Part shown: in pieces, positions 1 through 64,000 of the stretch | How the letters are laid out: the number at the start of each line of letters is the position of its first letter | Numbering within the stretch: position 1 is the first letter of the stretch | Source of the DNA: Candidatus Omnitrophota bacterium | GTDB lineage: Bacteria; Omnitrophota; Gorgyraeia; Pluralincolimonadales; CAZUZR01 | DNA length: 64,000 nucleotides | Assembly (NCBI GenBank): GCA_043821025.1 | Contig: JBDRDF010000032.1 | Location: forward strand, 11,261 to 75,260 | Direction of reading: 5' to 3' | Program-made: the position numbers and the translations under genes | Notes under the pieces: generated by a model | Database searches by the model: none | Seen by the model: only the letters and a program-made list of their open reading frames with translations | Told to the model about the DNA's origin: nothing

Positions 1-628
1 AAGGTTAGCGATGGATTCTGCCGCGAGGTTCCTTTATCGCGAATATGGGCCTCTTTTACTTTATCCGGCTTTTTCAGAACCGAGTCAAAAAATAGGTTAT
101 ATCACCCGTTATGCACCCGGCGTAAGAGAAAACGGCGGTGTTTATACTCACGCCGCAACATGGGCGATTATGGCGGAGTGTATAAGAAAGAATCCAGAAA
201 AGGCATATGAGCTTTACTCCAAGATTTGCCCTATAAAAAGAGGAAACGAGCCTGATTTTTATAAAGCCGAGCCATACGTTACTCCGGGAAATACCGATGG
301 CATTGACTCGGCTAATTTTGGGATGGGTAGCTGGTCCTGGTATACTGGTTCGGCAGCTTGGTTGTACAGAGTTTCTACTAATTGGATTTTAGGGATCCGT
401 CCAACCCCGGAAGGACTTTTAATAGACCCCTGTATTCCAAAAGAATGGGATGGGTTTGAGATTACAAGGAAATTTAGAAAAGCAACTTATAAAATAATCG
501 TATCTAATAAAAGGCATGTATCCTATGGAGTGAAGGAAATAACCCTCGACGGTAGAAGATTGGATAGTAATCTAGTCCCAACCCCAAAGAACAACAGAAC
601 CCATCTTGTAAAAATCACTCTTGGTTGA
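1..628 (+). CDS. GH94-family glycoside phosphorylase (cellobiose/cellodextrin phosphorylase-like), C-terminal fragment; the 5' end lies outside the window
   Basis: The ORF is open to the window edge. The C-terminal region (KAEPYVTPGN...AWLYRVSTNWILG...LLIDPCIPKEW) aligns with the C-terminus of the 791-aa protein at 17221..19596 (KAEPYVWAEYVIGPGN...LLIDPCIPKHW). Confidence 0.6.
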   Translation, partial: RLAMDSAARFLYREYGPLLLYPAFSEPSQKIGYITRYAPGVRENGGVYTHAATWAIMAECIRKNPEKAYELYSKICPIKRGNEPDFYKAEPYVTPGNTDGIDSANFGMGSWSWYTGSAAWLYRVSTNWILGIRPTPEGLLIDPCIPKEWDGFEITRKFRKATYKIIVSNKRHVSYGVKEITLDGRRLDSNLVPTPKNNRTHLVKITLG

Positions 629-636
629 ATAATAAC

Positions 637-1767
637 ATGAAAAGAACAATTGCATTTATATTTTTATTTAACTTGTTACTTTTATTGGCGACCAGCGCTC
701 GCGCAGATACTATACATATGAAGAATAAACGTATTCTAACAGGCGTGATAAAAGAGGAAAGCGATACAGCCGTTGTCGTAGATATAGGTATAGGAAAAGT
801 CACAATTTTAAAGAGCGATATCGAATCTATCGAGAAGGCAGGCACTGAAGAACAGGAAGAATTGGTCACGGACTTCAAAAAAAGAGAGATTGAAAAAGGA
901 ACGTTCATACCTCCGGGCCTAGAAGATATAGCTAATAGGTACCAAGAATTGAAGCGCGATAAAAATAAGGTTGATGTCGAAAGGAGCCAATTCACTTCGT
1001 TAAAAAAAGAGTTCAACGAAAAGAAAGAGAAATTTAACTCCTTGCTGTCGACCTTTAACGCAAAGAATCAGGAGCTTAGAAATTTGGACCCGAACCGCGA
1101 TGTTAAGTACTACAATAAGGTGGTAAGCGACGTAAATTCCCTGAACGCAAAGCTCGCTTTGCTGTCCGATGATCTTTTGAAGTTGAACGACAAATATCCT
1201 CTCTACAGTCAGGCGGTACAGAAAACCATAATAAAATATAAAGACAGTTTGGTGAGTTTCAAGATATATTTTGAGAAAGAGTCAAAAGCCGCTAAAGGAA
1301 AGGAACTTACAGGGGACGAAGTTTGCTTTTATGATACGATTGGCGAGGCGACTGCGAATCTAGAAAAGAGTCTAAGAAAAGATTCTATAGCCCTTGTTAA
1401 ATCTTCCGGAAACCTTGTAGTGGAAGTCAAGCTGAACGATACAGTAATGTGCCTAATGGCAGTAGATACTGGAGCAAGCCTAGTTACTATTTCGAGAAGC
1501 ATTGCCAGTCAGCTTGAGATAGATTTTGGCGGCGAACGAAACGAAATAGAGATGTTGCTTGCTGATGGAAGCAAAGCAAAAGCCAGAATGGTTAACTTAA
1601 AGAGCGTAGCGGTTGGCAATTCAAGAGCGGAGGACATATTAGCCGCGGTAATGGATAGGGCGCCTGGACCCGGAATCGACGGGCTTCTCGGAATGTCTTT
1701 TTTGGATAATTTCAGCGTAAAGATAGATTCTGTTAACAATGCCCTCATCTTAGAGACCATCGAATAA
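637..1767 (+). CDS. Secreted coiled-coil protein with a C-terminal retropepsin-like (clan AA) aspartic protease domain
   Basis: It has a signal peptide (MKRTIAFIFLFNLLLLLATSARA) and a long K/E-rich coiled-coil region. The C-terminus carries a DTGAS active-site motif (MAVDTGASLVTIS) and ends in GLLGMSFL. An ATG lies 9 nt after the upstream stop. Confidence 0.5.
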   Translation: MKRTIAFIFLFNLLLLLATSARADTIHMKNKRILTGVIKEESDTAVVVDIGIGKVTILKSDIESIEKAGTEEQEELVTDFKKREIEKGTFIPPGLEDIANRYQELKRDKNKVDVERSQFTSLKKEFNEKKEKFNSLLSTFNAKNQELRNLDPNRDVKYYNKVVSDVNSLNAKLALLSDDLLKLNDKYPLYSQAVQKTIIKYKDSLVSFKIYFEKESKAAKGKELTGDEVCFYDTIGEATANLEKSLRKDSIALVKSSGNLVVEVKLNDTVMCLMAVDTGASLVTISRSIASQLEIDFGGERNEIEMLLADGSKAKARMVNLKSVAVGNSRAEDILAAVMDRAPGPGIDGLLGMSFLDNFSVKIDSVNNALILETIE

Positions 1768-1848
1768 CGAGGGCTTATTTTTTGACTTGAAAACTTAAAT
1801 GGATCGGAGTAAAATAACTGCAAGACTAGGAAGGAGGGGATGGGTACT

Positions 1849-2433
1849 ATGATGAAAATTCTAATGTCAATAACTTTAGTGACAACATTTATCTTGTTAT
1901 TTATCACAACCGCTTTAGCAGCGACTTTAGTCGTAGCCGACTTCGACTTAGGAGATAAGCCCAACAATATAGGAGGCGACTTCGGCGCTTGGAATAAGGA
2001 CGAGTCCGATGACAGCCAAGGATGCAAAAATTCCTTCAACTCCGATATAAAGCACAGCACAAGGGGTTACTCAGTCCAACTCGACTACGACGTTGATTCC
2101 CCACGTCCCGCCTACAACGGCTTTTGGATGGAGCTCGAAGGTCAGAATATCTCTAAGTTCGACAAATTATCTTTATGGATAAAAGGAGATGATGTATCCG
2201 GTTTCTCCAAGAAGATAAAGTTGGAACTGAAAAACACCAAAGGCGAGGTCGGAAAGTATACCATAACCAACCTAACCAAGGACTGGCAACAGGTAAATAT
2301 CCCCCTTAAGGAATTCAAGGGCCTAAACGACCTTAAATCCATGACCGAATTCGTCATCGTCTTCGATGACATCACCTGTGCAGCCAAGAAGACGGGGACG
2401 ATATACATAGACGATATAGCGTTTGTGAAGTAA
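1849..2433 (+). CDS. Secreted CBM11/CIA30-like beta-sandwich domain protein (paralog family member)
   Basis: An SD sequence (AGGAGGGG) precedes the ATG, and a signal peptide is present. It carries the shared family signature (FWMELEG...LSLWIKGDD...KLELKNTKGE...DWQQVNIPLKEF...TGTIYIDDIAFVK). Confidence 0.5.
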   Translation: MMKILMSITLVTTFILLFITTALAATLVVADFDLGDKPNNIGGDFGAWNKDESDDSQGCKNSFNSDIKHSTRGYSVQLDYDVDSPRPAYNGFWMELEGQNISKFDKLSLWIKGDDVSGFSKKIKLELKNTKGEVGKYTITNLTKDWQQVNIPLKEFKGLNDLKSMTEFVIVFDDITCAAKKTGTIYIDDIAFVK

Positions 2434-2470
2434 CTTTTAGTTTTATAAGTTAGGTTTAAAGAGGGATAAA

Positions 2471-3187
2471 TTGAGAAGAAAGAAATATCGTATCATTTTT
2501 CTTTCTATTTTTATCCCTTTTTTGTTTTTGGGGATGAATAAAATTTTCGCAATTTCTAAAGGAGGAGAAAAGATGTTAGAAGGAATCGAATGGTTAGGCC
2601 ATGCGACGTTTAAATTGGCCAAGGGTGGCAAGGCAGTTTATATCGATCCGTGGAAGATAAGGTCGAAAGATACTGCCGATGTAATCTGTATCACCCATTC
2701 ACATTACGACCACCTGTCAGTTGAAGATATAAAGAAACTACAAGGAAAGGATACAGTTATAGTTGCCACCGCCGATTCAGCGAAGACGATCCCAGGAAAC
2801 GTAAAAATTGTAAAGCCCGGCGACAAGGTCGAGGTAAATGACATAAAAGTCGAGGCGGTTGCGGCGTATAATGTAAATAAACAATTTCACCCGAAGGCGA
2901 ATGGTTGGGTTGGGTATATAATAACGCTTCCGGACGGCACAAGATTTTATCATGCTGGCGATACAGATTACATTCCTGAAATGAAAGATGTAAAGACCGA
3001 TATCGCCGTATTTCCAGTTGGCGGGACTTATACTATGGATGCGCAAGAAGCCGCAAAAGCAGCCAATGCGATACGGCCGAAGTTAGCGATATCTATGCAT
3101 TGGGGAACGATAGTAGGAAGCGAAAGAGACGCCGAAACTTTTAAGAAAAACTGCCAAGTTGAGGTTGTGATTTTGGAACAGAGATAG
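2471..3187 (+). CDS. MBL-fold metallo-hydrolase (UlaG/beta-lactamase-fold family)
   Basis: It has the HxHxDH motif (ITHSHYDHL). An alternative start (ATG 2575) preceded by AAAGGAGGAG would give a 204-aa cytoplasmic form. The longer form would carry a signal peptide. Confidence 0.65.
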   Translation: MRRKKYRIIFLSIFIPFLFLGMNKIFAISKGGEKMLEGIEWLGHATFKLAKGGKAVYIDPWKIRSKDTADVICITHSHYDHLSVEDIKKLQGKDTVIVATADSAKTIPGNVKIVKPGDKVEVNDIKVEAVAAYNVNKQFHPKANGWVGYIITLPDGTRFYHAGDTDYIPEMKDVKTDIAVFPVGGTYTMDAQEAAKAANAIRPKLAISMHWGTIVGSERDAETFKKNCQVEVVILEQR

Positions 3188-3191
3188 GGCT

Positions 3192-3893
3192 ATGCCTAAA
3201 GAAAATATACACGAGGATAATATAGAAGAAAAAGCCAAATTAGAGGCAAGGGTTCGCCGTGAGGTGATGAACCTTTTTATTGAAGAAGCCAAATTAGAGG
3301 CAAGGGCGAAGGAGCAAAAGCAAAGGTTGCTTGAAGAGAAAGAGGAAAAATTAAAAAATAAGACGGCAAAATCAGAGGTCGCTTCTAAAAAAGAAGCGCA
3401 GATCATTAAGATCTCCCCAAAAGAAGAACAACTCGAATTGGATTTAGAAGCGCTTAAGGCTAAAGCGAAAATAGACGACAGGATAAAACGCGAAAAGCGA
3501 AAGGGAAAGAGGATAATTCAAGGGGCCTTCGTTTTGTGCGCTATAATTATTTTGACAACGATAGCGATTTTGAATTCCCCGAAGGAAGTGACTGCGCAAT
3601 ACGACTTAGTTAAAATAAAAGAGTGTCTGCAAAGATCGTCTTCCTATTACGGTCAATTTAAAGTTGAAGATGTAATATTATCTGGCGAGAATCCATCCGC
3701 GACTTTAAGCTTAGGATTTTCTCCAACGACAGAAAGCGATTTAAAAGATTTTGTCGAATCGCTAGTAAAAAGATATACCATGGCCCGTCCCGGAGAGAAG
3801 ATTGACCTTCTTTTAAAAAGAGACCAAAGGGTCTATGCAAAGGCAAGTTATATCCCCCGCACAAATACAATAGATATAGAACTTATGAAATAA
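3192..3893 (+). CDS. Hypothetical coiled-coil membrane protein
   Basis: It has an N-terminal K/E-rich coiled-coil that includes an internal DNA direct repeat (about 3232-3305). It has one TM helix (AFVLCAIIILTTIAIL) and a C-terminal globular part. Confidence 0.35.
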   Translation: MPKENIHEDNIEEKAKLEARVRREVMNLFIEEAKLEARAKEQKQRLLEEKEEKLKNKTAKSEVASKKEAQIIKISPKEEQLELDLEALKAKAKIDDRIKREKRKGKRIIQGAFVLCAIIILTTIAILNSPKEVTAQYDLVKIKECLQRSSSYYGQFKVEDVILSGENPSATLSLGFSPTTESDLKDFVESLVKRYTMARPGEKIDLLLKRDQRVYAKASYIPRTNTIDIELMK

Positions 3894-4936
3894 TGCCGCT
3901 CCTTATCGGATTAGTTTTCGATTTAAAGCCCGTAGTTAAATCGATTAAAAAGCCAAATGATTTCTTAGCGGAGTTCGATACCGAAGAGACGATATCCTCT
4001 ATAGAAAATGCTTTGGCTAGATGCGGTAGTAGCGTCCTTAAGATCGGCTCGGCTAAAAGTCTTCTTGAGGTACTGCCCCGACTTCAATGCGATATCATCT
4101 TCAATATAGCTGAAGGCGAAGATGGTAGGAATCGAGAGTCGCAGGTCCCCGCGATTTTAGAAGTGGTGGATATTCCATACGTCGGCTCGGATGCGTTAAC
4201 ATTGGCAATTTCGCTAGATAAGGTATTTGCTAAAAGGATATTCGCTTATCATAACATCCCCACCCCTCGTTACTTTGAATGCAAGGACGAACGTAATATA
4301 GTCGTGTCAAAAGGATTAAATTTCCCCCTCATCGTAAAACCGAGATATGAAGGTTCTGCAAAGGGAATTACGCCCGATTCTAAAGTTAGCAGTGATAGGG
4401 AGCTTAAAAGACAGGTCAAGCGTATCATTAAAATCTACGATCAACCTGCACTTGTTGAGGAGTTCATTAGCGACAGGGAATTTACCGTTGGGATAATCGG
4501 AAATGAAAATCCTTTGATCTTTCCAGTTGTGCAAAGGCATTTAGAAGCAAAGACAAATTTAAGCAGTCATATTTTTGAGAAGTGCGGATACGATAAGAGC
4601 CGTTTAAAGTATCAAGAGCTGTCCGAGATAGAATCGGATTTGGAGTTAGAGATTAAACGCTTGAGCCTTGAAGCATTCCGCGCCATTGAATGTAGGGATT
4701 TTGCAAGAGTCGATTTTCGGGTGGGCAGTTGTGCTTCGACGCAAGGAAATGAAAAAATTTATGTTTTAGAAATAAACCCTTTGCCATCTCTTGCAACGGA
4801 CGATTATTTCGCTTTATCTGCCGAATCCTTTGGCATGTCCTATGATGAGATGATAAATATGATTTTGGAGGCCGCCGTTAAGAGGTACGAATGTCTACAA
4901 AAGACGTATACTCATATCCAGAATATTGCGAGATAG
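3893..4936 (+). CDS. ATP-grasp ligase of the D-alanine--D-alanine ligase family
   Basis: The sequence resembles Ddl (GEDGRNRESQVPAILEVVDIPYVGSDALTLAISLDKVFAKRIF, LIVKP...GSAKGI, EEFISDREFTVGIIGN). Confidence 0.55.
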   Translation: MPLLIGLVFDLKPVVKSIKKPNDFLAEFDTEETISSIENALARCGSSVLKIGSAKSLLEVLPRLQCDIIFNIAEGEDGRNRESQVPAILEVVDIPYVGSDALTLAISLDKVFAKRIFAYHNIPTPRYFECKDERNIVVSKGLNFPLIVKPRYEGSAKGITPDSKVSSDRELKRQVKRIIKIYDQPALVEEFISDREFTVGIIGNENPLIFPVVQRHLEAKTNLSSHIFEKCGYDKSRLKYQELSEIESDLELEIKRLSLEAFRAIECRDFARVDFRVGSCASTQGNEKIYVLEINPLPSLATDDYFALSAESFGMSYDEMINMILEAAVKRYECLQKTYTHIQNIAR

Positions 4937-5679
4937 CGTATAACTGGGATAGGACCCCTGAATGCGATTTCATCGAGGAGTGCATCAGGCGATATTCATC
5001 AATTAGTGTCAATTCAATTCTGGACATCGCTTGTGGGACAGGCATCATCTTAAGGGAATTTGCAAGGCGAGGGTATAAAGCACTGGGTTTGGATAAATCC
5101 AGGGAGATGGTCGAATTCGTTAATAGAAAAGCAACGCTCGAAGGGCTCGACTTAAAATGCGTCCATTCGGATATGAGGAGTTTTCAGCTAGGCGATAAGT
5201 ACGGTTGTGTGATTTGCATGCTCGATTCATTTAGATATCTGTTGACCGACGATGATATATTATCACATTTTAGGTCGGTCGCCAAAGAGTTGAAAGTAGG
5301 CGGCCTTTATATATTAGATTTCTGGATGCCTAAAGATGAAAATGTAATTGAATGGGAAGAGGCACGTTGGGTTCAGCAAGATAAAGATATATCGATAGAT
5401 GCTACATATCGGCAGCTCGCCCATACGTTCAGTCCGAAAGATAAGATATTCAAGGATGAATTAATTTTTAGGATAAGGAGTCCAAAATTCAATTCCACGA
5501 TAAACGGGCGCACAAAGACAAGGCTTTTGTTTCTTAGCGAACTTAAGGAACTCGTCAGAAAATCGGAGCTTTTTAATTATATCGATAGATTTTATAATTT
5601 TGACTTTGACTTAAAAGAAGGTTATAATATTAAACCGATAAGGACGAACATAATATTGAGGAGAAAGGGGGAAGATTAA
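4891..5679 (+). CDS. Class I SAM-dependent methyltransferase
   Basis: It has the SAM motif (ILDIACGTGI) and an acidic loop (VICMLDSF). It overlaps the upstream ATP-grasp gene. Confidence 0.55.
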   Translation: MSTKDVYSYPEYCEIAYNWDRTPECDFIEECIRRYSSISVNSILDIACGTGIILREFARRGYKALGLDKSREMVEFVNRKATLEGLDLKCVHSDMRSFQLGDKYGCVICMLDSFRYLLTDDDILSHFRSVAKELKVGGLYILDFWMPKDENVIEWEEARWVQQDKDISIDATYRQLAHTFSPKDKIFKDELIFRIRSPKFNSTINGRTKTRLLFLSELKELVRKSELFNYIDRFYNFDFDLKEGYNIKPIRTNIILRRKGED

Positions 5680-5683
5680 AAAG

Positions 5684-6031
5684 ATGCGAACGAATATTTT
5701 AAAATACGGAGTAATTTCATACTTGTTCGCCATTTTAATTTATATCGTTGGTTGTGCTGGGATACAACCGCCTCCCCTTAAGGAAGTTTTAAAACATCCG
5801 TTTGGGACAACGGATTTAAGGATCGGGATGCCGAAGGACCAAATTTTGGCGGCTTGGGGTGAACCCGATGTTAAGGAATATGACGAGGCGGGTAAATGGG
5901 GCGTAGCGAAGGAGAAGTGGACGTATTACGGAAGGTATAAAAATTTGCCTGCCGACATGGGCTATCTCTCAAAGGCGAAATATCTCTATTTCGATGGAAA
6001 TATATTGGTTAAATTTGAAGGGGAAGAATAA
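5684..6031 (+). CDS. Small lipoprotein, function unknown
   Basis: It has a lipobox-type signal peptide (...ILIYIVGCAG). Confidence 0.4.
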   Translation: MRTNILKYGVISYLFAILIYIVGCAGIQPPPLKEVLKHPFGTTDLRIGMPKDQILAAWGEPDVKEYDEAGKWGVAKEKWTYYGRYKNLPADMGYLSKAKYLYFDGNILVKFEGEE

Positions 6032-6036
6032 AAATT

Positions 6037-6213
6037 ATGCTAACCGCATTTAATTGTTGCGTTCAATGCCAAAATTTTTTGGCCTGTAACACACGCACAG
6101 AGAATTACGAGAAAGAGTTATCGAGCGCCTGCTGTAATTCTTGTAGTAAATTAGACATATGCAAGATAGTCACCGAGAAGATAAAAACGGATACGAAAGG
6201 CATTATTCAGTAA
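6037..6213 (+). CDS. Unannotated 58-aa Cys-rich peptide with tandem CCxxCx5C motifs (speculative)
   Basis: Manual translation from an ATG 5 nt after the lipoprotein stop gives MLTAFNCCVQCQNFLACNTRTENYEKELSSACCNSCSKLDICKIVTEKIKTDTKGIIQ. It is below the 60-aa cutoff of the ORF track. Its 3' end overlaps the convergent pmbA-like gene by about 11 nt. Confidence 0.25.
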   Translation: MLTAFNCCVQCQNFLACNTRTENYEKELSSACCNSCSKLDICKIVTEKIKTDTKGIIQ

Positions 6214-7552
6214 TCCCTGTGAATGCGAAATCTTTTATCAAAAGTGCGGGCACGTATGATGTTTCCATCTGCTGAGTTGGGTCGCCTACCAATTTCCTTT
6301 CCTTTGAAACGCTTCTGATATTCGAAAACGCTCTTAAAATACTCTCCGTGAACCTTAAATTTTTTAAAGGTTTCTTAATTTTTCCGTCCTCGATTAGAAA
6401 TGTGCCATCACGGGTCAGCCCCGTCATCAATGCTTCCGTTGGTTTAAGCAGGCCGTTTATATAATGAAATCTTGTAATAGATATCCCTCTTTTGATAGAC
6501 CTTCGCATATCTTCTATCGATGAATTTCCCGCCCCCATTATTAAATTAAAGGGAAGGGGACCTTCCACCTCATCTGGTAAAAGCGCATGTCCAGTCGAAC
6601 CCTTTTTGTATAGGGTGCCATAATGGCTATCGTAGACAACTCCTTTTGCTGCGCCCTGTTCTATAAGCATTACCTTCTTCTTCGGCGTTCCTTCAAAATC
6701 AAACGGATATATAATGGTTTGAGGATTTAATCCTTCGTCGGATATCGTTACCTCATCAGACATTATCTTCTCATCCATCCTCCCCGATAAGAACGAGGTC
6801 TTCTCATAAAGTTGCTTTGCTCCAAAACCGATATACCCAAGCCATTGCAGGATATCTCCCACTGCCTCGGGTTCTAAGAGGCAGTCGTATCGTCCTAATT
6901 TTATCGGTTGTGGATTTTTTCCGTCCATGCATTTTTTAATCGCCTCGTCGAGAATATTCTGCCAATCTATTTTAGATATGTCCCTCGATATAGCGCTACA
7001 AAATCCCGATGCCCTTCCATCCATCGCAATCAGTTTGAGCGCAGATATGGTTGAAGCTTGATATTTTGCATCTTTATATGAATTTACGACAGCGATTTCC
7101 TCTTCGCCGGTTATAAAAGAACCAGCAAGTTGCAACCCATATTTTTTTGTGGCGGTAAAAATACATGTTAAATTACGTATTCTTTGTTCAAATGAAAAAC
7201 CTATAGTATCTGGAAAAAAGGTCACGACCGAAGGGGTTGCCTCACCAGATGGAAATTTAAATTTGACCTTAGGTTTAGGAGAGACCTTTGCGATTTGAAT
7301 CGCTTTTTTTAATGCCTCTTTTAAATCTTCGGGTTTAAGCGAATTTGTAGATGATACCCCTATCCTCCCGTTTATGTCGATTTTGAAATATATATCTATA
7401 TCCGATTCCTCTATGTCTTGATGTATTCTAAAATTGTGGAATCTGGTGACTCTATCCAAGGTGGCATAACAGCAAATTAGCGTCTGGTCTGCTTTCGACC
7501 ATTTAAGTGCCTGGTTTAATGAATCAAGTAATCTTTCCTTGCCGATCATCAT
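6203..7552 (-). CDS. pmbA: TldD/PmbA family metallopeptidase (PmbA-like, peptidase U62)
   Basis: The length and sequence are typical of PmbA. It overlaps the upstream tldD-like gene by 4 nt. Confidence 0.7.
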   Translation of the reverse strand: MMIGKERLLDSLNQALKWSKADQTLICCYATLDRVTRFHNFRIHQDIEESDIDIYFKIDINGRIGVSSTNSLKPEDLKEALKKAIQIAKVSPKPKVKFKFPSGEATPSVVTFFPDTIGFSFEQRIRNLTCIFTATKKYGLQLAGSFITGEEEIAVVNSYKDAKYQASTISALKLIAMDGRASGFCSAISRDISKIDWQNILDEAIKKCMDGKNPQPIKLGRYDCLLEPEAVGDILQWLGYIGFGAKQLYEKTSFLSGRMDEKIMSDEVTISDEGLNPQTIIYPFDFEGTPKKKVMLIEQGAAKGVVYDSHYGTLYKKGSTGHALLPDEVEGPLPFNLIMGAGNSSIEDMRRSIKRGISITRFHYINGLLKPTEALMTGLTRDGTFLIEDGKIKKPLKNLRFTESILRAFSNIRSVSKERKLVGDPTQQMETSYVPALLIKDFAFTGITE

Positions 7553-8988
7553 TTTTTTCTGCCGACTTGTACCTTTTCAAATTTGGCGGGCGAGACGCCG
7601 TGTCCGACGTGCATAGTCTGCCCTGGTTCTCCTTTGCCGCAATTCGGAACGCCATGCAATTTCCAATATTGCGAATTTGCGATCCCGCTACAACTTGCCC
7701 AAAACTTAGGCGTTATGCCCGTATAGCAAGGATTTTTTAGGACCTGGCCAATTTTGCCGTTTTTGATCTCCCAAGCGATTTCGGTGCCGAACTGAAAATT
7801 AAGACGTAAATCGTCAATCGACCAACTTTTATTGGTCGAAAGTAATATTCCATCTTTTGTATCCGAGACTAACTCTTCCAGCGTTGCATCACCCGGTTCC
7901 AAATTGATATTCGTCATCCTAATCAGAGGCAGGGCGCTGTAACTAGCAGCCCTCATCGCGCCAGTAGATTTCGTTCCTAATCTGTATGCGGTTTCCCTAG
8001 AACTTAAATATCCGATGAACAAACCATCTTTTATAATCGGAACTTTTTGCGCAGGCACACCTTCGTCGTCAAAGCCGAAACTTCCCACACCGCCTTCACA
8101 AGTGGCATCAGCGGTTATATTGACCAATTTTGAACCGTATCTAAATTTTCCTAATTTTTCCGGCGTTAAGAAACTTGCGCCGGCAAAACTTACTTCATCG
8201 CCAAACGCCCTATCCAATTCGACGGGATGTCCGCAGGATTCGTGAATTTGGAGAGCGAGTTGAGATGTGTCCAAAATCACCGTTGTGATCTTTACGGGGC
8301 ATTCCTTCGCTCGCAGTAGGCTTATTACCTCATTTTTTACTTTTTCCGCGCCTCCAACTAAATCGAGTTGTTTTGCATATTCATATCCTCTTTGCGCGAT
8401 GTTGCTATGTGGAAGCGGATAGGACCTGCGTTGGACCTCACCATCTAATACAGCGATTGCTTCGACATAACCGCCGCTTTCTATAAATTCCTGCTCTAAC
8501 TCAGAACCTTCTGTTGATACGAAAAATTTATATGTCCTAAAGAAGTCGAGCGATGCTAAAGCCGTCTTTATATTCGGATGGGATTTTAAAACTTGGCATG
8601 CCCACATTATGTAATCCAATTTTTTCTGCATAGGGACTTCAAGGGGGTCTATTTCGTATTTAGATTTGAAAGAGGATTTAATCGGTTCATTTCCCGCCAA
8701 ATATACCCTGCTTTTATTAATAGAAGCGGTTGCCCCGGCGATGGCGATTGCACGTTCGGCGGTCCTTTTTACGTTCTCTTTTGAAATCTCCGCGCACGAC
8801 GAGAAGCCCCAACTGCCCCATTTTAAGACACGGACGGAGAATCCTTCGTCGGTCATAGTGGATATATTTTCGACTTGCAGATTTTTGACGATTAAGGATT
8901 CGTGGGTATGTCTTACAAGACGGACGTCGGCGTAATCAACGCCTTTCCGCTTTAAGTATTTTATGCCGTCTTTTAATATCTCTTTCAT
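7549..8988 (-). CDS. tldD: TldD family metallopeptidase
   Basis: It has the HExxxH-type motif (IHESCGHPVELD), a glycine-rich C-terminus and a TldD-like N-terminus. Confidence 0.75.
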   Translation of the reverse strand: MKEILKDGIKYLKRKGVDYADVRLVRHTHESLIVKNLQVENISTMTDEGFSVRVLKWGSWGFSSCAEISKENVKRTAERAIAIAGATASINKSRVYLAGNEPIKSSFKSKYEIDPLEVPMQKKLDYIMWACQVLKSHPNIKTALASLDFFRTYKFFVSTEGSELEQEFIESGGYVEAIAVLDGEVQRRSYPLPHSNIAQRGYEYAKQLDLVGGAEKVKNEVISLLRAKECPVKITTVILDTSQLALQIHESCGHPVELDRAFGDEVSFAGASFLTPEKLGKFRYGSKLVNITADATCEGGVGSFGFDDEGVPAQKVPIIKDGLFIGYLSSRETAYRLGTKSTGAMRAASYSALPLIRMTNINLEPGDATLEELVSDTKDGILLSTNKSWSIDDLRLNFQFGTEIAWEIKNGKIGQVLKNPCYTGITPKFWASCSGIANSQYWKLHGVPNCGKGEPGQTMHVGHGVSPAKFEKVQVGRKK

Positions 8989-9120
8989 AGTTAGTGCGAA
9001 TTCGCTTCGAGTTAAATATTATATCATCAATTTTACGTTTTGCAAATTTTATAGTCCGACGTAACTTAAGTAGAACGTTCGCTTTACTTGAAATATTTTA
9101 TCTGGTATAATTTGCGTAAA

Positions 9121-10557
9121 ATGAAACGGGATATAAAAGCGATACAAGAGAGATTAAACGAAGTACTCTTAAAGCTTCCGAAACCGGTAGTAAGGCAACT
9201 TTTCGATAAATTGAAGGAAGAGTCCTTAAAGCGTGGCATGGTGGTTTATAACGAGAAGGGAGAGCCCCGTATCGTAAATGTTCGCGTTCGCCCGTGGTTA
9301 ATAACAAAAGAACAAAAAAGGTTCTTCCATAGAGTTTGCTTGGATATGAAGGACGCACTTCAGAGGGTAGCGAACATATATTATAACGAGCCGAAGTCAA
9401 GAGAGATCCTTACCTTGACACCGCGGGAAGAGGAGTGGTTCTTCGATATATACAGAAGCGGCACTCAGGATCCTCAAACGGTATTTGACAGAATAGACGC
9501 CAACGCCATATTCTCCGGTTCTGACTGGAAAGACTCATTTACATTTATTGAGACGAATTCCGTCGGCGTCGGTGGGGTTTATTATATTCCTGCGGGGGCC
9601 AATATTATAGAAGATATCATACTTCCAGTTTTTCGCAACCGGGTCCGCGACATAGAGTTCGTAATGCAGGATGATATTCGCGAACTATTGTTTGAAACCA
9701 TAACCGAACACGCCCAGAAGATAGATCGGCTTCGCGCCAACGTGGCTTTTATCGAAGACCAACGCTGTCTCGACGGGACGGACGAATACGCCTTCGTCGC
9801 AAATTATTTGAGAAGCAAAGGCCTTTTGGCATTTGCAACTGACCCGAGGGAGCTTTCGCTTAGAAATGGCGAGGTTTATTTTAGGGATGCACCCATAGAT
9901 ATAATTTATAGGGACTGCTCAATAGATGAATTACACGAGATGGAAGACCAGGGGACGAAGGTGGACGTATTGAAAGAGGCATTTGCGAGAAATCAGGTCG
10001 TCTCTTCCATTGCGGGTGAATTCGACCATAAAAGTACATTGGAGATTTTTACCGATGATGAATATGCAAAATATTTTACTCCCGCACAAAATAGATTGTT
10101 CAAGAAACATGTAGTTTGGACGCGTTTAATCTGGGATAGAAAGACCAAGGGACCGAAGGGCGAAGATGTAGAACTCGCTAAATTCATCGAAAAGCACAAG
10201 GATAGCTTGGTTATAAAACCAAATCGAATGTATGGTGGTGAAGGGGTTATCTTAGGAAGATTTGCAAAGACCAGCGAGTGGAGAAGGGCAGCGGAAGAGG
10301 CGTTTTCCGCCAAAGGCGAATCTGCTTCAGGCGAGAAAGAAGGACCTACGCACGTTGTTCAGGAATATGCCGAGATAAGGGAGGAGAAATTTCCAGTTTT
10401 TTACGAAGACGGAACGGTTGCGATGGAAAAGAATTACGAGGTCTCTGGTTTTACATCATCCGATTCTGGGATTGCTTTCTTGGGCAGGTGTTCGATTGAG
10501 CCGGTGGTAAACATCTCCAGGAAAGGTGGTCTCATTCCTGTCGTAATGATAGAGTAA
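9121..10557 (+). CDS. Hypothetical protein, possibly a circularly permuted ATP-grasp (type 2)-like enzyme
   Basis: It is about 480 aa and has an SLVIKPNRMYGGEGVILG motif. TATAAT lies at 9106-9111 with no SD, so the transcript may be leaderless. The ORF-track start at 9088 (TTG) lies inside that promoter. Confidence 0.35.
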   Translation: MKRDIKAIQERLNEVLLKLPKPVVRQLFDKLKEESLKRGMVVYNEKGEPRIVNVRVRPWLITKEQKRFFHRVCLDMKDALQRVANIYYNEPKSREILTLTPREEEWFFDIYRSGTQDPQTVFDRIDANAIFSGSDWKDSFTFIETNSVGVGGVYYIPAGANIIEDIILPVFRNRVRDIEFVMQDDIRELLFETITEHAQKIDRLRANVAFIEDQRCLDGTDEYAFVANYLRSKGLLAFATDPRELSLRNGEVYFRDAPIDIIYRDCSIDELHEMEDQGTKVDVLKEAFARNQVVSSIAGEFDHKSTLEIFTDDEYAKYFTPAQNRLFKKHVVWTRLIWDRKTKGPKGEDVELAKFIEKHKDSLVIKPNRMYGGEGVILGRFAKTSEWRRAAEEAFSAKGESASGEKEGPTHVVQEYAEIREEKFPVFYEDGTVAMEKNYEVSGFTSSDSGIAFLGRCSIEPVVNISRKGGLIPVVMIE

Positions 10558-10574
10558 ATAGACAAAGAAAAAAT

Positions 10575-10589
10575 AGGGGCGGCACCCCT
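10575..10589 (+). terminator. Hairpin AGGGG-cggca-CCCCT followed by an A/T-rich tract; putative terminator
   Basis: It lies 18 nt after the stop of the 9121..10557 gene. The U-tract is imperfect (TTAAAATT). Confidence 0.3.
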
Positions 10590-10635
10590 TAAAATTCTCC
10601 GCAAAAAAATCCCTAAAAAAAGCATAAAAATTCTC

Positions 10636-10663
10636 TTGACATTTTCTTAGAATTGGGTATAAT
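10636..10663 (+). promoter_or_regulatory. Near-consensus sigma70 promoter, TTGACA-16-TATAAT
   Basis: TTGACA is at 10636-10641 and TATAAT at 10658-10663. It is followed by a roughly 100-nt leader ahead of the GTG start at 10767. Confidence 0.55.
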
Positions 10664-10734
10664 TAGTTTCATACAGAAACAAAGTATAGGAGTGCTTATA
10701 TTTTTTGCAAACTTTGTTTCTTTATGAAACAAAG
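10663..10734 (+). promoter_or_regulatory. Two palindromic sites of type TTTGTTTC-N5-GAAACAAA in the leader (candidate operator or RNA hairpins)
   Basis: Site 1 (10663-10683, TTAGTTTCatacaGAAACAAA) overlaps the predicted +1. Site 2 (10712-10734, CTTTGTTTCtttatGAAACAAAG) is a perfect 9-5-9 inverted repeat. A third copy lies at 12691-12713. Confidence 0.4.
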
Positions 10735-10766
10735 GGAGTGAAGAATTAAATTCGTAAAGGAGGGAG

Positions 10767-11474
10767 GTGAAACTAGTGAGAAAAATTGCATTACTAATTG
10801 GGTTGGTAAGTCTTGTATTCTTAGGTCTAACGGCAACAGCGCAAGCTACTATTTGGACGGACAACTTTGATGATGGAGTAGCAGATGGTTGGACCGTAAG
10901 AAAAGGTACCTGGCTTGTCGATGCTGGACAGTATAAGTCTAACGCAGGAGAGAACTATTGGACCGCCTCAACGTTTGACGCAGCGGGTTCGTCCTTCACA
11001 ACAGGGTATGGAAAAACAGACTTTAAGAGGGACTATATCGGGACTGAAACATTAGAGGGAATCCACTTTGGATATGTTCCTAACTCAACCATGTGGTTTG
11101 CAGGCGTATATGAATACGCTCCTGAAAATGCACATGTGATCTTCATCAGGCCGTACACATGGACTGGAACTGACTGGTCACCATCGGCTTCTGGGACCAA
11201 TTTGCCAATCCCTGCTCTTACTGCCGGTAGTTGGTACAACTTATTGTTGGAGGTTTCGGATACGGAAGCGAAATTGACGCTTGGAGGTAATTCCGTTACT
11301 CGTACATTAGCAGGCGTACCAGCTGGGAACATTGGGCTTGGTTCAAGCGTCGGTTGGACATCCTTTGATAATTGGGAAGCAGGGAACCAGCCAATACCAG
11401 AACCGACAAGCCTTCTTTTGTTGGGCTCCGGTTTAATTGGTTTGTTAGCTTTTAGAAAGAAAAGCAAAAGTTAA
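10767..11474 (+). CDS. PEP-CTERM-anchored secreted protein with a concanavalin/LamG-like (DUF1080-like) domain
   Basis: A GTG start is preceded by AAAGGAGGGAGG, and a signal peptide is present. It has FDDGVADGWTVRKGTWLVDAG. The C-terminus is a canonical PEP-CTERM signal (PIPEPTSLLLLGSGLIGLLAFRKKSKS*). Confidence 0.65.
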   Translation: MKLVRKIALLIGLVSLVFLGLTATAQATIWTDNFDDGVADGWTVRKGTWLVDAGQYKSNAGENYWTASTFDAAGSSFTTGYGKTDFKRDYIGTETLEGIHFGYVPNSTMWFAGVYEYAPENAHVIFIRPYTWTGTDWSPSASGTNLPIPALTAGSWYNLLLEVSDTEAKLTLGGNSVTRTLAGVPAGNIGLGSSVGWTSFDNWEAGNQPIPEPTSLLLLGSGLIGLLAFRKKSKS

Positions 11475-11593
11475 AAAGTCGTTTTTGGTAACAAACAAGG
11501 GTTAAAAATAATCGGGAGATAGAGTTAATGGAGAAGCTCTTGCTGATTATAACGATGATTAACTTTATCTCCCGTTCCCTAAAGATGTAAGAA

Positions 11594-12658
11594 ATGCATA
11601 GTTTTAAATGTTATATATTTAATTTCATTTTTTTTATTATAACGCTGTCAGTAAGTTCAAACCCACTTGCGCAAGCCGATGGCTACGATAGAGCTATGTG
11701 GGTCTGGGAGCAAAGCACGCGAGACGCCCTCTATAGTCCTTCTCAAAATCAAGAGCTTCTTAATTTTTCTCAGACAAAAGACATCAAAACCTTATACCTT
11801 TACAGCGATTCATATCTGGGTATAAATGACATAATTGAACGCCCCGATTATTATCGTTACTTTATAAGTGAAGCTCATAGTCGGGGTATGCAGGTTCATG
11901 CGCTTCTCGGCTCTATGTATCTTCAGACCTGGGAATATATACTGCCGGAAAAAAGAGAAGATGCTCTTTCGATGGTGAGAAATGTCCTAGAATACAACCA
12001 AAATTCTTCGGCCTCAGAGAAATTTGATGGTTTTAATGTGGATATCGAACCCTATCTTTTGTCCGATTGGGGGGATAACCAACCTTATTATTCCGAACAG
12101 TATCTCGATGCCCTTTCAGCTCAAAAACAGCTCGTCATTAACTCTGGGCAAAATATCGAATATGGACCATGCATTCCGCGTTGGTATGATGAGGTCTCTT
12201 TAATCCAGAATATAACCTGGAACGGTGAAGTTAAGCCATTGTATCAACATTTGCAGGATATAGGTAGCTACGTAACCATAATGGATTATGTAAATGATGC
12301 GGATGGGATTGTAAATAACGCTTCAGATGAGCTTCAATACGCCGATAGTATAAATCGCAAGGTAGTCATAGGTGTAGAAACGCAAGACGTTATACCTTCT
12401 TGGACAACCTTCTACGGATTTAGCGAAGAAGAGATGGAGGCAGTGTTAAATGCTGCCGAAGGTAACTTGAAAAATTATACCTCGTACGATGGATTTGCAA
12501 TACACAGCTACGATTCTTATGCAAAGATGGCTGTAATCCCAGAACCCGGTAACATCATTTTGCTGGGATTAGGGTTAATTGGTTTGTTCGCTTTTAGAAG
12601 GAAAAGAAAAAGCATTAGTTACATTGACAAATTATATTTTTGTGGTATCTTAATATAA
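11594..12658 (+). CDS. PEP-CTERM-anchored secreted GH-A-clan-like TIM-barrel protein (GHL family paralog)
   Basis: A signal peptide is present. It has RAMWVWEQ... and a GFNVDIEPY (D-x-EP) motif. The C-terminus is VIPEPGNIILLGLGLIGLFAFRRKRKS. Confidence 0.6.
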   Translation: MHSFKCYIFNFIFFIITLSVSSNPLAQADGYDRAMWVWEQSTRDALYSPSQNQELLNFSQTKDIKTLYLYSDSYLGINDIIERPDYYRYFISEAHSRGMQVHALLGSMYLQTWEYILPEKREDALSMVRNVLEYNQNSSASEKFDGFNVDIEPYLLSDWGDNQPYYSEQYLDALSAQKQLVINSGQNIEYGPCIPRWYDEVSLIQNITWNGEVKPLYQHLQDIGSYVTIMDYVNDADGIVNNASDELQYADSINRKVVIGVETQDVIPSWTTFYGFSEEEMEAVLNAAEGNLKNYTSYDGFAIHSYDSYAKMAVIPEPGNIILLGLGLIGLFAFRRKRKSISYIDKLYFCGILI

Positions 12659-12690
12659 TAAGAGGAGGTAATAGAAATTTTTTTTGGCCA

Positions 12691-12713
12691 CTTTGTTTCA
12701 GATAGAAACGAAA
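12691..12713 (+). promoter_or_regulatory. Third copy of the TTTGTTTC-N5-GAAAC palindrome, immediately 5' of ATG 12714
   Basis: The sequence is CTTTGTTTCagataGAAACgAAA. Confidence 0.35.
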
Positions 12714-14984
12714 ATGAAGAAGACCTCTAAAACAATAGCATTATTAGTTGTTTTTATATTTATTTTATTCAATAGTTTACCCGCCTGTTTTGCAAGAGAG
12801 AAACAAATTACCCTGACCTTTTGGCAATTAAGCGCAAAAGAAGATTTTATGCGCTTAATTTTGGATGATTTTGAAAAAGAGAATCCCAATATAAAAGTTA
12901 ATATGCAAATTCTCACCTGGGATTATGGTTTTGATAAAATCGTAACTTCGATAGCAGCTGGAAATGCCCCTGATGTATGCGAATTGGGATCTACTTGGGT
13001 GCCAACGTTTTCTACCAGCGGGATATTGGTCGACTTGACCGACGATTTTAAAGATATAAAAGATAAATACTTATTCTGGGAATCTGTGAGTTATGAGGGC
13101 AAGCTATTCGGGGCTCCGTGGCTGGTAGGAACAAGGGCGTTATTTTATAACAAAGATTTATTTAAGCGTGCGGGCTTAGATCCGAATAAGCCCCCAAAGA
13201 CATGGCTTGATTTGTTGGATTATTCCAAAAAAATACACCAACCCGACAAAGGGATTTATGGATTTGGAATTTATGTTGGTGAGCCGTATGCTCCCTGGCA
13301 ACTCTTTCTCCCCTTCGCTTGGTCAAACGGTGCGGATGTCTTAAGCCCAGATTTTAAGACCTCCCTCATTACTTCGCCAGAATTTCAAGAGACGTTGGAA
13401 TTTTACAACATATTAAAGGCGTATTCAATTCATGATAGGCAGGCCCAAATAAATCAGGCATTTGCCGAAGGAAAGGTTGGCATACAAATCTCCGGCGCTT
13501 GGAACCTAATCCTCATTTCCCAAAATAACCCGGAGTTAAATTACGGCGTCGCAATAGTTCCTCGACCCGACCTAGATATAGGAAGACCCGTTTCATTTGC
13601 TGGCGGTGAAGTTTTTGTGATATTTAAACAGACCAGACAAAAGGAAGCAGCCGTTAAGCTAATGAAATTTTTATTAAGGGAAGAGAATATTATGAAGGTG
13701 GTTAAATCCCAGAAGAACGTCTTGCCATCCAGTAAGGAGAGCATCCGCCACCCCTATTTTAAAGAGCAGCCCAATCAAAGAATTTTCTTCGAACAGATGA
13801 TGAGCTCGGTGGCGGCTCCAGAACATCCAAGTTGGCCAAAGATAGAAGAGCATTTAACGAGGGCAATAGAGGAAGTCGTCCTTTTAGATGTGTCTCCAAA
13901 GGAAGCTCTGCAAAAAGCGGATTTAAAAATCAATGACATTTTGAAAAGCAAAAAGATAAAAGCGGGTCTTAGCGATAAAATCTTATCTTGGATTTTCATT
14001 GTATTTATCTTTTCAGCCGGGTTAATAATTTATTTATGGCAAAGGTTCAAGAAGAGAGAAATGGTGCCAGCAACTAAGTTAAGATTTAAGAAAATTGCCA
14101 CAGGTTATCTGTTCATCTTTCCCTGGCTTCTGCTGTTTTTTATTTTTTCGCTTTTTCCATTAATCCATTCGATAATAATCAGTTTTTCCGACTATAATCT
14201 TCTTGAGGCCAGGTTTTCTTTTATAGGTTTTAAAAATTATTTGGATGTTATGTTCGATCCTCATTTTCATAAAGCCCTTTGGCATACCATTTTCTTCGCC
14301 GTAGGGACCGTACCCTTTACGACGACTATCGCTTTATTCTGCGCTCTGTTAATAAATCGAAAATTACCTTTTAAACAACTATATCAGGCAGGCCTATTTT
14401 TGCCGGTTGTTACCTCGGTGATTGTAATTGCCAGTATATTTAGTTATGTCTATTCTCCCGATGGCTTATTGAACATCATCATCGATAGGACAGGGACATT
14501 CTTAAGTAAGTTTGGTATCCATGGCATACAGAGTCCAAAACCGAGCTGGTTATTAAATACGAAGTTAGCCTTGCCCAGCATAATGGCTATGTGCGTCTGG
14601 TCGAGCTTCGGCTATTACACCATTTTGTTTTTGGCCGGGCTTCAAGCCATTTCTCAGGAGATGTACGAAGCAAGTGCTATAGACGGCGCTAATTGGTGGG
14701 GCCAGTTTCGCTGGGTTATTTTGCCACAACTTAAGCCCATAATGTTATTTATCATCGTAATTAATAGCATCCGCTCCTTTCAGGTATTCCCGGAGATATT
14801 TGCAATGACCCAAGGAGGGCCGTTGGGCTCGACGACCACCGTCGTCTATCATCTTTATGAGATGGGGTTCCATAGATTTGAAATGGGAATGGCTTCGGCC
14901 GTTGGCTATATTTTATTTATTGTCATAATGTGCCTTACATTAGCCCAGCTTAAGATATTTAAATTTGGGGAAAGCGTAGGATAA
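12714..14984 (+). CDS. Fusion of an ABC sugar-transporter substrate-binding protein (family 1) with a MalF/UgpA-type permease
   Basis: The N-terminal roughly 430 aa form an extracellular solute-binding domain with a signal peptide. An extra TM helix follows (SWIFIVFIFSAGLIIYLW), then a 6-TM permease with an EAA loop (LAGLQAISQEMYEASAIDGANWWGQFRWVILPQ). It is a single uninterrupted ORF. The track's longer TTG start is at 12684. Confidence 0.65.
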   Translation: MKKTSKTIALLVVFIFILFNSLPACFAREKQITLTFWQLSAKEDFMRLILDDFEKENPNIKVNMQILTWDYGFDKIVTSIAAGNAPDVCELGSTWVPTFSTSGILVDLTDDFKDIKDKYLFWESVSYEGKLFGAPWLVGTRALFYNKDLFKRAGLDPNKPPKTWLDLLDYSKKIHQPDKGIYGFGIYVGEPYAPWQLFLPFAWSNGADVLSPDFKTSLITSPEFQETLEFYNILKAYSIHDRQAQINQAFAEGKVGIQISGAWNLILISQNNPELNYGVAIVPRPDLDIGRPVSFAGGEVFVIFKQTRQKEAAVKLMKFLLREENIMKVVKSQKNVLPSSKESIRHPYFKEQPNQRIFFEQMMSSVAAPEHPSWPKIEEHLTRAIEEVVLLDVSPKEALQKADLKINDILKSKKIKAGLSDKILSWIFIVFIFSAGLIIYLWQRFKKREMVPATKLRFKKIATGYLFIFPWLLLFFIFSLFPLIHSIIISFSDYNLLEARFSFIGFKNYLDVMFDPHFHKALWHTIFFAVGTVPFTTTIALFCALLINRKLPFKQLYQAGLFLPVVTSVIVIASIFSYVYSPDGLLNIIIDRTGTFLSKFGIHGIQSPKPSWLLNTKLALPSIMAMCVWSSFGYYTILFLAGLQAISQEMYEASAIDGANWWGQFRWVILPQLKPIMLFIIVINSIRSFQVFPEIFAMTQGGPLGSTTTVVYHLYEMGFHRFEMGMASAVGYILFIVIMCLTLAQLKIFKFGESVG

Positions 14985-15001
14985 TCTAAAGGGATATTTT
15001 T

Positions 15002-16192
15002 ATGAGAGAAAAGAGAAAGCTTAATATCGCAATAACCATTTTATTATTGATCATCGTGGTTTTTACTTTATTCCCACTTTTTTTAATGTTCAGCACCTCT
15101 TTAAAAGCCACAGGCACATTGGCCAAGAAAGTAACTCAAATTGTTATCGCGGATTTTAATAGGGAAGAAAATGGATATAAAAAGATAGAATTCACCGCAG
15201 ATGAGTCAGGCGATTTTATATGGAACGCGCATATCGACCAAGATATACGAAAGTTCAGTAAATTAGAATTCCTTTATAAGGCGGAAGGGGATTATAAATT
15301 TAAAATAGGTTTAATAGATACGCTGGGAAAAAGCAGTTTTTTAGAGATATCTAAATACGCGATAGAAAAAGAAACCGAGTGGCAGAAGGTAACGATACCC
15401 ATAAACGACTTTGATTTAAAAACTATTGACCCAAGGATGGTGGAAGGACTTGCTATCGTCTCCGATGCGCCCCGTTCTGGCACTATTTATCTGGACGAAA
15501 TTGTTTTGTGTATTAAAAAGGTCACTCTTATAAATTACGTCGATGTTTTAGTCAGCGGGCCATTCGGCCGTTATTTCTTTAATAGTTTTTTGATTTCTAT
15601 TTTGGTTACGTTTGGGAATATTTTGTTCTGTTCAATGGTGGCCTATTCCTTCGCAAGAAAGGAATTTCCAGGGAAGCACGCATTATTTCTTTTGATAATC
15701 GGCAGCATAATGATCCCACCTCAAGTCTTAATGGTCCCGATGTTTATACTGATGAAAAACATCCATTGGTTAAATACTTATTGGGCACTCATCATTCCAG
15801 CCTTAACTGAGCCCTTTAATATATTTTTGTTGCGTCAATATATTAGCGGCCTGCCAAAAGATTTGGAAGATGCGGCTATAATAGATGGCGCAAATGATTG
15901 GCAGGTGCTTTTCAAGGTTATTATGCCTTTGTCAAGGCCAGCGTTGGCAATAGTGGGCATTAATACTTTTATGGGAAGCTGGAATACATTTTTGTATCCA
16001 TTTTTGTTGACCAATACGACCGAGATGCGGACATTGCCGGTTGGCCTCGCTCTCTATAAGAGTTTATACAGCGTTGACTGGACTCATTTGATGGCGGCTT
16101 CCAGCATAACGGCCATACCTGTTATTATTGTATTTTTGTGCTTTCAACGACATATCATCGCTGGTCTTACCGCAGGAGCTCTTAAAGGATAG
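15002..16192 (+). CDS. MalG/UgpE-type ABC permease with a CBM11/CIA30-like domain inserted in the first extracytoplasmic loop
   Basis: After TM1, about 130 aa match the CBM-like family (EFLYKAEGDYKFKIGLIDT...EWQKVTIPINDF...GTIYLDEIVL). A permease core follows with an EAA loop (LLRQYISGLPKDLEDAAIIDGANDWQVLFKVIMPL). Confidence 0.65.
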   Translation: MREKRKLNIAITILLLIIVVFTLFPLFLMFSTSLKATGTLAKKVTQIVIADFNREENGYKKIEFTADESGDFIWNAHIDQDIRKFSKLEFLYKAEGDYKFKIGLIDTLGKSSFLEISKYAIEKETEWQKVTIPINDFDLKTIDPRMVEGLAIVSDAPRSGTIYLDEIVLCIKKVTLINYVDVLVSGPFGRYFFNSFLISILVTFGNILFCSMVAYSFARKEFPGKHALFLLIIGSIMIPPQVLMVPMFILMKNIHWLNTYWALIIPALTEPFNIFLLRQYISGLPKDLEDAAIIDGANDWQVLFKVIMPLSRPALAIVGINTFMGSWNTFLYPFLLTNTTEMRTLPVGLALYKSLYSVDWTHLMAASSITAIPVIIVFLCFQRHIIAGLTAGALKG

Positions 16193-16202
16193 CGCAATTA
16201 AA

Positions 16203-17216
16203 ATGGAAACTGGGGTAAGTTATTTCGCAAACAGGGATTTAAGGCACGTAAAAAGCGATTTAGTTGCAATGAGAAAAAATCATTGCAGTTACGTCGTACA
16301 TACATTTTCGGAAATAGACCTTCAATATTATAAAGAGAACATGCGTCAAATTGTAGCTGCAAGCGTTGAGGTTGGTTTGGAAGTGAGGATTGACCCGTGG
16401 GGAGTGGCAGGGCTATTTGGAGGGGAGGCCTATTCATATTTCGTTGCAGAGAAATTAGAGACAAGACAGATCGTATCCGATGGCAGAAGTGTGCCGCTTG
16501 CGTGCCCAAACAATCCTCAAGCTCGTCTTTTTTTGAGGCGTTGGATGGACGAAGTCATTGATTTAGGCGCCAAAATTATTTTCTGGGATGAGCCGCACTT
16601 TTATGAACCCCATTGGGTAGGCGATAAGGATGAGGAGCTTTGGGGATGTAAATGCGGTTGCTGTCAGAATTCTTTTAAAGAACGTTTCAATCACAAGATG
16701 CCCGATACTTTAACCGACGAAATAGAAGATTTTAAACAGCAGAGTTTAATCCTTTTCTTAAAGGAGTTATGTGACTATTCGAGTTCAAAGGGATTGAAAA
16801 ATAGCGTTTGTCTGTTGCCGAATGCGAAACATTTAGAGAGCGGTTTTTGGGATGAAATAGCGGAGATAAAGTCGCTCGATAATATTGGGACCGATCCTTA
16901 CTGGGTTGAGATTAAAAAAACCGAAAGGAATTTTAATCTGAACGCTTATATTAGAAAATTTTGTAAGAAAATAAATCAACTGTCGAAATCCCATAAGAAA
17001 GAAGGGCATATCTGGATTCAGAATTTTTCTATTCCATCTGGATGGGAAGGCGATATTAAGACCGTTGCGGACATCGCTTATGAGGAAGGCATTAGAGATA
17101 TAGCTGCTTGGAGCTATTACGGTACAAGTGGTATGTCAAGCAAGGCATGCGATAATCCCGAATTAGTTTGGGATGTTTTAGGAAAATCTTATAAGGAGCT
17201 ATTGCGTAAAGAGTAG
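16203..17216 (+). CDS. Cytoplasmic GH-A-clan-like TIM-barrel protein (putative glycosidase, paralog of the GHL family)
   Basis: It has no signal peptide. It has IIFWDEPHFYEP (D-EP) and an RIDPWG motif. The start is taken at ATG 16203, 10 nt after the permease stop. Confidence 0.35.
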   Translation: METGVSYFANRDLRHVKSDLVAMRKNHCSYVVHTFSEIDLQYYKENMRQIVAASVEVGLEVRIDPWGVAGLFGGEAYSYFVAEKLETRQIVSDGRSVPLACPNNPQARLFLRRWMDEVIDLGAKIIFWDEPHFYEPHWVGDKDEELWGCKCGCCQNSFKERFNHKMPDTLTDEIEDFKQQSLILFLKELCDYSSSKGLKNSVCLLPNAKHLESGFWDEIAEIKSLDNIGTDPYWVEIKKTERNFNLNAYIRKFCKKINQLSKSHKKEGHIWIQNFSIPSGWEGDIKTVADIAYEEGIRDIAAWSYYGTSGMSSKACDNPELVWDVLGKSYKELLRKE

Positions 17217-17220
17217 GGCA

Positions 17221-19596
17221 ATGAAATACGGATATTTCAGCGAAGACGGTAAGGAATATATCATCGACAGTCCGCTTACCCCGCGGCCGTGGTTTAACTA
17301 CCTTTTTAATAAAAAATATCACGCCCTTGTATCGCAAACAGGCGGCGGATTTAGTTATTATAAGGACCCCAAGGTTAACAGGATATTGCGCTACGATCAC
17401 ATCCATACCGACCGTCCGGGTAGATATCTATTTCTGCGCGATGAAACTACGAACGAATTCTGGTCAGCAAATTGGCAGCCGTTGAAATCCAAATTGGATT
17501 TTTGGCAATGCCGTCACGGTTTAGGCTATAGCGTAATCGCCTCTAAATATAAAGGAATAGGGACGGAACTGACCTATTTTGTGAATTTACAAGAGCCAGT
17601 CGAATTCTGGCTCATCAAAGTAAAAAATGATTCTAAGCGCAAGAAGATCTTAAAGATTTTTCCATTTGCGGAATTGGTTTGCGGTAATATCGAATTAGAG
17701 AATAATTATAGGAATATACTTTGTTTATATAATGAGGGGTATTTCGATAAGAAATTAAACGGCATAGTTTCTTTTAAACACCCGTTTAAAAAAGAACATA
17801 AGGTAACTTATACCTTTTTTGGTATGGATGAAAAGATAGATGCTTTCGATTGCCACAAAGGAAAGTACTTCGGCCGTTACAACGATAATCAAAATTCCGA
17901 AACCTTAAAGCGTGGCAAGTTGGGTAATAACAATGTTCGCGGCGAAGATATGGTAGCTGTCTTGGAGAAAAAATTAATTTTAAAGCCAGGTCAAAAAAAA
18001 GAGATCGTGGTTATTTTGGGCGTTGCCGAAAGCGAGCGCGATTTAAAAAGAATAGCGAAATTTAAAAATTTGAAATTTGCTAAAAATTCTTTAAAGGCAA
18101 ATAAGCTATATTGGGAAAAGGCATTGGATAAGATCATAGTTAAGACGCCGGATCCAGATTTCGATCTAATGGTGAATATCTGGGGCAGATATCAACTATA
18201 TGCCATTACTTGCTGGCGCGGCACTTCCCAATATCACGGCGGAGAAGGTGGATTGGGCTATCGCGATACCGCTCAGGACATTGAGGGGCTTTTGGCTTTG
18301 GATTTAGATTTGGCAAGAGAAAAATTAGACAAGATACTTTATTATCAATATAACTCTGGCCATGCTGTCTCCGGTTTTTCGGATGTAGAGGGTTCTTGGG
18401 ATAAGCACACAGGCAGTATTGTAATAGGAAAGGCGGATGTGGCTATTTGGTTGGTTTTTACAGTGATCTCATATCTTAAAGAGACAGGGGATTTCAAGTT
18501 CTTAAAAAAGGAATATGGCTTTCACGATGGCGGAAAAACCACTGTATATGAACATATACTAAGAGCGATAAGATATTTATATAGTCAGCGCGGAAGACAC
18601 GGCCTTCCGTTTATTAAAAAGGCTGATTGGAATGACGCTTATGACTCGGTCGGAATAAAAGGAAAAGGAGAAAGCGTCTGGCTTGGGATGGCGTTGGTTA
18701 GAGCCTGTCGGCAAATAGAATCGTTGGCTAATTTTATTGGCGATAGAAAAATAGCCGAGGAGATGAAAGAGAAATCCCGTCTCTTAACCAAAATCATTAA
18801 TAGAGCGGGATGGGATGGAAATTGGTACTTAGCAGCTTTTAACGACGAAGGATTTAAGATAGGGTCAAATAAAAACAAAGAGGGCAAAGTGCCTCTTAAT
18901 AGCCAAACCTGGGCGATTTTGAGCGAACTAGTTCCGCGGGAGAGACTTAAAAAAATCCTAAATAAGATCGACAATTATTTAAATACCGAATATGGCCCGG
19001 TATTATTTTTGCCGTCCTATACAAAATTTAATCCCGGAATCGGAAGGGTTACTGCATTCGCCGCCGGAACGAAGGAAAATGCAGCTGTCTTTTCTCATGC
19101 CTGCGCTTTTAAAATTGTGGCGGATTGTATATTAGGTCGGGGCGATAAAGCCCACGAGACATTTAAAAAATTATGTCCTATGAGTAAAGCTAAGAGCGAT
19201 CACGATAAATATAAAGCCGAGCCATACGTATGGGCAGAATATGTTATCGGGCCAGGAAATAAGGACAATTTCGGCGAAGGTGCATTTACATGGAATACCG
19301 GCACAGCACCATGGATGTTTATGGCTGCCTGCGAATGGATATTAGGGGCGAGGAGGGATTTCGGAGGGCTGCTAATCGACCCGTGCATACCAAAGCACTG
19401 GAGGAGATGTTCTATAAAAAGGCCTTTTAGAGGAGCGACCTATTTGGTCGAAATCGAGAACCCTAAAGGGGTGGAGCATGGGGTTGATAAGCTTATAGTC
19501 GACGGCGTCGAAGTAAAAGGAAATTTAATCAAGCCTCACGGCGACGGAAGAACTCATAACGTTAAGGTGATAATGGGCAATGGTAGGGATAGGTAA
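17221..19596 (+). CDS. GH94-family glycoside phosphorylase (cellobiose/cellodextrin/beta-glucan phosphorylase-like)
   Basis: It is 791 aa with an (alpha/alpha)6-barrel-type sequence (GGEGGLGYRDTAQDIEG...KAEPYVWAEYVIGPGN...LLIDPCIPKHW). The domain order is typical of cellobiose phosphorylases. Confidence 0.65.
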   Translation: MKYGYFSEDGKEYIIDSPLTPRPWFNYLFNKKYHALVSQTGGGFSYYKDPKVNRILRYDHIHTDRPGRYLFLRDETTNEFWSANWQPLKSKLDFWQCRHGLGYSVIASKYKGIGTELTYFVNLQEPVEFWLIKVKNDSKRKKILKIFPFAELVCGNIELENNYRNILCLYNEGYFDKKLNGIVSFKHPFKKEHKVTYTFFGMDEKIDAFDCHKGKYFGRYNDNQNSETLKRGKLGNNNVRGEDMVAVLEKKLILKPGQKKEIVVILGVAESERDLKRIAKFKNLKFAKNSLKANKLYWEKALDKIIVKTPDPDFDLMVNIWGRYQLYAITCWRGTSQYHGGEGGLGYRDTAQDIEGLLALDLDLAREKLDKILYYQYNSGHAVSGFSDVEGSWDKHTGSIVIGKADVAIWLVFTVISYLKETGDFKFLKKEYGFHDGGKTTVYEHILRAIRYLYSQRGRHGLPFIKKADWNDAYDSVGIKGKGESVWLGMALVRACRQIESLANFIGDRKIAEEMKEKSRLLTKIINRAGWDGNWYLAAFNDEGFKIGSNKNKEGKVPLNSQTWAILSELVPRERLKKILNKIDNYLNTEYGPVLFLPSYTKFNPGIGRVTAFAAGTKENAAVFSHACAFKIVADCILGRGDKAHETFKKLCPMSKAKSDHDKYKAEPYVWAEYVIGPGNKDNFGEGAFTWNTGTAPWMFMAACEWILGARRDFGGLLIDPCIPKHWRRCSIKRPFRGATYLVEIENPKGVEHGVDKLIVDGVEVKGNLIKPHGDGRTHNVKVIMGNGRDR

Positions 19597-20698
19597 AAAT
19601 TTTTTAAAGGAAAGTAATCGAAGACTTATCTTAAAGGTCATCTATGAGAATTCACCTATATCGAGGACTCAGATAGTCAGGCATACGAATTTGAGTAAGG
19701 TAACCGTAACGAGGATCGTCAACGAATTGATTAAAAGCGGCCTTGTATTTGAAGGCGAGCAAACCGCTTCCAGCGGAGGCAGGCCTCAGGTTCTTATAAG
19801 GTTGATTCCCGACGCAAGGTATGCTATCGGTGCTGATATTGGAATTTCAGATGTTAAAATCGGTGTGTGCGATTTAAGGTGCAATGTACTTTTTAAGTTA
19901 GAAAAAAAGATCACGCCAAAGATCGAAAGTAACAAATTGGCCGAACTTTTATTTAATTCAGTAAAAGAACTGATAAGATCATCAAATGTTCATGCCGATA
20001 AGGTACTGGGAGTGGGAATCTCTATGCCCGGGGTTATAGACGCTGATAAAGGTATAGTCAAATCATCATTTATTTTAAGCGAACGAAATGTACCATTGGA
20101 GGGAATTTTGGAAAATAAACTTAAGTTGAACGTCGTTGTCGATAGAGACGCTAACGCAGGATTATTTTACGAAAGATTTATGGGTAAAGGCAAGGATATC
20201 GATGATATACTATATATTTATACCCGTAAGAATGAAGCGGGAGAAATGGGAGTCGGCTGCAGTTTCCTTCTTGATAGTCAGATATATCGCGGGGCGGATT
20301 ATTGCGCGGGAGAGATCGGTTTAGCCCACAGCGACGATGAAAAAGAAGCGATTTTTGAGCCATTTTCTTCTTATGAATCAATCCCGTTTCGCAACGCTAT
20401 GCAAGCCGCAAAAAATGGAGATGAACAAGCAAATAAAATTTTATTCGAGGTAGGTGAAAAGATCGGACAGGGAATTTCATTTTTGGTCAATTTGCTAAAT
20501 CCGAAATTGGTGATCGTAGGCGGAGATTTTTCCATGGCGGGAGAGCCGTTTTTTAAATCGCTGGCAAATTCTCTTGAGAGGCATATTTTTGATTTTTCAA
20601 CTAAAGATATAAAGCTCGAATCCTCTTCAGCCGACGAATATTCCGGTATAAAAGCAGCTGCCTTTATGGTCATAGCTAAAACAGTGGGATATAAATGA
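19580..20698 (+). CDS. ROK-family transcriptional regulator (N-terminal wHTH plus sugar-kinase-like domain)
   Basis: It has an N-terminal HTH (ISRTQIVRHTNLSKVTVTRIVNELIKSGLV) and ROK motifs (GVGISMPGVID, GCSFLLDSQIYRGADYCAGEIG). Confidence 0.7.
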   Translation: MVGIGKNFLKESNRRLILKVIYENSPISRTQIVRHTNLSKVTVTRIVNELIKSGLVFEGEQTASSGGRPQVLIRLIPDARYAIGADIGISDVKIGVCDLRCNVLFKLEKKITPKIESNKLAELLFNSVKELIRSSNVHADKVLGVGISMPGVIDADKGIVKSSFILSERNVPLEGILENKLKLNVVVDRDANAGLFYERFMGKGKDIDDILYIYTRKNEAGEMGVGCSFLLDSQIYRGADYCAGEIGLAHSDDEKEAIFEPFSSYESIPFRNAMQAAKNGDEQANKILFEVGEKIGQGISFLVNLLNPKLVIVGGDFSMAGEPFFKSLANSLERHIFDFSTKDIKLESSSADEYSGIKAAAFMVIAKTVGYK

Positions 20699-20714
20699 GA
20701 AAGGAGGAGATGTA

Positions 20715-21335
20715 ATGAAAAGGAATATTAAATTTTGTTGTGCGCTATTAGTCTGCATGTTTTTTGTATTTAGCGCTTTTAAAACAGCTGAAGCAGAGGT
20801 AAAGTTGATAGATGATTTTAAAGGACAGGAAAACCTTTTAGGTGGGAAAAGCAATGTGTACCAGCAGGAACCTTCCAGAGCCTACCTTAGTAGAAAGGCA
20901 GTAGAACGAGATGGAAAGAGCGAGATGGTGCTTATGATCAAATACGATAAGAAGAACAAGGGTGGCTCTTATGACTCCGGAGGCTGGTGCGGCTATTATA
21001 CCTTGCTCAAGACAGATAGCACATATTTTGACATTTCAAAGTATAAAAATCTTACATTGTGGGTTAAAGGCGCCCAAGGAGATGAAAATTTTAAAGTGGG
21101 ATTAGCGGATAGGCATTGGGAGCAAGCAGATGATTCAGTCAAATCCGACCAGATAGGCGCCTATCTTAAAGCAGGGAAAATAACCACTGATTGGCAGAAG
21201 GCGACCATACCCCTAAATCTATTCTTAATCGATTTTACCGAAATGTCTTCGCTCGCTATATGTTTTGAAAGCGAGTGTTTTCCTGACGGCAGTGGCATGG
21301 GCACAGTTTATATTGACGATATAGCCTTAGAGTAA
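20715..21335 (+). CDS. Secreted CBM11/CIA30-like domain protein (paralog)
   Basis: An SD sequence (AAAGGAGGAG) and a signal peptide are present. It has GGWCGYYTLLK, LTLWVKGAQGDENFKVGLADRHW, DWQKATIPLNLF and GTVYIDDIALE. Confidence 0.55.
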   Translation: MKRNIKFCCALLVCMFFVFSAFKTAEAEVKLIDDFKGQENLLGGKSNVYQQEPSRAYLSRKAVERDGKSEMVLMIKYDKKNKGGSYDSGGWCGYYTLLKTDSTYFDISKYKNLTLWVKGAQGDENFKVGLADRHWEQADDSVKSDQIGAYLKAGKITTDWQKATIPLNLFLIDFTEMSSLAICFESECFPDGSGMGTVYIDDIALE

Positions 21336-21339
21336 ACAG

Positions 21340-23610
21340 ATGGGACTTAATTTTAAAGGGAATAAAAAAGTATTCTTCATAATAGCGATTGTAGTTATTA
21401 TTTTGTTTATAGCGGCGACATCTATATTTTTCGTTACAGAGATACAGGAATTCAAAGAGAAAATCTTTGAAATAGTAGAAAAGCCTAAAGGGGAATTATT
21501 AAAGCCAATTCTAATCGACGATTTTAACAAAGGTTTTACCAGCGGCCTATTTTATGAACGGATTAATTCCCTCGGGGGCTACCAAGGTACTTGGGCGAAG
21601 AGACCATCCTATAGCCTTATAAATAAGAGCTCAGAAGATAGAATCGGAGAAAAAGGCAAAGCATTAGTTATAGAGTTTAAGAAGGAAGCCGGTTGGTGCG
21701 GCTGGTATACATTATTAAATGGGCTTGATGCCAGCAGATATAATACGTTAAGTTTCTGGGTTAAAGGTGCCGAAGGAGGAGAAAAGTTTGATATAGGCAT
21801 TGCGGATAGCGAAATGCAAGAATTGGAGATAGATGCTGTTTATATTGGAAGTATAAATGCCTTTCTGCGGAAAGGAGTTACCAAGCGTTGGCAGGAGGTA
21901 AAGATTCCATTGTCTAGGATAGCCGGTGAGGTCAATTTTTCATCGTTAGGATCGGTTGTTTTCTGGTTTAAATATGCGGGAGCAGGCAAGATTTATGTGG
22001 ACGATATGATGTTCAGAGATGACCCGGAGATCGCAAGGATTGAAAGGTATAATACCCCAAAGGCAAGATATGCCCGCAGACATCCCCGAGCGATGTGGGT
22101 TTGGAAGACAGACCCGATAATCAATTTGATTGCGAGAGAAAAACTGTTTGAATTTTGCAGGACAGCAGCTATTAAGACCATCTATCTTTATCTTGGGGAT
22201 TTACCAGAAGACACCGAAAAGTTGAGCCAATTCTTAACGGAAGCCCATAACAAGAAAATTTTGGTAGAGGCCTTGACGGGTAACCCCGTATGGTGCCTTA
22301 GTGAAAATCACCAGCTGACCTTGAATTGGATTAAGTCGTTCCTGGAATATAATAAATTCAGGATTTCACGAGAACGGATCGATGGAATCTCTTTGGACGT
22401 CGAGCCATATTTGACATCTGAGTGGGTGCAGGATAGGGAGTCCGTTAAGCGGCAGTATATTGAAATGCTAAGGAAGTGTAGACAACTCATCGATTCCTAT
22501 GAACAGGATTTTCGCTTTGGAGTGGCAATTCCGATATTTTTCGACAAAGAGGAAGATGGACTTTTTGAACAGAGAACGTTAGAGTTAGTCGATTATTGCG
22601 CTTTAATGGATTATTATGATGACGCTCCAAATTTAATCAAAAATGCAAAAAACCATATCGCATTAGCCAAAAAGGCTGGCAAGAAGATGGTCGTGGGAGT
22701 GGAGACACAAGACCTTATCAGTATGCACCAGGGTTTAAGGCGCAATACATTTTTTGAAGAAGGTTGGGAAGCAATGGAGAAGGCGTTGTTGAAACTTATA
22801 AAGAAATATAAGAATAGCCCCGCTTTTGAAGGTGTTGCAATTCATTGTTACGAAAGCTACAGGCTTCTTCCAAAAGGAAGGAACGTCCCGACAAAGGAGA
22901 GGCCAAAAGACGTCCGTTCGTTTGCTTCCATTGGGAGAAGAGGCCGGATAATAATCGATGGACGGTTAGACGATTGGGATACCTCGCTACCTTTCCTTCT
23001 CGATAAGAAGGAAGATATAGTGTTTGGAAGCGGCGGTTGGAAAGGCAAGGAGGATTTTAGCGTCGAAGTTTTTAGCCAGTGGGATGCAGAAAATCTATAT
23101 TTCGCTTTTAAGATAAAAGATGATAAGTTAGTTCAGGAGAAAAGCGAAGGCGATATGTGGGAAGGAGATCACGTAGAGCTTTGGTTAGATGTCGACCTTC
23201 TTGGGGATTATAATGAAGCGATCAATAGCAGTGACGATTTTCAATTTGGATTTAGCCCGGGTAATTTTTCAACGCTACCCGCAGAGGTATACATTTGGAC
23301 TCCCCCCTTAGAAGATATGAATTACAAAGACTACATAGCGATAGGGTCGGCGAAGGTCGACAATGGATATATTATAGAAGCGAAAATTCCTAAAGGAGTC
23401 CTATTTTCCAAGCTGAATGAAGATAGGAAAGTTGAGGCGGAGCCGCTTAATGAATTGCCGAAGCGTTTTTCTAAGGGCATGAAGATGGGAATCGGCATAG
23501 ACCCCAGCGAGTGCGATGGCTTAAATGAACCGCAGAAACTTATGATGTCGTCGGCTAAAGAGAGGATTTGGGGCGATCCGACAACATTTATCATATTGGA
23601 GTTAAAATGA
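21340..23610 (+). CDS. Membrane-anchored multidomain protein: CBM11/CIA30-like domain + GH-A-like TIM barrel + C-terminal CBM9/DOMON-like domain
   Basis: It has an N-terminal TM helix. The CBM-like domain reads AGWCGWYTLLNG...LSFWVKGAEGGEKFDIGIADS...RWQEVKIPL...GKIYVDDMMF. The TIM barrel has RAMWVWKTD and GISLDVEPY. The C-terminus has DGRLDDWDT...SQWDAENLYFAFKIKDD...GDHVELWLD. Confidence 0.5.
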   Translation: MGLNFKGNKKVFFIIAIVVIILFIAATSIFFVTEIQEFKEKIFEIVEKPKGELLKPILIDDFNKGFTSGLFYERINSLGGYQGTWAKRPSYSLINKSSEDRIGEKGKALVIEFKKEAGWCGWYTLLNGLDASRYNTLSFWVKGAEGGEKFDIGIADSEMQELEIDAVYIGSINAFLRKGVTKRWQEVKIPLSRIAGEVNFSSLGSVVFWFKYAGAGKIYVDDMMFRDDPEIARIERYNTPKARYARRHPRAMWVWKTDPIINLIAREKLFEFCRTAAIKTIYLYLGDLPEDTEKLSQFLTEAHNKKILVEALTGNPVWCLSENHQLTLNWIKSFLEYNKFRISRERIDGISLDVEPYLTSEWVQDRESVKRQYIEMLRKCRQLIDSYEQDFRFGVAIPIFFDKEEDGLFEQRTLELVDYCALMDYYDDAPNLIKNAKNHIALAKKAGKKMVVGVETQDLISMHQGLRRNTFFEEGWEAMEKALLKLIKKYKNSPAFEGVAIHCYESYRLLPKGRNVPTKERPKDVRSFASIGRRGRIIIDGRLDDWDTSLPFLLDKKEDIVFGSGGWKGKEDFSVEVFSQWDAENLYFAFKIKDDKLVQEKSEGDMWEGDHVELWLDVDLLGDYNEAINSSDDFQFGFSPGNFSTLPAEVYIWTPPLEDMNYKDYIAIGSAKVDNGYIIEAKIPKGVLFSKLNEDRKVEAEPLNELPKRFSKGMKMGIGIDPSECDGLNEPQKLMMSSAKERIWGDPTTFIILELK

Positions 23611-24866
23611 TTAGAAAGATTACGCTGGCAGGGATATTTATTATTTTATTGTGCAGGAATAACCTCGCTTATCCGGATGGGGTGCTCCTCCAAGACATGC
23701 CGCAGCTTCCTAAAGATGCTGCTCTCGACGAAAGGGAAGATATGTTCGGATATCGAGGCAGGGTGGGCGCATTTGTTCTACCCCCTTCTAGGGTAGGGGT
23801 CTATTTTGATGATTCGGAAAATTATGTCCCTGCCGGTAAGGAGGTAAAAGAACCGACCGAAGCACCTAAGGTAGATACTGGCGTAAAAGGTGGCGTGAAA
23901 GAATTTATGCGAGAAGATGAGTCGATCAAGATAACATATGAAAAGGCAGTAGGAGATAAGACTTTTTGCGGGGCATATATTGTAATCAAAGGCGACCTGT
24001 CCAAATATAAAACTATGACTTTTATGATTAAGGGAAAAACAGGCGAGGAAACATTTGAAATCGGAATGAACGATGTCATATCCAATCGCAGAGAGGATGC
24101 GGTTATGATTGGCTCCGTCCATCGTTTTTTGTCAGACGGCATAACGAACGATTGGCAGGAAGTGAAAATTCCACTTTCGGATTTTTATGGGCCGGATTTA
24201 TCGAAAGTTTATAGTATAATTTTTCATTTTAACGAAGAGGGAAAAGGAACTTTCTGGATCGATGACATCCGTTTCCACGAAGAACTCTTGGTCGATAGAG
24301 AAAAGGAGATTCGAAAGAAGGGATACCTTCTTTTAGACGATTTCGATCACGCAACCACGGTGAACCTTTTGGCTCGGAAAACGAACACGTATAAGAAATT
24401 GCCGTCGGTTTGTCGTATGGCGTGGGATAAAAATGTCCGTTACGGAGATAAAGGGCGGTCACTAAAATTAATTTATGATAAGAAATCGGCGGGTTGGTGC
24501 GGGTATTATACCCTGCTTAACCAAATTGACGGAGAATATTACGATTTATCCGGCTATGACAGGGTATCTTTTATGGTCAGGGGAGAGAAAGGCGGTGAAT
24601 CCTTCGAGTTGGGTATGGCTGACAAAAATTGGCTTATCATCGGAGATTCTTTAAAGGCAGGGCAAATCGAGAAATATCTTCCTTCCGGAGTTACTACCGA
24701 ATGGCAAGAGGCGGTAATTCCATTGAAGGATTTTGGGATGTTGGATTTTTCGGAGATGGGTTCCTTCGTCATCAATTTTAATAAAAAACAGAGCAGCGTC
24801 GTTTATATCGATGATATTAAGTTTCATTTAACCAAATCAGAAAGAAAAGAAGGAGGGGGCCAATGA
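23606..24866 (+). CDS. Secreted protein with two tandem CBM11/CIA30-like domains
   Basis: The ATG overlaps the upstream TGA (ATGA). Domain 1 has FCGAYIVIKGD...MTFMIKGKTGEETFEIGMND...DWQEVKIPLSDF...GTFWIDDIRF. Domain 2 has AGWCGYYTLLNQ...VSFMVRGEKGGESFELGMAD...EWQEAVIPLKDF...VVYIDDIKF. Confidence 0.55.
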
Positions 24867-25528
24867 GGATTTCATTTTTCTTATTGTTTGCGATTATATG
24901 CGTAACGAGCTTTATTTTCGAAGCTTATGCTGAAGAGACTGAAGCTGAAGGATATTCTGTGGCAAAAGTCCCGGAGATGAAATTCAAAATCGATGATTTT
25001 GAAAGAAACGAGATGCTAAATTATTTGAACGGCAAGGCGAATGTGTATGTTATGGCACCTTCTCGAATTATGGTCTCTGTAAGAGAAGATGTATATCAGG
25101 GAGAGAAGACCAATGTTTTAATGCTTAAATACGATAAGAAGAACGAAGGCGGCCCTTATGAAACCGGCGGTTGGTGTGGGTATTACTCCCTTTTAAAGAA
25201 CGAGAAGAAAGGGGAATATTTCAATGCCAGCAGGTTCAAATATCTGACCTTTTTAGTTAAAGGCACCAAGGGAGACGAGAATTTTAAAGTAGGCGTAGCG
25301 GACAGACATTGGGATAAAATCGGAGATTCCCTTAAATCGGAACCGATAGGAAAATATCTGTCTGCAGGAAAACTTACTACCGATTGGCAAATTGCCAGAA
25401 TTCCTTTGGATGTCTATTTTCTCGATTACACAAGATTATCCTCGATTGCAATATGTTTTGAGGGCGATTGTTTTCCCAACGGAGCGGGAAGCGGCACCGT
25501 TTATTTCGATAATGTCGCTTTTGAATAA
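24863..25528 (+). CDS. Secreted CBM11/CIA30-like domain protein (paralog; closest to 20715..21335)
   Basis: It has GGWCGYYSLLKNE, LTFLVKGTKGDENFKVGVADRHW, DWQIARIPLDVY and GTVYFDNVAFE. Confidence 0.55.
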   Translation: MRISFFLLFAIICVTSFIFEAYAEETEAEGYSVAKVPEMKFKIDDFERNEMLNYLNGKANVYVMAPSRIMVSVREDVYQGEKTNVLMLKYDKKNEGGPYETGGWCGYYSLLKNEKKGEYFNASRFKYLTFLVKGTKGDENFKVGVADRHWDKIGDSLKSEPIGKYLSAGKLTTDWQIARIPLDVYFLDYTRLSSIAICFEGDCFPNGAGSGTVYFDNVAFE

Positions 25529-25535
25529 AAGGCAA

Positions 25536-26882
25536 ATGTTTAAAAGAATAAATATATACTTTCTTGTCCTTTTAATCACGGCAGGTTTTATATGCCAGGT
25601 ACAGGCGCAACCTGCTCATAAGACTAATCGTGCGATGTGGGTGTGGCATTCTTTGGGCCCTCAGCTCAAAGAAGAAGAAAGAAAAGAGCTCTTTTCTTTC
25701 TGCGAAAAATACGGAATAAACGAACTCTTTTTTCAACTCCAATATGTTTTTTTGGAAGACCAGCCAGAGATAAAATGTCAGATAGGATATGAGAACTTCC
25801 TGCGTTCTTTTCTAAAAGAAGCCCATAAAAGAAAAATAAAGATTCACGCATTAGATGGATATGCAGAATTTGTCCTGCGCCAAAATCATCCCCGCGTACT
25901 GGCTCAAGTAAAGGCGATACTCGAATTTAATGCACGAGGCAAACCGGATGAGAGATATGATGGCATCCATTTGGACAACGAGCCTTATCTTTTATTCGGT
26001 TTCGACGGTCCGCTTAAAGAGGAGATATTAAAACAATTTTTGGAATTAAATCAAAAATGTATGAATTTAGTTCGTGCTTCTGGACAACAAATCGTTTACG
26101 GCGTAGACATACCTTATTGGTTTGAAGAGTTAGATGAAAGGGGCGAGGTCAATTGTCCGGTAACTTTTAAGGGTTCAACCAAAGCAACAAGTTACCATAT
26201 AATAGATATAGTGGATAATGTGGGTATAATGGATTACAGGAATTTTGCGGAAGGGCCTGACGGAATAATCGGTCACGGCATAGACGAGATTAAATACGCC
26301 AGCAAGGTCGGGAAAAAGGTCTATGTAGGCGTTGAGACGTTTAGCGAAGAGCCGGTAAAGTTAATTTTTGTTTATGGATACCCCAAATACGAATTCAATA
26401 AAAGGCTTACGAGCATCGGAGGACAATTCGCTACTCGATTTAAATATAAAGGCCTACATATAGCAAAATTAAGCGACGGCGAGAATATCCACGCTGGCCT
26501 TGCAGTACCTTCGGATTTGAGCCGTCATCCGAACTTTAAAGATATTTTTTTGGAGGTTTGTAGAGTGCTCGGAAAAGATGTTTATGTTTTGGATAAGAAG
26601 GCAGTCGACGAGATGTTATTTAATACTGAAATTGCTGTTTCAAACAATATTGAATATGAAGGATTTAACGCCAAGATGATTCCATCCGATCGAGCAAATA
26701 GGGCATATCTTACTTTTGAGACATATAGGGTTACAATCCCCAAGACGACATTTGCTGGCATGGCCAAATCCGAATTGGAAAAAAATCTTGCGAAGGCGGA
26801 AGAAACATTTAAGGACTATCCTGGGTTTTATGGTTTTGCAATTCATTATTACGAGCCGTATAAGGCAATGAGAGAAGAGTAA
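25536..26882 (+). CDS. Secreted GH-A-clan-like TIM-barrel protein (GHL family paralog)
   Basis: A signal peptide is present (MFKRINIYFLVLLITAGFICQVQAQP). It has NRAMWVWHS and GIHLDNEPY. Confidence 0.5.
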   Translation: MFKRINIYFLVLLITAGFICQVQAQPAHKTNRAMWVWHSLGPQLKEEERKELFSFCEKYGINELFFQLQYVFLEDQPEIKCQIGYENFLRSFLKEAHKRKIKIHALDGYAEFVLRQNHPRVLAQVKAILEFNARGKPDERYDGIHLDNEPYLLFGFDGPLKEEILKQFLELNQKCMNLVRASGQQIVYGVDIPYWFEELDERGEVNCPVTFKGSTKATSYHIIDIVDNVGIMDYRNFAEGPDGIIGHGIDEIKYASKVGKKVYVGVETFSEEPVKLIFVYGYPKYEFNKRLTSIGGQFATRFKYKGLHIAKLSDGENIHAGLAVPSDLSRHPNFKDIFLEVCRVLGKDVYVLDKKAVDEMLFNTEIAVSNNIEYEGFNAKMIPSDRANRAYLTFETYRVTIPKTTFAGMAKSELEKNLAKAEETFKDYPGFYGFAIHYYEPYKAMREE

Positions 26883-26892
26883 AAGGAAAATT

Positions 26893-28239
26893 ATGCGGCC
26901 ACTTAAAATTGATATATCTGGAGTAAGGGGTGTAATCGGCGAGACCTTAACGCCGGAAGTGATAATAAATTTTTCCTGCACCTTTGGTACATACCTTAAT
27001 TCTGGAGAAGTTGGGGTAGGGTGCGATACGCGCGCATCCAGAGAAATGGTGAAATCCGGCGTTTTGTCGGGCTTGATATCAACAGGTTGTGACATAGTCG
27101 ATTTCGGCATCTGTCCTACGCCGATAATTCAATATATGACCAAATACTTAGGTTTAAGGGGAGCGGTGGCAATTACCGCCAGTCACAATGACAGCAATTG
27201 GAACGCATTGAAATTTATCAAGGCGGATGGAACTTTCTTAAATTTTTATGAAGGAGAAGAATTACTCGATATTTATCACCAAGGCGAATTCTTTAGAGCG
27301 GAGTGGAATAAGTTGGGAAAAATCAATAAATACGATTCCGCCATAGAAATATATGTGAATAAGTTGTGTAAGTATTTGGACACGAATAAAATTCGAAAAA
27401 GAAAATTGAAAGTGGTCGTAGATAATTGTAACGGCGCCGGCGGGGTCGTTGCCAAATTACTTTTAGAAAAACTTGGCTGTGAACTTGTTATGATAAACGA
27501 TGAGATTACAGGCGAATTTTCGCACGACCCCGAACCTAATCCAACTAATATGAAGGAGGTCGCATCTATAATCAAACCGGTCAAGGCGGATATCGGATTT
27601 ATGCTTGATGCCGATGTCGACAGAATCTCAATTTGCACTGAGGAGGGTAAGGCACTAAGTGAGGAATATACATTTGCCATTTTGGTCGATTATATGCTGT
27701 CCAAAAAACGGAGGACGGTTGTAACCAATCTTTCGACTACAAAGACGATAGATGATTTGGCTAAGAAGTACGCGGTTGCTCTAATTAGGGCTAAGACAGG
27801 CCAAGCCTATGTTATTGAGCGGATGATAGAGGAAGGGGGTATTATTTCAGGAGAAGGCAGTGGCGGAGTAGCAGTCGGTGATTTTCAATATGCATTCGAT
27901 GGATTTTTAGCAATGGGATTGATTTTGCAGATGTTAGCCGAAAAGAAGAAAAAGATTTCCGAATTAGCGGACAGCCTTCCTAAGTATTTTATGGTGAAGA
28001 AGAAAATAGAGTGTTCAACCGAAGTCATATATTCAGTGATCGATAAAGTAAAGGAGTCCTATAAGATAGCTAATATGGATTTGACCGATGGGGTTAAAGT
28101 TGAATGGAAAGATAGTTGGCTACACATCAGGGCATCTAATACCGAGCCATTAATTCGAGTTATCACTGAAAGCTGTTCAAAAGATAAGGCTGAGGAATTA
28201 TGCGTTACAGCTGTTGATAAAATCAAGGCGGTCATTTGA
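26893..28239 (+). CDS. Alpha-D-phosphohexomutase (phosphoglucomutase/phosphomannomutase, COG1109 type)
   Basis: The active-site serine loop is a TASHNDSNWNALKF variant. It has a metal-binding DADVDR and a sugar-binding GEGSGG. Confidence 0.65.
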   Translation: MRPLKIDISGVRGVIGETLTPEVIINFSCTFGTYLNSGEVGVGCDTRASREMVKSGVLSGLISTGCDIVDFGICPTPIIQYMTKYLGLRGAVAITASHNDSNWNALKFIKADGTFLNFYEGEELLDIYHQGEFFRAEWNKLGKINKYDSAIEIYVNKLCKYLDTNKIRKRKLKVVVDNCNGAGGVVAKLLLEKLGCELVMINDEITGEFSHDPEPNPTNMKEVASIIKPVKADIGFMLDADVDRISICTEEGKALSEEYTFAILVDYMLSKKRRTVVTNLSTTKTIDDLAKKYAVALIRAKTGQAYVIERMIEEGGIISGEGSGGVAVGDFQYAFDGFLAMGLILQMLAEKKKKISELADSLPKYFMVKKKIECSTEVIYSVIDKVKESYKIANMDLTDGVKVEWKDSWLHIRASNTEPLIRVITESCSKDKAEELCVTAVDKIKAVI

Positions 28240-28240
28240 A

Positions 28241-29617
28241 ATGGAAAGGGTTTTAAACCAAGAGCGTTCGTTGAAGATAGGGGTTTCCGGCGTAAGGGGC
28301 ATAGTTGGGGAGACGTTAACTCCTCAGCTTTTGGCTTCCTTTGCGGAGGCGTTTGGTTCGTATGTGGGAAGGGGAAAGGTTTTAGTCGGCTCAGATACAA
28401 GGACGTCAAAGGATATGGTAAAATATGCCGTTTTTTCTGGACTTTTATCCAGCGGATGTGAGCCAGTGGATTTGGGGATATGTCCCATCCCGACATTATT
28501 AATAAGGACAAAATATTCCAAAGCCGCGGGAGGCATAGCGATTACCGCAAGCCATAATCCGGTTCAATGGAATGCCCTGAAATTCATCAACAAAGATGGC
28601 CTATTACTAAACGCTAATCAGGCAGAGGAACTCCTAGATGTTTACCATCAGGGAGAATTTTTTAAATGCAATAATTCGGAAATTAAAAATATCAAAGTTG
28701 ATGATGGAGCTATCCCTTATCATTTAGAGAAGATATTCAATTATATAGATGTGGATGCAATACGTAGAAGGAAGTTTAGGGTGGCAATTGATTGCTGTAA
28801 TGGTGCAGGCTCGCTTATTACGCCGATTTTATTAAAGAAGTTTGGATGTGAGGTAATTTCGATTAACGTTGAACCAAATGGGTTGTTTCCTCATGACCCC
28901 GAGCCAATTTCTAAAAATATAGTTCAGATCTGTTCTTTGGTTAAATCTAAGAAGGCCGATATCGGCTTTGTCCAAGATGCCGATGCCGATCGCTTAGCCA
29001 TAGTGGATGAAAACGGAAACCCCATAGGTGAGGATTATACTTTAGTTTTAGTCGTCGACTATATCTTAAGTAAGAAGCGCGGTTCCGTAGTGACAAATCT
29101 TTCAGCAACAAAAGCTGTCGATGACGTTGCTTCCAAATATGGTTGTAGAGTAATTAGGGCTAAGGTCGGCGAGATAAACGTAGTCGAAAAGGTAGCAAGT
29201 GAAAAAGCGATTGTAGGAGGGGAGGGCAATGGCGGCGTGATAATTCCTGCCATCCATCCGTGTAGAGATAGCCTTGCTGGCATCGGAATAATATTGGAAT
29301 ATTTGGCGAAGTCGAAGCTTAAACTTTCAGAGAACGTCAAAAAGTTGCCGCGTTATTATATGATTAAGGGTAAAGTGTACTGCGAGACCGCAAAGGCACA
29401 TTCGGTTGTAAGAAGGTTGCAAAATATTTACAAGAAGGCAAAACTGACATTGTTGAATGGGATTAAGGTGGAAGCCGAAGACCATTGGATTCATATTCGT
29501 CCTTCAAATACGGAGCCCATAATTCGCGTCATAGTTGAGGCGAGGACTAAAAAGGCCGCCGACCAACTTTATAATCAAAGTATAAAAGACATTGCGGCAT
29601 TATTGAATAAGGCATGA
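28241..29617 (+). CDS. Alpha-D-phosphohexomutase (phosphoglucomutase/phosphomannomutase), tandem paralog
   Basis: It has the canonical TASHNPVQWNALKF, DADADR and GGEGNGG motifs. The start is taken at ATG 28241, 2 nt after the upstream stop. Confidence 0.7.
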   Translation: MERVLNQERSLKIGVSGVRGIVGETLTPQLLASFAEAFGSYVGRGKVLVGSDTRTSKDMVKYAVFSGLLSSGCEPVDLGICPIPTLLIRTKYSKAAGGIAITASHNPVQWNALKFINKDGLLLNANQAEELLDVYHQGEFFKCNNSEIKNIKVDDGAIPYHLEKIFNYIDVDAIRRRKFRVAIDCCNGAGSLITPILLKKFGCEVISINVEPNGLFPHDPEPISKNIVQICSLVKSKKADIGFVQDADADRLAIVDENGNPIGEDYTLVLVVDYILSKKRGSVVTNLSATKAVDDVASKYGCRVIRAKVGEINVVEKVASEKAIVGGEGNGGVIIPAIHPCRDSLAGIGIILEYLAKSKLKLSENVKKLPRYYMIKGKVYCETAKAHSVVRRLQNIYKKAKLTLLNGIKVEAEDHWIHIRPSNTEPIIRVIVEARTKKAADQLYNQSIKDIAALLNKA

Positions 29618-30588
29618 CTTTTTTTGTTATTTTGATAGCGTTATTTTTGGCTATGAATGTCGGCGCCAACAATACAGCCGCTGAGATGGAAGCGGCTTAT
29701 AGGGCTGGCGTTCGCACCAAAAAAGAGGCGCTAGTATTAATCGCTGTATTCGTTATTTTGGGCGCTATAATAGTCGGCTTGCCCGTCGTAAAAACTTTGG
29801 GCGGAGGGCTTGTTCCGCAAAGGACATTCAAAGCGTATTTTTATATCGTCTTTGTGGTAATGGCTGTTGCTGCAGTTTTCGATTTTATATCGAATATATT
29901 TAAGATATCCATTCCTACTTCATACGCGATAGTCTCTTCGATAGCTGCTGTAGGTTTATATTATAAAAGTTTATCCGTTGACAAATCTTTGATGATCTTA
30001 AAGTGGTGGATTGTTTCGCCCATAGTTGTCTTTATTGTTGTTTTTCTTGTTGGAAAATTTTTGAACCTCAAATTTATAAAATCATTAGGCAAGTTGAAAA
30101 CCAGAGGGAAGGTTAAAGCTTTATTGGGCGCTATGCTGTCTTTCTCTGGGTGTTACGTCGCCTTTGCGGGAGGGGCTAACGGTGCTGCTAAAGCAATGGG
30201 CCCGGTAGTTGCCGCAGGCATGATAGACAATCGTTGGGGTGTTTTGCTTGGTGGAGTAGGGATCGCAGCCGGTGCGCTCATCTTCGGTAAAATTGCGTTA
30301 GAGGCCGGCGATAGAGAAATTGCTGAAATCGGTTTCGTAAGAGCAATATTGATTGAGGTAATTTGCGCGACAGTTTTATTGTTGGCTTCTTTAGACGGCA
30401 TTCCTCTCTCTGTCTCTGTGACAGTGAGTTCAAGCCTTATAGGTTTAGGTTGCGCTGACTTAGGATTTCGGCAGAGCCTAAGAAGGCACCACGCCATAAG
30501 GGCAGGCTTTATATGGTTTGTTGTACCGCTAGTTTCCGTTGGGCTTACCTATTTCTTTTTGCATACCCTTGGCCATATATTTAAATAG
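29614..30588 (+). CDS. PiT-family anion permease (short form); by context possibly a CysP-like sulfate permease
   Basis: It has two PiT signature repeats (NVGANNTAAEM and FAGGANGAAKAMGPV) and about 10 TM helices. Confidence 0.55.
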   Translation: MTFFVILIALFLAMNVGANNTAAEMEAAYRAGVRTKKEALVLIAVFVILGAIIVGLPVVKTLGGGLVPQRTFKAYFYIVFVVMAVAAVFDFISNIFKISIPTSYAIVSSIAAVGLYYKSLSVDKSLMILKWWIVSPIVVFIVVFLVGKFLNLKFIKSLGKLKTRGKVKALLGAMLSFSGCYVAFAGGANGAAKAMGPVVAAGMIDNRWGVLLGGVGIAAGALIFGKIALEAGDREIAEIGFVRAILIEVICATVLLLASLDGIPLSVSVTVSSSLIGLGCADLGFRQSLRRHHAIRAGFIWFVVPLVSVGLTYFFLHTLGHIFK

Positions 30589-30600
30589 AAAATTTTTTAC

Positions 30601-30628
30601 TTGACAAAGTTTAATTTTTATGTATACT
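30601..30628 (+). promoter_or_regulatory. Sigma70-like promoter TTGACA-16-TATACT upstream of the Rrf2 gene, with an overlapping imperfect palindrome
   Basis: TTGACA is at 30601-30606 and TATACT at 30623-30628. ACTCTA-N11-TAGAGT lies at 30626-30648. Confidence 0.4.
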
Positions 30629-30657
30629 CTACTATGTTGATAGAGTTAATATAGAAA

Positions 30658-31098
30658 ATGCGAATAACTTATAAGGGAGATTACGCTTTAAAGACAATAT
30701 TGGATTTAGCACTACATTATGACGCTGGGTTGGTAACTATCCATGATTTGGCTAAACGTGCTGACATCCCTGTCAAATTCCTAGAACAGGTGCTCTTAGA
30801 TTTGAAAAGCGGGGGATTTGTAGAAAGCAGACGTGGAAAGATAGGGGGATATTATTTAGCCAAGTCCCCTTCGCAGATAAAATTGGGCGATGTTATTAGA
30901 TTTATTGATGGACCAACTGAACCTATAGCCTGCGTTAAAAGTCGATATAAGGGTTGCGAGGACATCTATAAATGCGTCTTTAGAAATATATGGCAGGAAG
31001 TAGCCCAAGCAATTTCTAATATAATTGATAATATAACTTTTGAGGACCTGGCTAATAAGGTAAAGGTTGCGCAAAAAGAGAGTATCTATTCTATTTAG
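30658..31098 (+). CDS. Rrf2-family transcriptional regulator (IscR/CymR-like) with three Cys for a possible Fe-S cluster
   Basis: It has an N-terminal wHTH (YALKTILDLALHYDAGLVTIHDLAKRADIPVKFLEQVL). Cys residues lie in IACVKSRYKGCEDIYKC. Confidence 0.7.
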   Translation: MRITYKGDYALKTILDLALHYDAGLVTIHDLAKRADIPVKFLEQVLLDLKSGGFVESRRGKIGGYYLAKSPSQIKLGDVIRFIDGPTEPIACVKSRYKGCEDIYKCVFRNIWQEVAQAISNIIDNITFEDLANKVKVAQKESIYSI

Positions 31099-31114
31099 AA
31101 AGGAGAGATAAGCA

Positions 31115-31840
31115 GTGGGTTTATTAGAGAAAAAAGAGGACATAAGAGAACTGGTAGATACTCTAAATTTTAAACAGAAAGTGGACAGGTCCTTAGCCCT
31201 GATAAAAGAGGCTTATGAGAAATACGGCGAAGGCCTGGTGGTAGCCAATAGTTTGGGCAAGGATTCGATGGCGGTTTGGGATTTAGCCAAAAAGGTTAGC
31301 CCTAATATACGGGGATTTATTGTTACGACGCGTTTTAAGCCTAAAGAGACTATTCAGTTTATGTATGAGACTGTCGCGCGTTACCCCGAGCTTAAAATTT
31401 ATAAAAGTGATGTAGAAATACCAGATAAACTTTATGAAACCGACCCAGATAGATGCTGCGATTTATTAAAAGTAGAGCCGACGCGTCGGGCGATTGAAGA
31501 AATGAAGGTAAAATGCTGGGTTACGGGCTTACGTTGCACTGAAGGAAGAACACGCACAGATTTTAAGGAAGTTGAGGAGCGCGACAAGGGCCTGATTAAA
31601 CTAAATCCTATTCTTATTTGGAAAGAAAGAGAGGTCTGGCAATATCTGGCTCTCAACGGTGTGAAAGTAAACCCCCTATATGCCCAAGGTTACAGGTCTT
31701 TGGGCTGTGCGCCCTGCACAAATATTACGAGTGAAGAAGATGAGCGTGCTGGGCGTTGGATTGGCACCAGCAAATGTGGCGGAGAATGCGGGATTCATAC
31801 CAGGCCTTTAAAAATAAATGTAGAAGGAGACGGGATTTGA
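31115..31840 (+). CDS. cysH: Assimilatory adenylyl-sulfate/phosphoadenylyl-sulfate reductase (CysH family; the Fe-S Cys pairs suggest the APS-reductase type)
   Basis: A GTG start is preceded by AAAGGAGAG. It has the PAPS-reductase fold, a CC...CxxC signature (DRCCDLLK, LGCAPC) and a C-terminal KCGGECGIH motif. Confidence 0.7.
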   Translation: MGLLEKKEDIRELVDTLNFKQKVDRSLALIKEAYEKYGEGLVVANSLGKDSMAVWDLAKKVSPNIRGFIVTTRFKPKETIQFMYETVARYPELKIYKSDVEIPDKLYETDPDRCCDLLKVEPTRRAIEEMKVKCWVTGLRCTEGRTRTDFKEVEERDKGLIKLNPILIWKEREVWQYLALNGVKVNPLYAQGYRSLGCAPCTNITSEEDERAGRWIGTSKCGGECGIHTRPLKINVEGDGI

Positions 31841-32808
31841 TTAAAAACATCTTCTTAATAATATTGGTGATCTTCTTTGCTTTTAATATGGGCGCAAGCG
31901 GCATTGCTCCTTCTTTTGCTTCCACTTACGGCGGAAAGTTAATAAAGAAGAAGAATGCCTTAATCCTGTTCGGGCTTTTTGTAATCTTAGGTGCTGTGTT
32001 TTTAGGAAGGAATGTAACTCTGACTCTGGGTAAAAATTTACTTGCCCAAGAATTAATAAGTTTTAATGTTGCTTTAATAATCTTAGGCTCAGCAGCCTTA
32101 GGTTTGTTTGTAGCTAATATTTTAAAGATTCCCCAGTCTACAAGCCAGGTTACTGTAGGCGCAATTGTGGGTGCAGGATTATATTTTCAGCATTTAAATC
32201 TTAAGACCTTATTTTTTAAGATACTTCCTATGTGGGTTATTTTGCCTTTATTATCTTATATTTTAACCCTATTGATTTATAAGACGATATATCCGCCGCA
32301 TCATAATAACCTGCATATTTACCAAAAAATATTTACCAATGAAAAGAAATTAAAGCTGTCAGCTTTAATAGTAAGTTGCTAGGTTGCTTTTGCTATCGGC
32401 ACAAACAATGTAGCAAATGCAGTGGGGCCTCTATCCGCAGCAGGGATTTTAGGGATAGGCTCAGGGCTCTTTTTAATTGCTCCTCTCTTTGGAGTAGGGG
32501 CTTGGGTTATGGGCAAAGGGCCCCTTGAGACCGCGGGAAAAGAAATAGTCCCCCTGGGATTGGTTTCCAGCGCTCTGGTTTCTTTTGTAACCGCGAGCTT
32601 ATTAATCTTTGCCTCAACTTTAGGTATCCCCCAATCATTGGTGCAGCTTAACCTCGCTTCCATATTTGCCATAAGTTCGGTAAAAAATGGCCATAAGTAT
32701 ACCTTAAACCAGCATATCACCAGAAAGACATTTTTTGTCTGGATAATTACGCCTTTGATTTCATTGGGTATATCGTATTTATTATTGTCTTTATTTTTAA
32801 GAATATAA
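31837..32808 (+). pseudogene. Second PiT-family (CysP-like) permease interrupted by an in-frame TAG (32380-32382); a pseudogene, split gene or sequencing error
   Basis: A TTG start overlaps the cysH stop (TTGA) and is preceded by GAAGGAGA. The first half ends ...LIVSC*. The same frame continues VAFAIGTNNVANAVGPLSAAG, which is the second PiT signature. No frameshift is involved. Confidence 0.45.
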
Positions 32809-32809
32809 T

Positions 32810-33208
32810 ATGCTTATCTTAGAAAAAGATTTATTAGAAAAGATGTTGCAGCAAATTAAAGAAGAATTTCCTAATGAGGCATGCGGAATTCTGGCAGGCC
32901 GAGAGGGAAGGGTCGAAAAGGTTTACAAAATGAGCAATACAGATAAAAGCCCTTCTACGTATTTTATGGATGCAAAAGAGCAACTTTTGGTAATGAAACA
33001 GATACGTAATTTAGGACTGGATATGGTCGGCATATATCATTCGCACGTCGCCAGTACTGCATACCCCTCTCTACATGATGTGGAATTGGCTTTTTATCCT
33101 GAGGTTTCGTATGTTATTGTGTCGTATAAAGACAAAGATAATTCCACTGTTAAATCATTTAAAATAAAAGAAGGAAAGATAATGGAAGAAGAGATAAAAA
33201 TAGAATGA
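32810..33208 (+). CDS. JAMM/MPN+ metalloprotease (Mec+/CysO-cleaving type deubiquitinase-like)
   Basis: It has the JAMM motif E(ACGILAG)...HSHVASTAYPSLHD. It is 132 aa. Confidence 0.7.
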   Translation: MLILEKDLLEKMLQQIKEEFPNEACGILAGREGRVEKVYKMSNTDKSPSTYFMDAKEQLLVMKQIRNLGLDMVGIYHSHVASTAYPSLHDVELAFYPEVSYVIVSYKDKDNSTVKSFKIKEGKIMEEEIKIE

Positions 33209-34236
33209 GCCTTATACTAGTTGGCACAAATCACAAATTTAGTCCGATTGAAATGAGGGAGAAAATCGCCTTTTCTAAAAAGATGCTTAATAATGCCTTG
33301 GCTGAATTGACGAGCTTTAAGTGGATTAAAGCAGCGGTTATACTTTCTACCTGTAATAGAGTAGAGTTGTACGCAGATACGTCGGACATTTATATGGGAG
33401 TTAGAGCATTGAAAGATTTTCTGTCAAGTTATCATCGCTTGGAATTGAATAAGATAGAGCCATATCTTTATACATATATAGATAAAGAAGCAATCCTACA
33501 TTTATTTAGTGTATCTAGTGGGATCGATTCTCAAATTATAGGCGAACACCAAATTCTAGAGCAAGTAAGAGTTGCCTATAAACAAGCAAGGGCAGCTAAC
33601 CTTACAAATCCATTTTTAGATACGATATTTAAAGAAGCGGAAAGGATTTCCTTAAAAATAAGACAAGAGACCGAAATCTCAAAAGATAAGACCTCCATAG
33701 CGAGAATAGTAATGGAACTTATAAGAACAAAAAGTGATTTTATCAAGGTTAAAAAGATATTGATTATCGGTGTAGGTAAGATATCCGAGTTAGTAGTTAG
33801 GCATTTAAAAAAAGAAGAGATAGATGTAGTCTTTATCGCCAACAGAACTTATGAAAGAGCGTGCCAATTGGCGAGATGCATTAATGCGAAAGCGATAGGT
33901 TTTGATAGGCTTAAAGAGAAATTAAAGGAGGTTGATATAGTCATCAGCGCAACCTCCAGTCCGCATTTGATATTAAAAAAGGAAGATCTGGTGGACGTTA
34001 AAAAGCCATTGCTGATTATCGATTTGGCTGTGCCACGGGATGTGGAGTCGGAAGCAAGATATATGGAGGGTATCGACCTTTTTTGTTTAGATGACTTGAA
34101 TTTTATAATAGAAAAAAATTTAAATGGAAGAAGACAACAGATTCCCAATGCTTTAAGGATTATAGAAAAAGAGGTAGAAAATCTGTGCTTAACAGAATAT
34201 TTAGAGTTGGAACTCGAACCAGTCCGCTTGCCCTAA
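33205..34236 (+). CDS. hemA: Glutamyl-tRNA reductase (HemA), short form
   Basis: It has the LSTCNRVELY catalytic-Cys motif and an NADPH-binding segment (LIIGVGKISELVVRHL). It overlaps the JAMM gene by 4 nt. Confidence 0.7.
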   Translation: MSLILVGTNHKFSPIEMREKIAFSKKMLNNALAELTSFKWIKAAVILSTCNRVELYADTSDIYMGVRALKDFLSSYHRLELNKIEPYLYTYIDKEAILHLFSVSSGIDSQIIGEHQILEQVRVAYKQARAANLTNPFLDTIFKEAERISLKIRQETEISKDKTSIARIVMELIRTKSDFIKVKKILIIGVGKISELVVRHLKKEEIDVVFIANRTYERACQLARCINAKAIGFDRLKEKLKEVDIVISATSSPHLILKKEDLVDVKKPLLIIDLAVPRDVESEARYMEGIDLFCLDDLNFIIEKNLNGRRQQIPNALRIIEKEVENLCLTEYLELELEPVRLP

Positions 34237-35243
34237 AGCAAGTCAATGAGGTCGTAACTTCTTTAAAGAGATTCTATCCAGAGTTCCAATTTGAGATAGT
34301 AGGCATAGATACATATGGCGATAAGGATAAGATTACTCCTATATCAGAAGTAGAAGGCAGCGATTTCTTTACCAAAGAGATAGATGAAGCCCTTTTAAAA
34401 GGGGAGATCGATTTCGCTATCCACAGCGCTAAGGATTTGCCTGATAATTTAGCGCCCGGCTCTTTTATCGCCGCTATTACTAAGTCCGTTGACCCATCTG
34501 ATGTGTTGATAGCAAGGGATAATTTGAAAATTGACGAACTCAAAACTGGGGCCAAGATAGGGACAAGTAGCCTAAGGCGCAAGGCCCAACTTAAAAACTA
34601 TCGTAAGGACCTTCAGATTATAGATATTCGGGGAAATGTTGAAGAAAGGTTGAAGTTACTAGATGAGACCGACTTAGATGGTATCGTCGTTGCTGCTGCG
34701 GGGCTTATTCGGTTGGGCTTAGAAGACCGTATAACCCAAAGGATTCCTTTTGATATTTTAAGACCTCACCCATTACAGGGCTCTTTGGCAATAGCAGTTC
34801 GTCAGGCTGACGAGGAAATAATATCTTTAATGGAGAAGATCGATTCCCGAAGGAAGATAATATTTATCTGTGTAGAAAACGCCTCTCGCAGCCAGATAGC
34901 CGAAGGATTCCTAAGACATTTTGGTTGGCAAAGATTCGTAGCCAGAAGCGGCGGAATTAAACCAGCGGATAAAATCGACCCATTAGCTATCGAAGTAATG
35001 AAGGAAGTGGAAATAGATATTTCCAAACAGAAGCCAAAACTAATTTCTAAAGATTTATTATCCGAGCAGTTGGTCACAGTTATTAGTATGGGTTGTTTAG
35101 AAAGCTGTCCTGCAATTAAGATCGATCAAAATTGGCAGATTGAAGACCCTAAAGGTAAGTCCATAGAAAGATTTCGCCGGGTTAGAGATATGATAAAAGA
35201 AAAAATAAAGAAGCTTACAGAAAAAGGATGCCATGGTTCATAA
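34185..35243 (+). CDS. Porphobilinogen-deaminase-like (HemC domains 1-2) fused to a LMW-PTP/ArsC-like domain; the HemC cofactor domain 3 appears absent
   Basis: The N-terminal 215 aa align to HemC (RVGTRTSPLALKQ...GTSSLRRKAQL...GNVEERLKLLD...AAAGLIRLGL). The C-terminus has a CX5R P-loop (IIFICVENASRSQIAEGF) and an MGCLESCP motif, in place of the dipyrromethane-binding domain. Confidence 0.5.
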   Translation: MLNRIFRVGTRTSPLALKQVNEVVTSLKRFYPEFQFEIVGIDTYGDKDKITPISEVEGSDFFTKEIDEALLKGEIDFAIHSAKDLPDNLAPGSFIAAITKSVDPSDVLIARDNLKIDELKTGAKIGTSSLRRKAQLKNYRKDLQIIDIRGNVEERLKLLDETDLDGIVVAAAGLIRLGLEDRITQRIPFDILRPHPLQGSLAIAVRQADEEIISLMEKIDSRRKIIFICVENASRSQIAEGFLRHFGWQRFVARSGGIKPADKIDPLAIEVMKEVEIDISKQKPKLISKDLLSEQLVTVISMGCLESCPAIKIDQNWQIEDPKGKSIERFRRVRDMIKEKIKKLTEKGCHGS

Positions 35244-35493
35244 ATTTCGTTGCCCAGGAAATATCTCTTTGAACTTAAAGGCAGAAATTCTTAGATGTCC
35301 AAAATGTGGCTACGAAGTAGAGATATTTTCTGATGAGCTTAGAAGAGTATGCCCCAAATGTACTACTGAAGTATATCGCAAGAGACTACCTTCCTGTATT
35401 GACTGGTGTCCTGCAGCAAGAGAATGTATTGGTGATAAAAAATGGAAGGAGTTAAAGATAGGGGGTAGAAATGAAAAAGAGAAAAATTATTAA
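35233..35493 (+). CDS. Small Cys-rich zinc-ribbon protein (hypothetical)
   Basis: It has CPKCGYEV...CPKCTTEV plus CIDWCPAAREC. It overlaps its neighbours. Confidence 0.3.
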   Translation: MVHKFRCPGNISLNLKAEILRCPKCGYEVEIFSDELRRVCPKCTTEVYRKRLPSCIDWCPAARECIGDKKWKELKIGGRNEKEKNY

Positions 35494-36265
35494 AATCGAT
35501 GAAGAAAAATGTAATGGTTGCGGAAATTGTATACCTGCTTGCCCAGAACAGGCCATACAGATCGTAGAGACTCCAAAAGGCAAAAAGGCAAGGCTGGTGA
35601 AAGAGTTTTACTGTGATGGGTTAGGCGCCTGCCTTGGAAGCTGTCCAGTAGGGGCGTTGACCATCAAAGAAAGAGAGGTTTTGCCCTACGATGAGGAGGC
35701 AACGATTGCCCATATAAAAGAAGTTGCTCCTGAGATGCTGAAAACACATTTAGAACACCTTAGAGACCATGCTCAAGAACTTCCCAGACATCATTCACAT
35801 AAGATGCCCAAGGGAATGACTGCTTGTCCTTCGGCTCAAATAATACACTGGGGAAGGGAAGAAGAAAAACCCATCACCCAGAAGGAAGTTAGCACTTCCT
35901 CCGAGCTTCGTCAATGGCCAATACAATTGCATCTTGTGAACCCAGATGCCCCTTATTTTAAAAATGCAGATTTAATCATTGTAGCTGACTGCGTTCCATT
36001 TGCCTATGCCGATTTTCATCAACATTTTTTAAGGAATAAAGCTGTAGCTATCGGTTGTCCAAAGTTAGATGACGTTGATGCCTATATTGAAAAATTGACC
36101 CAGATATTTAAGACCGCTAATCCCAGAAGCATAAAAGTTATTCATATGGAGGTACCTTGTTGCTTTGGTTTGCGCCATATAGTTGAGGAAGCGATAAAAT
36201 TGTCAGGCAAGAAGATACCACTGGAAAATGTTATTGTGGGGATAAAAGGCGAAATTAAAATATGA
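35471..36265 (+). CDS. 4Fe-4S dicluster ferredoxin-domain protein with a C-terminal domain of unknown function
   Basis: It has CNGCGNCIPACP and CDGLGACLGSCP, with additional Cys residues at the C-terminus (VPCCFGL). Confidence 0.45.
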   Translation: MKKRKIIKIDEEKCNGCGNCIPACPEQAIQIVETPKGKKARLVKEFYCDGLGACLGSCPVGALTIKEREVLPYDEEATIAHIKEVAPEMLKTHLEHLRDHAQELPRHHSHKMPKGMTACPSAQIIHWGREEEKPITQKEVSTSSELRQWPIQLHLVNPDAPYFKNADLIIVADCVPFAYADFHQHFLRNKAVAIGCPKLDDVDAYIEKLTQIFKTANPRSIKVIHMEVPCCFGLRHIVEEAIKLSGKKIPLENVIVGIKGEIKI

Positions 36266-37665
36266 ATAAAGTTAAGGTTTATTTAGTTGGAGCAGGCCCG
36301 GGAGGAAATGATCTAATAACTGTAAGGGGATTAAATACCTTAAGAGAGGCGGATGTGGTTATTTATGATTATCTTGTAGATAGAAAACTCTTACAGGAAG
36401 CAAAGGAAGGCGCAGAGTTAATCTGTTGCGATAAATTGAGAAAAAATAGATATTCAGACGGTTTTCTGATTCATCAAGAAAAGATAAATAAGCTTTTGGT
36501 TAAGAAGGCAAGGGAAGGCAAAAAGGTAGTCCGACTTAAAAATGGGGATCCTGTAATTTTTGGCAGGTTATCACAAGAGTTGGAAGCGCTCCTTAAAAAC
36601 AGAATAGAATTTGAGGTTATCCCAGGGGTGACAGCGGCAAGCGTTGCCGCTGGCTTAAGCGGCATTCCCTTGACTGACCGAAGATTCGCTTCTAGTTGTG
36701 TTTTTGTTACAGGGCACGAAGATCCAAGTAAAAGAACCAGTCTTTTAGATTGGAATAGCATAAGCAAGGTCGGCACAATAGTTTTGTATATGGCGGTTGA
36801 GAATGTTAACAAGATAGTTAAAAAGCTCATTAATGCTGGCAAGAACGAAGACGCCCCTGTAGCTATAGTTAAAGATGCCGGGCTACTTACCCAGAAGGTT
36901 TTGACAGGCACCTTAGGAAATATCGTTACAAGGGCTAAGGAACAAAATATAAAACCTCCAGCAATTATTATTATTGGCGAAGTGGTAAAATTAGAAAAAG
37001 AGTTTAACTGGCTTAAGAAGAATAAAAGGATACTTTTTACAGGGATATCGCCACAGAGATTTTTTGAGAAAGGAACTATTTTTCATCAACCACTTATTAA
37101 AATGGAGCCGCTCAATGATTACAAAGAATTTGATAAGGAGATTAGAAGCATCGATGGTTACGACTGGATAATCTTTTCAAGTCGATATGGCGTCCAATAT
37201 TTCTTTCAAAGGTTATATAAGATAGGTTATGACACAAGACGACTGAGTGAAGTGAAAATTGCAGCCATCGGTAATTCCACTCGAAACTGGCTTTTGGATT
37301 TCGGTGTTATTGCAGACGTCGTTCCGAAAGAGGAGTCTTCAAAAGGGCTGATAAATGAATTCAAGAAGATAGACATTAGAAATAGAAGGATATTTTTACC
37401 ACGCTCAGATATTTCTGATAAAGGACTTGCACAAGGGCTTTCATCATTAGGGGCCAAGGTTACTTCTTGTGTGGCTTATAAGAACGTAATGCCTGATAAC
37501 CTACCGGACTTAGACTTAAGATTTTTTGATGAGGTTATGTTTACCAGTCCCTCAGGTGTACGCAACTTTGTAAAAAGATATGGAACTCTGCCTAAAAGCG
37601 TTAAAGTAAGATGTATTGGAGACGTTACTTTTAAGGAAGCAAGAAGATGGCATTTATTAGGTTAA
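36262..37665 (+). CDS. cobA-hemD: Uroporphyrinogen-III C-methyltransferase (CobA/SUMT) fused to uroporphyrinogen-III synthase (HemD)
   Basis: The SUMT N-terminus reads VYLVGAGPGGNDLITVRGLNTLREADVVIYD. The C-terminal roughly 220 aa are HemD-like. Confidence 0.7.
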   Translation: MNKVKVYLVGAGPGGNDLITVRGLNTLREADVVIYDYLVDRKLLQEAKEGAELICCDKLRKNRYSDGFLIHQEKINKLLVKKAREGKKVVRLKNGDPVIFGRLSQELEALLKNRIEFEVIPGVTAASVAAGLSGIPLTDRRFASSCVFVTGHEDPSKRTSLLDWNSISKVGTIVLYMAVENVNKIVKKLINAGKNEDAPVAIVKDAGLLTQKVLTGTLGNIVTRAKEQNIKPPAIIIIGEVVKLEKEFNWLKKNKRILFTGISPQRFFEKGTIFHQPLIKMEPLNDYKEFDKEIRSIDGYDWIIFSSRYGVQYFFQRLYKIGYDTRRLSEVKIAAIGNSTRNWLLDFGVIADVVPKEESSKGLINEFKKIDIRNRRIFLPRSDISDKGLAQGLSSLGAKVTSCVAYKNVMPDNLPDLDLRFFDEVMFTSPSGVRNFVKRYGTLPKSVKVRCIGDVTFKEARRWHLLG

Positions 37666-38618
37666 AACGTTTAAGGAGGAATAACCAGATAAGGGAATTG
37701 TTCAGCCAAACTCAACTTCTGGCGAAAGATTTGATTATGCCTTATTTTGTAATGGAGGGTAGTAAAAAGAAAGTGCCCATTAAATCTATGCCTGGAATTT
37801 ACCGCTTATCCGTTGATAATTTAATTAAGGATATAAAGGAGGCCAAAAGTTTAGGTATAAAGGCAATCCTTCTTTTTGGGATATGTCGCAAGAAGGATGA
37901 AATTGGTTCAGAAGCTTATTCTTCAGATAGTATCGTTCAAAGAGCGATAAAAGCGGTAAAGAAAAATATAGAGGATATGGTTATCGTTACGGACGTTTGT
38001 TTATGTGGGTATACTTCCCACGGCCATTGCGGGGTTGTAAAGAACTCTTGTATAGATAATGATGAGACGTTGAAAGTTTTGTCTAAGATCGCTTTGTCTC
38101 ATGCTGAAGCTGGAGCGGATTTCGTGGCTCCATCTGCGATGATGGATGGACAGGTAAGAACCATAAGAGAAACTTTAGATAGAAACGGCTTTTCCGATAC
38201 AGGGATATTGGCTTATTCAGCTAAATATGCCTCAAGCTTCTATGTGCCCTTTAGAGAAGCCTTGGGCTCCGCTCCACAATTTGGAGATAGAAAGACATAC
38301 CAGATGGACTATAGAAATTCTGATGAGGCATTGAGAGAGATAGAACAGGATATCGAAGAGGGTGCGGATATAATTATGGCTAAACCAGCATTAGCATATT
38401 TAGATATTATCTCCAAAGCAAAACAAAATTTCAACATACCCATCGCTGCTTATAATGTCAGCGGAGAATATTCTTTAGTTAAGTTAGGAGCCAAAGCAGG
38501 CATAATAAATGAGCAAGAAATAACCTTAGAAATTTTAACTGCCATAAAAAGGGCAGGGGCAGATTTGATTATAACCTATCATGCAAAGGAAGTGGCTGGA
38601 TGGTTGAGGAATAAATAA
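37647..38618 (+). CDS. hemB: Porphobilinogen synthase (delta-aminolevulinate dehydratase, HemB)
   Basis: It has the zinc-site VTDVCLCGYTSHGHCG and an active-site Lys region. Confidence 0.8.
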   Translation: MAFIRLKRLRRNNQIRELFSQTQLLAKDLIMPYFVMEGSKKKVPIKSMPGIYRLSVDNLIKDIKEAKSLGIKAILLFGICRKKDEIGSEAYSSDSIVQRAIKAVKKNIEDMVIVTDVCLCGYTSHGHCGVVKNSCIDNDETLKVLSKIALSHAEAGADFVAPSAMMDGQVRTIRETLDRNGFSDTGILAYSAKYASSFYVPFREALGSAPQFGDRKTYQMDYRNSDEALREIEQDIEEGADIIMAKPALAYLDIISKAKQNFNIPIAAYNVSGEYSLVKLGAKAGIINEQEITLEILTAIKRAGADLIITYHAKEVAGWLRNK

Positions 38619-38619
38619 T

Positions 38620-39519
38620 ATGTTTCTGGTAGAAATCGGATATCAGATACTAAAAGAATTCTTTTCGCTAACATTCAAGGTTATTCCTTACTTTATGTTA
38701 GGAATTGCCTTTGGTGCGCTTCTGGAAGCGTATTTTAAACCAGAGTTCGTCTTTAGATACTTAAAGAAAGGAATTTCCTCGGTGGTTAATGCAAGTATTT
38801 TAGGAGCTGCTCTGCCGGGTTGCGCTTGTGTTACTATGCCAATGGCAGAGGGTTTAAAGAGAAAAGGCTCAAGATTAGGGACATTATCAGCGTTTATTAT
38901 GGTTTCACCACTTTTGAGTCCTCATACAGTTGTATTGACTTATGCGATGCTGGGTTGGAAATTTACTTTTGCCAGAATTATTTTCTCATTTTCAGGTGCG
39001 ATCCTTTTAGGAATTTTATTCAATTATTTTGAAAAGCGGCACGTAAAAGGTTTTGCTTTACCTGCTGAATCTGGGACCGAATGTAAATCTTGTCCTGACT
39101 TCGAGCAGGGCAAGAAATTAAGTTTTTTAAAAAGTTTTATCCTTATTGCCAAGAGCCTCGGTAAATATTTTTTCCTGGGCATGTTTATTGCCAGTCTCTT
39201 GACCGTTCTTATTCCTGAAGAGGCTATACCAAAATATATTGGCTCATCCGGCATATTCGCTTATCTGGCTGCAGCATTGGTAGGGATTCCGGTATATATT
39301 TGTGAAGGAGAAGAGATACCTATTACCTTAGCCCTATTAAAACTTGGTTTAGGCAAAGGTCCTTCTTTTACCTTTCTTTTAGGTTCGATAGGAACATGTA
39401 TTCCCACTATGCTTATGGCACAAAAGATAATTGGTAAGCGGCCAGTCATTTTTTATATTATTGGATGGTTTGTGTTTGCAATCAGTTCAGGGCTATTATT
39501 TAGTCTATTTTTCCATTAA
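38620..39519 (+). CDS. Putative permease (DUF318/YraQ-like) with a GCAC motif
   Basis: It has about 8 TM helices and an LPGCACVTMP motif. Confidence 0.4.
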   Translation: MFLVEIGYQILKEFFSLTFKVIPYFMLGIAFGALLEAYFKPEFVFRYLKKGISSVVNASILGAALPGCACVTMPMAEGLKRKGSRLGTLSAFIMVSPLLSPHTVVLTYAMLGWKFTFARIIFSFSGAILLGILFNYFEKRHVKGFALPAESGTECKSCPDFEQGKKLSFLKSFILIAKSLGKYFFLGMFIASLLTVLIPEEAIPKYIGSSGIFAYLAAALVGIPVYICEGEEIPITLALLKLGLGKGPSFTFLLGSIGTCIPTMLMAQKIIGKRPVIFYIIGWFVFAISSGLLFSLFFH

Positions 39520-39544
39520 AAAGATTGTAAATAGCGGTGTGTAA

Positions 39545-40798
39545 ATGAAAGTAATCTATTCTGGTAATCTTTTCCATGAAGCACAGAAGTATATCCCGGG
39601 TGGAGTAAATAGTCCTGTCCGGTCTTTCAGGGCTGTAGGTGGGTATCCAATATTTGTAAATCATGGGAAGGGTTCAAAGGTTTATAATGAATGTGGCAGG
39701 GAATTTATTGATTATTGCCAAAGTTTCGGTGCATTAATTTTAGGCCACGCTCACCCAAAAGTTGTACGAGAGTTAAGAAAGGTAGTTAACAAAGGTACCA
39801 CTTTTGGAACTCCAACAAAATTAGAGACAGAGTTAGCTAAAATTATCATCGAAGACGTTCCTTCGATACAAAAGATTAGGTTTACTAACTCAGGCACAGA
39901 GGCGGTAATGGGCGCGATCAGACTTGCCAGGGCTTATACAAAAAGAGATAAGATTATAAAATTCGAGGGCTCGTACCATGGTCATGCGGATTATTTATTG
40001 GATTGCGAAGGGGTTCCGAGGGATTTTACAAGGCACACATTAATTACCCCTTATAATAATATAAAGGTAGTTAAAGATTTAATAGAGAAGCATGAAGAGG
40101 ATGTAGCCGCAATAATCGTTGAGCCGATAGCAGCAAATATGGGGGTAGTTTTACCAAAAGATGATTTTCTAAGCGAGTTAAGAAAAATTGCTAGTAAATA
40201 TAATATAATTTTAATTTTCGATGAAGTTATTACTGGTTTTAGACTGATTTTTGGAGGCGCTCAGAAAATATTTGATATTAAACCGGATTTGACGTGTCTA
40301 GGAAAAATAATCGGCGGGGGATTACCGATAGGCGCTTTTGGAGGCAGAAGAGAAATTATGCAACTTTTGGCACCTGAAGGACCTGTCTATCAAGCAGGGA
40401 CTTTCTCAGGCAACCCTGTTTCTATGAGCGCAGGCATAAGTACGTTGAGGATTTTGCACGAATGTAATCCATATAGGAAGGTGGAAGGAATGACTAAATA
40501 TCTTTGTGGGAAAATTAAAGAGTACGCGAATAAACATAAGATCGGGATAGGAATAAATTCTTTTGGTTCCATGTTTAGTATTTTCTTTACAAATAAACAG
40601 ATAACGGATTATAGTATAGCTAAAGCCCAAGATACATCTTTGTTTAAAAAATTCTATCACGGTTTATTAAAAAACGGTGTTTATTTTTCGCCCTCAGGTC
40701 TTGAAGCAGATTTTATTTCGTTAGCACACACGCAAGAAGATATGCAGAAGACCTTACGGGCAGTTGATAAAACATTTAGAAATTTGAGGAGGAGTTAA
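39545..40798 (+). CDS. hemL: Glutamate-1-semialdehyde 2,1-aminomutase (HemL)
   Basis: It has the [18 protein letters not shown] signature. It is a class III aminotransferase. Confidence 0.8.
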
Positions 40799-40799
40799 A

Positions 40800-41939
40800 A
40801 TGGGCATAACCATTTATTTAAACGGCAAAAAAGAAACGGTCGAAGAAAATTTAAACATTTCGAAGCTCCTTGAGGTCAAGAAGATTAGGCCGGAAGTTGT
40901 AACGGTGGAATTAAATGGGCAGATTATCGAAAAGCCAAAATACGCAGATGCGTTTATAAAAGATAAAGATAAAGTCGAAGTCGTATATTACATGGGAGGC
41001 GGTATGCCTTTTAGCGACAGAATTGCAGAAAACGTTTTGGAACTAATCGGTCGAACGCCGATCGTTAGGCTAAATAAAATCATAGAATCAGATATGGCGG
41101 AGATATTAGCCAAACTAGAGCAATTTAACCCAGGAGGAAGCGTAAAGGATAGGATTTGTATCTCCATGTTCGAAGACGCAGAAAAGAAAGGCTTACTTAA
41201 AAAGGGCTCGACCATTATTGAGCCGACAAGCGGGAATACGGGAATTGGTTTAGCTATGGTTGCCGCAGTTAAGGATTATAGATGTATCCTTACTATGCCA
41301 GAAACGATGAGTTTAGAAAGAATATATATCCTTAAATCTTATGGCGCAGAGGTTGTGCTTACCCCAGGTGTCGAAGGCATGCAAGGAGCGATTAAAAAAG
41401 CAGAAGAATTGCTAAAAAAGACACCTAATAGTTTTATGCCCCAGCAGTTTAAAAATCCTGCAAATCCTCAAATTCACCGTTTAACTACTGCTAAAGAGAT
41501 ATTGGAAGCAACCAATGGAAACCTAGATGCCTTTGTTGCTGGTGTAGGAACTGGTGGTACAATTACAGGGGTAGGGGAGGTTTTAAAAAAACATAATGCC
41601 TCGATTAAGGTAATTGCAGTTGAGCCCAAAAAGAGCGCTGTTTTATCTGGAGGACAGGTTGGCCCACATAAAATCCAAGGCATCGGTGCCGGTTTTGTTC
41701 CAGAAGTTTTAAATCGTTCGATCATAGATCAAATAATCCAGGTTGATGACGACGATGCCTTTAGGACTTCAAGGAGGCTTGCAAAAGAGGAGGGTCTGTT
41801 TGTAGGTATTTCAGCAGGGGCTGCAGCTTGGGCAGCATTAAACGTCGCTAAGGATTCAGGCAAGGGCAAGAGGGTAGTCGTAGTTTTGCCAGATACGGGT
41901 GAAAGATATTTTTCTATGCATCAATATTTTGAGGCATAA
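40800..41939 (+). CDS. ThiS/MoaD-like sulfur-carrier domain (ending GGG) fused in-frame to cysteine synthase (CysK/CysM family); an internal SD+ATG at 41004 could also give free CysK
   Basis: The N-terminal 68 aa ([26 protein letters not shown]...[33 protein letters not shown]) fit the ThiS pattern. The cysteine synthase part follows ([24 protein letters not shown]). GGGAGG at 40994-40999 precedes ATG 41004. Confidence 0.65.
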
Positions 41940-41957
41940 CGTAAACGGCGAGATTAA

Positions 41958-42852
41958 GATGAAAACAAAAGATGCAAAAATAACCTTAGATTTGGACGAG
42001 TTTAGGAAGGGCGGAATTTTAAAACAAAGGCAGAAAAACTATTTTATCCTTCGAACTCGCATACCCGGTGGATATCTAAGGGCCGATATGTTGTCAAAAT
42101 TTATTCGAATCGCCAAAAAATATGGCAGAGGATATGTTCATCTCTCAACGAGGCAGGCTATAGAAATCGCCTGGATTAAAATAGAAAAAATAGATAACCT
42201 CATAAAGGACCTTAAAAGAGTGGGTATCTTAAGAGGTGCTTGCGGTCCGCGTTCTCGCAACATAGTGGCGTGTCCTGGCTCAACCGTTTGCAGGTACGGT
42301 TTTGCGGATACAGAAAAATTGGCTGCCAAATTCGATAAGTACTTTTTTGGCAAAGATGTTCCAAAGAAATTTAAGATAGGACTGACGGGTTGTCTTAATT
42401 CTTGTGCTAAACCCCAGGAAAACGATATTGGGTTTTTGGCTGTTGGTGAGCCCGAATGCGATTTAGACAAATGCACTGGTTGTATGCTATGTGCCAAGGT
42501 TTGTGAGAAGGTTTGCGCTCGAGGCAAAAGGGAACCTGCGATCGTCATGGATGAGAATAAGGAACCTGTATATAGAAGGGAGTTTTGCTTCTTTGAGGGT
42601 GATTGTGTAAGGATATGCCCAGTTAATGCCTGGAAAATAAAACGAGTAGGATATACGGTATTTTTAGGAGGGAGGGTCGGCCGTTTCCCTACGTTTGGGT
42701 TTAAAATAAAGGAATTTGCTACCGAACAAGAAATTTTTAAAATAACCAAAAGAGCAATAGCCTGTTATAACAGAATTGCCGAAAAAGGCGAGCGCTTCGG
42801 AGAAACTATAGAAAGGATAGGAATAGAAGGGGTAAAAAAACAGGTGCTATGA
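41958..42852 (+). CDS. Small siroheme-[4Fe-4S] sulfite reductase (AsrC/DsrA-like, with an inserted ferredoxin domain)
   Basis: The siroheme-FeS Cys motif is Cx5C...Cx3C (ACGPRSRNIVACPGSTVC, GCLNSCAKP). The ferredoxin insert reads CTGCMLCAKVCEKVC...CVRICP. Confidence 0.6.
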
Positions 42853-43091
42853 CAAAAATAAAAGTCGATCTAGTTTTAGATTTGAAAAATACACCTTGCC
42901 CAATAAATTTTGTTAAGACAAAACTAAAGCTCGAACAAATGAATAAAGGGGAGGTTTTAGAAGTCCTTTTAGATGACGGTGATCCCATCACTAATGTTAC
43001 CGTAAGCGTAAAAGAAGATGGGCATCAGATTTTGAAGGTCGAGAAAATAAATGACCATTGGAAATTGGTCGTTAAAAAAGTTGGAGAATAA
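42849..43091 (+). CDS. TusA-like sulfurtransferase / sulfur carrier (SirA/YedF/YeeD family)
   Basis: It is 80 aa. It has LDLKNTPCPINFVKTKL (CPxP-type motif). Confidence 0.55.
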   Translation: MTKIKVDLVLDLKNTPCPINFVKTKLKLEQMNKGEVLEVLLDDGDPITNVTVSVKEDGHQILKVEKINDHWKLVVKKVGE

Positions 43092-43096
43092 ATTAA

Positions 43097-43909
43097 ATGC
43101 GATTAAGGGAAGATCAAATTGAGAGGTATTCAAGGCAAATTATTCTACCTAATGTTGGTGGGAAAGGTCAGGAGAAGCTTTTGAGTGCCAAAGTTTTAAT
43201 CATTGGCGCAGGAGGCTTGGGTTCTCCTTGTGCTTTATATTTGGCCGCGGCAGGCATAGGGAAAATTAGCATAGTAGACTCAGACGAAGTCGAGCTTAAT
43301 AATTTACAGAGACAAATCTTGCATTCAACCAAGGATGTAGGTAGGTCGAAAACAGAATCAGCAAAAGACAGGCTCAATGCCATTAATCCAGATTTAGAGG
43401 TCATAACTTATAAAATCAGGCTCAAGTCGGAGAATATCTTAGATATCATAAAGGATTATGATATAATTGTTGATGGCTCAGATAACTTTCCTACAAGGTA
43501 TTTAGTCAATGATGCCTGTGTTCTTTCGAAAAAGCCTTTATCTCATGGGGGCATATTTAGATACGATGGGCAGGCGATTACAATTCTTCCAGGTGAAAGT
43601 GCTTGTTATAGATGCCTATTTCCTACTCCCCCTCCGCCTGGACTTGTGCCAAGTTGCCAGGAAGCCGGGATTTTAGGCGTAGTTGCCGGAGTCATTGGCA
43701 CTATTCAGGCAAACGAAGTTTTAAAATATATATTAGGAATCGGAGACCTTTTAGCCGGAAAGCTGTTGGTATTTAACGCCTTAGATTCAAGCTTTAGACA
43801 AGTGAAGGTTCCAAAAGATCCTAAATGTCCAGTTTGTGGAGAAAATCCCACGATAACAAAATTAATAGATTATGAACAGTTCTGTAGCTTACAAATAAGG
43901 AAGGTGTAA
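43097..43909 (+). CDS. ThiF/MoeB/MoeZ-type E1-like adenylyltransferase (no rhodanese domain)
   Basis: It has the nucleotide loop VLIIGAGGLGSPCALYLAAAGIGKISIVDSD. The zinc motif is CYRC...CPVC. Confidence 0.7.
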   Translation: MRLREDQIERYSRQIILPNVGGKGQEKLLSAKVLIIGAGGLGSPCALYLAAAGIGKISIVDSDEVELNNLQRQILHSTKDVGRSKTESAKDRLNAINPDLEVITYKIRLKSENILDIIKDYDIIVDGSDNFPTRYLVNDACVLSKKPLSHGGIFRYDGQAITILPGESACYRCLFPTPPPPGLVPSCQEAGILGVVAGVIGTIQANEVLKYILGIGDLLAGKLLVFNALDSSFRQVKVPKDPKCPVCGENPTITKLIDYEQFCSLQIRKV

Positions 43910-43911
43910 AG

Positions 43912-45147
43912 TTGAGCTACGTAAGAGGCTTAAAATGTAGGGAATGCGGAAGGGAATATCCGAAAGAAGCGCTCTTCGTTTGCGAATATTGCTTCGGCTC
44001 TTTGGAGGTGGACTACGACTACTCTGCGATAAAGAAGAAACTGACACGCGAGGTAATTGCATCTCGTTCGAAAGATCTGTGGAGATACCAAGAGCTGTTG
44101 CCGCTCGATTCAAAGCCGCAGGATGGTTTATATTCGGGTTTCACGCCGCTTATAAGGTCAACGAATTTGGCGAAGGTATTGAAAGTAGACGAACTTTACA
44201 TAAAAGATGATTCCGTCTGCCATCCGACGCTTTCATTTAAGGATAGGGTTGTATCGGTTGCAATTTCAAAGGCAAAGGAGTTTGATTTCTCTGTTGTTGC
44301 ATGTGCTTCAACCGGAAATTTGGCGAATTCGGTCTCCGCATTAGGCGCTATCGCCAGATTAAAGCGTTATATATTTATCCCTGCCGATTTGGAATTGGGA
44401 AAGGTAGTCGGCTCTTTAATTTACTCCCCGAATTTAGTTGCAGTCGAAGGAAATTACGACGAGGTGAACCGACTCTGCGCCGAAATTGCGTCGAGATATA
44501 GATGGGCATTCGTCAATATAAATATCAGGCCATATTATGCTGAGGGTTCAAAGACCTACGGATACGAGATTGTAGAACAATTGGGTTGGAGGACGCCAAA
44601 ACATATCATAGTTCCGGTTGCGGGCGGTTCCTTAATCTCAAAGATTTGGAAAAGCTTTAAAGAATTTCAAAAATTAGAGTTGATCAACAAGATTGATACA
44701 AAAGTTTATGCGGCGCAACCAACAGGATGTTCGCCAGTCGTAACAGCGATAAAGGAAAATTCCGATATAATCAAACCTGTTAAGCCGAAGACGATAGCGA
44801 AATCACTCGCCATAGGAAATCCGGCGGACGGATATTATGCGGTCCAGACCGTAAAGGATTCAGGCGGATGGGCAGAAGATGTAACCGATGAGGAAGTAAT
44901 CGAAGGGATAAAATTGCTTGCCGAGACCGAAGGAATATTTACCGAAACTGCAGGAGGAGTTACAGTAGCAGTTGCAAAGAAATTAATCGAACAAGGTCGA
45001 ATCCCTCGGGATGAATCCATTGTAATTTCAATTACGGGCAATGGCTTAAAAACGCAGGAGGCAGTCCAGGAACATATAGGAAGGGCCGTTAAGATAAAAC
45101 CTACCCTTGCATCTTTTGAAGAACAGGTAATGGTGAAAGGGAAATAA
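43912..45147 (+). CDS. Threonine-synthase-like fold-type II PLP enzyme with an N-terminal zinc ribbon (candidate sulfur-carrier-dependent homocysteine or cysteine synthase)
   Basis: A TTG start is preceded by AAGGAAGGTG. It has CRECG...CEYC and the PLP-lysine motif HPTLSFKDRVVS. The overall sequence is ThrC-like. Confidence 0.55.
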   Translation: MSYVRGLKCRECGREYPKEALFVCEYCFGSLEVDYDYSAIKKKLTREVIASRSKDLWRYQELLPLDSKPQDGLYSGFTPLIRSTNLAKVLKVDELYIKDDSVCHPTLSFKDRVVSVAISKAKEFDFSVVACASTGNLANSVSALGAIARLKRYIFIPADLELGKVVGSLIYSPNLVAVEGNYDEVNRLCAEIASRYRWAFVNINIRPYYAEGSKTYGYEIVEQLGWRTPKHIIVPVAGGSLISKIWKSFKEFQKLELINKIDTKVYAAQPTGCSPVVTAIKENSDIIKPVKPKTIAKSLAIGNPADGYYAVQTVKDSGGWAEDVTDEEVIEGIKLLAETEGIFTETAGGVTVAVAKKLIEQGRIPRDESIVISITGNGLKTQEAVQEHIGRAVKIKPTLASFEEQVMVKGK

Positions 45148-45165
45148 AAATAAAGGAGCGTGCAT

Positions 45166-45441
45166 ATGGCGATTAAAGTAAGAATACCACAACCACTACA
45201 AGGTTTGACGAACCACCAACCTGAGGTTGAAGCTACCGGAACGACCGTGAAAGAATTAATTGATGATTTAGAGCACAAATACCCCGGCATCAAAGACAGA
45301 ATCTGCGATGAATCAGGCAAAGTGCGAAGGTTCGTTAATTTCTATGTCAACGAAGAAGACATAAGGTTTTTGGAGCGGGAACAAACGAAGTTGAAAGACG
45401 GCGATGAAGTTTCAATAATTCCGGCAATCGCCGGGGGATGA
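45166..45441 (+). CDS. CysO/MoaD/ThiS-like ubiquitin-fold sulfur carrier protein with a free C-terminal GG
   Basis: It is 91 aa and ends ...VSIIPAIAGG*. SD sequence AGGAG lies 8 nt upstream of the ATG. Confidence 0.6.
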   Translation: MAIKVRIPQPLQGLTNHQPEVEATGTTVKELIDDLEHKYPGIKDRICDESGKVRRFVNFYVNEEDIRFLEREQTKLKDGDEVSIIPAIAGG

Positions 45442-46193
45442 AAATGATGGAAGTAGAGCTCACCGCAAAAGACAGAGAAAGATATAACAGACAGATGTTT
45501 ATCGAGGACTGGGGCGAAGCGGGACAGAAAAAGCTAAAGAATGCCGAGGTTTTTATCTCAGGCGTAGGCGGTTTAGGAAGCCCCGTCGCTATATATCTTG
45601 CAGTCGCAGGGGTAGGCAAGATAAGGGTATGCGATTTTGATGTACCAGAACTTTCTAATCTAAATAGGCAGATATTGCACCACGATGCTCGCATAGGCCT
45701 TAATAAAGCACTTTCTGCAAAAAAGACGTTAGAAGTTTTAAATCCTACGGTGGAAATTAAAGAATTCCCTGAAAGGATAGAAGCTGATAATGTCGATAAA
45801 TTAGTTGGCACAAGTCAGATAATCATCGATTGTATGGATAATTTTGATACGCGTTTAATCCTAAATGAATGCGCCATACGAAAAAAGATACCTTTGGTAT
45901 TTGCGAGTGTTTGGGGCTTGACCGGTTATTTAAGTTTTTTTCATGTGCCTGAAACTCCCTGTCTTGCATGTATATTTAGAGAACCACCCCCTAGAGAGAA
46001 ATTTCCTGTAGTAGGAGCGACCCCTGGGGTAATCGGTTGCTTGGAGGCGCTCGAAGTATTAAAGTATATTACCGGCATTGGTCAGAATTTAAAAAATAAA
46101 CTTTTAATTTGGGACGGGACTACTGTGGATTTTAGAAAAGTCTCCATTAAATATGATAAAGATTGTCCCGTATGCGGCACTTTACACCGTTAA
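45438..46193 (+). CDS. Second ThiF/MoeB-type E1-like adenylyltransferase
   Basis: It has VFISGVGGLGSPVAIYLAVAGVGKIRVCDFD. The zinc motif is CLAC...CPVC. It overlaps the carrier gene by 4 nt. Confidence 0.7.
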   Translation: MKMMEVELTAKDRERYNRQMFIEDWGEAGQKKLKNAEVFISGVGGLGSPVAIYLAVAGVGKIRVCDFDVPELSNLNRQILHHDARIGLNKALSAKKTLEVLNPTVEIKEFPERIEADNVDKLVGTSQIIIDCMDNFDTRLILNECAIRKKIPLVFASVWGLTGYLSFFHVPETPCLACIFREPPPREKFPVVGATPGVIGCLEALEVLKYITGIGQNLKNKLLIWDGTTVDFRKVSIKYDKDCPVCGTLHR

Positions 46194-46208
46194 AGAGGAG
46201 GTAAAGAT

Positions 46209-46449
46209 AATGGCAAAGAAGATGGTGCATTTAATATTCCCCCAAAAGTTGATTAAGAAGGCAGTCATTTATACTATGGCAAAAAAATTTGACGTTATCC
46301 CCAATATCCGCCGCGCGAAGATTACCGAATCGGTTGGGGAGGTTGTATTAGAACTTGAGGCATCGAAGGATAATTTAGAGAAGGGTATAGCATATTTAAG
46401 GAAGTTGGGTGTTAAAGTAGAGCCTATTGTCGGGGATATCGTAGAGTAA
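46209..46449 (+). CDS. Small ACT/NIL-like domain protein (hypothetical)
   Basis: It is 80 aa (MAKKMVHLIFPQKLIKKAVIYTMAKKFDVIPNIRRAKITE...). SD sequence GAGGAGG is present. Confidence 0.3.
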
Positions 46450-46475
46450 ATTAAGAGTTTCCTTTTTAGATTTAA

Positions 46476-46514
46476 GAGCCAGCTCCATTAAAAGGGGCTG
46501 GCTCTTATTTTTTC
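46476..46514 (+). terminator. Rho-independent terminator of the sulfur operon
   Basis: The stem is AGAGCCAGC/GCTGGCTCT (46476-46484 and 46498-46506) with a 13-nt loop, followed by TATTTTTT. Confidence 0.65.
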
Positions 46515-46516
46515 CT

Positions 46517-46545
46517 TGACAAAAGATGTAGAGTCATATATACTC
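46517..46545 (+). promoter_or_regulatory. Sigma70 promoter TTGACA-17-TATACT for the csoR-cus operon; GGTAT-containing repeats downstream are a candidate CsoR operator
   Basis: TTGACA is at 46517-46522 and TATACT at 46540-46545. It is followed by ctatactGGTATtgGGTATaggtgag and ATG 46575. Confidence 0.5.
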
Positions 46546-46574
46546 TATACTGGTATTGGGTATAGGTGAGAAAA

Positions 46575-46844
46575 ATGATTAACGGCGCTACAAAACAAAA
46601 TGCTTTAGTAAGGCTTAAGAGAATCGAAGGCCAAATTAAGGGCGTACAGCGTATGATCGAAGAAGAGAAATACTGCGTTGATATCATCAATCAGATAAAC
46701 GCTGTGAGAAGGGCTCTTGAACAGGTGGCCTTGTGCGTTATGAAACGCCATGTCGATTCATGCGTTTCCGAAGCGATTAAGAAAGACAAGGCTGGCGGAA
46801 AAGTAGAAGAACTTATGGAAACCATCGATAGGTTCATAAGGTGA
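46575..46844 (+). CDS. csoR: CsoR/RcnR-family metal-sensing repressor (copper-sensing type)
   Basis: It has the DUF156 fold and C-H-C ligand positions (YCVDIINQI...H...C). Confidence 0.7.
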   Translation: MINGATKQNALVRLKRIEGQIKGVQRMIEEEKYCVDIINQINAVRRALEQVALCVMKRHVDSCVSEAIKKDKAGGKVEELMETIDRFIR

Positions 46845-46849
46845 AGTAA

Positions 46850-48124
46850 ATGCCTTTTAAAACGATGAAGAAATTTTTTATCTTATTTTTGGTTAATGCA
46901 TTTTTATTAAACTATAGTTTGTTGTACTCTTCTGAGGCGCTTCCTTTAGATTCCCTCATTAAAGAGGCAAAGGAAAAGAATCCAGGGATTTTAGCAGCAA
47001 AGAAAAACTGGGAGGCATCTTTAACAAGAGTGCCTCAGGCGAAGTCTCTTGAAAGTCCCACTATAGGTTTTACTTTTATGAAGATACCTAAAGGCACATT
47101 AAAATTAGACAAGACAATATCCGAGGACCGCATGTTATCAATTTCCCAGTTCTTACCTCTATTTGGCAAATTATCTTTAAAAGGCAAAATCGCATTGGTT
47201 GAATCACAGATGTTCGCCGCTGAATATAGAAACAAAGAACTAGAGATTATAAACGAAGTTAAAAACGCCTATTACGATTTATTTATGAATTATAAGGAAA
47301 TAGAATTAAACGAGCAGAGCCTTAAATTTTTAGTGGGCATCGCCAAAATTGCTGAAGCGAAATATATAGTGGGAGAAATTTCGCAGGAAGAGATTTTTAA
47401 AATAAATCTCGAAATAGCCAGTCTAAGCAATAATATTGCTAATCTGAGACAGGAACAGTTGGCGAAGATAACGCGGATAAATGCTTTGCTAAACCGAGAT
47501 CCCGAAAGCCCCTTAGTTATTGCAGAGTTACAAGAAGACGCATCTTTTAATATAGATATAACATATTTATACAAACTTACCTTAGTGAATCAACCAGAAT
47601 TGCTAATCTTTTCTTATGCGATAGAGAGAAATAAATACGCCAAGTCCTTGGCCGAAAGAAATTATTTGCCGGATTTAATGGCACAAATTGCACTTCGCGG
47701 TTTTACCGGAGGCATTGGCCCTTGGGATTTGATGTTAGGTTTTACTTTACCTTTTTGGTTCTGGACAAAACAGCGTTATGAAGTAAAGGAAGCGATTGCT
47801 AATATAGATGAGGCAAATGCAGCTTATCAGGCAATGAAGAATAGGTCATTATCCGAAACCAAGGATTTAGCCACAAAAGTAGAAATTGCCAAGAATAAGA
47901 TTAAACTATATAAAACTAATTTGATACCTATATTAGAAAGTTCTATTGAGTCTTCTTTAGCAGGTTTTCGTTCAGGAAGAGGTGATTTTATGATGATCTT
48001 AGACAACGAAAGGATGCTTATTGAGACGAAAATGGACTATTATAAATCATTGGTTGAATATAATACGAATTTAGCGGATTTAGAAAGGACTGTAGGTATA
48101 GATTTAAAAGGGGTGATAAAATGA
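46850..48124 (+). CDS. TolC-like outer-membrane efflux protein
   Basis: A signal peptide is present. It has two OEP repeats. Confidence 0.6.
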   Translation: MPFKTMKKFFILFLVNAFLLNYSLLYSSEALPLDSLIKEAKEKNPGILAAKKNWEASLTRVPQAKSLESPTIGFTFMKIPKGTLKLDKTISEDRMLSISQFLPLFGKLSLKGKIALVESQMFAAEYRNKELEIINEVKNAYYDLFMNYKEIELNEQSLKFLVGIAKIAEAKYIVGEISQEEIFKINLEIASLSNNIANLRQEQLAKITRINALLNRDPESPLVIAELQEDASFNIDITYLYKLTLVNQPELLIFSYAIERNKYAKSLAERNYLPDLMAQIALRGFTGGIGPWDLMLGFTLPFWFWTKQRYEVKEAIANIDEANAAYQAMKNRSLSETKDLATKVEIAKNKIKLYKTNLIPILESSIESSLAGFRSGRGDFMMILDNERMLIETKMDYYKSLVEYNTNLADLERTVGIDLKGVIK

Positions 48125-49272
48125 AAAAAATATTGTTACTTATAATTACTTTGGTAGTCCTTTTTAGCAACGTTTCATTGTATGCCCAGCATCAACATCA
48201 GGCACCGCCGATTAAAAAAGAAACCACAGTAAGTCAAAAGAAGATAAAATATTGGACTTGTGGTATGCATCCGCAGGTAAAACAGGACAAACCCGGAAAT
48301 TGCCCCATATGCAATATGAAATTAATTCCGATATACGAAGAAGAGACTGTTTCGCAAGCGGCACCTGAAGAAGCAATTATTAAATTAAGCAGCCGAGATA
48401 TCTCCTTGGCAGGAATAAAATCCGAACCGGTTACTCTTAGGCATCTTTTCAAAGAAATTCGCACCGTAGGAAGAATTGCCTATGACCCCGAGTCGTATAA
48501 AGCAGAGGAAGAATACATTCAGGCACTTAAAGCACAAGAGGATTTAAAAGCAAGCGAAATTCCAGAGATAAAAAAGCGTGCATCAAGCCTTGTAGAGGCA
48601 GCTGGCTTGAAATTGCGTCTATTAGGATTGGGAGAAGAACAGATCAAAGAATTAGCTACACAAAACAAGCCTGACAGCAGTCTAATTATATCAAATGAAG
48701 AGAATCCTTTTGTTTGGGTCTATGCGGATATCTATGAATATGAGTTAAGTTGGATTAGGATAGGCCAACCCATGAAGATATATTCTGTAAGTTTCCCGGA
48801 CGAAGAATTTAGGGGTAAGATAGAGGCAGTCGATCCCGTGCTTAACCCTATGACCCGCTCAGTGCGCATAAGGGCAAAGATAGATAACCCCCAGCTTAAG
48901 TTAAAACCACAGATGTATGTGGATATCTTTATCGAATCATATCTTACCGATGAAAATGACCAGCATAAACTTGTTTTAGCGATACCCAAAGATGCCGTAT
49001 TAGATACAGGTCTGCGTAAGATCGTTTATTTAGATTTAGGAGGCGGTTCATATCTCGGCAAAGAGGTAAAAGTTGGGCCAGAGGCAATCTCCTATGTTGA
49101 TGGCGAAAAACAAAAGTTTTACCCTGTAGTTGGCGGCTTAAAAGAAAATGATTTGGTGGTTACCAAAGGTAATTTCTTAATTGATTCTCAAAGCCAGATA
49201 ACGGGGGTAGCTGCTGGTGTATATGGTGGCGCATTAGGCGTTAAAGAAGAAACAAAACCTCATATTCATTAA
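48121..49272 (+). CDS. cusB: CusB-like RND periplasmic adaptor (MFP) with an N-terminal heavy-metal-binding zinc-ribbon motif
   Basis: It has YWTCGMHPQVKQDKPGNCPICNMKL. MFP beta-barrel and lipoyl regions are present. Confidence 0.65.
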   Translation: MKKILLLIITLVVLFSNVSLYAQHQHQAPPIKKETTVSQKKIKYWTCGMHPQVKQDKPGNCPICNMKLIPIYEEETVSQAAPEEAIIKLSSRDISLAGIKSEPVTLRHLFKEIRTVGRIAYDPESYKAEEEYIQALKAQEDLKASEIPEIKKRASSLVEAAGLKLRLLGLGEEQIKELATQNKPDSSLIISNEENPFVWVYADIYEYELSWIRIGQPMKIYSVSFPDEEFRGKIEAVDPVLNPMTRSVRIRAKIDNPQLKLKPQMYVDIFIESYLTDENDQHKLVLAIPKDAVLDTGLRKIVYLDLGGGSYLGKEVKVGPEAISYVDGEKQKFYPVVGGLKENDLVVTKGNFLIDSQSQITGVAAGVYGGALGVKEETKPHIH

Positions 49273-49287
49273 CCTTAAAGAGGTAAT

Positions 49288-52200
49288 ATGATAGATAGGT
49301 TAATCGAAGTCTGTTTAAAAAATCGTTTTTTGGTTATTTCTGCATTTATTCTTATTATTGTATGGGGAATTTTTTCGATAAAGAATACAGCCATTGATGC
49401 AATTCCCGATATAGGTGAATTACAGGTTATTGTATTCGCAGACTGGCCAGGAAGAAGTCCCAAGGATGTGGAGGACCAGGTGGTTTATCCTTTAACTACA
49501 CGCCTATTAGGGACTCCCGGAGTAAAGGTTATTCGTTCAGCTTCAGGTTTTGGCATTGGCATGATTTATCTTATTTTTAAAGAAGGAGTTGATTATTACT
49601 GGGCTAGAACCCGTGTATTAGAGAGGCTTAATTTTGCCACCGCCGGATTACCTGAAGGGACAATGGTTTCTTTAGGTCCGGATGCTACTGCCTTAGGACA
49701 AATCTTCTGGTACACTGTAGAAAATGGTTATTATTGTCTAGACCATCCTCAAAATAGTTATGATAAACCTGGTAAATGTCCGATAGATGGTAAAAAATTA
49801 GTAGCATCGCATTATGATTTAAGCCAACTGCGTTCACTTCAAGATTGGTATGTGCGTTATCAATTAAATTCTGTTTCAGGCGTCTCAGAAGTTGGCTCTG
49901 TGGGTGGTTATGTTAAGCAATACCAGATAGATGTGGATCCTAACAAACTACTTGCCTATGATGTAAAGCTGATGGATGTCTTAACAGCGGTTAAACGGTC
50001 CAATATCGACGTGGGTGCGAAGGTGTTTGAAGAAGGTGGTGTTGAGTTTATTATCCGGGGAGTAGGTTTTATCAAAACGATTAAAGATATAGAGAATATA
50101 GTCATATCCAGTCACGCAGGTACACCTGTATATATAAAAAATATCGGCACAGTTACCTTAGGCCCTGATTTTAGAAGAGGCACCTTAGATAAAGAAGGCA
50201 AAGAGGTAACCGGCGGCGTTGTGCTTATGCGCTATGGTGAGAATCCCTTAAGGGTAATCCAAGGCATAAAAAACAAATTGGAGGAGCTAAAAATAGGATT
50301 GTCTCCAGGAGTAAGAATTGTTCCTTTCTATGACCGCACAGGCCTTATTCTCAGATCGATAAACACCTTACGCGATGCCCTGATTCAAGAAATCATCATT
50401 ACTATTTTTGTGATTGTGGTATTTCTATTACATTTCTGGGGAAGTGTGATTATTTCAATCGTATTACCTATAGGTGTATTAATTTCATTTATACTAATGC
50501 GCATAAGAGGCGTGGATGCTAATATTATGTCCTTGGGTGGTATTGCGATTGCCATTGGTGTGATGGTTGATTCAGGCTGTGTTTTGGTTGAGAATATTTA
50601 CCGCAAGCTCGCAGAACGCCGAGCAGAGAGAAATTTACCTAACTTACCTTCTGAAGAAAGATTACAGGTCTGTATTAAAGCTGCTCAAGAGGTAGGAAAA
50701 CCCGTATTATTTGCCCTTCTTACAACCATTATCGGATTTATTCCTGTATTTGTTTTGACTGGCCAAGCAGGAAAACTCTTTATACCATTAGCCTTTACCA
50801 AAACCTTTGCTATGGTGGGCGCAGCGATTATTGCCTTAACCTTAATACCAACCTTATCATATTATTTATTAAGAGGAAGATTAAGGTTGGCTGAAGATAA
50901 TGCCACTTCTAGATTCCTTCATAAGATCTATAAACCCGTTATTAGTTGGTCACTTAATCGTAAAAAGACAATTATACTAATTTCTTGCGTAATCCTACTT
51001 TTAGGCGGGATCTCTGCTGTATTGATGAAGCAGGAATTTATGCCACCGTTAAATGAAGGAGATTTGTTATTTATGCCAGTACTATTGCCCGGCGCATCCC
51101 TAACGCAGGTAATGGATGTGATGAAAAAGCAAGATATAATTATAAAGAACGATTTTCCTAATGAGGTAGAATGGGCAGTAGGAAAATTAGGCCGCGCTGA
51201 GACTGCCACAGACCCCGCACCAATAATAATGATTGAGACAATTATTCACTTAAGGCCACAAAAAGAGTGGCGAAAAGGTATGACACGAGAAAAATTAGTT
51301 GAGCAGATACAAGAAAAGACCAAAATCCCCGGAGTAAGTCCTATTATGACTCAGCCGATAAGAAATAGAATTGATATGCTTGCTACAGGAATTCAGACTC
51401 CTGTGGGGATAAAGGTTTTTGGCTTTGATTTGAACAAAATCGAAGAAATTGCTATCGAATTAGAGAGGATAGTGAGTCAAGTCAAAGGCGCGGTCTCGCC
51501 GTTTGCAGAGCGGTTTGGGAGTTTGCCTTATTTTGAAATTGAGATAGACAGAAATCAAGCAGCGCGCTACGGATTAAGAATAGACGATATTCAAGAGATT
51601 ATTATGACTGCTATTGGAGGAGAGAATTTGACTACTACCGTAGAAGGTAGAGAGCGTTATCCGGTAAGGGTAAGGTATATGCGAGAGCTAAGGGATAGCC
51701 CTGAGGCTTTAAACAGGATATTTGTTTCATCGATGATGGGTGAACAGATTCCTCTAAGTCAGGTAGCAAGATTAAAAAGAGTTACTGGACCATCTATGAT
51801 TCAGTCGGAAAATACGCTTCCCTATGCTCGAATATTTATAAATGTTAATCAAGATGTGATTGGTTTGGTTGATTTTGTAAAGCTGGCTCAAAAGACTGTA
51901 AACGAAGCAATAAAGAGCGGTAAAATAAACTTACCTGCTGGCTACTATATTAGCTGGTCAGGACAGTTTGAGTCAGAGATGGAATCACGCAGAAGACTCA
52001 TACCATCTTTGGCGATTTGCTCAGCTATAATTTTATTGCTTTTGTATATGGCATTTAAGTCTTTTAGCTCTCTGGCTGTTGTATCTACAGGCCTGCCGGT
52101 TTCTCTCATGGGAGGGATTATTCTATTATTTATATTGGGTTTTAAATTCTCAACTGCCGTTTGGGTGGGCTTTATTGCTCTCTTTGGTGTAGCTACAGAT

Positions 52201-52551
52201 AATGCGGTTGTGCTTGTATCCTGCTTGGACGATCTATTTAGACAGAAAAAGCCAAGTTCATTAAAAGAGATTAGAGATACAGTAATACAAGGAGGCCTCT
52301 TACGCGTAAGGCCAATAATGATGACTACGACGACCACAATCATTGCTCTTATGCCCCTTATGTTATCAACCGGTACAGGTTCAGAGATAATGAAACCTAT
52401 GGCTTCTCCTACCGTGGGTGGTTTAGTAACCGCAACCTTGTCTAATTTGATCTTAGTGCCTGTCCTCTATTGCTGGCTAAAAGAGAGGCAGTTTAAAAAA
52501 ATCAAAGTTTTAGGAAGTGAGGTGAAAGCAAATGGCAAGAGTAACCATTAA
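49288..52551 (+). CDS. cusA: CusA/CzcA-type heavy-metal efflux RND pump (HME family), with an inserted CxxHP...CP metal-binding-like motif
   Basis: It is 1087 aa with 12 TM helices. The insertion reads YYCLDHPQNSYDKPGKCPIDGKKLV, at about residues 150-175 of the periplasmic domain. Confidence 0.7.
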   Translation: MIDRLIEVCLKNRFLVISAFILIIVWGIFSIKNTAIDAIPDIGELQVIVFADWPGRSPKDVEDQVVYPLTTRLLGTPGVKVIRSASGFGIGMIYLIFKEGVDYYWARTRVLERLNFATAGLPEGTMVSLGPDATALGQIFWYTVENGYYCLDHPQNSYDKPGKCPIDGKKLVASHYDLSQLRSLQDWYVRYQLNSVSGVSEVGSVGGYVKQYQIDVDPNKLLAYDVKLMDVLTAVKRSNIDVGAKVFEEGGVEFIIRGVGFIKTIKDIENIVISSHAGTPVYIKNIGTVTLGPDFRRGTLDKEGKEVTGGVVLMRYGENPLRVIQGIKNKLEELKIGLSPGVRIVPFYDRTGLILRSINTLRDALIQEIIITIFVIVVFLLHFWGSVIISIVLPIGVLISFILMRIRGVDANIMSLGGIAIAIGVMVDSGCVLVENIYRKLAERRAERNLPNLPSEERLQVCIKAAQEVGKPVLFALLTTIIGFIPVFVLTGQAGKLFIPLAFTKTFAMVGAAIIALTLIPTLSYYLLRGRLRLAEDNATSRFLHKIYKPVISWSLNRKKTIILISCVILLLGGISAVLMKQEFMPPLNEGDLLFMPVLLPGASLTQVMDVMKKQDIIIKNDFPNEVEWAVGKLGRAETATDPAPIIMIETIIHLRPQKEWRKGMTREKLVEQIQEKTKIPGVSPIMTQPIRNRIDMLATGIQTPVGIKVFGFDLNKIEEIAIELERIVSQVKGAVSPFAERFGSLPYFEIEIDRNQAARYGLRIDDIQEIIMTAIGGENLTTTVEGRERYPVRVRYMRELRDSPEALNRIFVSSMMGEQIPLSQVARLKRVTGPSMIQSENTLPYARIFINVNQDVIGLVDFVKLAQKTVNEAIKSGKINLPAGYYISWSGQFESEMESRRRLIPSLAICSAIILLLLYMAFKSFSSLAVVSTGLPVSLMGGIILLFILGFKFSTAVWVGFIALFGVATDNAVVLVSCLDDLFRQKKPSSLKEIRDTVIQGGLLRVRPIMMTTTTTIIALMPLMLSTGTGSEIMKPMASPTVGGLVTATLSNLILVPVLYCWLKERQFKKIKVLGSEVKANGKSNH

Positions 52552-52645
52552 GTGGCTTATAAGACCCATTGCCCATTGCAAGGAAGGACATTAGGATAAA
52601 ACCACCGGTGATTATATTTGCTTGTAGGAGAAAAAATGGTATAAA

Positions 52646-53002
52646 ATGAAAAAAATTTTCATTTTGGTAGTTAGTATATTATTTGTTCTGAGCTTAATTA
52701 GGACAACATTTGCTACCATGTGCGGTGGCATAACCAGCAGTAAAATGACGTCAACTAGAACTACACAGGTGCAAGATTTGGAGACAGAGCCCGAAGCCAT
52801 AAATGTCGGTAATGAAATCTGTCCGGTTTTGGACGAAAAGATCGATGAGAAGACCAAAGTGACCTATGAGTATAAAAGCAAGATCTACAATCTCTGTTGT
52901 CCGGGATGTAAATCGGAATTTGAGGCGAACCCTGAAAAATATATCGGTGAAAAATCAGAGGAGGGAAAAGAAACATACGAACACAAACATATGATGCATT
53001 AA
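52646..53002 (+). CDS. Secreted YHS-domain metal-binding protein
   Basis: A signal peptide is present. It has ICPVLDEKIDEKTKVTYEYKSKIYNLCCPGCKSEFEANPEKYI. Confidence 0.6.
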   Translation: MKKIFILVVSILFVLSLIRTTFATMCGGITSSKMTSTRTTQVQDLETEPEAINVGNEICPVLDEKIDEKTKVTYEYKSKIYNLCCPGCKSEFEANPEKYIGEKSEEGKETYEHKHMMH

Positions 53003-53022
53003 GTTAAAAAGGAGTTACTTAA

Positions 53023-54045
53023 ATGCCAGAACTAAGACAAAACCTCGCCACAAAAGAGTGGGTTATTATCGCTACCGAACGCGCCAAAAGGCCGGAAGAG
53101 TTTGCGAAGAAAAAAGAGCTCCTTGTAACTTCGCCGTCTTATGATGCTAATTGTCCGTTTTGTGAGGGAAACGAATCTAAAACGCCGAACGAGATATTAG
53201 GATATCGCAAAGAAGGGACGAAATCAGGCGAGAAGGGATGGCATGTCAGGGTTGTGCCAAATAAATTTCCTGCACTGATTCCTTCTGCAACCTCTGTAGT
53301 TGTAGAAAGGTCAAAATCCGGGATTTATCTTCGGATGAACGGCATGGGTAAGCACGAGGTAATAATAGAGAACCCAGACCACGGCAAGACCTTGGGCACG
53401 ATGAGCGTAGCCGAAGTCGAAAATGTAATCCGCGGATACCACGATAGGTATTTAGTTTTGGATTGGGATCCCTCCTACAAATTGATTATAATATTCCGCA
53501 ACCAAGGAACTTTGGCAGGCGCATCGCTTCTTCATCCGCATTCGCAGTTAGTAGCTACTGCAATAGTTCCGTCTCATATCAGAAATCGACTTTACGAAGC
53601 GCAGAGATATTATGATGAATTAGGAAGGTGCGTATTCTGCGATATAATAGAGAATGAGCTAAAAGAGAATGAGAGGGTTATATTGCAAAATGATAGGTTC
53701 ATTGCATTCGTGCCCTACGCCGCTTCAGTTCCGCATGAGATTTGGATTTTACCGTTAAGACATGAAACGTCATTTGCTGATTTACAGCCGGACGACATAA
53801 ACCCTCTGGCTCAGATATTACAGAACATCCTTGCGAAGATGTATCATTCTTTAAACAATCCCGACTATAATTACTGCATAAATACGGTGCCACACTATTC
53901 CTCTGACGAGCCATATTATCATTGGCACATTCAGATATTACCCCGTCTTTCAACCCAAGCCGGATTTGAAATCGGCTCCGGGATTCACATTAACGTCGCT
54001 CTTCCTGAAGAGTCAGCGAAATTCTTAAGAGAATTTAAAATTTAA
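53023..54045 (+). CDS. galT: Galactose-1-phosphate uridylyltransferase family (GalT/HIT-like nucleotidyltransferase)
   Basis: It has the N-terminal zinc motif CPFCEGNE, the active site HPHSQL, and an N-terminus matching the GalT pattern (R.RPEEF). Confidence 0.6.
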
Positions 54046-54049
54046 TAGC

Positions 54050-56254
54050 ATGGTCAATATGGAAAAAGTCACAATTCCAATAGAAGGCATATCCTGTTCA
54101 TCCTGCGTTGCGAAGATAGAGCACGCCTTAAAAAGGCAGCAGGGGGTTATTACCGCAAACGTCAATTTTGCGACTAAGAAGGCGACGATAGAATATAATC
54201 CGTCAGAAATAAATTTAGCCGGTTTAAAAAAGGTTATCGAAAACATCGGATATAAACCCTTGGAGGCAGAAGAAACCACTGATGTTGAGGAGAAAATCCG
54301 CGCAAGAGAATACAGCAATTTAAAGCTCAAGTTTACGATAAGTGCGATTCTAACCACTTTTATTTTAATTTTTAGTTTTCGTGCGACGTCGTTCATAATT
54401 CTCTTTATTTTAACCACGCCTGTCCAATTCTGGGGCGGATGGCAGTTCTTCAAAGCTACATATGTCGCGGCCAAACATAAGACAACGGATATGAACACAT
54501 TGATTGCAATGGGCACCTTCGCCGCATATTTCTACAGCGTCGTCGCTACGTTTTATCCGGAATTTTTTACCAAAGGCGGTTTTAAGGTAGAGGTTTATTA
54601 CGATACAGCGGCAGTTATCATTACCCTCATTCTGTTAGGCAGGCTTCTGGAAGAAAAGGCTAAAGGTAGGACATCCGAGGCAATAAAAAAACTCATTGGT
54701 TTAAAGCCGAAGACAGCAAGGGTTATAAGGGACGGAGATGAAATAGACGTTCCAATAGAAGAGGTCAAAAAAGGTGACTTAATATTAGTCAGGCCCGGGG
54801 AGAAGATACCGGTTGATGGGATTATAAAAGAAGGTTCGTCTTTTGTGGACGAATCTATGTTAACCGGCGAATCTATGCCTGTCGAGAAAAACGTTGGAGA
54901 TGAAATAATAGGTGCTACGATAAATAAATCAGGCGCTTTTAAGTTTGTAGCGACGAAGGTTGGTAAAGATACAGCGTTAGCGCAGATTATAAAATTGGTA
55001 CAAGATGCACAGGGTTCGAAAGCGCCGATTCAACGGTTAGCTGATAGAATTTCAGGTTTTTTTGTCCCCATTGTTATTACTATTGCGATAGCAACGTTTA
55101 TAATATGGTATCTTATCGGACCACAACCACAGCTTACATACGCATTGTTGAATTTTGTTGCGGTGTTGATTATTGCTTGTCCTTGCGCTTTAGGTTTAGC
55201 AACGCCCACAGCGATTATGGTAGGAACAGGCAAAGGTGCTGAGTATGGCGTGCTGATTAAAGGAGGCGAGGCGCTTGAAGTGGTGCACAAGGTAGATTCC
55301 GTTATATTTGATAAGACGGGGACTTTGACGAAAGGCAAACCAGCAGTTACCGATATTGTTGTAAGCGAAGGTAGTTCTAAAGATGATGTGCTTTTACTTG
55401 CCGCCTCCGTCGAAAAAAACTCCGAACACCCATTGGCAGAAGCGATCGTGAATATGGCACGCGAAAGAAATTTAAAATTAGAGCAGCCCTCGCAATTCAA
55501 CGCTATCGCGGGTCAGGGAGTAAGGGCAAAGGTTGAAGATAGAGAGGTTGTTTTAGGAAATCTAAAATTTATGAAGGATAATAATATCAATGTTGAAGGT
55601 TTAGGATCCAAAGCAGAGGAATTTTCTAACGAAGGCAAGACGCCGATATTTTTAGCGGTTAATGACAAAGCAATGGGTTTGTTTGCTGTAGCGGATACTC
55701 TAAAAGACAAGTCCAAGGAGGCAGTCGATGCGTTGCACAAAATGGGACTCGAAGTAATCATGATCACCGGAGATAATAAACGTACGGCAGAAACGATCGC
55801 GAAAAGATTAAATTTAGATGAGACCTTAGCAGAAGTTCTGCCAAAAGATAAGGCAAATGAGATTAAGAAATTGCAAGGACAAGGCAAAAGGGTCGCGATG
55901 GTAGGCGACGGAATAAATGACGCTCCCGCATTAGCACAGGCCGATATTGGAATTGCTATCGGAAGCGGCACGGATGTTGCGATGGAATCTTCGGACATTA
56001 CCTTAATTAAGGAAGATTTACGAGCTGTCATAACAGCGATTCAGCTTTCTAAACGGACTATGCGCACGATAAAGCAGAATCTATTTTGGGCGTTTTTCTA
56101 CAATGTTGCCGCAATCCCAATTGCCGCTGGTGTCCTATACCCTTTTTTTGGGATTTTACTGAGCCCAATTTTTGCGTCTTTTGCCATGGCATTTAGTTCG
56201 GTCTCGGTTGTAACAAATTCCTTGCGTTTGCGTAACTTCCACCCTAAAATATAA
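54050..56254 (+). CDS. copA: Copper-translocating P1B-type ATPase (CopA)
   Basis: It has the HMA domain [15 protein letters not shown], the TM6 motif CPC ([12 protein letters not shown]), and DKTGTLT and GDGINDAP. Confidence 0.85.
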
Positions 56255-56281
56255 AATATCTTTTAAAATTCGGAGGTGATT

Positions 56282-57694
56282 ATGCAAAAGTTTAATGGGA
56301 AAATAGCATTAAAAATATTTTTTCTGGGCGTTATTGTATCTTTTGCTATTTTTACTTCAAGCGAAACAGAAGGCGAACTAAGGTCCGGCGTTCACGCTAA
56401 CATTTCAGGATGGTATTTAATCTGGCAAGACGAATTTGAAGTGGATAAGCTTGATTTGTCCAAATGGAGAATCGAAGATGCCGCGTTAATAAAGAACAAC
56501 GAACTGCAATATTATACCCCTGAGGAGGTATACGTCCATGACGGTGTATTAACGCTTAGAAGTCAAAAGAGGCAAATGGGCGGTCGTGAGTATACCTCTG
56601 GTCTCGTTGAGACAAGGGGAAAGTTCTTTTTTCAGTATGGACGTGTGGAGGTCCGCGCGAAACTTCCTGGGACCAAAGGGTTGTGGCCAGCTCACTGGTT
56701 GTTGCCCAATAGCGGGAAATGGCCGCCTGAAATCGATATCATGGAATTGGTCGGGCACAGGCCTAATAGAGTTCACATGACAAATCATTATGGCATCTGG
56801 CCACATAACAGATACGAATCCTCCACCTATTCCGGCCCGGATTTCACAAAGGATTTTCATACCTTTGCCGTTGAATGGGAGCCGAACGAAATCCGTTGGT
56901 ACGTGGATGGCACGCAGCGTTTTTCTACCAAAAAGCACGTTCCGCAGGAACCGTTTTTCATTATTCTTAATACAGCGGTGGGGGGGAATATGCCCGGAAA
57001 TCCGGATGACACGACGGTATTCCCTCAGCATCACAATATAGATTACGTTCGCGTATATGGCAAAGAAATTCCAGGGACTTATTTTTTGGCAACATCAGCC
57101 AATAATGGGTATATAATAACCGAACCCAAACAGGACAGATATAAAAAGAGGTCAAGGGTAAAGCTTACGGCAGTGCCGAATATAGGGTATAAGTTTAGCC
57201 ACTGGAGCGGAGATGTCTTAGCCGAGGGGAATCCAGCCACTATCGTTATGAATAGACATAAAAAAATTACAGCACACTTTGTTATCGATCCAAATGCCCC
57301 AAAACTGCTTTCACAAGGTAAAACCGCTTATGCCTCTTCATTGGAAAATCAGTCATATCCCGCATCAAATGTTGTAGATGGCAATCTAAATACTCGCTGG
57401 TCGTCGGAGTTTTATGATCCCCAGTGGATTTATATTGACCTTGGGGAAGTCCATTCCATGGAAGCGGTAAGATTACAATGGGAGAGCGCCTACGGCAGAG
57501 AGTATAAGATTCAGGTATCAGATGATGCTAAAAGTTGGAGGACTGTATATTCAACGGAAAACGGCATCGGCAAAATGGAAGAGATAACTAATTTAAACGC
57601 TTCGGGAAGATACGTTCGTATTTATGGAACTGCTCGCGGTAAAGAATGGGGTTACTCCCTATGGGAATTTGAGGTCTTTGGCCGGGTTCAATAG
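56282..57694 (+). CDS. GH16-family beta-glucanase (laminarinase-like) with a C-terminal F5/8 type C (discoidin/CBM32-like) domain
   Basis: SD sequence GGAGGTGA is present. The catalytic motif is ExDxxE (EIDIME). The C-terminus has NVVDGNLNTRWSSE...QWIYIDLG. Confidence 0.7.
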   Translation: MQKFNGKIALKIFFLGVIVSFAIFTSSETEGELRSGVHANISGWYLIWQDEFEVDKLDLSKWRIEDAALIKNNELQYYTPEEVYVHDGVLTLRSQKRQMGGREYTSGLVETRGKFFFQYGRVEVRAKLPGTKGLWPAHWLLPNSGKWPPEIDIMELVGHRPNRVHMTNHYGIWPHNRYESSTYSGPDFTKDFHTFAVEWEPNEIRWYVDGTQRFSTKKHVPQEPFFIILNTAVGGNMPGNPDDTTVFPQHHNIDYVRVYGKEIPGTYFLATSANNGYIITEPKQDRYKKRSRVKLTAVPNIGYKFSHWSGDVLAEGNPATIVMNRHKKITAHFVIDPNAPKLLSQGKTAYASSLENQSYPASNVVDGNLNTRWSSEFYDPQWIYIDLGEVHSMEAVRLQWESAYGREYKIQVSDDAKSWRTVYSTENGIGKMEEITNLNASGRYVRIYGTARGKEWGYSLWEFEVFGRVQ

Positions 57695-57695
57695 A

Positions 57696-57727
57696 TTGTA
57701 AACCAAAATCTTAATTTTGGTTGACAA
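57696..57727 (+). promoter_or_regulatory. BirA-type biotin operator (bioO): TTGTAAACC-N14-GGTTGACAA, overlapping the -35 box
   Basis: The half-sites at 57696-57704 and 57719-57727 match E. coli bioO (TTGTAAACC...GGTTTACAA) with one mismatch. Confidence 0.55.
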
Positions 57728-57749
57728 TTAGCCCTCCTTAAATTATAAT
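57721..57749 (+). promoter_or_regulatory. Consensus sigma70 promoter TTGACA-17-TATAAT of the bio operon
   Basis: TTGACA is at 57721-57726 and TATAAT at 57744-57749. An inverted repeat GCCCTCCTT/AAGGAGGGC (57731-57739 and 57758-57766) flanks the -10 box, and its downstream arm is the SD. Confidence 0.6.
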
Positions 57750-57773
57750 CTTAATAAAAGGAGGGCGTTATTT

Positions 57774-58760
57774 TTGTGTTTCATAGAAAAATTAAGAGAT
57801 AAAGTTCTCTCCGGCGAAGATATTTCATTCGGCGAAGCAGAGGAATTATTAAATACATCCGAACGCGAATTTTATTCACTTCTTAGTACCGCAAATTCCA
57901 TCCGCGGGAAATATCGAAGCAATATCGTAAACTTATGTTCCATCACAAACGCGAAATCCGGAAACTGCCCTGAGGATTGCGCATTTTGTTCTCAGTCCAG
58001 CTATCATAATGCTGATGTCCCGGAATATCCCTTACTTTCTGCCGATGAGATATTGAATAGAGCCAGAGAAGCTGCTAAAGTAAAGACGAACAGGTTTTGT
58101 ATCGTTATAAGCGGCAGAGGGGTAGATGAACTAGATGAACTTGATACCATTTGCGATGTGATTAGAAAAGTAAGGGTTGAATTCCCGAAACTTAAAATCG
58201 ATGCCTCCCTCGGATTTATTTCTAAAGAAGGGATTTATAGATTAAAGGAGGCAGGCCTTACAAGGTATAACCATAATTTAGAGACGGCAAAAAGCTATTT
58301 TTCCAGCGTATGCACAACTCACCGTTACGAAGATAGGGTCGCAACCATCAAGGATTTAAAGGAAGCAGAATTGGAGGTCTGTTGCGGCGGGATTTTCGGA
58401 TTGGGCGAGACGCAAAATCAGAGATTGGAGCTTGCATTCGCGTTAAGGGAATTAGATGTTGATTGTGTTCCGATCAATTTTTTAAATCCAATAGCCGGAA
58501 CGCAATTTGAAAATAACCCGCCTTTAAAACCATTGGAATTGCTTAAGATGATTGCTATCTATAGATTTATCCTGCCGAAAAAAGAGATAAGGATCTGCGG
58601 TGGCAGGCAAGTAAATTTACGAAGCCTTCAACCATTGATTTTTACTGCTGGAGCAGATGCGATTATTATCGGAAATTACCTAACGACCAAAGGCAGTACT
58701 CCTGAAGAAGATTTAAAGATGATAGAAGATATGGGATTAAAAGTCGATGGAGCCTCTTAG
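57774..58760 (+). CDS. bioB: Biotin synthase (radical SAM)
   Basis: A TTG start lies 7 nt after AGGAGGG. It has Cx3Cx2C (GNCPEDCAFC) and YNHNLET. Confidence 0.85.
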   Translation: MCFIEKLRDKVLSGEDISFGEAEELLNTSEREFYSLLSTANSIRGKYRSNIVNLCSITNAKSGNCPEDCAFCSQSSYHNADVPEYPLLSADEILNRAREAAKVKTNRFCIVISGRGVDELDELDTICDVIRKVRVEFPKLKIDASLGFISKEGIYRLKEAGLTRYNHNLETAKSYFSSVCTTHRYEDRVATIKDLKEAELEVCCGGIFGLGETQNQRLELAFALRELDVDCVPINFLNPIAGTQFENNPPLKPLELLKMIAIYRFILPKKEIRICGGRQVNLRSLQPLIFTAGADAIIIGNYLTTKGSTPEEDLKMIEDMGLKVDGAS

Positions 58761-59913
58761 GAAGGAATTGGACGAATTAGAGGAGAGGGGACTGCGTCGT
58801 GTTTTGCGCCTTTTGGAAGGCGAGCAGAGAGAAAAGGTCGTAGTTGATGGGAAGGAAGTTCTAAATTTTTGTTCGAACAATTATTTGGGGCTTGCTAATG
58901 ATGAGCGCTTGAAAAACGCAGCGAAAGAAGCGTTAGATAGATACGGATTGGGTTCGGGTGCATCGAGGCTCGTCGTCGGAAATATGAGCCTTCATAGAAG
59001 ATTGGAAGAGAAGATAGCCGCCTTCAAGGGTTACGAGGCGGCTTTATTATTTAATTCTGGCTACACTGCAAACTTGGGTGCAATTTCAGCATTGTGCGGG
59101 AAGAACGATATCGTATTCTCCGATAAATTAAATCATGCCTCCATAGTCGACGGTATTCTCTTAAGCCGAGCAGAATTTAAGCGTTATCCGCATAAGGATA
59201 TGGACGCCCTTGAGGATATGCTTAAAAATTCAGATGGATTTAGGCGCAAGATAATTATAACCGATACGATTTTTAGTATGGACGGAGACATAACGCCGTT
59301 GCCAAAGATCGTTGAGTTAGCAGAGAAATACGGTACATGGGTTTACATAGACGAAGCGCATGCAACAGGCGTCTTAGGTAAAAAAGGCAAGGGAGCGGTT
59401 GAGCATTTTGGTTTAGACGGAAAGGTCCGGGTTCAGATGGGGACTTTAAGTAAAGCAGTTGGTTCGTTCGGCGCATTTATCTGCGGCTCTAAAACGTTAA
59501 TCGATTATTTGATAAATAAGTCGAGAGGTTTTATCTATACGACATCTCTTCCGCCTTCAATTTGTGCGGCATCTATTGTAGCTTTGGAAATAATCGAGAG
59601 GGAATCCGAGTTACGTAAGAAATTATGGGAAAACGTCGCATTTTTAAAAGAGGGCTTGAAGGAGCTTGGGTTCGATACATTGGAAAGCCAGACGCCTATA
59701 ATTCCGATTTTGACGAAAGAGCCAAAGATCACAATGGAATTTAGTAAAAGGTGTTACGAGTATGGAATTTTTGTGCAGGGCATTCGCCCGCCGACGGTGC
59801 CGGAGGGAAAAGCGCGGCTTAGGGTTACAGTTATGGCAACACATAAGAGAGGCGATTTGGAAAAGGCACTCGATTTGTTTAAAAAGGTCGGCAGAGAGTT
59901 GTGGATAATATAA
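58747..59913 (+). CDS. bioF: 8-amino-7-oxononanoate synthase
   Basis: It is a fold-type I PLP enzyme with the lysine motif GTLSKAVGSFG. It sits in the bio operon. Confidence 0.8.
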   Translation: MEPLRKELDELEERGLRRVLRLLEGEQREKVVVDGKEVLNFCSNNYLGLANDERLKNAAKEALDRYGLGSGASRLVVGNMSLHRRLEEKIAAFKGYEAALLFNSGYTANLGAISALCGKNDIVFSDKLNHASIVDGILLSRAEFKRYPHKDMDALEDMLKNSDGFRRKIIITDTIFSMDGDITPLPKIVELAEKYGTWVYIDEAHATGVLGKKGKGAVEHFGLDGKVRVQMGTLSKAVGSFGAFICGSKTLIDYLINKSRGFIYTTSLPPSICAASIVALEIIERESELRKKLWENVAFLKEGLKELGFDTLESQTPIIPILTKEPKITMEFSKRCYEYGIFVQGIRPPTVPEGKARLRVTVMATHKRGDLEKALDLFKKVGRELWII

Positions 59914-60647
59914 TGAATTACCAAATAAGAGGAAAGGGAAGGAATCTCTTTTTCATTCACGGTTGGGGATGCGATTCTCGAGTTTGGGCAAAACTGGTAG
60001 AATCGCTATCGAAAAAATTCTGTGTAATAACGATAGACTTAAGGGGATATGGCAAGTCGGAATGGAGAAGCGAGAATGATTTGCTCGATGCTTTTGCGAC
60101 TGATATTTTGATGCTTTGCAAGGAATTGAATTTAAAGGAGATAAATTTTATAGGTTGGTCTTTAGGTTGCTATGTAATTTTTGAGCTACTTGGGAACGCG
60201 CCTGAAATTATAAACTCAATTGTTTTAGTCGGTGGCACCCCAAAATTTTTAAAGGGCGATGGATTTGAGTTCGGATTCGAAGGGTCAAATTTAAGGCTTA
60301 TGAGGCGTAGGTTAAATCGGGACTTCAATGGTGCGCTTTTAGATTTTTGTCGTTCGATATTTTTTGAAAACAACGAAGGACCGCAACCAAATAAAGATGC
60401 GTTGATTTCGAGCTTAAATATATTGGAGCACGCCGATTTCCGGCAAGATATAAAACGGATTGATACGCCAACGCTGATTGTCTGTGGCGAAGGCGATTCG
60501 ATAACTCCAAAAGCTGCATCCGAATACTTGCACAAGGAGATTAAAGGTTCAAAATTGGTAATCATAAAGGATGCCGGCCATGTTCCCTTTTTGACCCGCC
60601 CAAAAGAATTCAATCGGATTTTAGAAAAATGGATAAACGGAAGATAA
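59901..60647 (+). CDS. bioH: Pimeloyl-ACP methyl ester esterase (alpha/beta hydrolase)
   Basis: It has the GWSLGC nucleophile elbow. The N-terminus is colinear with E. coli BioH (LFFIHGWGCDSRVW...DLRGYGKS). Confidence 0.7.
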   Translation: MDNIMNYQIRGKGRNLFFIHGWGCDSRVWAKLVESLSKKFCVITIDLRGYGKSEWRSENDLLDAFATDILMLCKELNLKEINFIGWSLGCYVIFELLGNAPEIINSIVLVGGTPKFLKGDGFEFGFEGSNLRLMRRRLNRDFNGALLDFCRSIFFENNEGPQPNKDALISSLNILEHADFRQDIKRIDTPTLIVCGEGDSITPKAASEYLHKEIKGSKLVIIKDAGHVPFLTRPKEFNRILEKWINGR

Positions 60648-61435
60648 CCGCTTTTTCAAGAGCTGCCAAAACATACGATGAAAATGCTTGGCTTCAGCGC
60701 GAGATGTGGGGTGAGCTTTTTCAGCGCCTTAAGCCTCTAAGTTTAAATTATAACCATATAGTAGATATAGGAATGGGAACCGGAAGGCATACATATGAAT
60801 TGGCTGTCCTTTATCCGGATGCTTTTGTAGTCGGGTTTGATATAGCATCGGGCATGGTTAAATATGCAGCGGACAAAAGATCGTTCCCATCGAATAGGCC
60901 GTTTGTATTACAGGCAGATTTAAATGAGATGCCGTTTAAAGAAGAATCATTTGATATTGCCGTATCTAATGTCGTATATCAAAGTATTCCGGAACTTTTC
61001 GAAGCTTTTTTAGATGTCGAAAGAATTTTAAAACCCAAAGGATTTTTCTGTCTCTCTTTGTTGACAAAAAATACACTATATGAATTACATCTTTCTTTTG
61101 AGAGGGCTTATAAAAATATAAATGGCCTGATACCGCCAACAATTCACGATCATCCTACGGATTCAGCCGTGCTTAGCGCTTTAAAAAAAGCTGGGTTTTC
61201 TATTGTTAAGGTTATGAGATTTAAAAGGCGCCCTGCTTATAAATCAACGTACGAAATCCTCGAGTGGTTAAAAAACATCGGCGCAAATCATCATTATGAT
61301 AATTGGATTCAAGGTATAGGAGGTAGGGCGGTCTTGAAAGAGATAGATGAGATTTACAAAGAAAGATATTCTTCAAACGGCACAATTTTCGCTACCCTTG
61401 AAGGTTTAATAATAAGCGCGAAGAGGAAAGATTGA
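60629..61435 (+). CDS. bioC: Malonyl-ACP O-methyltransferase
   Basis: It has the BioC N-terminus (FSRAAKTYDENAWLQREM) and the SAM motif DIGMGTG. Confidence 0.7.
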   Translation: MDKRKITAFSRAAKTYDENAWLQREMWGELFQRLKPLSLNYNHIVDIGMGTGRHTYELAVLYPDAFVVGFDIASGMVKYAADKRSFPSNRPFVLQADLNEMPFKEESFDIAVSNVVYQSIPELFEAFLDVERILKPKGFFCLSLLTKNTLYELHLSFERAYKNINGLIPPTIHDHPTDSAVLSALKKAGFSIVKVMRFKRRPAYKSTYEILEWLKNIGANHHYDNWIQGIGGRAVLKEIDEIYKERYSSNGTIFATLEGLIISAKRKD

Positions 61436-63549
61436 GGAAGGGAATTTTTATAACAGGGACTGATACCGAGATCGGAAAGACATTTATCGGCGCCGCAATC
61501 GCTTACGGCTTAAAGAAGAAAGGCATCGACTGCGGCGTTATGAAGCCCATTCAATCTGGGGCGATAAAAAAGGATGGTAAGTTAATTTCGCAGGACGCTG
61601 AATTTTTAGTTCGAGCAAGCGACGCAAGGGATGAACTTTCTTTAATCAATCCATATTGTTTTAAAGTTCCGCTTGCCCCAAGCGTGGCTGCAAAAATAGA
61701 AAGAAGAATTATATCGCCGAAAAAGATAATCAACGCATTTAACGTCTTAAGCGCTAGACATCAATTTATGATTGTAGAAGGTGCGGGCGGACTTTTAGTG
61801 CCTATAAGCGATGGATATTTGATGAAGGACCTTGTCTTAGATTTAAATTTACCGATTTTGATAATCTCCCGTTTAGGGTTGGGCACAATAAATCACACGC
61901 TTTTGACAATCGAGGCCGCCCGTAATTTAGGGATTAAGAACGTTGGGATTATATTTAATCAGATCGAAGATAAACCCTTAACGATATGCGAAAAGACAAA
62001 TCCAAAGATAATCTCGAATTTGACAGGAGTTCCGATATTAGGAGCAATCTCACACATTCCTAAGATCGATGCGAAGCGGATTAGGTTAAATATATTAGAA
62101 GATGTTGTGAAGAAAATAGATCTGTCTTCAATTTTGAATGAGAATGGCACAGCTGATAAGAATTATCTAAAAGTTTGGGACAGAAAATATATTTGGCACC
62201 CATTTACGCAAATGAAGGACTACGAAAAAGCAGAGCCTTTGGTTATCGAGGAAGGAAAGGGCTCGTATTTAAAAGATATCGATGGCAGATGGTATTTAGA
62301 CGGCGTATCTTCTTTATGGGTAAATGTCCATGGGCATAGAAACGAAAGATTAAACAGGGTTGTTCGAGAGCAATTGAATAAGATTGCACATTCAACTTTG
62401 CTAGGCGTAGGTAATGAACCCTCAATTGAATTGGCGAAGCGATTGATAGGAATTGCACCTCGTGGCTTGACGAAGGTATTTTATTCAGACAATGGTTCTA
62501 CGGCGGTTGAGATAGCGTTGAAGATGGCGTTTCAGTATTGGCAGCAGAAAGGAAAAAAGGAAAAGGTAAAGTTTATCACTTTTGTAAATGCATACCATGG
62601 AGACACAATAGGCTCGGTTAGCGTCGGTGGCATAGATTTATTTCACAAGATTTATAAGCCGCTTTTGTTTAAATCAATTAAGGTCAATGCCCCATATTGT
62701 TATAGGTGCCACCTAAGTCTGACTTATCCAAAGTGTAAGATAAGATGCCTTAGAGAAATAGAGAGGACAATGAGACGATATCATAACCACGTTGCAGCAC
62801 TTATAATCGAGCCCTTAATTCAAGCGGCAGCGGGAATGATTACACAGCCCAAGGGATTTATTAGAAGATTGCGTAAGTTGTGCGATAGATATGGAATTTT
62901 ATTGATTTTAGATGAGGTTGCCACCGGTTTCGGAAGGACTGGTAGGATGTTCGCATGCGAGCATGAAAATGTCACGCCGGATTTTTTATGCCTTGCTAAA
63001 TCTATCACAGGAGGATATTTGCCATTGGCGGCAACGCTTACTACGGACGAGGTCTATTCAGGATTTCTCGGGGATTACTCTGAGAAAAAGACATTTTTTC
63101 ACGGACATACCTATTCGGGAAATCCATTGGCATGCAAAGTAGCAATCGCTAATTTGGAAATTTTTAAGAAAGAGAAAACATTAAGGAAACTGCAGCCAAA
63201 AATAGAATTTTTAAAGAATAATTTAAGGAGATTTTACGATTTAGACCACGTAGGCGACATAAGGCAACAGGGGATGATGACTGGGATTGAGTTGGTAAAG
63301 AATGAGTCAACAAAAGAACCATATAAATGGGAAGATAGGACAGGGTGGAAGGTGATAGAGGAATTAAGAAAACATGGAATTATCTTAAGGCCGCTTGGGC
63401 CAGTCATCGTCCTTATGCCGCCGCTCAATATCTCCATAAAAGACCTTCGTTTTCTGTTGCGCACCACTTATAATGCCATAGGGACGGTTCTGATGCCAAA
63501 GCTAAAAGTGTCCCCTTATCCACAAGGAAAGGGACACTTCCCTGATTAG
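61432..63549 (+). CDS. bioDA: Bifunctional dethiobiotin synthetase (BioD) / adenosylmethionine-8-amino-7-oxononanoate aminotransferase (BioA) fusion
   Basis: The N-terminal P-loop reads ITGTDTEIGKT (BioD). From about residue 255, the BioA part reads YIWHPFTQM, with class III aminotransferase motifs. Confidence 0.75.
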   Translation: MRKGIFITGTDTEIGKTFIGAAIAYGLKKKGIDCGVMKPIQSGAIKKDGKLISQDAEFLVRASDARDELSLINPYCFKVPLAPSVAAKIERRIISPKKIINAFNVLSARHQFMIVEGAGGLLVPISDGYLMKDLVLDLNLPILIISRLGLGTINHTLLTIEAARNLGIKNVGIIFNQIEDKPLTICEKTNPKIISNLTGVPILGAISHIPKIDAKRIRLNILEDVVKKIDLSSILNENGTADKNYLKVWDRKYIWHPFTQMKDYEKAEPLVIEEGKGSYLKDIDGRWYLDGVSSLWVNVHGHRNERLNRVVREQLNKIAHSTLLGVGNEPSIELAKRLIGIAPRGLTKVFYSDNGSTAVEIALKMAFQYWQQKGKKEKVKFITFVNAYHGDTIGSVSVGGIDLFHKIYKPLLFKSIKVNAPYCYRCHLSLTYPKCKIRCLREIERTMRRYHNHVAALIIEPLIQAAAGMITQPKGFIRRLRKLCDRYGILLILDEVATGFGRTGRMFACEHENVTPDFLCLAKSITGGYLPLAATLTTDEVYSGFLGDYSEKKTFFHGHTYSGNPLACKVAIANLEIFKKEKTLRKLQPKIEFLKNNLRRFYDLDHVGDIRQQGMMTGIELVKNESTKEPYKWEDRTGWKVIEELRKHGIILRPLGPVIVLMPPLNISIKDLRFLLRTTYNAIGTVLMPKLKVSPYPQGKGHFPD

Positions 63550-63571
63550 CACAAGAACCGTCCCTTTTTTC

Positions 63572-63599
63572 TTGACAATGTTCAAATTTTTATTATACT
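63572..63599 (+). promoter_or_regulatory. Sigma70 promoter TTGACA-16-TATACT of the TetR gene
   Basis: TTGACA is at 63572-63577 and TATACT at 63594-63599. Confidence 0.5.
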
Positions 63600-63600
63600 A

Positions 63601-63624
63601 TATTGAGTGAGCACTCACTCAATA
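63601..63624 (+). promoter_or_regulatory. Perfect 11-2-11 palindrome TATTGAGTGAG-ca-CTCACTCAATA (candidate TetR autoregulatory operator)
   Basis: It lies directly between the -10 box and the SD/ATG (63635). Confidence 0.55.
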
Positions 63625-63634
63625 AGGAAAGGAT

Positions 63635-64000
63635 ATGGGCACAGTAGACATTTCAGAGTTAAATACTCGTCAAAAGATAATTAACGCGGCACTTTTGGTT
63701 GCAGCGAAAGAGGGCTTTATAAGGGCCACCACAGACCAGATAGCCAAAAGAGCCGGTGTCTCCGAAGGCATAATCTATCACTATTTTAAGAGCAAATACG
63801 ACCTTTGCTGCAATATGATAAAGGAGTATGCCGAAGAGTTCAGACAAAAACTTGTTGATGAAATCGAGAAAAGCCGCACCGCAAAAGATAAATTAGGCAA
63901 ATTGATAGATTTCCATTTTGAGTATTTTACCGGGAAGGATAATATCTTTCAGGCAATCTATGGAAAGTCAGGCGATACAACGGTAATGATGGGTCATATC
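63635..64000 (+). CDS. TetR/AcrR-family transcriptional regulator (3' end lies outside the window)
   Basis: It has an N-terminal HTH (RQKIINAALLVAAKEGFIRATTDQIAKRAGVSEGIIYHYFKSKYDL). The ORF is open to the window end. It is absent from the ORF track. Confidence 0.65.
   Translation, partial: MGTVDISELNTRQKIINAALLVAAKEGFIRATTDQIAKRAGVSEGIIYHYFKSKYDLCCNMIKEYAEEFRQKLVDEIEKSRTAKDKLGKLIDFHFEYFTGKDNIFQAIYGKSGDTTVMMGHI

Follow-up and report, generated by a model that had tools for sequence, protein, structure and literature searches.

How might an uncultured Omnitrophota bacterium move the sulfur of sulfate into its amino acids, and does the long plus-strand gene array on this contig form one unit for doing so? 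The window, that is, the whole stretch of DNA that was analysed, measures 64,000 nucleotides. The array within it is a real and widely conserved operon of this bacterium. Running from an Rrf2 regulator (30658) to a NIL-domain gene (46449), its approximately 21 plus-strand genes most likely make up one sulfur-assimilation operon, in which, judging from sequence comparison and gene context, sulfate would most likely be reduced and the sulfur handed to cysteine and homocysteine through two small ubiquitin-like carriers. We regard this explanation as quite probable when taken as a whole (operon, carrier loading, cysteine and homocysteine branches, release and regulation). An earlier note had read the locus as thiocarboxylate-dependent cysteine, and probably homocysteine, synthesis tied to sulfate reduction, and the comparative evidence points there too.

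Extent and recurrence of the array

29614-30588, plus strand: PiT-family permease 1, CysP-like (PF01384; below the cut-off of the NCBIfam CysP sulfate-permease model)
30601-30628, plus strand: sigma-70-like promoter site with the best match (TTGACA-16-TATACT; 11 of 12 positions agree with the consensus), lying 30 nt before Rrf2
30658-31098, plus strand: Rrf2-family regulator, IscR/CymR-like (PF02082, 128.8 bits; TIGR00738 above cut-off; three Cys, Cx7Cx5C)
31756-32808, plus strand: PiT-family permease 2 (two ORFs, one matching the N-terminal half of PF01384 and the other its C-terminal half)
46473-46517, plus strand: intrinsic terminator at the array end (14-bp stem at 46473-46507 with 8 G-C pairs, 7-nt loop, T-run)

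From Rrf2 to NIL the intergenic spacing ranges from -52 to +25 nt, setting aside an 85-nt overlap between the genes for CysH and PiT 2 which is nominal only and reflects the uncertain start of the latter (the true one is probably near 31840). A scan of the array found no strong internal terminator comparable to the one at its end, and this, together with the tight spacing, fits a single co-transcribed unit. The strong terminator predicted by the earlier note is indeed present, its stem followed by a T-run. Probable starts are 41959 for the sulfite reductase and 45166 for the CysO-like carrier, both from exact sequences found in a public collection, and 46210 for NIL, from homologue lengths.

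Pfam and NCBIfam models recovered each gene family that had been named, in its expected place. The reading of the two permeases has to be revised. PiT 1 probably lies outside the operon and its membership is doubtful: it overlaps the stop of a phosphomutase gene upstream, shares only about 30% identity with the PiT found in the clusters of relatives, and has the best promoter-like site downstream of it. That site is to be read as a consensus match only, the total of promoter-like sites in the region not exceeding the shuffled expectation. PiT 2, 47-57% identical to the PiT of loci L001, L005 and L006, is the orthologue of the relatives' cluster permease, and carries an in-frame TAG (32380-32382) in place of a conserved Tyr. 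The Rrf2 gene, whose product is the proposed transcriptional regulator, holds the equivalent position in L005 and L006.

Gene order is identical in L001, L005 and L006 and partly so in L002 and L004. The same array recurs on independent Omnitrophota contigs and assemblies, and its core (ThiS plus CysK, ThrC-like, CysO-like and NIL) in at least 80 genomes from several candidate phyla; because of this recurrence the array is not chimeric, a possibility that had been raised as a refutation. G+C content and skew are uniform throughout the window.

Probable sulfate reduction and the embedded tetrapyrrole genes

31115-31840, plus strand: CysH-type APS/PAPS reductase (PF01507; NF002537, 173.9 bits, cut-off 154)
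33205-34236, plus strand: HemA, glutamyl-tRNA reductase, short form without the C-terminal domain (TIGR01035, 327 bits, only profile positions 2-330 of 416)
34185-35243, plus strand: fusion of HemC (residues 1-222, PF01379) and an LMWP/ArsC-like domain (residues 223-352, PF01451)
35233-35493, plus strand: Cys-rich zinc-ribbon protein, 86 aa, lineage-specific insert (weak zinc-ribbon Pfam matches only)
35471-36265, plus strand: 4Fe-4S dicluster protein, 264 aa, lineage-specific insert (Fer4 families at residues 6-70; C-terminal PF27217)
36262-37665, plus strand: CobA-HemD fusion, uroporphyrinogen-III C-methyltransferase and uroporphyrinogen-III synthase (PF00590, PF02602; TIGR01469, 275.9 bits)
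37647-38618, plus strand: HemB, porphobilinogen synthase (PF00490, 488 bits)
38620-39519, plus strand: ArsP_1-family permease, lineage-specific insert (PF03773, 162.5 bits)
39545-40798, plus strand: HemL, glutamate-1-semialdehyde aminomutase (PF00202, 238.5 bits)
41959-42852, plus strand: small siroheme sulfite reductase into which a ferredoxin domain is inserted (PF03460, PF01077; Cx5C...Cx3C siroheme/Fe-S motifs)

Sulfate would be imported by a PiT/CysP-type permease, although the cluster's own PiT gene carries the stop codon mentioned above, and would then be activated by an ATP sulfurylase encoded outside the window. As the earlier note had reported, this enzyme is absent here: motif searches in every frame of the window returned no ATP sulfurylase, APS kinase or CysN, while the same patterns, as a positive control, detected Sat in L028 and L077 and CysN in L058, in each case within the cluster, which provides the sulfate link there. 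Ten flanking ORFs were scanned with Pfam and the remainder judged by eye; the window likewise yielded no homoserine kinase, no serine acetyltransferase and neither of the two final steps to siroheme.

CysH, 83-93% identical in relatives and with CC...CAPC and C-terminal ECGIH motifs in its translation, is assigned to the Fe-S APS-reductase type and would convert APS to sulfite. Sulfite would be taken to the level of sulfide by the small siroheme enzyme, which we describe as Fsr-C-like for its likeness to the C-terminal half of the F420-dependent sulfite reductase (best PDB match 7np8_A, residues 342-604, 9e-39); on the AsrC model it reaches only 141.6 bits against a cut-off of 324.

The hemA-hemL-hemB-hemC-cobA/hemD genes would supply precorrin-2, the precursor of the sulfite reductase cofactor. 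CobA-HemD would make precorrin-2 and HemL is syntenic in relatives, but the HemC of the cluster is a two-domain form without domain 3 (TIGR00212 covers positions 2-229 of 293), and the branch is only partly understood. What had been noted as hemC-like is indeed HemC, but fused to the LMWP/ArsC-like domain (95 bits on an arsenate-reductase model), a fusion also present in two Logan assemblies; in relatives HemC is unfused, with 226-245 aa. Likewise, the supposed ferredoxin turned out to be the 264-aa Fer4-PF27217 protein, preceded by the zinc-ribbon ORF that had not been listed. Homologues of the former are widespread in many phyla, all with PF27217, and the two proteins co-occur in L063. Both the Fer4-PF27217 gene and the ArsP_1 permease are missing from the syntenic clusters of L001-L006.

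Proposed carrier loading and the proposed cysteine and homocysteine branches

40800-41939, plus strand: ThiS-CysK fusion; ThiS at 40800-41003 ending in YYMGGG (Gly codons 40995-41003), short linker, O-acetylserine-sulfhydrylase-type CysK (TIGR01683, 61.9 bits, cut-off 37.45; TIGR01139, 468 bits, cut-off 351)
42849-43091, plus strand: TusA/SirA-type sulfur-transfer protein (PF01206, 74.6 bits; conserved Cys-Pro)
43097-43909, plus strand: E1a, MoeB/UbaA-like adenylyltransferase without rhodanese, 270 aa (PF00899, 294 bits)
43912-45147, plus strand: PLP enzyme of the ThrC family, zinc ribbon at the N-terminus (PF00291, TIGR00260)
45166-45441, plus strand: CysO/MoaD-like (MetO-like) sulfur carrier, 91-93 aa, ending PAIAGG-stop (PF02597, 71.4 bits)
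45438-46193, plus strand: E1b, accessory ThiF-family adenylyltransferase, 251 aa, lacking both rhodanese and the loop Cys seen in E1a (PF00899, 239.8 bits)
46210-46449, plus strand: stand-alone NIL-domain protein, 79 aa (PF09383, 57.9 bits)

In the proposed scheme the reduced sulfur would not be freed for general use but relayed by TusA (found in 37 of 65 related loci) to the carriers, after adenylation of the C-terminal Gly of both by E1a, and here also by E1b; adenylated glycine and relayed sulfur would together yield the carrier protein thiocarboxylate. Both carriers score above the curated family cut-offs, so that the failed assignment envisaged as a refutation did not occur. The presence of two E1s had been taken to imply two parallel pathways, a view that does not hold, as relatives carry both carriers with one E1, the orthologue of E1a. 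E1a has two CxxC pairs and an SCQEAG loop and is 82-85% identical to the lone E1 of L001-L006; E1b, found in five of the 65 loci, shares about 40% identity with both E1a and the relatives' E1. E1a is the sole ancestral E1 of the cluster, with E1b as an accessory. Neither E1 matched a rhodanese domain and TusA is present, as had been observed, but the combination is not unusual: an E1 without rhodanese beside TusA/SirA is the described hallmark of sulfur-assimilation Ubl operons (Iyer et al., 2006) and is known as the mark of the "class 4e" sulfur operons. The described neighbourhood class comprises ThiS/MoaD, JAB, E1 without rhodanese, SirA/TusA, PAPS reductase and sulfite reductase.

For cysteine, the ThiS carrier would be translated as a fusion with CysK and, once freed, its thiocarboxylate would give sulfur to the CysK aminoacrylate intermediate. 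Fused homologues fill at least 120 protein clusters in one 50%-identity family; of 55 loci, 34 have the fusion, and in most of the others ThiS is encoded separately, immediately upstream of CysK. The CysK domain could, on the other hand, simply use free sulfide. It is assigned to the ordinary OASS-A type rather than the M. tuberculosis CysM type, with a TIGR01139 score above cut-off and nearest PDB matches among CysK enzymes using free sulfide, and acceptance of a thiocarboxylate has no known precedent for CysK of this type. Alongside this stands the junction itself, where YYMGGG is invariant while the next residue and the linker vary, and which is predicted to be flexible (residues 63-70 below pLDDT 50 in the AF2 model).

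Under the thiocarboxylate reading, the CysO-like carrier of the homocysteine branch partners the ThrC-like enzyme, not CysK, and would donate its sulfur for conversion of O-phosphohomoserine to homocysteine. The two genes adjoin in 77 of 78 related loci, and the PDB matches of the carrier include 4n6e_B (2e-21) and M. tuberculosis CysO (3dwg_C, 3e-20). We consider the ThrC-like enzyme a candidate MetM-like homocysteine synthase. MetM and MetO, described in 2024 and characterised in Streptomyces albulus, are preceded by a SAM riboswitch, and MetM is often mis-annotated as threonine synthase; PGAP gives the gene in the window this same label. The orthologous pair of the actinomycete Nonomuraea lies directly behind an RF00162 SAM riboswitch (68.7 bits), the arrangement reported for metM-metO. 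Over their full length the window proteins are 49.4% (407 aa) and 50.5% identical to the Nonomuraea enzyme and carrier, and orthology to S. albulus MetM is argued through this Nonomuraea proxy. Identity to thrC of Priestia and Staphylococcus is 34-38%, and alignments to these and to solved threonine synthases begin only at residues 41-65. At least 568 species genomes encode relatives of the enzyme. Since L002 and L004 retain the carrier, E1 and NIL despite a decayed ThrC-like gene, the carrier may have a further use.

The NIL protein is a conserved third partner of this pair, present in 60 of 65 related loci; 13 loci encode it as an in-frame fusion with the carrier. Its AF2 model (pLDDT 88.6) best matches the fold of the MetN C2 domain (TM 0.82-0.87). 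That domain binds methionine. For NIL, binding of methionine, or of some related ligand, is proposed, through which it would regulate the homocysteine branch; another homocysteine pathway requires NIL/ferredoxin proteins.

Proposed carrier trimming and the place of the operon among known systems

32810-33208, plus strand: JAMM/MPN+ metalloprotease (PF14464, 80.7 bits; HSHx7SxxD motif with upstream EACG)

The JAMM protein, whose gene is present in 26 of the 48 related loci that could be evaluated and which is closest in the PDB to 2kks (2e-28) and PfJAMM1 (5lda, 5e-13), is proposed as maturase of both carriers and as the hydrolase that frees cysteine and homocysteine from them. ThiS never terminates at GGG, being either fused or followed by a tail of 1-28 aa, and the CysO-like carrier, across 84 loci, ends exactly at GG in 12, bears a short tail in 42 and forms a fusion with E1 in 8 and with NIL in 13. 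Both carriers are thus usually encoded with residues beyond Gly-Gly, which implies trimming by JAMM. In Haloferax, a linear fusion of a Ubl with an enzyme is cleaved by a JAMM protease precisely behind Gly-Gly, and the JAMM protein of the window would cut ThiS-CysK at the same point; by analogy with CysO-CysM-Mec+ and HcyS-HcyD, it would also hydrolyse the carrier-amino-acid adducts.

The type of pathway is already known, and the operon is a variant of it and not a new type. New are the ThiS-CysK fusion, the embedded tetrapyrrole trunk and, as a conserved partner, the MetN-C2-like NIL protein, which 13 genomes encode joined to the carrier.

Organisation and recurrence of the sulfur array

Pfam and NCBIfam scans recovered every family in the gene list of the earlier note, in the same order and on the plus strand, and the motifs read in the translations are compatible with functional proteins. 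The features on which the analysis turns are the following.

Table. Principal features of the sulfur array (window coordinates, strand, identity, and motifs in the translation)
29614-30588, plus: PiT1, permease
30658 (start), plus: Rrf2
31115-31840, plus: CysH, with CC...CAPC and ECGIH, Fe-S APS-reductase type
31756-32808, plus: PiT2, permease
32810-33208, plus: JAMM (JAB, Mec) metalloprotease, with EACG and HSHx7SxxD; fitting the zinc site E...HxHx7Sx2D
33205-34236, plus: HemA
34185-35243, plus: HemC with a fused LMWP/ArsC-like domain
40800-41939, plus: ThiS-CysK fusion, PLP lysine motif SVKDR in the CysK domain
41959-42852, plus: Sir, small sulfite reductase, with Cx5C...Cx3C
After Sir, plus: TusA, with Cys-Pro
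43097-43909, plus: E1a, with two CxxC pairs
43912-45147, plus: ThrC-like PLP enzyme, lysine motif SFKDR
45166-45441, plus: CysO-like carrier
45438-46193, plus: E1b, with two CxxC pairs
46210-46449, plus: NIL, 79-aa protein
46473-46507, plus: terminator, followed by a T-run

From Rrf2 to NIL, adjacent genes overlap or are separated by gaps of at most 25 nt, and the nominal overlap of 85 nt between CysH and PiT2 is only an artefact of the uncertain PiT2 start. Directly upstream of Rrf2 is the best promoter-like site, and the terminator behind NIL, already seen in the earlier note, is the sole strong one in the array. Base composition is even along the window, where no riboswitch, SAM riboswitches included, scored above the Rfam gathering thresholds. 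ATP sulfurylase is missing from the window, as the earlier note had it, with no Sat, APS-kinase, or CysN motif in any of the six frames; the same Sat and CysN patterns were positive in related loci of other genomes that carry a ThrC-like gene (hereafter L001, L002, and so on), namely Sat in L028 and L077 and CysN in L058. Genes for cysE, thrB, and the last two siroheme steps were not found in the window either. In the JAMM translation both EACG and HSHVASTAYPSLHD are seen, and PF14464 is matched with 80.7 bits. Immediately 5' of PiT1 there are two tandem phosphoglucomutase/phosphomannomutase paralogues (26893-29617), the second overlapping the PiT1 start, and directly 3' of the array there is a copper-resistance block (46566-56254) with a CsoR-like repressor, an outer-membrane factor, a CusB-like membrane-fusion protein with a heavy-metal-binding domain, and, both identified by eye, a 1087-aa RND-type pump and a copper P-type ATPase.

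Three independent Omnitrophota contigs (L001, L005, and L006) share the order Rrf2, CysH, PiT, JAMM, hemA, hemC, cobA/hemD, hemB, hemL, ThiS-CysK, Sir, TusA, ThrC-like, CysO-like, E1, NIL, with Rrf2 lying outside the L001 stretch. The order is the same in L002 and L004, in which the ThrC-like gene has decayed to a fragment. In genomes labelled 'Unc6'/WS2 (L002 12243-12958, L003 2514-2972, and L004 9437-9895) what remains of it is a 152-aa C-terminal fragment, and the carrier, E1, and NIL genes beside it are still intact. Relatives of the ThrC-like enzyme with at least 68% identity were found in at least 568 species genomes, in a scan with one genome per species, labelled as Omnitrophota, Saganbacteria/Margulisiibacteriota, WOR-1, Elusimicrobiota, Nitrospirota, Caldisericota, and Armatimonadota.

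Feature frequencies were taken from the 80 loci kept, the denominators being the evaluable loci. A CysO-like carrier follows the ThrC-like gene in 77/78 and NIL is present in 60/65, with CysK upstream in 55/65 (47/65 with ThiS as well). TusA (37/65), Sir (35/65), JAMM (26/48), and an E1 of any type (43/65) are also found, and both E1 types occur together in 2/65. The invariant core is therefore the ThrC-like enzyme, the CysO-like carrier, and NIL, usually with ThiS and CysK upstream. A second architecture without Sir, TusA, and E1 is seen in L073 (474-5395), where a PAPS-reductase-family protein (31-39% identical to CysH) is followed by ABC ATPase, JAMM, ThiS, CysK, ABC permease, NMT1/SsuA-like binding protein, ThrC-like, carrier-NIL fusion, and Rrf2; L044, L058, L064-L067, L070, L076, and L079-L081 are similar. 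This arrangement suggests that a different sulfur source feeds the same carrier module. L001 has in addition a 324-aa CysK/CysM-like PLP enzyme (13580-14554) between the ThrC-like gene and the CysO-like carrier, which may be a second, CysM-style acceptor for that carrier.

Sulfur carriers, putative acceptor enzymes, and the NIL protein

Thiocarboxylate-dependent synthesis of cysteine, and probably of homocysteine, was the core interpretation of the earlier note, and the comparative evidence supports it as the likely function of the array. On the cysteine side, at least 120 protein clusters contain the ThiS-CysK fusion, and clustering of 1.8 billion representatives at 50% identity places them in one family. 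The junction always reads YYMGGG, followed by a variable residue and a linker of variable length, and in the AF2 model residues 63-70, between two folded domains, have pLDDT <50. Independent translation of CysK from a Met after GGG was considered and discarded, as 14 homologues have M, Q, E, F, L, W, or S at that place. Over 55 loci ThiS never ends at its glycines: it is fused to CysK in 34 and is a separate gene, mostly directly upstream of CysK, with a tail of 1-28 residues after GGG in 20. On TIGR01139 (cysK) the CysK domain reaches 468 bits, above the cut-off, versus 304.6 bits on the enterobacterial cysM model TIGR01138, the cut-off of which is 394. Its best PDB matches are CysK/OASS-A enzymes, including CysK1 of M. 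tuberculosis (2q3b), and M. tuberculosis CysM is not among the top 60. The fused carrier domain belongs to the ThiS family (TIGR01683), and only its last 16 residues align by BLASTP with the CysO-like carrier of the window (E = 0.008). Our literature search, of limited coverage, returned no described ThiS-CysK fusion, which is weak negative evidence only. The use of a thiocarboxylate by the CysK domain is suggested by the fusion and its context, and this is the weak point of the interpretation.

On the homocysteine side, the CysO-like carrier begins 18 nt 3' of the ThrC-like gene, ends in PAIAGG directly before the stop, and matches PF02597 with 71.4 bits. The stand-alone carrier matches solved CysO proteins at 2e-21 and 3e-20, the latter being M. 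tuberculosis CysO. A tblastn search of a plasmid collection found, in Nonomuraea gerenzanensis, a ThrC-like homologue with the same N-terminal zinc ribbon and a 91-aa carrier, directly behind a SAM riboswitch (RF00162, 68.7 bits) and without a NIL gene after the pair. Identity with the window proteins is 49.4% for the enzymes (407 aa, zinc ribbon included) and 50.5% for the carriers, over the full length. Priestia and Staphylococcus thrC are 34-38% identical to the ThrC-like enzyme, and their alignments begin only at its residues 41-58, or at 41-65 with those of solved threonine synthases included, so that canonical threonine synthases are without the zinc ribbon. The same arrangement as in Nonomuraea is reported for metM-metO of Streptomyces albulus (Hasebe et al., 2024), with a SAM riboswitch upstream and homocysteine as the product of the ThrC homologue from O-phosphohomoserine and the carrier thiocarboxylate; threonine synthase is said to be a common mis-annotation of MetM. 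Orthology of the window pair with MetM/MetO goes through the Nonomuraea proxy rather than S. albulus sequences. The ThrC-like enzyme, distinct from housekeeping thrC and matched to a riboswitch-controlled actinomycete gene, thus appears to be of the MetM type, and it would convert O-phosphohomoserine and the CysO-like thiocarboxylate to homocysteine. The GapMind entry for MetM/MetO lists a JAMM (Mec) hydrolase and a MoeZ-type E1 (E1 plus rhodanese); the window has the JAMM with an intact motif, E1a and E1b both without rhodanese, and TusA instead.

The earlier note had taken the presence of two E1s to mean two parallel pathways, which the comparison does not bear out: relatives with both carriers have one E1, of which E1a is the orthologue (82-85% identity), and E1b is found in few loci and is about 40% identical. 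A single E1 would normally serve both carriers. E1b is without the cysteine of the 'C-x-E-A-G' loop (FPVVGATPGVIG versus PSCQEAGILG in E1a), and it may only adenylate if the loop cysteine matters for sulfur transfer. Nor is an E1 without rhodanese beside TusA unusual, as had been thought, being a defining trait of class 4e neighbourhoods (Iyer et al., 2006). Sir starts 19 nt after ThiS-CysK and is translationally coupled to TusA. Its NIR_SIR (PF01077, 102.3 bits) and NIR_SIR_ferr (PF03460, 67.9 bits) domains and the motifs CPGSTVC and CLNSC in its translation (Cx5C...Cx3C) fit a siroheme sulfite reductase, as first read. The AsrC/DsrA-like label once attached to it does not hold (141.6 bits against an AsrC cut-off of 324), the nearest solved relative being the C-terminal half of the F420-dependent sulfite reductase Fsr (9e-39, over residues 18-289 of Sir).

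The C-terminus of the CysO-like carrier was classed over 84 loci by its state after the invariant PAIAGG. A stop directly after GG is found in 12, a tail of 1-8 residues in 42, a longer tail in 7, an in-frame fusion to E1 in 8, and an in-frame fusion to NIL in 13, that of L073 being confirmed by Pfam. The carrier-E1 fusions (L023, L025, L028, L031, L048, L049, L056, and L063) have linkers of 2-3 residues, and the carrier-NIL fusions (L044, L058, L064, L065, L067-L070, L073, L076, and L079-L081) have Lys/Ala/Ser-rich linkers of 4-25 residues. These natural fusions would need cleavage after Gly-Gly, and, because adenylation requires a free C-terminal glycine, the carriers would routinely be matured by proteolysis. 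The JAMM of the array is the obvious candidate for the maturation protease. HvJAMM1 of Haloferax cleaves a linear SAMP1-MoaE fusion exactly after Gly-Gly, and HcyD and QbsD trim short carrier tails.

NIL itself, of 79 aa and without cysteine, matches PF09383 with 57.9 bits, and its AF2 model (pLDDT 88.6) has a ferredoxin-like beta-alpha-beta-beta-alpha-beta fold that in Foldseek superposes on the C2 domain with which E. coli MetN binds methionine (3dhx_A, 3tui), with TM 0.82-0.87 and rmsd 1.0-2.2 Å. The DUF39 homocysteine pathway, which is unrelated, also depends on NIL/ferredoxin proteins (PMC5764234). Because of the MetN-C2 fold, this precedent, and the carrier-NIL fusions, we hypothesise that NIL is likely a ligand-sensing or adaptor component of the homocysteine branch.

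Tetrapyrrole genes, inserted genes, and PiT permeases

Siroheme precursor synthesis does lie beside the sulfite reductase: the trunk pathway to precorrin-2 is in the operon, and the last two siroheme steps are absent. HemA is a short form, with 343 aa (343-360 aa in relatives), is matched by TIGR01035 at positions 2-330 of 416, and is missing the C-terminal dimerisation domain. The window HemC consists of domains 1-2 only, and an LMWP/ArsC-like domain with the P-loop CVENASRS takes the place of domain 3, a fusion that recurs in two other assemblies. All HemC proteins of this cluster type end after domain 2 ('...IDSR') without domain 3, as in L001 (2883-3620), L002 (5558-6238), L005 (5472-6164), and L006 (5643-6353). 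In E. coli HemC, domain 3 carries the dipyrromethane-binding cysteine.

Several lineage-specific inserts have no counterpart in the syntenic clusters of relatives. They are the ArsC-like domain, a zinc-ribbon ORF of 86 aa, a Fer4 + PF27217 protein of 264 aa, and an ArsP_1 permease. Arsenic-resistance-like genes are interleaved with the heme genes at 34851-36265 and 38620-39519, and one might speculate that they are linked to the array since PiT-type permeases also admit arsenate. A role of the Fer4 + PF27217 protein as a dedicated electron donor for Sir is not supported, the protein being of a widespread family found in many contexts and absent from most related clusters. A Fer4 and zinc-ribbon pair is also seen beside Sir in an Elusimicrobiota locus (L063).

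PiT2 is orthologous to the PiT found in the clusters of relatives (47-57% identity) and is interrupted by an in-frame TAG at 32380-32382, at a position occupied by Tyr in all relatives and in PiT1. Recoding was rejected, since the TAG is a one-base change of a conserved Tyr codon and the gene is otherwise intact. Either the assembly has a wrong base here or the gene has recently acquired a nonsense mutation, for which the extra PiT1 perhaps compensates. PiT1 is about 30% identical to the cluster PiT, overlaps the stop of the upstream phosphomutase gene, and lies 5' of the best promoter-like site; its membership of the operon is doubtful.

Alternative explanations and relation to known systems

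One could read the same genes as conventional assimilation of free sulfide, with CysK working on free sulfide, the ThrC-like enzyme being a threonine synthase, and the carriers, E1s, TusA, and JAMM serving thiamine, molybdopterin, or tRNA thiolation from a shared sulfur supply. In support of this, the CysK domain has the score of a standard cysK and is similar to enzymes that use free sulfide, the ThrC-like protein exceeds the thrC cut-off of TIGR00260 and carries the annotation threonine synthase, L002 and L004 have kept carrier, E1, and NIL without an intact ThrC-like gene, and Iyer et al. (2006) took the adjacency of ThiS and cysteine synthase as a link between thiamine and cysteine. However, there is no ThiG, ThiH, MoaE, or tRNA-thiolation gene in the array, ThiS is fused to CysK or lies directly upstream of it, and the pairing of ThrC-like enzyme and CysO-like carrier is nearly invariant. 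The actinomycete orthologue pair, moreover, is under a SAM riboswitch, a sign of methionine and not of threonine, and canonical ThrC enzymes are only 34-38% identical and without the zinc ribbon; we consider this explanation unlikely. A protective role of the Fsr-like reductase as in methanogens, in sulfite detoxification or organosulfur scavenging with the amino-acid enzymes loosely associated, would fit the affinity of Sir for the sulfite-reductase half of Fsr, the sulfonate/nitrate-type ABC transporter genes that replace Sir, TusA, and E1 in some relatives, and the absence of ATP sulfurylase from the window. It is very improbable given that the array also contains CysH and a CysP-like permease, that Sat or CysN lies inside the cluster in L028, L077, and L058, and that Sir is coupled to TusA and follows ThiS-CysK so closely.

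Modification akin to sampylation, in which the E1 would attach carriers to lysines of CysK, the ThrC-like enzyme, or other proteins and JAMM would remove them, for regulation and not sulfur supply, finds some echo in the scores, as E1a reaches 344 bits on the UbaA model, the carrier matches SAMP1, and JAMM matches a desampylase model, all three below their cut-offs; in Haloferax, linkage of SAMP1 to MoaE inhibits the enzyme and JAMM reverses it. We regard it as quite improbable here, where the neighbourhood is dominated by sulfur-reduction genes and the TusA relay and the nearest characterised relatives are sulfur donors (M. tuberculosis CysO for the carrier, the MetM/MetO type for the pair), and in archaea the donor and modifier roles are not mutually exclusive. 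That the array might be an assembly chimera of unrelated fragments, which the earlier note had named as a way of refuting it, could be suggested by the source, a metagenome-assembled genome of Candidatus Omnitrophota, and by the in-frame stop in one gene. The recurrence in related loci already contradicts it, with the same gene order in independent assemblies from different samples, and composition is uniform and neighbouring genes overlap, so that its probability is close to nil.

The reading that we favour, sulfate reduction feeding cysteine and homocysteine synthesis through two ubiquitin-like carriers, makes the operon a variant of known thiocarboxylate systems and not a separate kind of pathway. 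As in MetM/MetO of S. albulus, a threonine-synthase homologue adjoins a ThiS/MoaD carrier of about 90 aa ending in Gly-Gly, and the system depends on a JAMM protease and an E1. The window differs in being without a riboswitch, in having TusA in place of the MoeZ rhodanese of the E1, and in its position inside a sulfate-reduction operon, and loci of its type add a near-constant NIL partner, sometimes fused to the carrier. The CysO-CysM-Mec+-MoeZ cysteine pathway of M. tuberculosis, reportedly described by Burns and co-workers in 2005, is similar in that a carrier thiocarboxylate is the proposed sulfide donor to a PLP enzyme of the CysK/CysM family and a JAMM of the same locus would release cysteine. 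It corresponds to neighbourhood classes 4c and 4d of Iyer et al. (2006). The window synthase is instead of the OASS-A/CysK type and not CysM (Rv1336), its carrier is an N-terminal ThiS fusion and the CysO-like carrier adjoins the ThrC-like enzyme, and the E1 is without a rhodanese domain.

The HcyS-HcyF-HcyD-MetY system of Wolinella succinogenes, the biochemistry of which is said to have been worked out by Krishnamoorthy and Begley in 2011, likewise makes its carrier with a C-terminal extension that JAB must remove. The window array has no MetY (Cys_Met_Meta_PP protein) and has the ThrC-like enzyme in its place, together with a second carrier fused to CysK, the tetrapyrrole genes, and NIL. Class 4e, in which Iyer et al. 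(2006) include Wolinella, combines ThiS/MoaD, JAB, an E1 without rhodanese, SirA/TusA, PAPS reductase, and sulfite reductase; the window unites the same set, with CysH as the reductase, in one array, from which ATP sulfurylase and APS kinase are absent. In the Haloferax SAMP1-MoaE fusion an N-terminal ubiquitin-like protein is also joined to its partner, with Gly-Gly blocked until the JAMM cut, yet that fusion is engineered and concerns molybdopterin, natural Ubl-MoaE fusions having only been catalogued there, whereas those of window-type loci (ThiS-CysK, CysO-E1, and CysO-NIL) are natural.

Sir shares with the C-terminal half of Fsr (PDB 7np8, 7npa) the siroheme/Fe-S cysteine motifs and the inserted ferredoxin domain, and differs as a stand-alone protein of 297 aa without the F420H2-oxidising N-terminal half. 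The DUF39 + NIL/ferredoxin + COG2122 pathway of methanogens and Desulfovibrio (PMC5764234) also ties a NIL-domain protein genetically to homocysteine formation in anaerobes. Its substrate is aspartate semialdehyde, whereas O-phosphohomoserine is expected in the window, where NIL has no ferredoxin domain and the array has no DUF39 or COG2122 gene. Finally, the cysH operon of Bacillus subtilis (cysH-cysP-sat-cysC-ylnDEF) joins a PiT-type CysP and CysH with siroheme-synthesis genes, as the window does. The B. subtilis genes are those of the last siroheme steps (methyltransferase, dehydrogenase, and ferrochelatase), in contrast to the window operon with its trunk pathway up to precorrin-2 and without the last two steps.

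It is quite possible, if still short of probable, that Omnitrophota and several neighbouring candidate phyla make both sulfur amino acids without free sulfide by processing ubiquitin-like precursors. The carriers would be inactive precursors (ThiS-CysK, CysO-E1, and CysO-NIL fusions, or short tails), one JAMM would both mature them and release the products, the stand-alone MetN-C2-like NIL would be an unrecognised methionine-responsive third component of a MetM/MetO-type synthase, and an ordinary OASS-A CysK would have been recruited to accept the ThiS thiocarboxylate. Thiocarboxylate-based synthesis of cysteine and homocysteine is known from a few cultivated bacteria (Mycobacterium, Wolinella, and Streptomyces), and the array suggests that the two routes lie side by side, fed directly by sulfate reduction, in many uncultivated anaerobes. 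JAMM-dependent maturation of prokaryotic ubiquitin-like proteins could readily be tested with the natural fusions (ThiS-CysK, carrier-E1, and carrier-NIL), which also point to NIL as an uncharacterised partner of a pathway first described in 2024. Public annotation misses the pathway, with the ThrC-like enzyme entered as 'threonine synthase', the reductase as 'hypothetical', and NIL as 'ferredoxin' or 'methionine transporter ATPase'. As a consequence, metabolic models of these phyla would predict methionine auxotrophy in error or put threonine synthesis in the wrong place.

Follow-up and report, generated by a model that had tools for sequence, protein, structure and literature searches.

The ORF at positions 34185..35243 on the forward strand of the window (the whole 64-kb stretch of DNA analysed here) encodes a 352-aa protein with a GTG start, in which domains 1 and 2 of hydroxymethylbilane synthase (HMBS, HemC) are directly joined to an ArsC-like domain of the LMW-phosphatase fold. 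We explain this product, with a probability of about 0.7, as a functional domain-3-less HMBS that contributes to siroheme synthesis within an operon for sulfate assimilation and carries an independently acting ArsC-type reductase. A preceding sequence-only reading of the locus had offered either a non-canonical HMBS or a new fusion protein as the alternatives; the protein turned out to be both at once, with domain 3 and its cysteine being absent.

The HMBS module spans residues 1–221 (34185..34847, + strand), as delimited by PF01379, TIGR00212, and the AF2 model. The Pfam scan of the fusion protein placed PF01379 (Porphobil_deam) at residues 6–213 (E 2.4e-70), in agreement with the HemC domains 1 and 2 already noticed in the N-terminal part, and it found no intact HemC C-terminal domain, that is, no match to PF03900 (HemC domain 3). 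Likewise, the hemC equivalog TIGR00212 was aligned in the NCBIfam scan only at profile positions 2–229 of 293, with a score of 256.5 bits against the cut-off of 164, i.e., above it. Textbook HMBS builds its own covalent dipyrromethane primer on a domain-3 cysteine, Cys242 in the E. coli HemC. The only cysteines of the window protein are C229, C304, C308, and C349, and its residues 1–228 are Cys-free. The module has kept R11, S13, Q19, F62, S81, K83, D84 (34434-34436, + strand), S129, R131/R132, R149, R155, R176, and Q198. Thus Asp84, Arg11/Arg131/Arg132/Arg149/Arg155, Ser81/Lys83, and Gln19 are all present, and we assume for them the roles of their counterparts in the E. coli HemC.

The AF2 model of the full fusion protein had a pLDDT of 91.7 and a pTM of 0.86, and Foldseek superposed its HemC part on 4mlq, 1pda, and 7ccy with an rmsd of 1.2–1.6 Å over 216–222 columns. 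With the canonical enzymes (E. coli 1PDA, B. megaterium 4MLQ, and human 3ECR), the window protein shares domains 1 and 2 (37–40% identity, 1.2–1.6 Å rmsd), the catalytic Asp84, the pyrrole-carboxylate-binding Arg/Ser/Lys set, and the position in a hem operon. It differs from them by the missing PF03900, the missing Cys242 equivalent, and the Cys-free HemC module, and its clade has other residues in place of the canonical R101, R105, T154, and GKG lid motif. From the conserved residues, the HemC module is predicted to be catalytically active, in which case it would have to hold the pyrrole primer either non-covalently or through a non-cysteine residue.

The loss of domain 3 is not confined to the fusion. 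The best 120 homologues were mostly HemCs of 221–230 aa matching PF01379 only, with nothing appended, and 19 of 102 short relatives were Cys-free. No alternative conserved cysteine emerged in the two-domain clade, where no Cys column exceeded 39% occupancy. In the NJ tree, all 84 sampled domain-3-less sequences formed one clade without any of the 48 sequences with domain 3; its signature is PLQG in place of GQGA and DFF in place of GKGLF, together with the changes at canonical R101, R105, and T154, and the cofactor- and substrate-binding residues are kept in the domain-3-less and canonical sets alike (≥85%). The short two-domain HemCs (e.g., P0008), annotated as 'hydroxymethylbilane synthase', belong to the same clade as the window protein, share the signature motifs and the operon with it, and reach an identity of up to 73–75%, while the window protein differs by its additional C-terminal ArsC-like domain. 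It was aligned to NF002202, the model of the short HemC, at positions 19–234 of 241, but its score of 219 was below the cut-off of 251. Among the best 150 representatives at 50% identity, 69 lacked domain 3, and these comprised HemC alone, HemA::HemC, HemC::CobA::HemD, HemC::HemD, and HemC::CobA; HemC::HD fusions at the same operon position were also present in the clade. The HemC C-terminus therefore fuses to whichever gene adjoins it. The tetrapyrrole fusions (HemC-HemD, CobA-HemD, HemC::CobA::HemD, and HemA::HemC) resemble the window protein in that the HemC module runs at its end straight into the product of a neighbouring operon gene, the difference being that the partner in the window is not a tetrapyrrole enzyme. 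The clade members among the GTDB-scan matches listed belonged to Omnitrophota, Chlamydiota, Planctomycetes, Bacteroidota, and Spirochaetes, a taxonomic spread which is a sample from at least 600 stretches; no HemC::ArsC-like fusion was among these matches. The openly accessible literature that was searched gave no account of an HMBS lacking domain 3 or cysteine, nor of a HemC-ArsC fusion.

Domain 3 was also searched for outside the ORF, with an HMM built from 45 canonical HemCs and 48 domain-3-bearing loci as the control, all of which (48/48) were recovered at E ≤ 2e-13. This HMM found no domain 3 in the six-frame ORFs of the 64-kb window nor at any sampled domain-3-less locus within flanks of 6–10 kb. 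The HemC N-terminal HMM matched only the fusion ORF, and the earlier remark that the window holds no other hemC thus holds; a second LMWPc was not present in the 64-kb window either. For both a second hemC and a free-standing domain 3, the scope of the search was the 64-kb window and the 6–10 kb flanks of the other loci.

The ArsC-like domain comprises residues 223–346 (34851..35222, + strand; PF01451, Foldseek), with the PF01451 (LMWPc) match at residues 225–344 (E 3.5e-18). The CX5R P-loop of a phosphatase/arsenate-reductase fold, recognized previously from the letters, was recovered as C229-V-E-N-A-S-R235-S236 (34869..34892, + strand), which aligns with Cys8/Cys10 and the Arg of characterized ArsC P-loops. 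The alignment with ArsCs further pointed to the putative second and third redox cysteines in C304-L-E-S-C308 (35094..35108, + strand) and to the conserved Asp, D321 (35145-35147, + strand), which belongs to the 'EDP' motif. The domain matched the Synechocystis Grx-ArsC 2l17 at E 3e-20 and the pI258 ArsC at about 1e-19, and the TM score between the latter and this part of the AF2 model was 0.82–0.84 in Foldseek. In common with the ArsCs of pI258 (S. aureus), B. subtilis, and the Grx-coupled enzyme of Synechocystis, it has the fold (TM 0.8–0.87), the CX5R-S P-loop, the DP-motif Asp, and three cysteines. It differs from these thiol-coupled ArsCs by a hybrid Cys spacing, since C304 aligns with Cys82 of Synechocystis ArsC, not with Cys82 of pI258, and C308 with pI258 Cys89. 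It also differs by scores under both equivalog cut-offs (95.1 against 157.6 for TIGR02689 and 84.1 against 174.3 for TIGR02691), by its fusion to a biosynthetic enzyme, and by its place in a sulfate-assimilation operon. The nearest stand-alone relatives were 50–58% identical and several of them are named ArsC. Overall, residues 223–346 are most likely a thiol-dependent ArsC-type reductase, presumably with arsenate or a similar oxyanion as the substrate. Catalytic residues are not uniformly retained in the fusions: no Cys of the domain is invariant among the 16 fusions, and three lineages have lost such residues (Ser for the P-loop Cys in P0027, Ile for the Arg in P0022 and P0024). On the short contigs of P0022 and P0024, no second intact ArsC-like copy was seen beside the degenerate fusion.

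The neighbours of the fusion ORF, all on the + strand, form an operon for sulfate assimilation and siroheme synthesis. Upstream are a PHO4/PiT permease, an Rrf2 regulator, a PAPS/APS reductase, a second PHO4 (two ORFs), and a JAB (Mec+-like) protease (29614..33208), followed by hemA for a 343-aa glutamyl-tRNA reductase (33205..34236), the product of which gave no match to a dimerization domain. The GTG start of the fusion ORF lies within a 52-nt overlap with the 3′ end of hemA. Downstream are genes for a Zn-ribbon protein (86 aa) and a 4Fe-4S protein (264 aa) (35233..36265), which represent an insertion between hemC::LMWPc and cobA/hemD, since they are absent from L089, the locus of a 92%-identical relative. 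They are followed by the cobA/hemD fusion for SUMT and uroporphyrinogen-III synthase (36262..37665), hemB for ALAD (37647..38618), an ArsP_1-family permease (PF03773) 3.4 kb downstream (38620..39519), hemL for a class-III aminotransferase (39545..40798), and the genes for ThiS-PALP (CysO-CysM-like) and an NIR_SIR sulfite reductase (40800..42852), the latter being the likely siroheme consumer. The hemA, hemB, hemL, and cobA/hemD set described earlier around the fusion ORF was thus located in full. Sulfate-assimilation and siroheme genes flank hemC in the window and in the loci L001–L012, L089, and L093, and the ArsP_1-family permease occurred only in those sampled operons with an ArsC-like unit.

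The ArsC-like gene is an optional member of such operons, found separate, fused to HemC, or fused to JAB. In L090 and L092, the order is hemA - hemC (224 aa) - LMWPc (127 aa) - cobA/hemD, where the unfused LMWPc has its own AGGAGG and ATG and overlaps hemC by 53 nt; the out-of-frame CxxC tail typical of this arrangement was present in 14 short HemCs. In L008 and L015, the unit is part of a JAB::LMWPc fusion, and the HemC of L015 is of the short form. The sequence-only reading, in which an LMW-PTP/ArsC domain had taken the place of domain 3, was right in that domain 3 is absent and an ArsC-like domain is present. The replacement itself was not borne out by the comparison, with the loss being clade-wide, mostly nothing being added, and the same unit existing elsewhere as a separate gene or a JAB fusion.

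At the junction, a chimeric assembly or a frameshift from sequencing might be suspected, since hemC and LMWPc overlap in different frames in related genomes and a single indel could mimic a fusion. The in-frame junction (..IDSRRK-IIFICVEN..), however, recurs in P0001 and P0002, which come from other samples (92–93% identity), and in another 14 clusters with identities as low as 47%, so that the same HemC/ArsC-like junction is seen in 16 protein clusters of 47–93% identity from independent assemblies. Moreover, the window junction retains the full last HemC helix, unlike the unfused form, and is therefore not a one-base slip of the unfused arrangement. Assembly continuity near position 34830, for which a check had been suggested earlier, was borne out by this recurrence and by the GC content, which falls from 0.44 to 0.36 without a break. 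The junction being common to independent assemblies, a chimera was ruled out, and artefacts of either kind have a negligible chance here. Another objection concerns the HMBS itself: with the defining domain 3 and the cofactor Cys absent, the HemC module could be a non-functional or differently working paralogue, with the real work being done by a canonical three-domain HemC elsewhere. We consider this very unlikely. The catalytic and carboxylate-binding residues are all kept across the clade, and the gene always lies where hemC is expected, between hemA and cobA/hemD, and is often fused to HemA, CobA, or HemD. No domain-3 match turned up near any of the loci sampled from Omnitrophota, from Chlamydiota, or among the triple fusions. 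The dN/dS relative to the 92%-identical relative was 0.16 for the HemC part and 0.41 for the ArsC-like part, values which come from just 44 and 19 counted substitutions, respectively.

An alternative role of the ArsC-like domain would be to stand in for domain 3, structurally or chemically; it would then lie against the active-site cleft in the usual place of domain 3 and anchor the primer through the P-loop Cys or another Cys, or stabilize and cap the two-lobed enzyme. The HemC module is Cys-free and the first Cys (C229) follows 10 residues past its last helix. In the AF2 model, this helix (residues 210–219) is separated from the first ArsC-like strand (223–231) by a linker of about three residues. 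With almost no linker, the same junction in 16/16 fusions, and the pTM of 0.86, the packing of the two parts against each other may be fixed. The degenerate ArsC-like domains of P0022 and P0027 are still full length, and some Foldseek alignments to human HMBS extend about 30 columns beyond domain 2, but at an rmsd of 4–5 Å and with no improvement of the TM-score. Against the stand-in, an ArsC-like domain is missing from most clade members, and many of them are entirely Cys-free; the unit also exists as an unfused gene with a ribosome-binding site of its own and in fusion with JAB; P0027 has Ser in place of the P-loop Cys, and the fusions have no invariant Cys column; and the domain remains 50–58% identical to stand-alone ArsC-like proteins. 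Such a role is consequently rather improbable, albeit the shared junction, the scant linker, and the retained degenerate lineages hint at some non-catalytic role, and the domain might also serve in the fusions to cover the open cleft. The fusion-borne ArsC-like domains did not cluster together versus stand-alone proteins in a crude NJ tree, for which the stand-alone set was picked by similarity to the window domain; all the fusions have one junction. A part in sulfur trafficking instead of arsenic detoxification, for example, as a rhodanese-like persulfide or S-sulfonate carrier or as a reductase for the CysO/ThiS-JAB cysteine pathway or APS reduction, seems unlikely as well, though a little less so. 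The fused or operon-borne unit occurs here only in sulfate-assimilation/siroheme operons, near PAPS reductase, ThiS-PALP, TusA, and DsrE, and is fused to JAB (CysO-hydrolase-type) in L008 and L015. The two ThiF proteins of the window (270 and 251 aa) match ThiF only and, at this size, thus have no rhodanese domain, and Pfam gave a weak Rhodanese match at the junction region (E 0.22). If this role were real, the HemC and JAB fusions would mark membership in a sulfate-to-cysteine pathway. The closest stand-alone relatives, however, are named ArsC, with a 55%-identical one sitting in an ArsR | LMWPc - MIP (aquaporin) operon; the three cysteines and the Asp of the domain follow the ArsC pattern; in 3 operons the domain comes with an ArsP_1-family permease; and many otherwise identical operons lack the domain, which is, therefore, not a core step of the pathway.

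In the explanation preferred here, i.e., a functional domain-3-less HMBS with an independently acting ArsC-type reductase, domains 1 and 2 would form the two substrate- and cofactor-binding lobes of the HMBS of the Omnitrophota-type operon. The pathway would run from hemA through hemL, hemB, and hemC to cobA/hemD and provide siroheme for the assimilatory sulfite reductase encoded alongside. The PiT-type permeases of the operon may let in arsenate or a similar oxyanion, which would then be reduced by the ArsC-like domain, with Cys229 of the CX5R loop as the nucleophile, Cys304/Cys308 as the resolving pair, and Asp321. The fusion probably arose from an ArsC-like gene located directly downstream of hemC with overlapping ends, whereby a frame change joined both, and the ArsC-like domain would be a passenger with no function as a substitute for domain 3.

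The HMBS step is, to our knowledge, regarded as universal in tetrapyrrole biosynthesis, and a widespread, conserved, and operon-embedded HMBS form without domain 3, in many cases without any Cys, departs from the textbook view. The main puzzle is the large bacterial domain-3-less clade, with the ArsC-like fusion being of lesser interest. We put forward tentatively, at slightly less than even odds, that the clade might represent HMBS working without a cysteine-linked dipyrromethane cofactor, a second catalytic solution. The primer might be held non-covalently or via another residue, or a different bilane might be passed to the often-fused HemD. The fusion, in turn, is a Rosetta-stone-type link of an arsenate-reductase-like module with sulfate assimilation, for which protection from oxyanions co-imported by PiT-type permeases is a possible rationale, and it illustrates how operon genes with overlapping ends switch between being separate and being fused. 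If the domain-3-less form is active, the covalent cofactor would be dispensable or attached in an unfamiliar way, and this would bear on the synthesis of heme, siroheme, and B12 in Chlamydia, gut Bacteroidota, and many uncultured lineages.

The fusion ORF (34185-35243, + strand) starts with GTG and encodes a protein of 352 aa. A Pfam scan matched its residues 6-213 to the HemC N-terminal family (PF01379, E 2.4e-70) and residues 225-344 to the LMW-phosphatase family (PF01451, E 3.5e-18), with no match to the HemC C-terminal domain (PF03900, domain 3). The score against the hemC equivalog TIGR00212 was 256.5 bits, above the cut-off of 164, with only positions 2-229 of the 293 in the profile covered. 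PDB sequence searches led from residues 1-221 to hydroxymethylbilane synthase (HMBS) structures and from residues 222-346 to ArsC structures. In the AlphaFold2 model (mean pLDDT 91.7, pTM 0.86), Foldseek matched the N-terminal part to HMBS domains 1-2, superposing the two at 1.2-1.6 Å over 216-222 columns; for the C-terminal part, superposition on pI258 ArsC gave a TM of 0.82-0.84. Residues 1-228 contain no cysteine; the P-loop, C229-VENAS-R235-S236, is encoded at nt 34869-34892 (+). The sequence-only reading of HemC domains 1-2 followed, without domain 3, by an LMW-PTP/ArsC-like P-loop domain was thus borne out by Pfam, NCBIfam, PDB and Foldseek. In agreement with that reading, hemA, hemB, hemL and cobA/hemD all lie beside the ORF, and a HemC HMM found no second copy within the 64-kb window. 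Domain 3 was sought with an HMM derived from 45 canonical HemCs, which recovered 48/48 positive controls at E <= 2e-13 but had no match in any frame of the window. The finding itself stands, but the emphasis has to shift: domain 3 is absent, as claimed, but the comparative data do not show it as replaced by the ArsC-like domain, which is a fused neighbour; the loss of domain 3 is clade-wide.

The 120 best homologues of the fusion protein were mostly of 221-230 aa with PF01379 only and, where named, were annotated as hydroxymethylbilane synthase of Candidatus Omnitrophica/Omnitrophota; among 102 short relatives, 19 were entirely cysteine-free. The matches listed from a scan of species-representative genomes placed domain-3-less HemC in Omnitrophota, Planctomycetes, Chlamydiota MAGs (one labelled C. 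trachomatis), Bacteroidota (Prevotella, Paludibacter) and one spirochaete, many of them joined to CobA-HemD (650-710 aa), HemD or CobA. When the HemC module was placed in a neighbour-joining tree, the 84 domain-3-less sequences grouped together in one clade, inside which none of the 48 sequences with domain 3 fell. Outside it was placed a 223-aa HemC of candidate division WS1 (L045, 74-712), which has the canonical GQGAL motif, ends before domain 3 and may be an independent truncation or frameshift. The clade has kept R11, S13, Q19, F62, S81, K83, D84, S129, R132, R149, R155, R176 and Q198, which we take to be every known pyrrole-carboxylate-binding or catalytic residue of HemC. In contrast to canonical HemC, the near-invariant R101, R105 and T154 and the GKG lid motif are replaced, and GQGA has become PLQG; judged against the canonical enzyme, what has changed at 101 and 105 would be consistent with a partner domain having been lost. 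No cysteine column of the clade alignment exceeded 39% occupancy.

A short two-domain HemC (P0008), searched exhaustively against 1.84 billion representatives, gave 16,015 matches. Among the best 150 of these, 69 lacked domain 3, including 28 HemC alone, 22 HemA::HemC, 6 HemC::CobA::HemD, 3 HemC::HemD, 2 HemC::CobA and 1 HemC::LMWPc. The clade tree, the residue conservation and these counts therefore show that the two-domain HemC is a large, old and conserved form, the ends of which fuse readily to neighbouring genes. In the HemA::HemC fusions (within P0242-P0389) the HemC module ends the protein, with no domain 3. The triple fusions were seen in Prevotella, Paludibacter, a spirochaete, Planctomycetes and Omnitrophota (L024, L026, L031, L041, L043, L044, L051, L067).

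An assembly artefact was ruled out. The PF01379+PF01451 architecture occurred in 16 protein clusters of 47-93% identity from differing samples and assemblers, all with the junction ..(I/L)D-x-R-x-K-(I/V)(I/L)F-x-C-x-E-N..; a 92%-identical relative (L089) carries the same fusion gene in the same operon, and the GC content is unbroken across the junction. The fusion counts from the protein search are lower bounds, as the isolated ArsC-like domain missed known fusions when used as query: the fused P0001 and others, 90% identical there, were not among the matches listed, probably owing to the way in which the word index picks candidates.

Related operons contain the LMWPc unit in several states. 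Two loci (L090, L092) have the order hemA, hemC (224 aa), separate LMWPc (127 aa), cobA/hemD, whereby LMWPc has its own AGGAGG-N5-ATG and, in a different frame, shares 53 nt with the hemC end; the reading frame of hemC continues into the 5' end of LMWPc. An out-of-frame 'CxxC' tail typical of this arrangement was found on 14 short HemCs (P0014-type), and their C-terminal 'LCRECLSQS' fits L090 500-620 and L092. At this junction, a short deletion and a frame change separate the fused from the unfused state. Within the same operon type, an intact ArsC-like domain is fused to a Prok-JAB protease (Mec+-like) at L008 2684-3544 and L015 2-721; HemC of L015 is the short form, and L008 additionally carries a HemC::LMWPc with Ser for the P-loop Cys. 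Many otherwise identical operons (L001-L003, L009-L012, L093) lack the unit. The same operon position has a second optional module, a phosphohydrolase-like unit with an HD domain, fused to two-domain HemC in P0116 (391 aa; L093 6001-7176) and separate right after hemC::LMWPc at L004 9061-9588. The separate, JAB-fused or absent LMWPc units argue that HemC would function independently of the ArsC-like domain. That this domain plays a structural role for HemC is unlikely, though given some weight by a linker that is nearly absent, a junction identical in all fusions, the pTM of 0.86, and P0022 and P0027, which still keep their ArsC-like domains although these are catalytically degenerate. Relative to L089, the HemC part had a dN/dS of 0.16 and the ArsC-like part one of 0.41, both on few substitutions. 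As a fused neighbour, the ArsC-like domain adds a new form to the ordinary fusing of operon genes.

Among the closest stand-alone relatives of this domain (50-58% identity, ~130 aa) are Nitrososphaerota proteins named arsenate reductase ArsC; one relative with 55% identity has a divergent ArsR-type regulator on one side and an aquaporin (MIP) on the other, a classical ars arrangement. The nucleophilic Cys of ArsCs corresponds to C229 and the DP motif still has its Asp; C308 aligns with Cys89 of pI258 ArsC and C304 with Cys82 of Synechocystis ArsC. Because the domain scores under the curated NCBIfam cut-offs of both ArsC equivalogs, it is assigned to a separate subfamily. In small numbers, an ArsP_1-family permease accompanied the LMWPc unit in 3 operons (window, L006, L008) and was not found in the sampled operons without it; in the window it is inserted between hemB and hemL (PF03773, 38620-39519), in L006 and L008 at other positions. 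We prefer to read the domain as a predicted reductase of arsenate or an oxyanion, thiol-coupled and expressed together with the PiT/PHO4-type permeases of the operon. Work in a sulfur relay is a live alternative, supported by the JAB::LMWPc fusions, ThiF proteins without a rhodanese domain and DsrE/TusA neighbours.

The operon comprises PHO4, Rrf2, PAPS/APS reductase, second PHO4, JAB, hemA, hemC::LMWPc, cobA/hemD, hemB, hemL, ThiS-PALP, sulfite reductase, two ThiF and a further PALP enzyme, a predicted set for assimilatory sulfate reduction and a CysO-type cysteine pathway. Judging by this gene content, siroheme for the sulfite reductase most plausibly comes from the early tetrapyrrole genes. 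The hemA product (glutamyl-tRNA reductase, 33205-34236, 343 aa; 334-348 aa in all related operons) matched GlutR_N and Shikimate_DH with no match to the dimerisation domain; two consecutive pathway enzymes therefore lack the usual C-terminal domain. The second PHO4/PiT permease is split into 31756-32382 (208 aa) and 32422-32808 (128 aa), matching profile positions 1-142 and 248-350, whereas L089 has a single intact gene of 322 aa for it; the window copy is a pseudogene or else contains a sequencing error. Between hemC::LMWPc and cobA/hemD, genes for a Cys-rich Zn-ribbon protein (86 aa) and a 4Fe-4S protein (264 aa) (35233-36265) are absent from that position in L089; the pair occurs together elsewhere in related operons L001 and L008, with a similar Fer4/AF_0155 gene in L095. 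Downstream (46850-56254) lie a CusCBA-like RND efflux system (OEP, HlyD with heavy-metal-binding domain, ACR_tran) and a CopA-type P-type ATPase; in L094 a similar RND system is directly upstream of hemA.

Database annotations of the two-domain HMBS go back a long time, but searches of the literature turned up no account of a domain-3-less or cysteine-less HMBS. The noteworthy point is that the fusion protein belongs to a widespread form of HMBS without the cofactor-bearing domain and its cysteine.

Follow-up and report, generated by a model that had tools for sequence, protein, structure and literature searches.

A conserved in-frame fusion of a ThiS-type sulfur carrier to CysK in Omnitrophota, a putative precursor for processing by a JAMM peptidase

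In eukaryotes, fusions of ubiquitin to ribosomal proteins are processed by deubiquitinases, a linear beta-grasp modifier being freed by a peptidase that reads the modifier and its Gly-Gly, whatever sequence comes after. In Wolinella succinogenes, Krishnamoorthy and Begley reportedly described in 2011 a protein-thiocarboxylate pathway of HcyS, HcyD, HcyF and MetY, in which the ThiS-like carrier HcyS is made with an extension after Gly-Gly, a single Ala, whose removal falls to a JAB peptidase. The CysO/CysM/Mec+ cysteine pathway of Mycobacterium tuberculosis is likewise said to have been described by Burns et al. in 2005; there, a carrier thiocarboxylate and a PLP-dependent sulfhydrylase yield a carrier-Cys adduct that is hydrolysed by a JAMM peptidase, and the genes for the carrier, the enzyme and the peptidase are clustered. 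This second pathway is mentioned in PMC3227635.

A genomic counterpart is found in subtype 4e of Iyer et al. (2006, PMC1779556), which combines a ThiS/MoaD-like carrier, a JAB protein, an E1 without rhodanese domain and, always, SirA/TusA with a sulfite and/or PAPS reductase. Fusions of carriers to other proteins have also been studied. The function of MoaX from M. tuberculosis needs cleavage between Gly82 and Ser83 (PMC4326299), DRJAMM cuts DR2607, the natural MoaD-MoaE fusion of D. radiodurans, and HvJAMM1 and P. furiosus JAMM1 cut linear fusions whatever follows the carrier (PMC8832034). Finally, according to 10.1101/2024.10.14.618325, Hasebe et al. (2024) described a MetM/MetO/Mec/MoeZ homocysteine pathway in which a threonine-synthase homologue is accompanied by a ThiS/MoaD carrier, an E1 and a Mec-type JAMM. 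In the literature that we searched, which excludes most subscription journals, we found no description of a fusion between ThiS or CysO and a cysteine synthase.

Such a fusion is encoded in the 64,000-nucleotide stretch of Omnitrophota DNA analysed here, the whole of which we call the window. An earlier note, made from the letters of this DNA, had claimed a 68-aa ThiS-pattern domain joined in frame to a cysteine synthase, and profile searches with PF02597 and PF00291 bear this out. The features of the gene are as follows.

40800..41939, + strand: thiS-cysK fusion gene, a single open reading frame of 379 aa with no stop inside; predicted precursor of 41.1 kDa
40800..41003, + strand: ThiS-family sulfur-carrier domain of predicted beta-grasp fold, aa 1-68, 7.7 kDa, C-terminal YYMGGG (Pfam and NCBIfam models)
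40995..41003, + strand: codons of Gly66-Gly67-Gly68, the C-terminal motif of the carrier, with the presumed cleavage site after G68 (sequence and conservation among homologues)
40994..41006, + strand: internal Shine-Dalgarno (SD)-like GGGAGG, 4-nt spacer and ATG (Met69, the ancestral cysK start; sequence)
41004..41936, + strand: CysK domain (O-acetylserine sulfhydrylase A type), aa 69-379, 33.5 kDa, complete (family models)

The start of the gene is preceded by a strong SD sequence (duplex dG of -11.5 kcal/mol). Its first domain passes PF02597 both as an isolated stretch of 68 aa (41.6 bits) and within the whole protein (37.4 bits; cut-off 22.5), as well as the thiS model TIGR01683 (66.0 and 61.9 bits, respectively; cut-off 37.45), and the latter match spans model positions 1-64 of 64, terminal glycines included, with the final model residue at G68. 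Its top PDB match is 2k5p/3cwi (49.9 bits), which contains ...FLYFMGGG and was deposited as a thiamine-biosynthesis protein ThiS, followed by 1tyg_B. In the AlphaFold2 model of the fusion (pTM of 0.69), residues 1-60 have a pLDDT of 82-94 and an order of strands and helices compatible with a beta-grasp. Since the domain passes the thiS equivalog model, a role of the carrier in thiamine synthesis is conceivable on the evidence of the 64-kb window.

The second domain had been called a canonical CysK/CysM. It is indeed a cysteine synthase, with 258.8 bits against PF00291, but of the two types only the first stands: it scores 468.1 bits against the cysK model TIGR01139 (cut-off 350.95), whereas the cysM models TIGR01138 (304.6 bits; cut-off 394.2) and NF008735 (287.4 bits; cut-off 413), both of which represent E. 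coli-type CysM, remain below their thresholds. The best PDB chains, led by 2egu and 2q3b, are cysteine synthases or cysteine synthases A, and no CysM-annotated chain occurs among the 60 best matching this domain. The motifs SVKDR (aa 114-118, with K116 as the PLP-lysine), TSGNTG (143-148) and GVGTGGT (248-254), the last two for the substrate and phosphate loops, are invariant across the 38-44 homologues that were aligned, and the N-terminus of the domain, MPFSDRIA, is identical to that of the stand-alone cysK genes of two related loci, L005 and L006. The layout resembles that of MoaX and DR2607: the ThiS model ends at G68, and CysK begins at M69 with the N-terminus of a stand-alone enzyme. In the primary translation product, the GGG of the carrier is internal and followed by 311 residues, and there is no free Gly-Gly C-terminus.

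The fusion is real and conserved. The earlier note had proposed a search for orthologous fusions, and such fusions were found: both PF02597 and PF00291 are present in 120/120 of the best 90%-identity clusters of homologues, which are 76-100% identical to the window protein, come from many independent metagenomes and are 377-385 aa long, except for one of 419 aa. At the DNA level, the in-frame fusion is seen in 11 further loci, plus one that is truncated by the end of its contig. A missed stop or a frameshift that joins two genes during sequencing or assembly is hence hardly credible as an explanation, since the same in-frame junction recurs in more than 120 independent protein clusters and in the 11 loci, from different studies and assemblers, and an identical protein is on deposit at NCBI for a metagenome-assembled genome (P0001). 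What speaks for such an artefact is that thiS and cysK are separate genes in some relatives (L002, L003, L007 and L015), and that the contig of L003 has a coverage of 2.9x.

The junction itself contains no linker: its codons read ATG GGA GGC GGT and continue with the ATG of cysK. The GGG is invariant, in 120/120 of the best homologue clusters and in 23/23 loci with DNA, and what follows it varies. In the 120 clusters, GGG is followed by M in about 57 cases, by S in about 35, by L in about 16 and by other residues in the remainder, and some homologues instead have a linker of about 5 to 40 residues there. Invariant glycines followed by variable sequence are the pattern that proteolytic trimming after GGG would predict. 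In the AlphaFold2 model, residues 65-70 lie between the two folded domains with a pLDDT below 50, and for that reason the junction is predicted to be flexible or disordered.

These observations also bear on the idea that the fusion is never cleaved and that the ThiS-like domain, no longer a carrier, sits permanently at the N-terminus of CysK as a module for docking or regulation. Iyer et al. (2006, PMC1779556) noted ThiF proteins whose N-terminus bears a fused Ub-like domain and which occur together with a separate ThiS, a hint that fused beta-grasp domains can have a role other than that of a carrier. Such a module, for which the Ub-like domains on ThiF proteins would be the model, could bind the E1, for example, or else the sulfite reductase or some partner enzyme. 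Yet the glycines are invariant whereas the residues that would form a fixed linker vary, the ThiS model aligns over its full length with the terminal glycines included, the junction is predicted to be disordered, and sister lineages encode the same carrier as a free-standing gene. We therefore consider a permanently fused module improbable.

The GGGAGG at 40994-40999 and the ATG at 41004 do lie within the junction codons, as the earlier note had read them. In the window, this site is strong: its duplex dG is -10.2 kcal/mol, compared with a median of -5.3 for 31 real starts, only 1/226 internal in-frame ATGs is preceded by an equally strong sequence, and the cysK that stands alone in L006 has a ribosome-binding site of matching layout, GGGAGGCAAGATG. 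Since it is as strong as real starts, free CysK may be a second product of the gene in the window genome. Nevertheless, the internal start is not conserved among homologues, only about 57 of the 120 having Met after GGG, and a GGAGG-like motif is present at Ser junctions too, which suggests that the motif is largely a by-product of the Gly codons. The first Gly codon of GGG is GGA in around 60% of the loci, which are few and related, versus a GGA usage of 29% across the operon, and this bias is equal at Met junctions, at Ser junctions and where the genes are unfused and a distant SD sequence serves cysK alone.

One could go further and propose that functional CysK arises by internal initiation at ATG 41004, while read-through at a recently lost stop yields the full-length fusion, either in minor amounts or without function. 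The strength of the site, its likeness to the ribosome-binding site in L006 and the single extra base, relative to the window, that separates the genes in L003 agree with such a two-product gene. On the other hand, fusion in 120/120 of the best clusters, at 76-82% identity, indicates an old event and no recent accident, and in about half of the homologues GGG is followed by Ser, Leu or some other residue, in several with no start codon nearby, so they cannot make CysK by internal initiation. Moreover, if nothing were cleaved, the fusion gene would provide no free carrier in such genomes. That the gene is essentially of this two-product kind appears distinctly improbable.

The genes around the fusion are listed below in their order along the window.

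31115..31840, + strand: CysH-type (P)APS reductase (NF002537, 173.9 bits; cut-off 154)
32810..33208, + strand: JAB/JAMM (MPN+) metallopeptidase, candidate processing and product-releasing enzyme (PF14464, 80.7 bits)
33205..40798, + strand: inserted block of hemA, hemC, cobA/hemD, hemB, hemL and three other open reading frames (Pfam families of orthologues and synteny)
41959..42852, + strand: small siroheme/[4Fe-4S] sulfite reductase with a ferredoxin insert (NIR_SIR, 102.6 bits; NIR_SIR_ferr, 68.1 bits)
42849..43091, + strand: TusA/SirA-type sulfurtransferase (PF01206, 74.6 bits)
43097..43909, + strand: ThiF/MoeB-type E1 adenylyltransferase, 270 aa, without rhodanese domain (PF00899, 294 bits)
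43912-45147, + strand: threonine-synthase-like PLP enzyme (thrC model TIGR00260, 285.7 bits)
45160-45441, + strand: MoaD-type carrier ending in AGG-stop (TIGR01687, 55.2 bits; PF02597, 71.4 bits)
45438..46193, + strand: second ThiF/MoeB-type E1, 251 aa (PF00899, 239.8 bits)

The JAMM/MPN+ protease claimed for the same cluster is present, and its NEACG...HSHx7Sx2D motif is intact. The PDB entries closest to it are 2kks (102.5 bits) and 5lda, annotated as JAMM1, with HSHx7Sx2D aligned. The gene occurs in the window and in 10/10 related loci in which the upstream region is covered. In three of these (L003, L010 and L015) it abuts thiS directly, while in the window the two are separated by the inserted block, which is absent from those three loci. 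The identities of the genes in this block come from the Pfam families of the orthologous genes of another locus, L081, and from synteny; the block would supply tetrapyrrole precursor steps for siroheme. The (P)APS reductase gene stands at the head of the cluster and is conserved in relatives. A permease gene of the window has an in-frame TAG at 32380-32382. Both here and in most of the related loci with enough sequence, the sulfite reductase gene follows directly 3′ of the fusion, and relatives keep the TusA gene beside it. Both E1 proteins of the window match the ThiF domain only and remain below the cut-off of the MoeZ model NF005902; the first covers just the E1 part of longer MoeB/MoeZ models and is conserved at related loci, with an orthologue 69-87% identical, and the relatives have only one E1 in the cluster, versus two in the window. 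The pair of ThrC-like enzyme and MoaD-type carrier (43912..45441) is also conserved in relatives.

The window and its relatives contain every component of subtype 4e (Iyer et al. 2006, PMC1779556). Judged by gene content, the operon fits this subtype, of the HcyS kind, better than it fits CysO/CysM/Mec+, because the enzyme is of the CysK type and the cluster has a TusA gene and an E1 with no rhodanese domain. As in the HcyS system, a ThiS-like carrier is made with an extension after its glycines, the cluster contains a rhodanese-less E1 along with SirA/TusA, sulfite reductase and PAPS/APS reductase genes, and a single peptidase would carry out both precursor trimming and product release. However, the extension of HcyS is one Ala and that of the window carrier a whole partner enzyme, CysK. 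The PLP enzyme also differs, being in the HcyS system an O-acetylhomoserine sulfhydrylase (MetY) that leads to homocysteine; the window cluster contains no Cys_Met_Meta_PP enzyme of the MetY type, its partners being CysK and the ThrC-like protein, and homocysteine appears to be left to the separate ThrC-like/MoaD pair. The earlier note had instead seen the logic of CysO/CysM/Mec+. The part of this that holds is the proposed chemistry and the clustering of a JAMM gene with those of carrier and enzyme; the components are others. CysO of M. tuberculosis is a MoaD-type carrier with a GG-stop end, unlike the ThiS-type carrier here, its CysM is a distinct, O-phosphoserine-specific enzyme, whereas ours passes the cysK model and fails the E. 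coli-type cysM model, and its E1, MoeZ, has a C-terminal rhodanese domain that both window E1s lack. Unlike CysO and CysM, too, carrier and enzyme in the window form one polypeptide.

With respect to architecture, close parallels are MoaX and DR2607, which also have a sulfur carrier N-terminal to its own partner enzyme and Gly-Gly at the junction, and whose function depends on a cut after Gly, made in Deinococcus by a JAMM. They differ in serving the molybdopterin synthase pathway and in the fold of the partner. The ubiquitin fusions share the linear arrangement; ubiquitin, however, is a protein modifier and not a sulfur carrier, and the partner in the window is the metabolic enzyme of the carrier itself. 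A carrier-enzyme fusion accompanied by a JAMM is thus a variant on a known strategy and not a new type of system. The window genes at 43912-46193 look like the MetM/MetO pathway, and the ThrC-like/MoaD pair would be a second, MetM/MetO-like pair of carrier and enzyme. This likeness concerns the neighbouring pair and not the thiS-cysK fusion, and the MetM identity is putative.

The reading that we favour, with a probability of roughly 60%, takes the fusion for a precursor that the JAB peptidase would cut after GGG, much as MoaX and DR2607 are cut, and whose carrier would go on to be thiocarboxylated and to serve in making cysteine. The ThiS-type carrier and CysK would be synthesised as a single chain, and thereby at a ratio of 1:1. 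The JAB/JAMM peptidase of the operon (32810-33208) would cut this chain after Gly68 into a 33.5-kDa CysK and a carrier of 7.7 kDa that ends in ...GGG-COOH. The carrier would be adenylated by a rhodanese-less ThiF/MoeB E1 and converted to the thiocarboxylate with sulfide from the neighbouring sulfite reductase, possibly via TusA, and CysK would condense this thiocarboxylate with the PLP-aminoacrylate arising from O-acetylserine. Following an S-to-N acyl shift, the JAB peptidase would act a second time, hydrolysing carrier-GGG-Cys to release cysteine. The presence of a JAB gene is not specific to precursor cleavage, because such a peptidase is expected anyway for the release of cysteine or homocysteine from carrier adducts. 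Among the scanned larger open reading frames of the 64-kb window, we found neither cysE nor ATP sulfurylase.

The relatives suggest how such a precursor might have arisen. Three states occur among them, namely fused, adjacent but separate, and CysK alone, and these are interspersed on the CysK tree, where fused L010 neighbours unfused L015, and fused L087 neighbours unfused L007 and L096. The fusion could have originated when two translationally coupled genes lost the stop codon that lay between them, and the old ribosome-binding site of cysK would persist within the Gly codons of the window genome, from which some free CysK may arise directly. In the 8 loci in which thiS is adjacent to but separate from cysK, thiS reads on past GGG into an unconserved tail of 2-21 aa, partly through hairpin-forming spacers, and tails after GGG are present in 12/12 of the stand-alone thiS orthologues examined (50%-identity representatives). 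A stop immediately after GGG thus seems unnecessary, as would be expected if a peptidase trims the carrier. Further hits of tblastn searches into the ThiS region, from Paenibacillus, Cohnella, Dehalococcoidia and one more locus (L127), proved to be non-coding read-through or unrelated N-terminal extensions.

Alternatively, the carrier, once cleaved, may not feed CysK at all. It could deliver sulfur to another acceptor or act as a protected sulfide buffer, with CysK using free sulfide. Thiazole/thiamine and the threonine-synthase-like homocysteine enzyme are the acceptors that come to mind, the adjacent sulfite reductase would be the source of sulfide, and the fusion would then reflect only operon adjacency and co-expression. 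The carrier passes the thiS equivalog model at 66 bits, its nearest solved relatives are annotated as ThiS and the enzyme is a standard CysK, all of which suit this alternative. Furthermore, CysK relatives that are 75-85% identical have no adjacent thiS in five loci (L005, L006, L088, L091 and L092), two of which (L088 and L092) carry the thiS-less cysK within an otherwise identical Sir-TusA-ThrC-MoaD-ThiF cluster, and near-identical cysK genes without adjacent thiS (L088, L092, L005 and L006) count in its favour. For this reason, the CysK clade probably works with free sulfide and does not require the carrier. In two other loci (L008 and L090), thiS is grouped with ThiF and JAB genes, apart from cysK. 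Against these cases stand the 20/23 loci bearing this thiS in which it is fused or directly adjacent to cysK, and the second carrier, with its AGG-stop end, beside the ThrC-like enzyme, which gives each of the PLP enzymes a carrier next to it. As for thiamine, none of thiG, thiH, thiC and thiE was found among the scanned larger open reading frames of the window, and thiamine operons have no JAB genes (Iyer et al. 2006, PMC1779556). Overall, we regard a carrier that bypasses CysK as rather unlikely; if CysK simply takes free sulfide, the fusion would be a minor curiosity of operon evolution.

If, in contrast, the precursor model is right, the Omnitrophota, which are widespread and uncultured, would make cysteine through a protein-bound thiocarboxylate produced 1:1 with its enzyme, and homocysteine likewise through the neighbouring ThrC-like/MoaD pair. 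Protein-thiocarboxylate cysteine synthesis would then extend from mycobacterial CysM to the common CysK type, and a third natural class of JAMM-cleaved carrier fusions would join that of MoaD-MoaE.

A second group of proteins, from Armatimonadota, shows an independent fusion of a carrier to the N-terminus of a PLP enzyme of the CysK/CBS family. In these MoaD-PALP-CBS proteins, the carrier ends in ...AMAGG and, as in the window, the operon holds a Prok-JAB gene; an Rrf2 regulator is also there. They differ in that the carrier is of the MoaD type, a linker of around 40 residues follows, the enzyme has C-terminal CBS domains and is annotated as cystathionine beta-synthase, and the operon, unlike that of the window, contains neither sulfite reductase nor TusA. 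One may speculate, although we hold this doubtful, that in at least two phyla, Omnitrophota and Armatimonadota, Ub-like carriers are made as linear pro-proteins with their own PLP partner, and that JAMM matures the precursor and recycles the carrier at every turnover. Were that so, these proteins would be a metabolic counterpart, and possibly an antecedent, of the ubiquitin-fusion precursors, an ordinary CysK-type enzyme could draw sulfur from a protein thiocarboxylate, and a dispensable stop after GG(G) would be a general genomic signature of JAMM-processed carriers. A tail after GGG could then serve to flag JAB-dependent carriers in genomes. At present, the homologues of the fusion in databases are annotated as "cysteine synthase A" only, and the carrier is consequently missed in pathway reconstructions.

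The earlier note had described a ThiS-like sulfur carrier fused in frame to a cysteine synthase, with a JAMM/MPN+ peptidase encoded in the same cluster, and both genes are borne out:

40800-41939, + strand: thiS-cysK fusion, a single open frame of 379 codons
32810-33208, + strand: Prok-JAB peptidase (80.7 bits, with an E...HSHx7Sx2D motif)

In profile searches, the first 68 residues of the fusion match PF02597 (41.6 bits; cut-off 22.5) and TIGR01683 (66.0 bits; cut-off 37.45), the latter over the whole length of the model and ending on Gly68 of ...VVYYMGGG, while residues 69-379 form a complete CysK domain (TIGR01139, 468.1 bits, cut-off 350.95; PF00291, 258.8 bits). The PLP-lysine lies within SVKDR (residues 114-118), and this motif, TSGNTG and GVGTGGT are invariant among homologues. 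No linker separates the domains in the window, and the CysK part opens MPFSDRIA..., the same as the stand-alone cysK of two related loci, L005 and L006. An AlphaFold2 model shows two folded domains, with the connecting residues 65-70 at pLDDT below 50.

An assembly or sequencing artefact can be ruled out, since an identical protein, labelled 'cysteine synthase A', has been deposited from a Candidatus Omnitrophota MAG, and PF02597 and PF00291 occur together in 120/120 of the best 90%-identity clusters (76-100% identical; NCBI, JGI, ENA and Logan assemblies). Because a search of the first 140 residues, spanning the junction, against 1.84 billion 50%-identity representatives found the fusion in just a handful of clusters (P0121-P0126, P0128 and P0135, the last with a long linker), the architecture is confined to one narrow lineage, essentially Omnitrophota plus MAGs labelled Planctomycetia. 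A ThiS/CysO-cysteine synthase fusion was described nowhere in the literature searched, of which coverage was incomplete. The architecture is already visible in precomputed Pfam annotations, and to a specialist it would be a neat, testable extension of a known strategy rather than a surprise.

Among 161 loci compared, from species-representative genomes and metagenomes, 23 carry ThiS of the same kind, in addition to the window:

Fused in frame: 11 loci, the window and one more locus cut by a contig end; GGG, then CysK directly or via a short linker
Adjacent but separate thiS and cysK: 8 loci; GGG, then tails of 2-21 residues
thiS elsewhere: 3 loci; GGG, then tails of 0-2 residues

GGG is invariant in all thiS-bearing loci and in 120/120 proteins. 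About 57 of those proteins have Met as the next residue, about 35 have Ser, about 16 have Leu and the remainder vary; in some fusions a linker of roughly 5 to 40 residues is present. Where thiS is adjacent but separate, no stop follows GGG, and translation continues for 2-21 unconserved residues (for example, SL, YAF, TSWLNW or GSTQLPSAVSLTVVESKER), the frame often crossing a hairpin-forming spacer ahead of the SD and ATG of cysK. Tails are also present in 12/12 stand-alone ThiS orthologues examined among the 50%-identity representatives, in contrast to the MoaD-type carrier of the window, which ends AGG-stop. To judge by these sequences, what follows GGG in the ThiS clade is free of selection on its identity. 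Strong spacer hairpins, for example TTCGACTC...GAGTCGAA, were seen in four unfused loci, L007 (3005-3065), L096 (1089-1149), L093 (1216-1290) and L089 (9996-10075), and the thiS frame is translated through them. They could be small palindromic insertions, or else stems with a regulatory role.

On a neighbour-joining tree of the CysK domain, built without bootstrap, the fused, adjacent and alone states (the last being CysK without an adjacent thiS) are intermixed. Fused L010 neighbours unfused L015, fused L087 neighbours unfused L007 and L096, and L088 (alone) and L089 (adjacent) are nested within a fused group. Junctions differ among loci by single bases or short indels, as in GGT|ATGCCTTTTAGC in the window versus GGA T ATGCCTTTTAGC in L003, and L015 has the overlap GGT TCT CTATGA. 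Fusion and fission thus appear to have been repeated during the evolution of the pair.

Sulfur carriers of the ThiS/MoaD type are adenylated and thiocarboxylated only on a free Gly carboxylate. Because of this requirement, and because GGG is followed by varied sequence, a JAMM gene lies nearby, JAMM peptidases of this kind cleave linear carrier fusions and junction residues 65-70 are modelled at pLDDT below 50, we consider that ThiS-CysK is most likely a JAB-processed precursor, with a probability of about 0.6. The JAB protein aligns with two chains of known structure, 2kks and the JAMM1-annotated 5lda, and its gene is present in the window and in 10/10 related loci with the upstream region covered; in L003, L010 and L015, which are without the hem block, it abuts thiS. 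In the cycle we propose, the JAB peptidase would cut the precursor after the terminal Gly of the carrier, E1 (the ThiF/MoeB-type adenylyltransferase) would adenylate the freed carrier as in the HcyS and CysO cycles, sulfide from sulfite reductase would reach the carrier, perhaps through TusA, and condensation on CysK and an acyl shift would be followed by release of cysteine by the same peptidase. The system would thus work like the thiocarboxylate pathways of HcyS and CysO and, as a fusion precursor, like MoaX and DR2607. MoaX is cleaved between Gly82 and Ser83 and is inactive when uncleaved (PMC4326299), DRJAMM cuts a natural MoaD-MoaE fusion, and HvJAMM1 and P. furiosus JAMM1 are reported to cut off whatever is joined to the carrier (PMC8832034).

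The precursor reading is strengthened by a second, independent carrier-PLP enzyme fusion that also has a JAB gene nearby:

L162 8001-9701 and L163 5379-7079; proteins P0186 and P0271-P0345: Armatimonadota MoaD-PALP-CBS fusion

These proteins (548-582 aa, annotated cystathionine beta-synthase) join a MoaD-type carrier ending ...AMAGG, through a linker of about 40 residues, to PALP and CBS domains, and their operon holds Cys_Met_Meta_PP, a second PALP enzyme, Prok-JAB and Rrf2 genes. In a single representative, P0142 (129 aa), ThiS ending GGG is fused to the last 53 residues of a TusA domain, the N-terminal part of TusA being absent; it may reflect a deletion or an assembly artefact.

The earlier note had also proposed that free CysK could be made from an internal start, and GGGAGG at 40994-40999 and ATG at 41004 are indeed present. 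The site is strong, with an anti-SD duplex of -10.2 kcal/mol (31 real starts have a median of -5.3), a strength equalled by 1/226 internal in-frame ATGs, and some free CysK may still be made from it in this genome. Nevertheless, it cannot be the general mode of these genes, because Met follows GGG in only about half of the homologues and GGAGG precedes Ser codons at junctions too. In L006, whose cysK stands alone, the ribosome-binding site has the same arrangement (GGGAGGCAAGATG, against GGGAGGCGGTATG in the window), and the internal site is best read as a leftover of a once-separate cysK.

The cluster runs Rrf2 regulator, (P)APS reductase, PiT/PHO4 permease, JAB, hem block (hemA, hemC, cobA/hemD, hemB and hemL), thiS-cysK, small sulfite reductase, TusA, ThrC-like enzyme, MoaD-type carrier, ThiF and NIL-domain protein, with much the same order in more than 15 loci, one of them a 530-kb contig. 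Rhodanese domains are absent from its E1 proteins, and it includes a TusA/SirA gene. The same gene content is found in subtype 4e operons, the type biochemically characterised in Wolinella succinogenes as HcyS/HcyD/HcyF, except that the PLP partner there is MetY and not CysK. Iyer, Burroughs and Aravind (2006) described this subtype as ThiS/MoaD, JAB and an E1 that 'always lacks' rhodanese, 'always' accompanied by SirA, to which sulfite reductase and PAPS reductase are added (PMC1779556). The fit to mycobacterial CysO/CysM/Mec+ suggested earlier is partial: the JAB gene and the likeness to a thiocarboxylate pathway stand, but a CysM-type enzyme and a rhodanese-bearing E1, both defining, are not found in the cluster.

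The CysK domain is that of an ordinary CysK: it passes none of the cysM models in the profile search, and among solved structures it is closest to chains annotated cysteine synthase or cysteine synthase A, with 2egu and 2q3b at the head. Enzymes 75-85% identical to it are found in otherwise similar clusters that have no thiS next to cysK (L088, L092, L005 and L006), and the clade can therefore probably use free sulfide; the carrier may feed something other than CysK. Thiamine synthesis is one conceivable role, given that the carrier scores above the cut-off of the thiS equivalog model and that the solved structures nearest to it, 2k5p/3cwi and 1tyg_B, carry the annotation ThiS. The ORFs scanned in the 64-kb window, however, included no thiamine gene. 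In Dehalococcoidia, Chloroflexi and related MAGs (L047, L048, L049, L050, L054, L060, L070, L133 and L156), CysK is extended at its N-terminus by a conserved stretch of about 20-30 aa, which ends in ...(K/R)YKxIEIPKLTRG and is unrelated to ThiS.

Several neighbouring genes deserve mention. The window cluster has two ThiF/MoeB-type E1 genes (43097-43909 and 45438-46193, both +), and relatives have a single one, an orthologue of the first placed at the position of the second. The segment 43912-46449 (+), kept in relatives, encodes a ThrC-like PLP enzyme that bears a Zn-ribbon at its N-terminus and for which the label threonine synthase is probably wrong, the MoaD-type carrier, a ThiF E1 and the NIL-domain protein. 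Together, the ThrC-like enzyme, the MoaD-type carrier and ThiF look like parts of the MetM/MetO/MoeZ/Mec route to homocysteine, as summarised in 10.1101/2024.10.14.618325, and by analogy may serve a similar route. The permease gene (31756-32808, +) is interrupted by an in-frame TAG at 32380-32382, where the orthologue in L081 has Tyr (...SCYNAF... versus ...SC*VAF...), a one-base difference that could mean a pseudogene, a sequencing error or read-through. The hemC ORF (34185-35243, +) spans 352 aa versus 245 aa in L081, and its last 130 or so residues hold, by eye in translation, a CVENASRS (CX5R-type) motif like that of a low-molecular-weight phosphatase or ArsC-like domain; it may be a HemC fusion. 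Finally, a biotin cluster (57774-63549, +) encodes a BioB-like radical-SAM/BATS protein, a BioF-like aminotransferase, an alpha/beta hydrolase and a 705-aa protein with AAA_26 (BioD-like) and Aminotran_3 (BioA-like) domains, an apparent BioD-BioA fusion.
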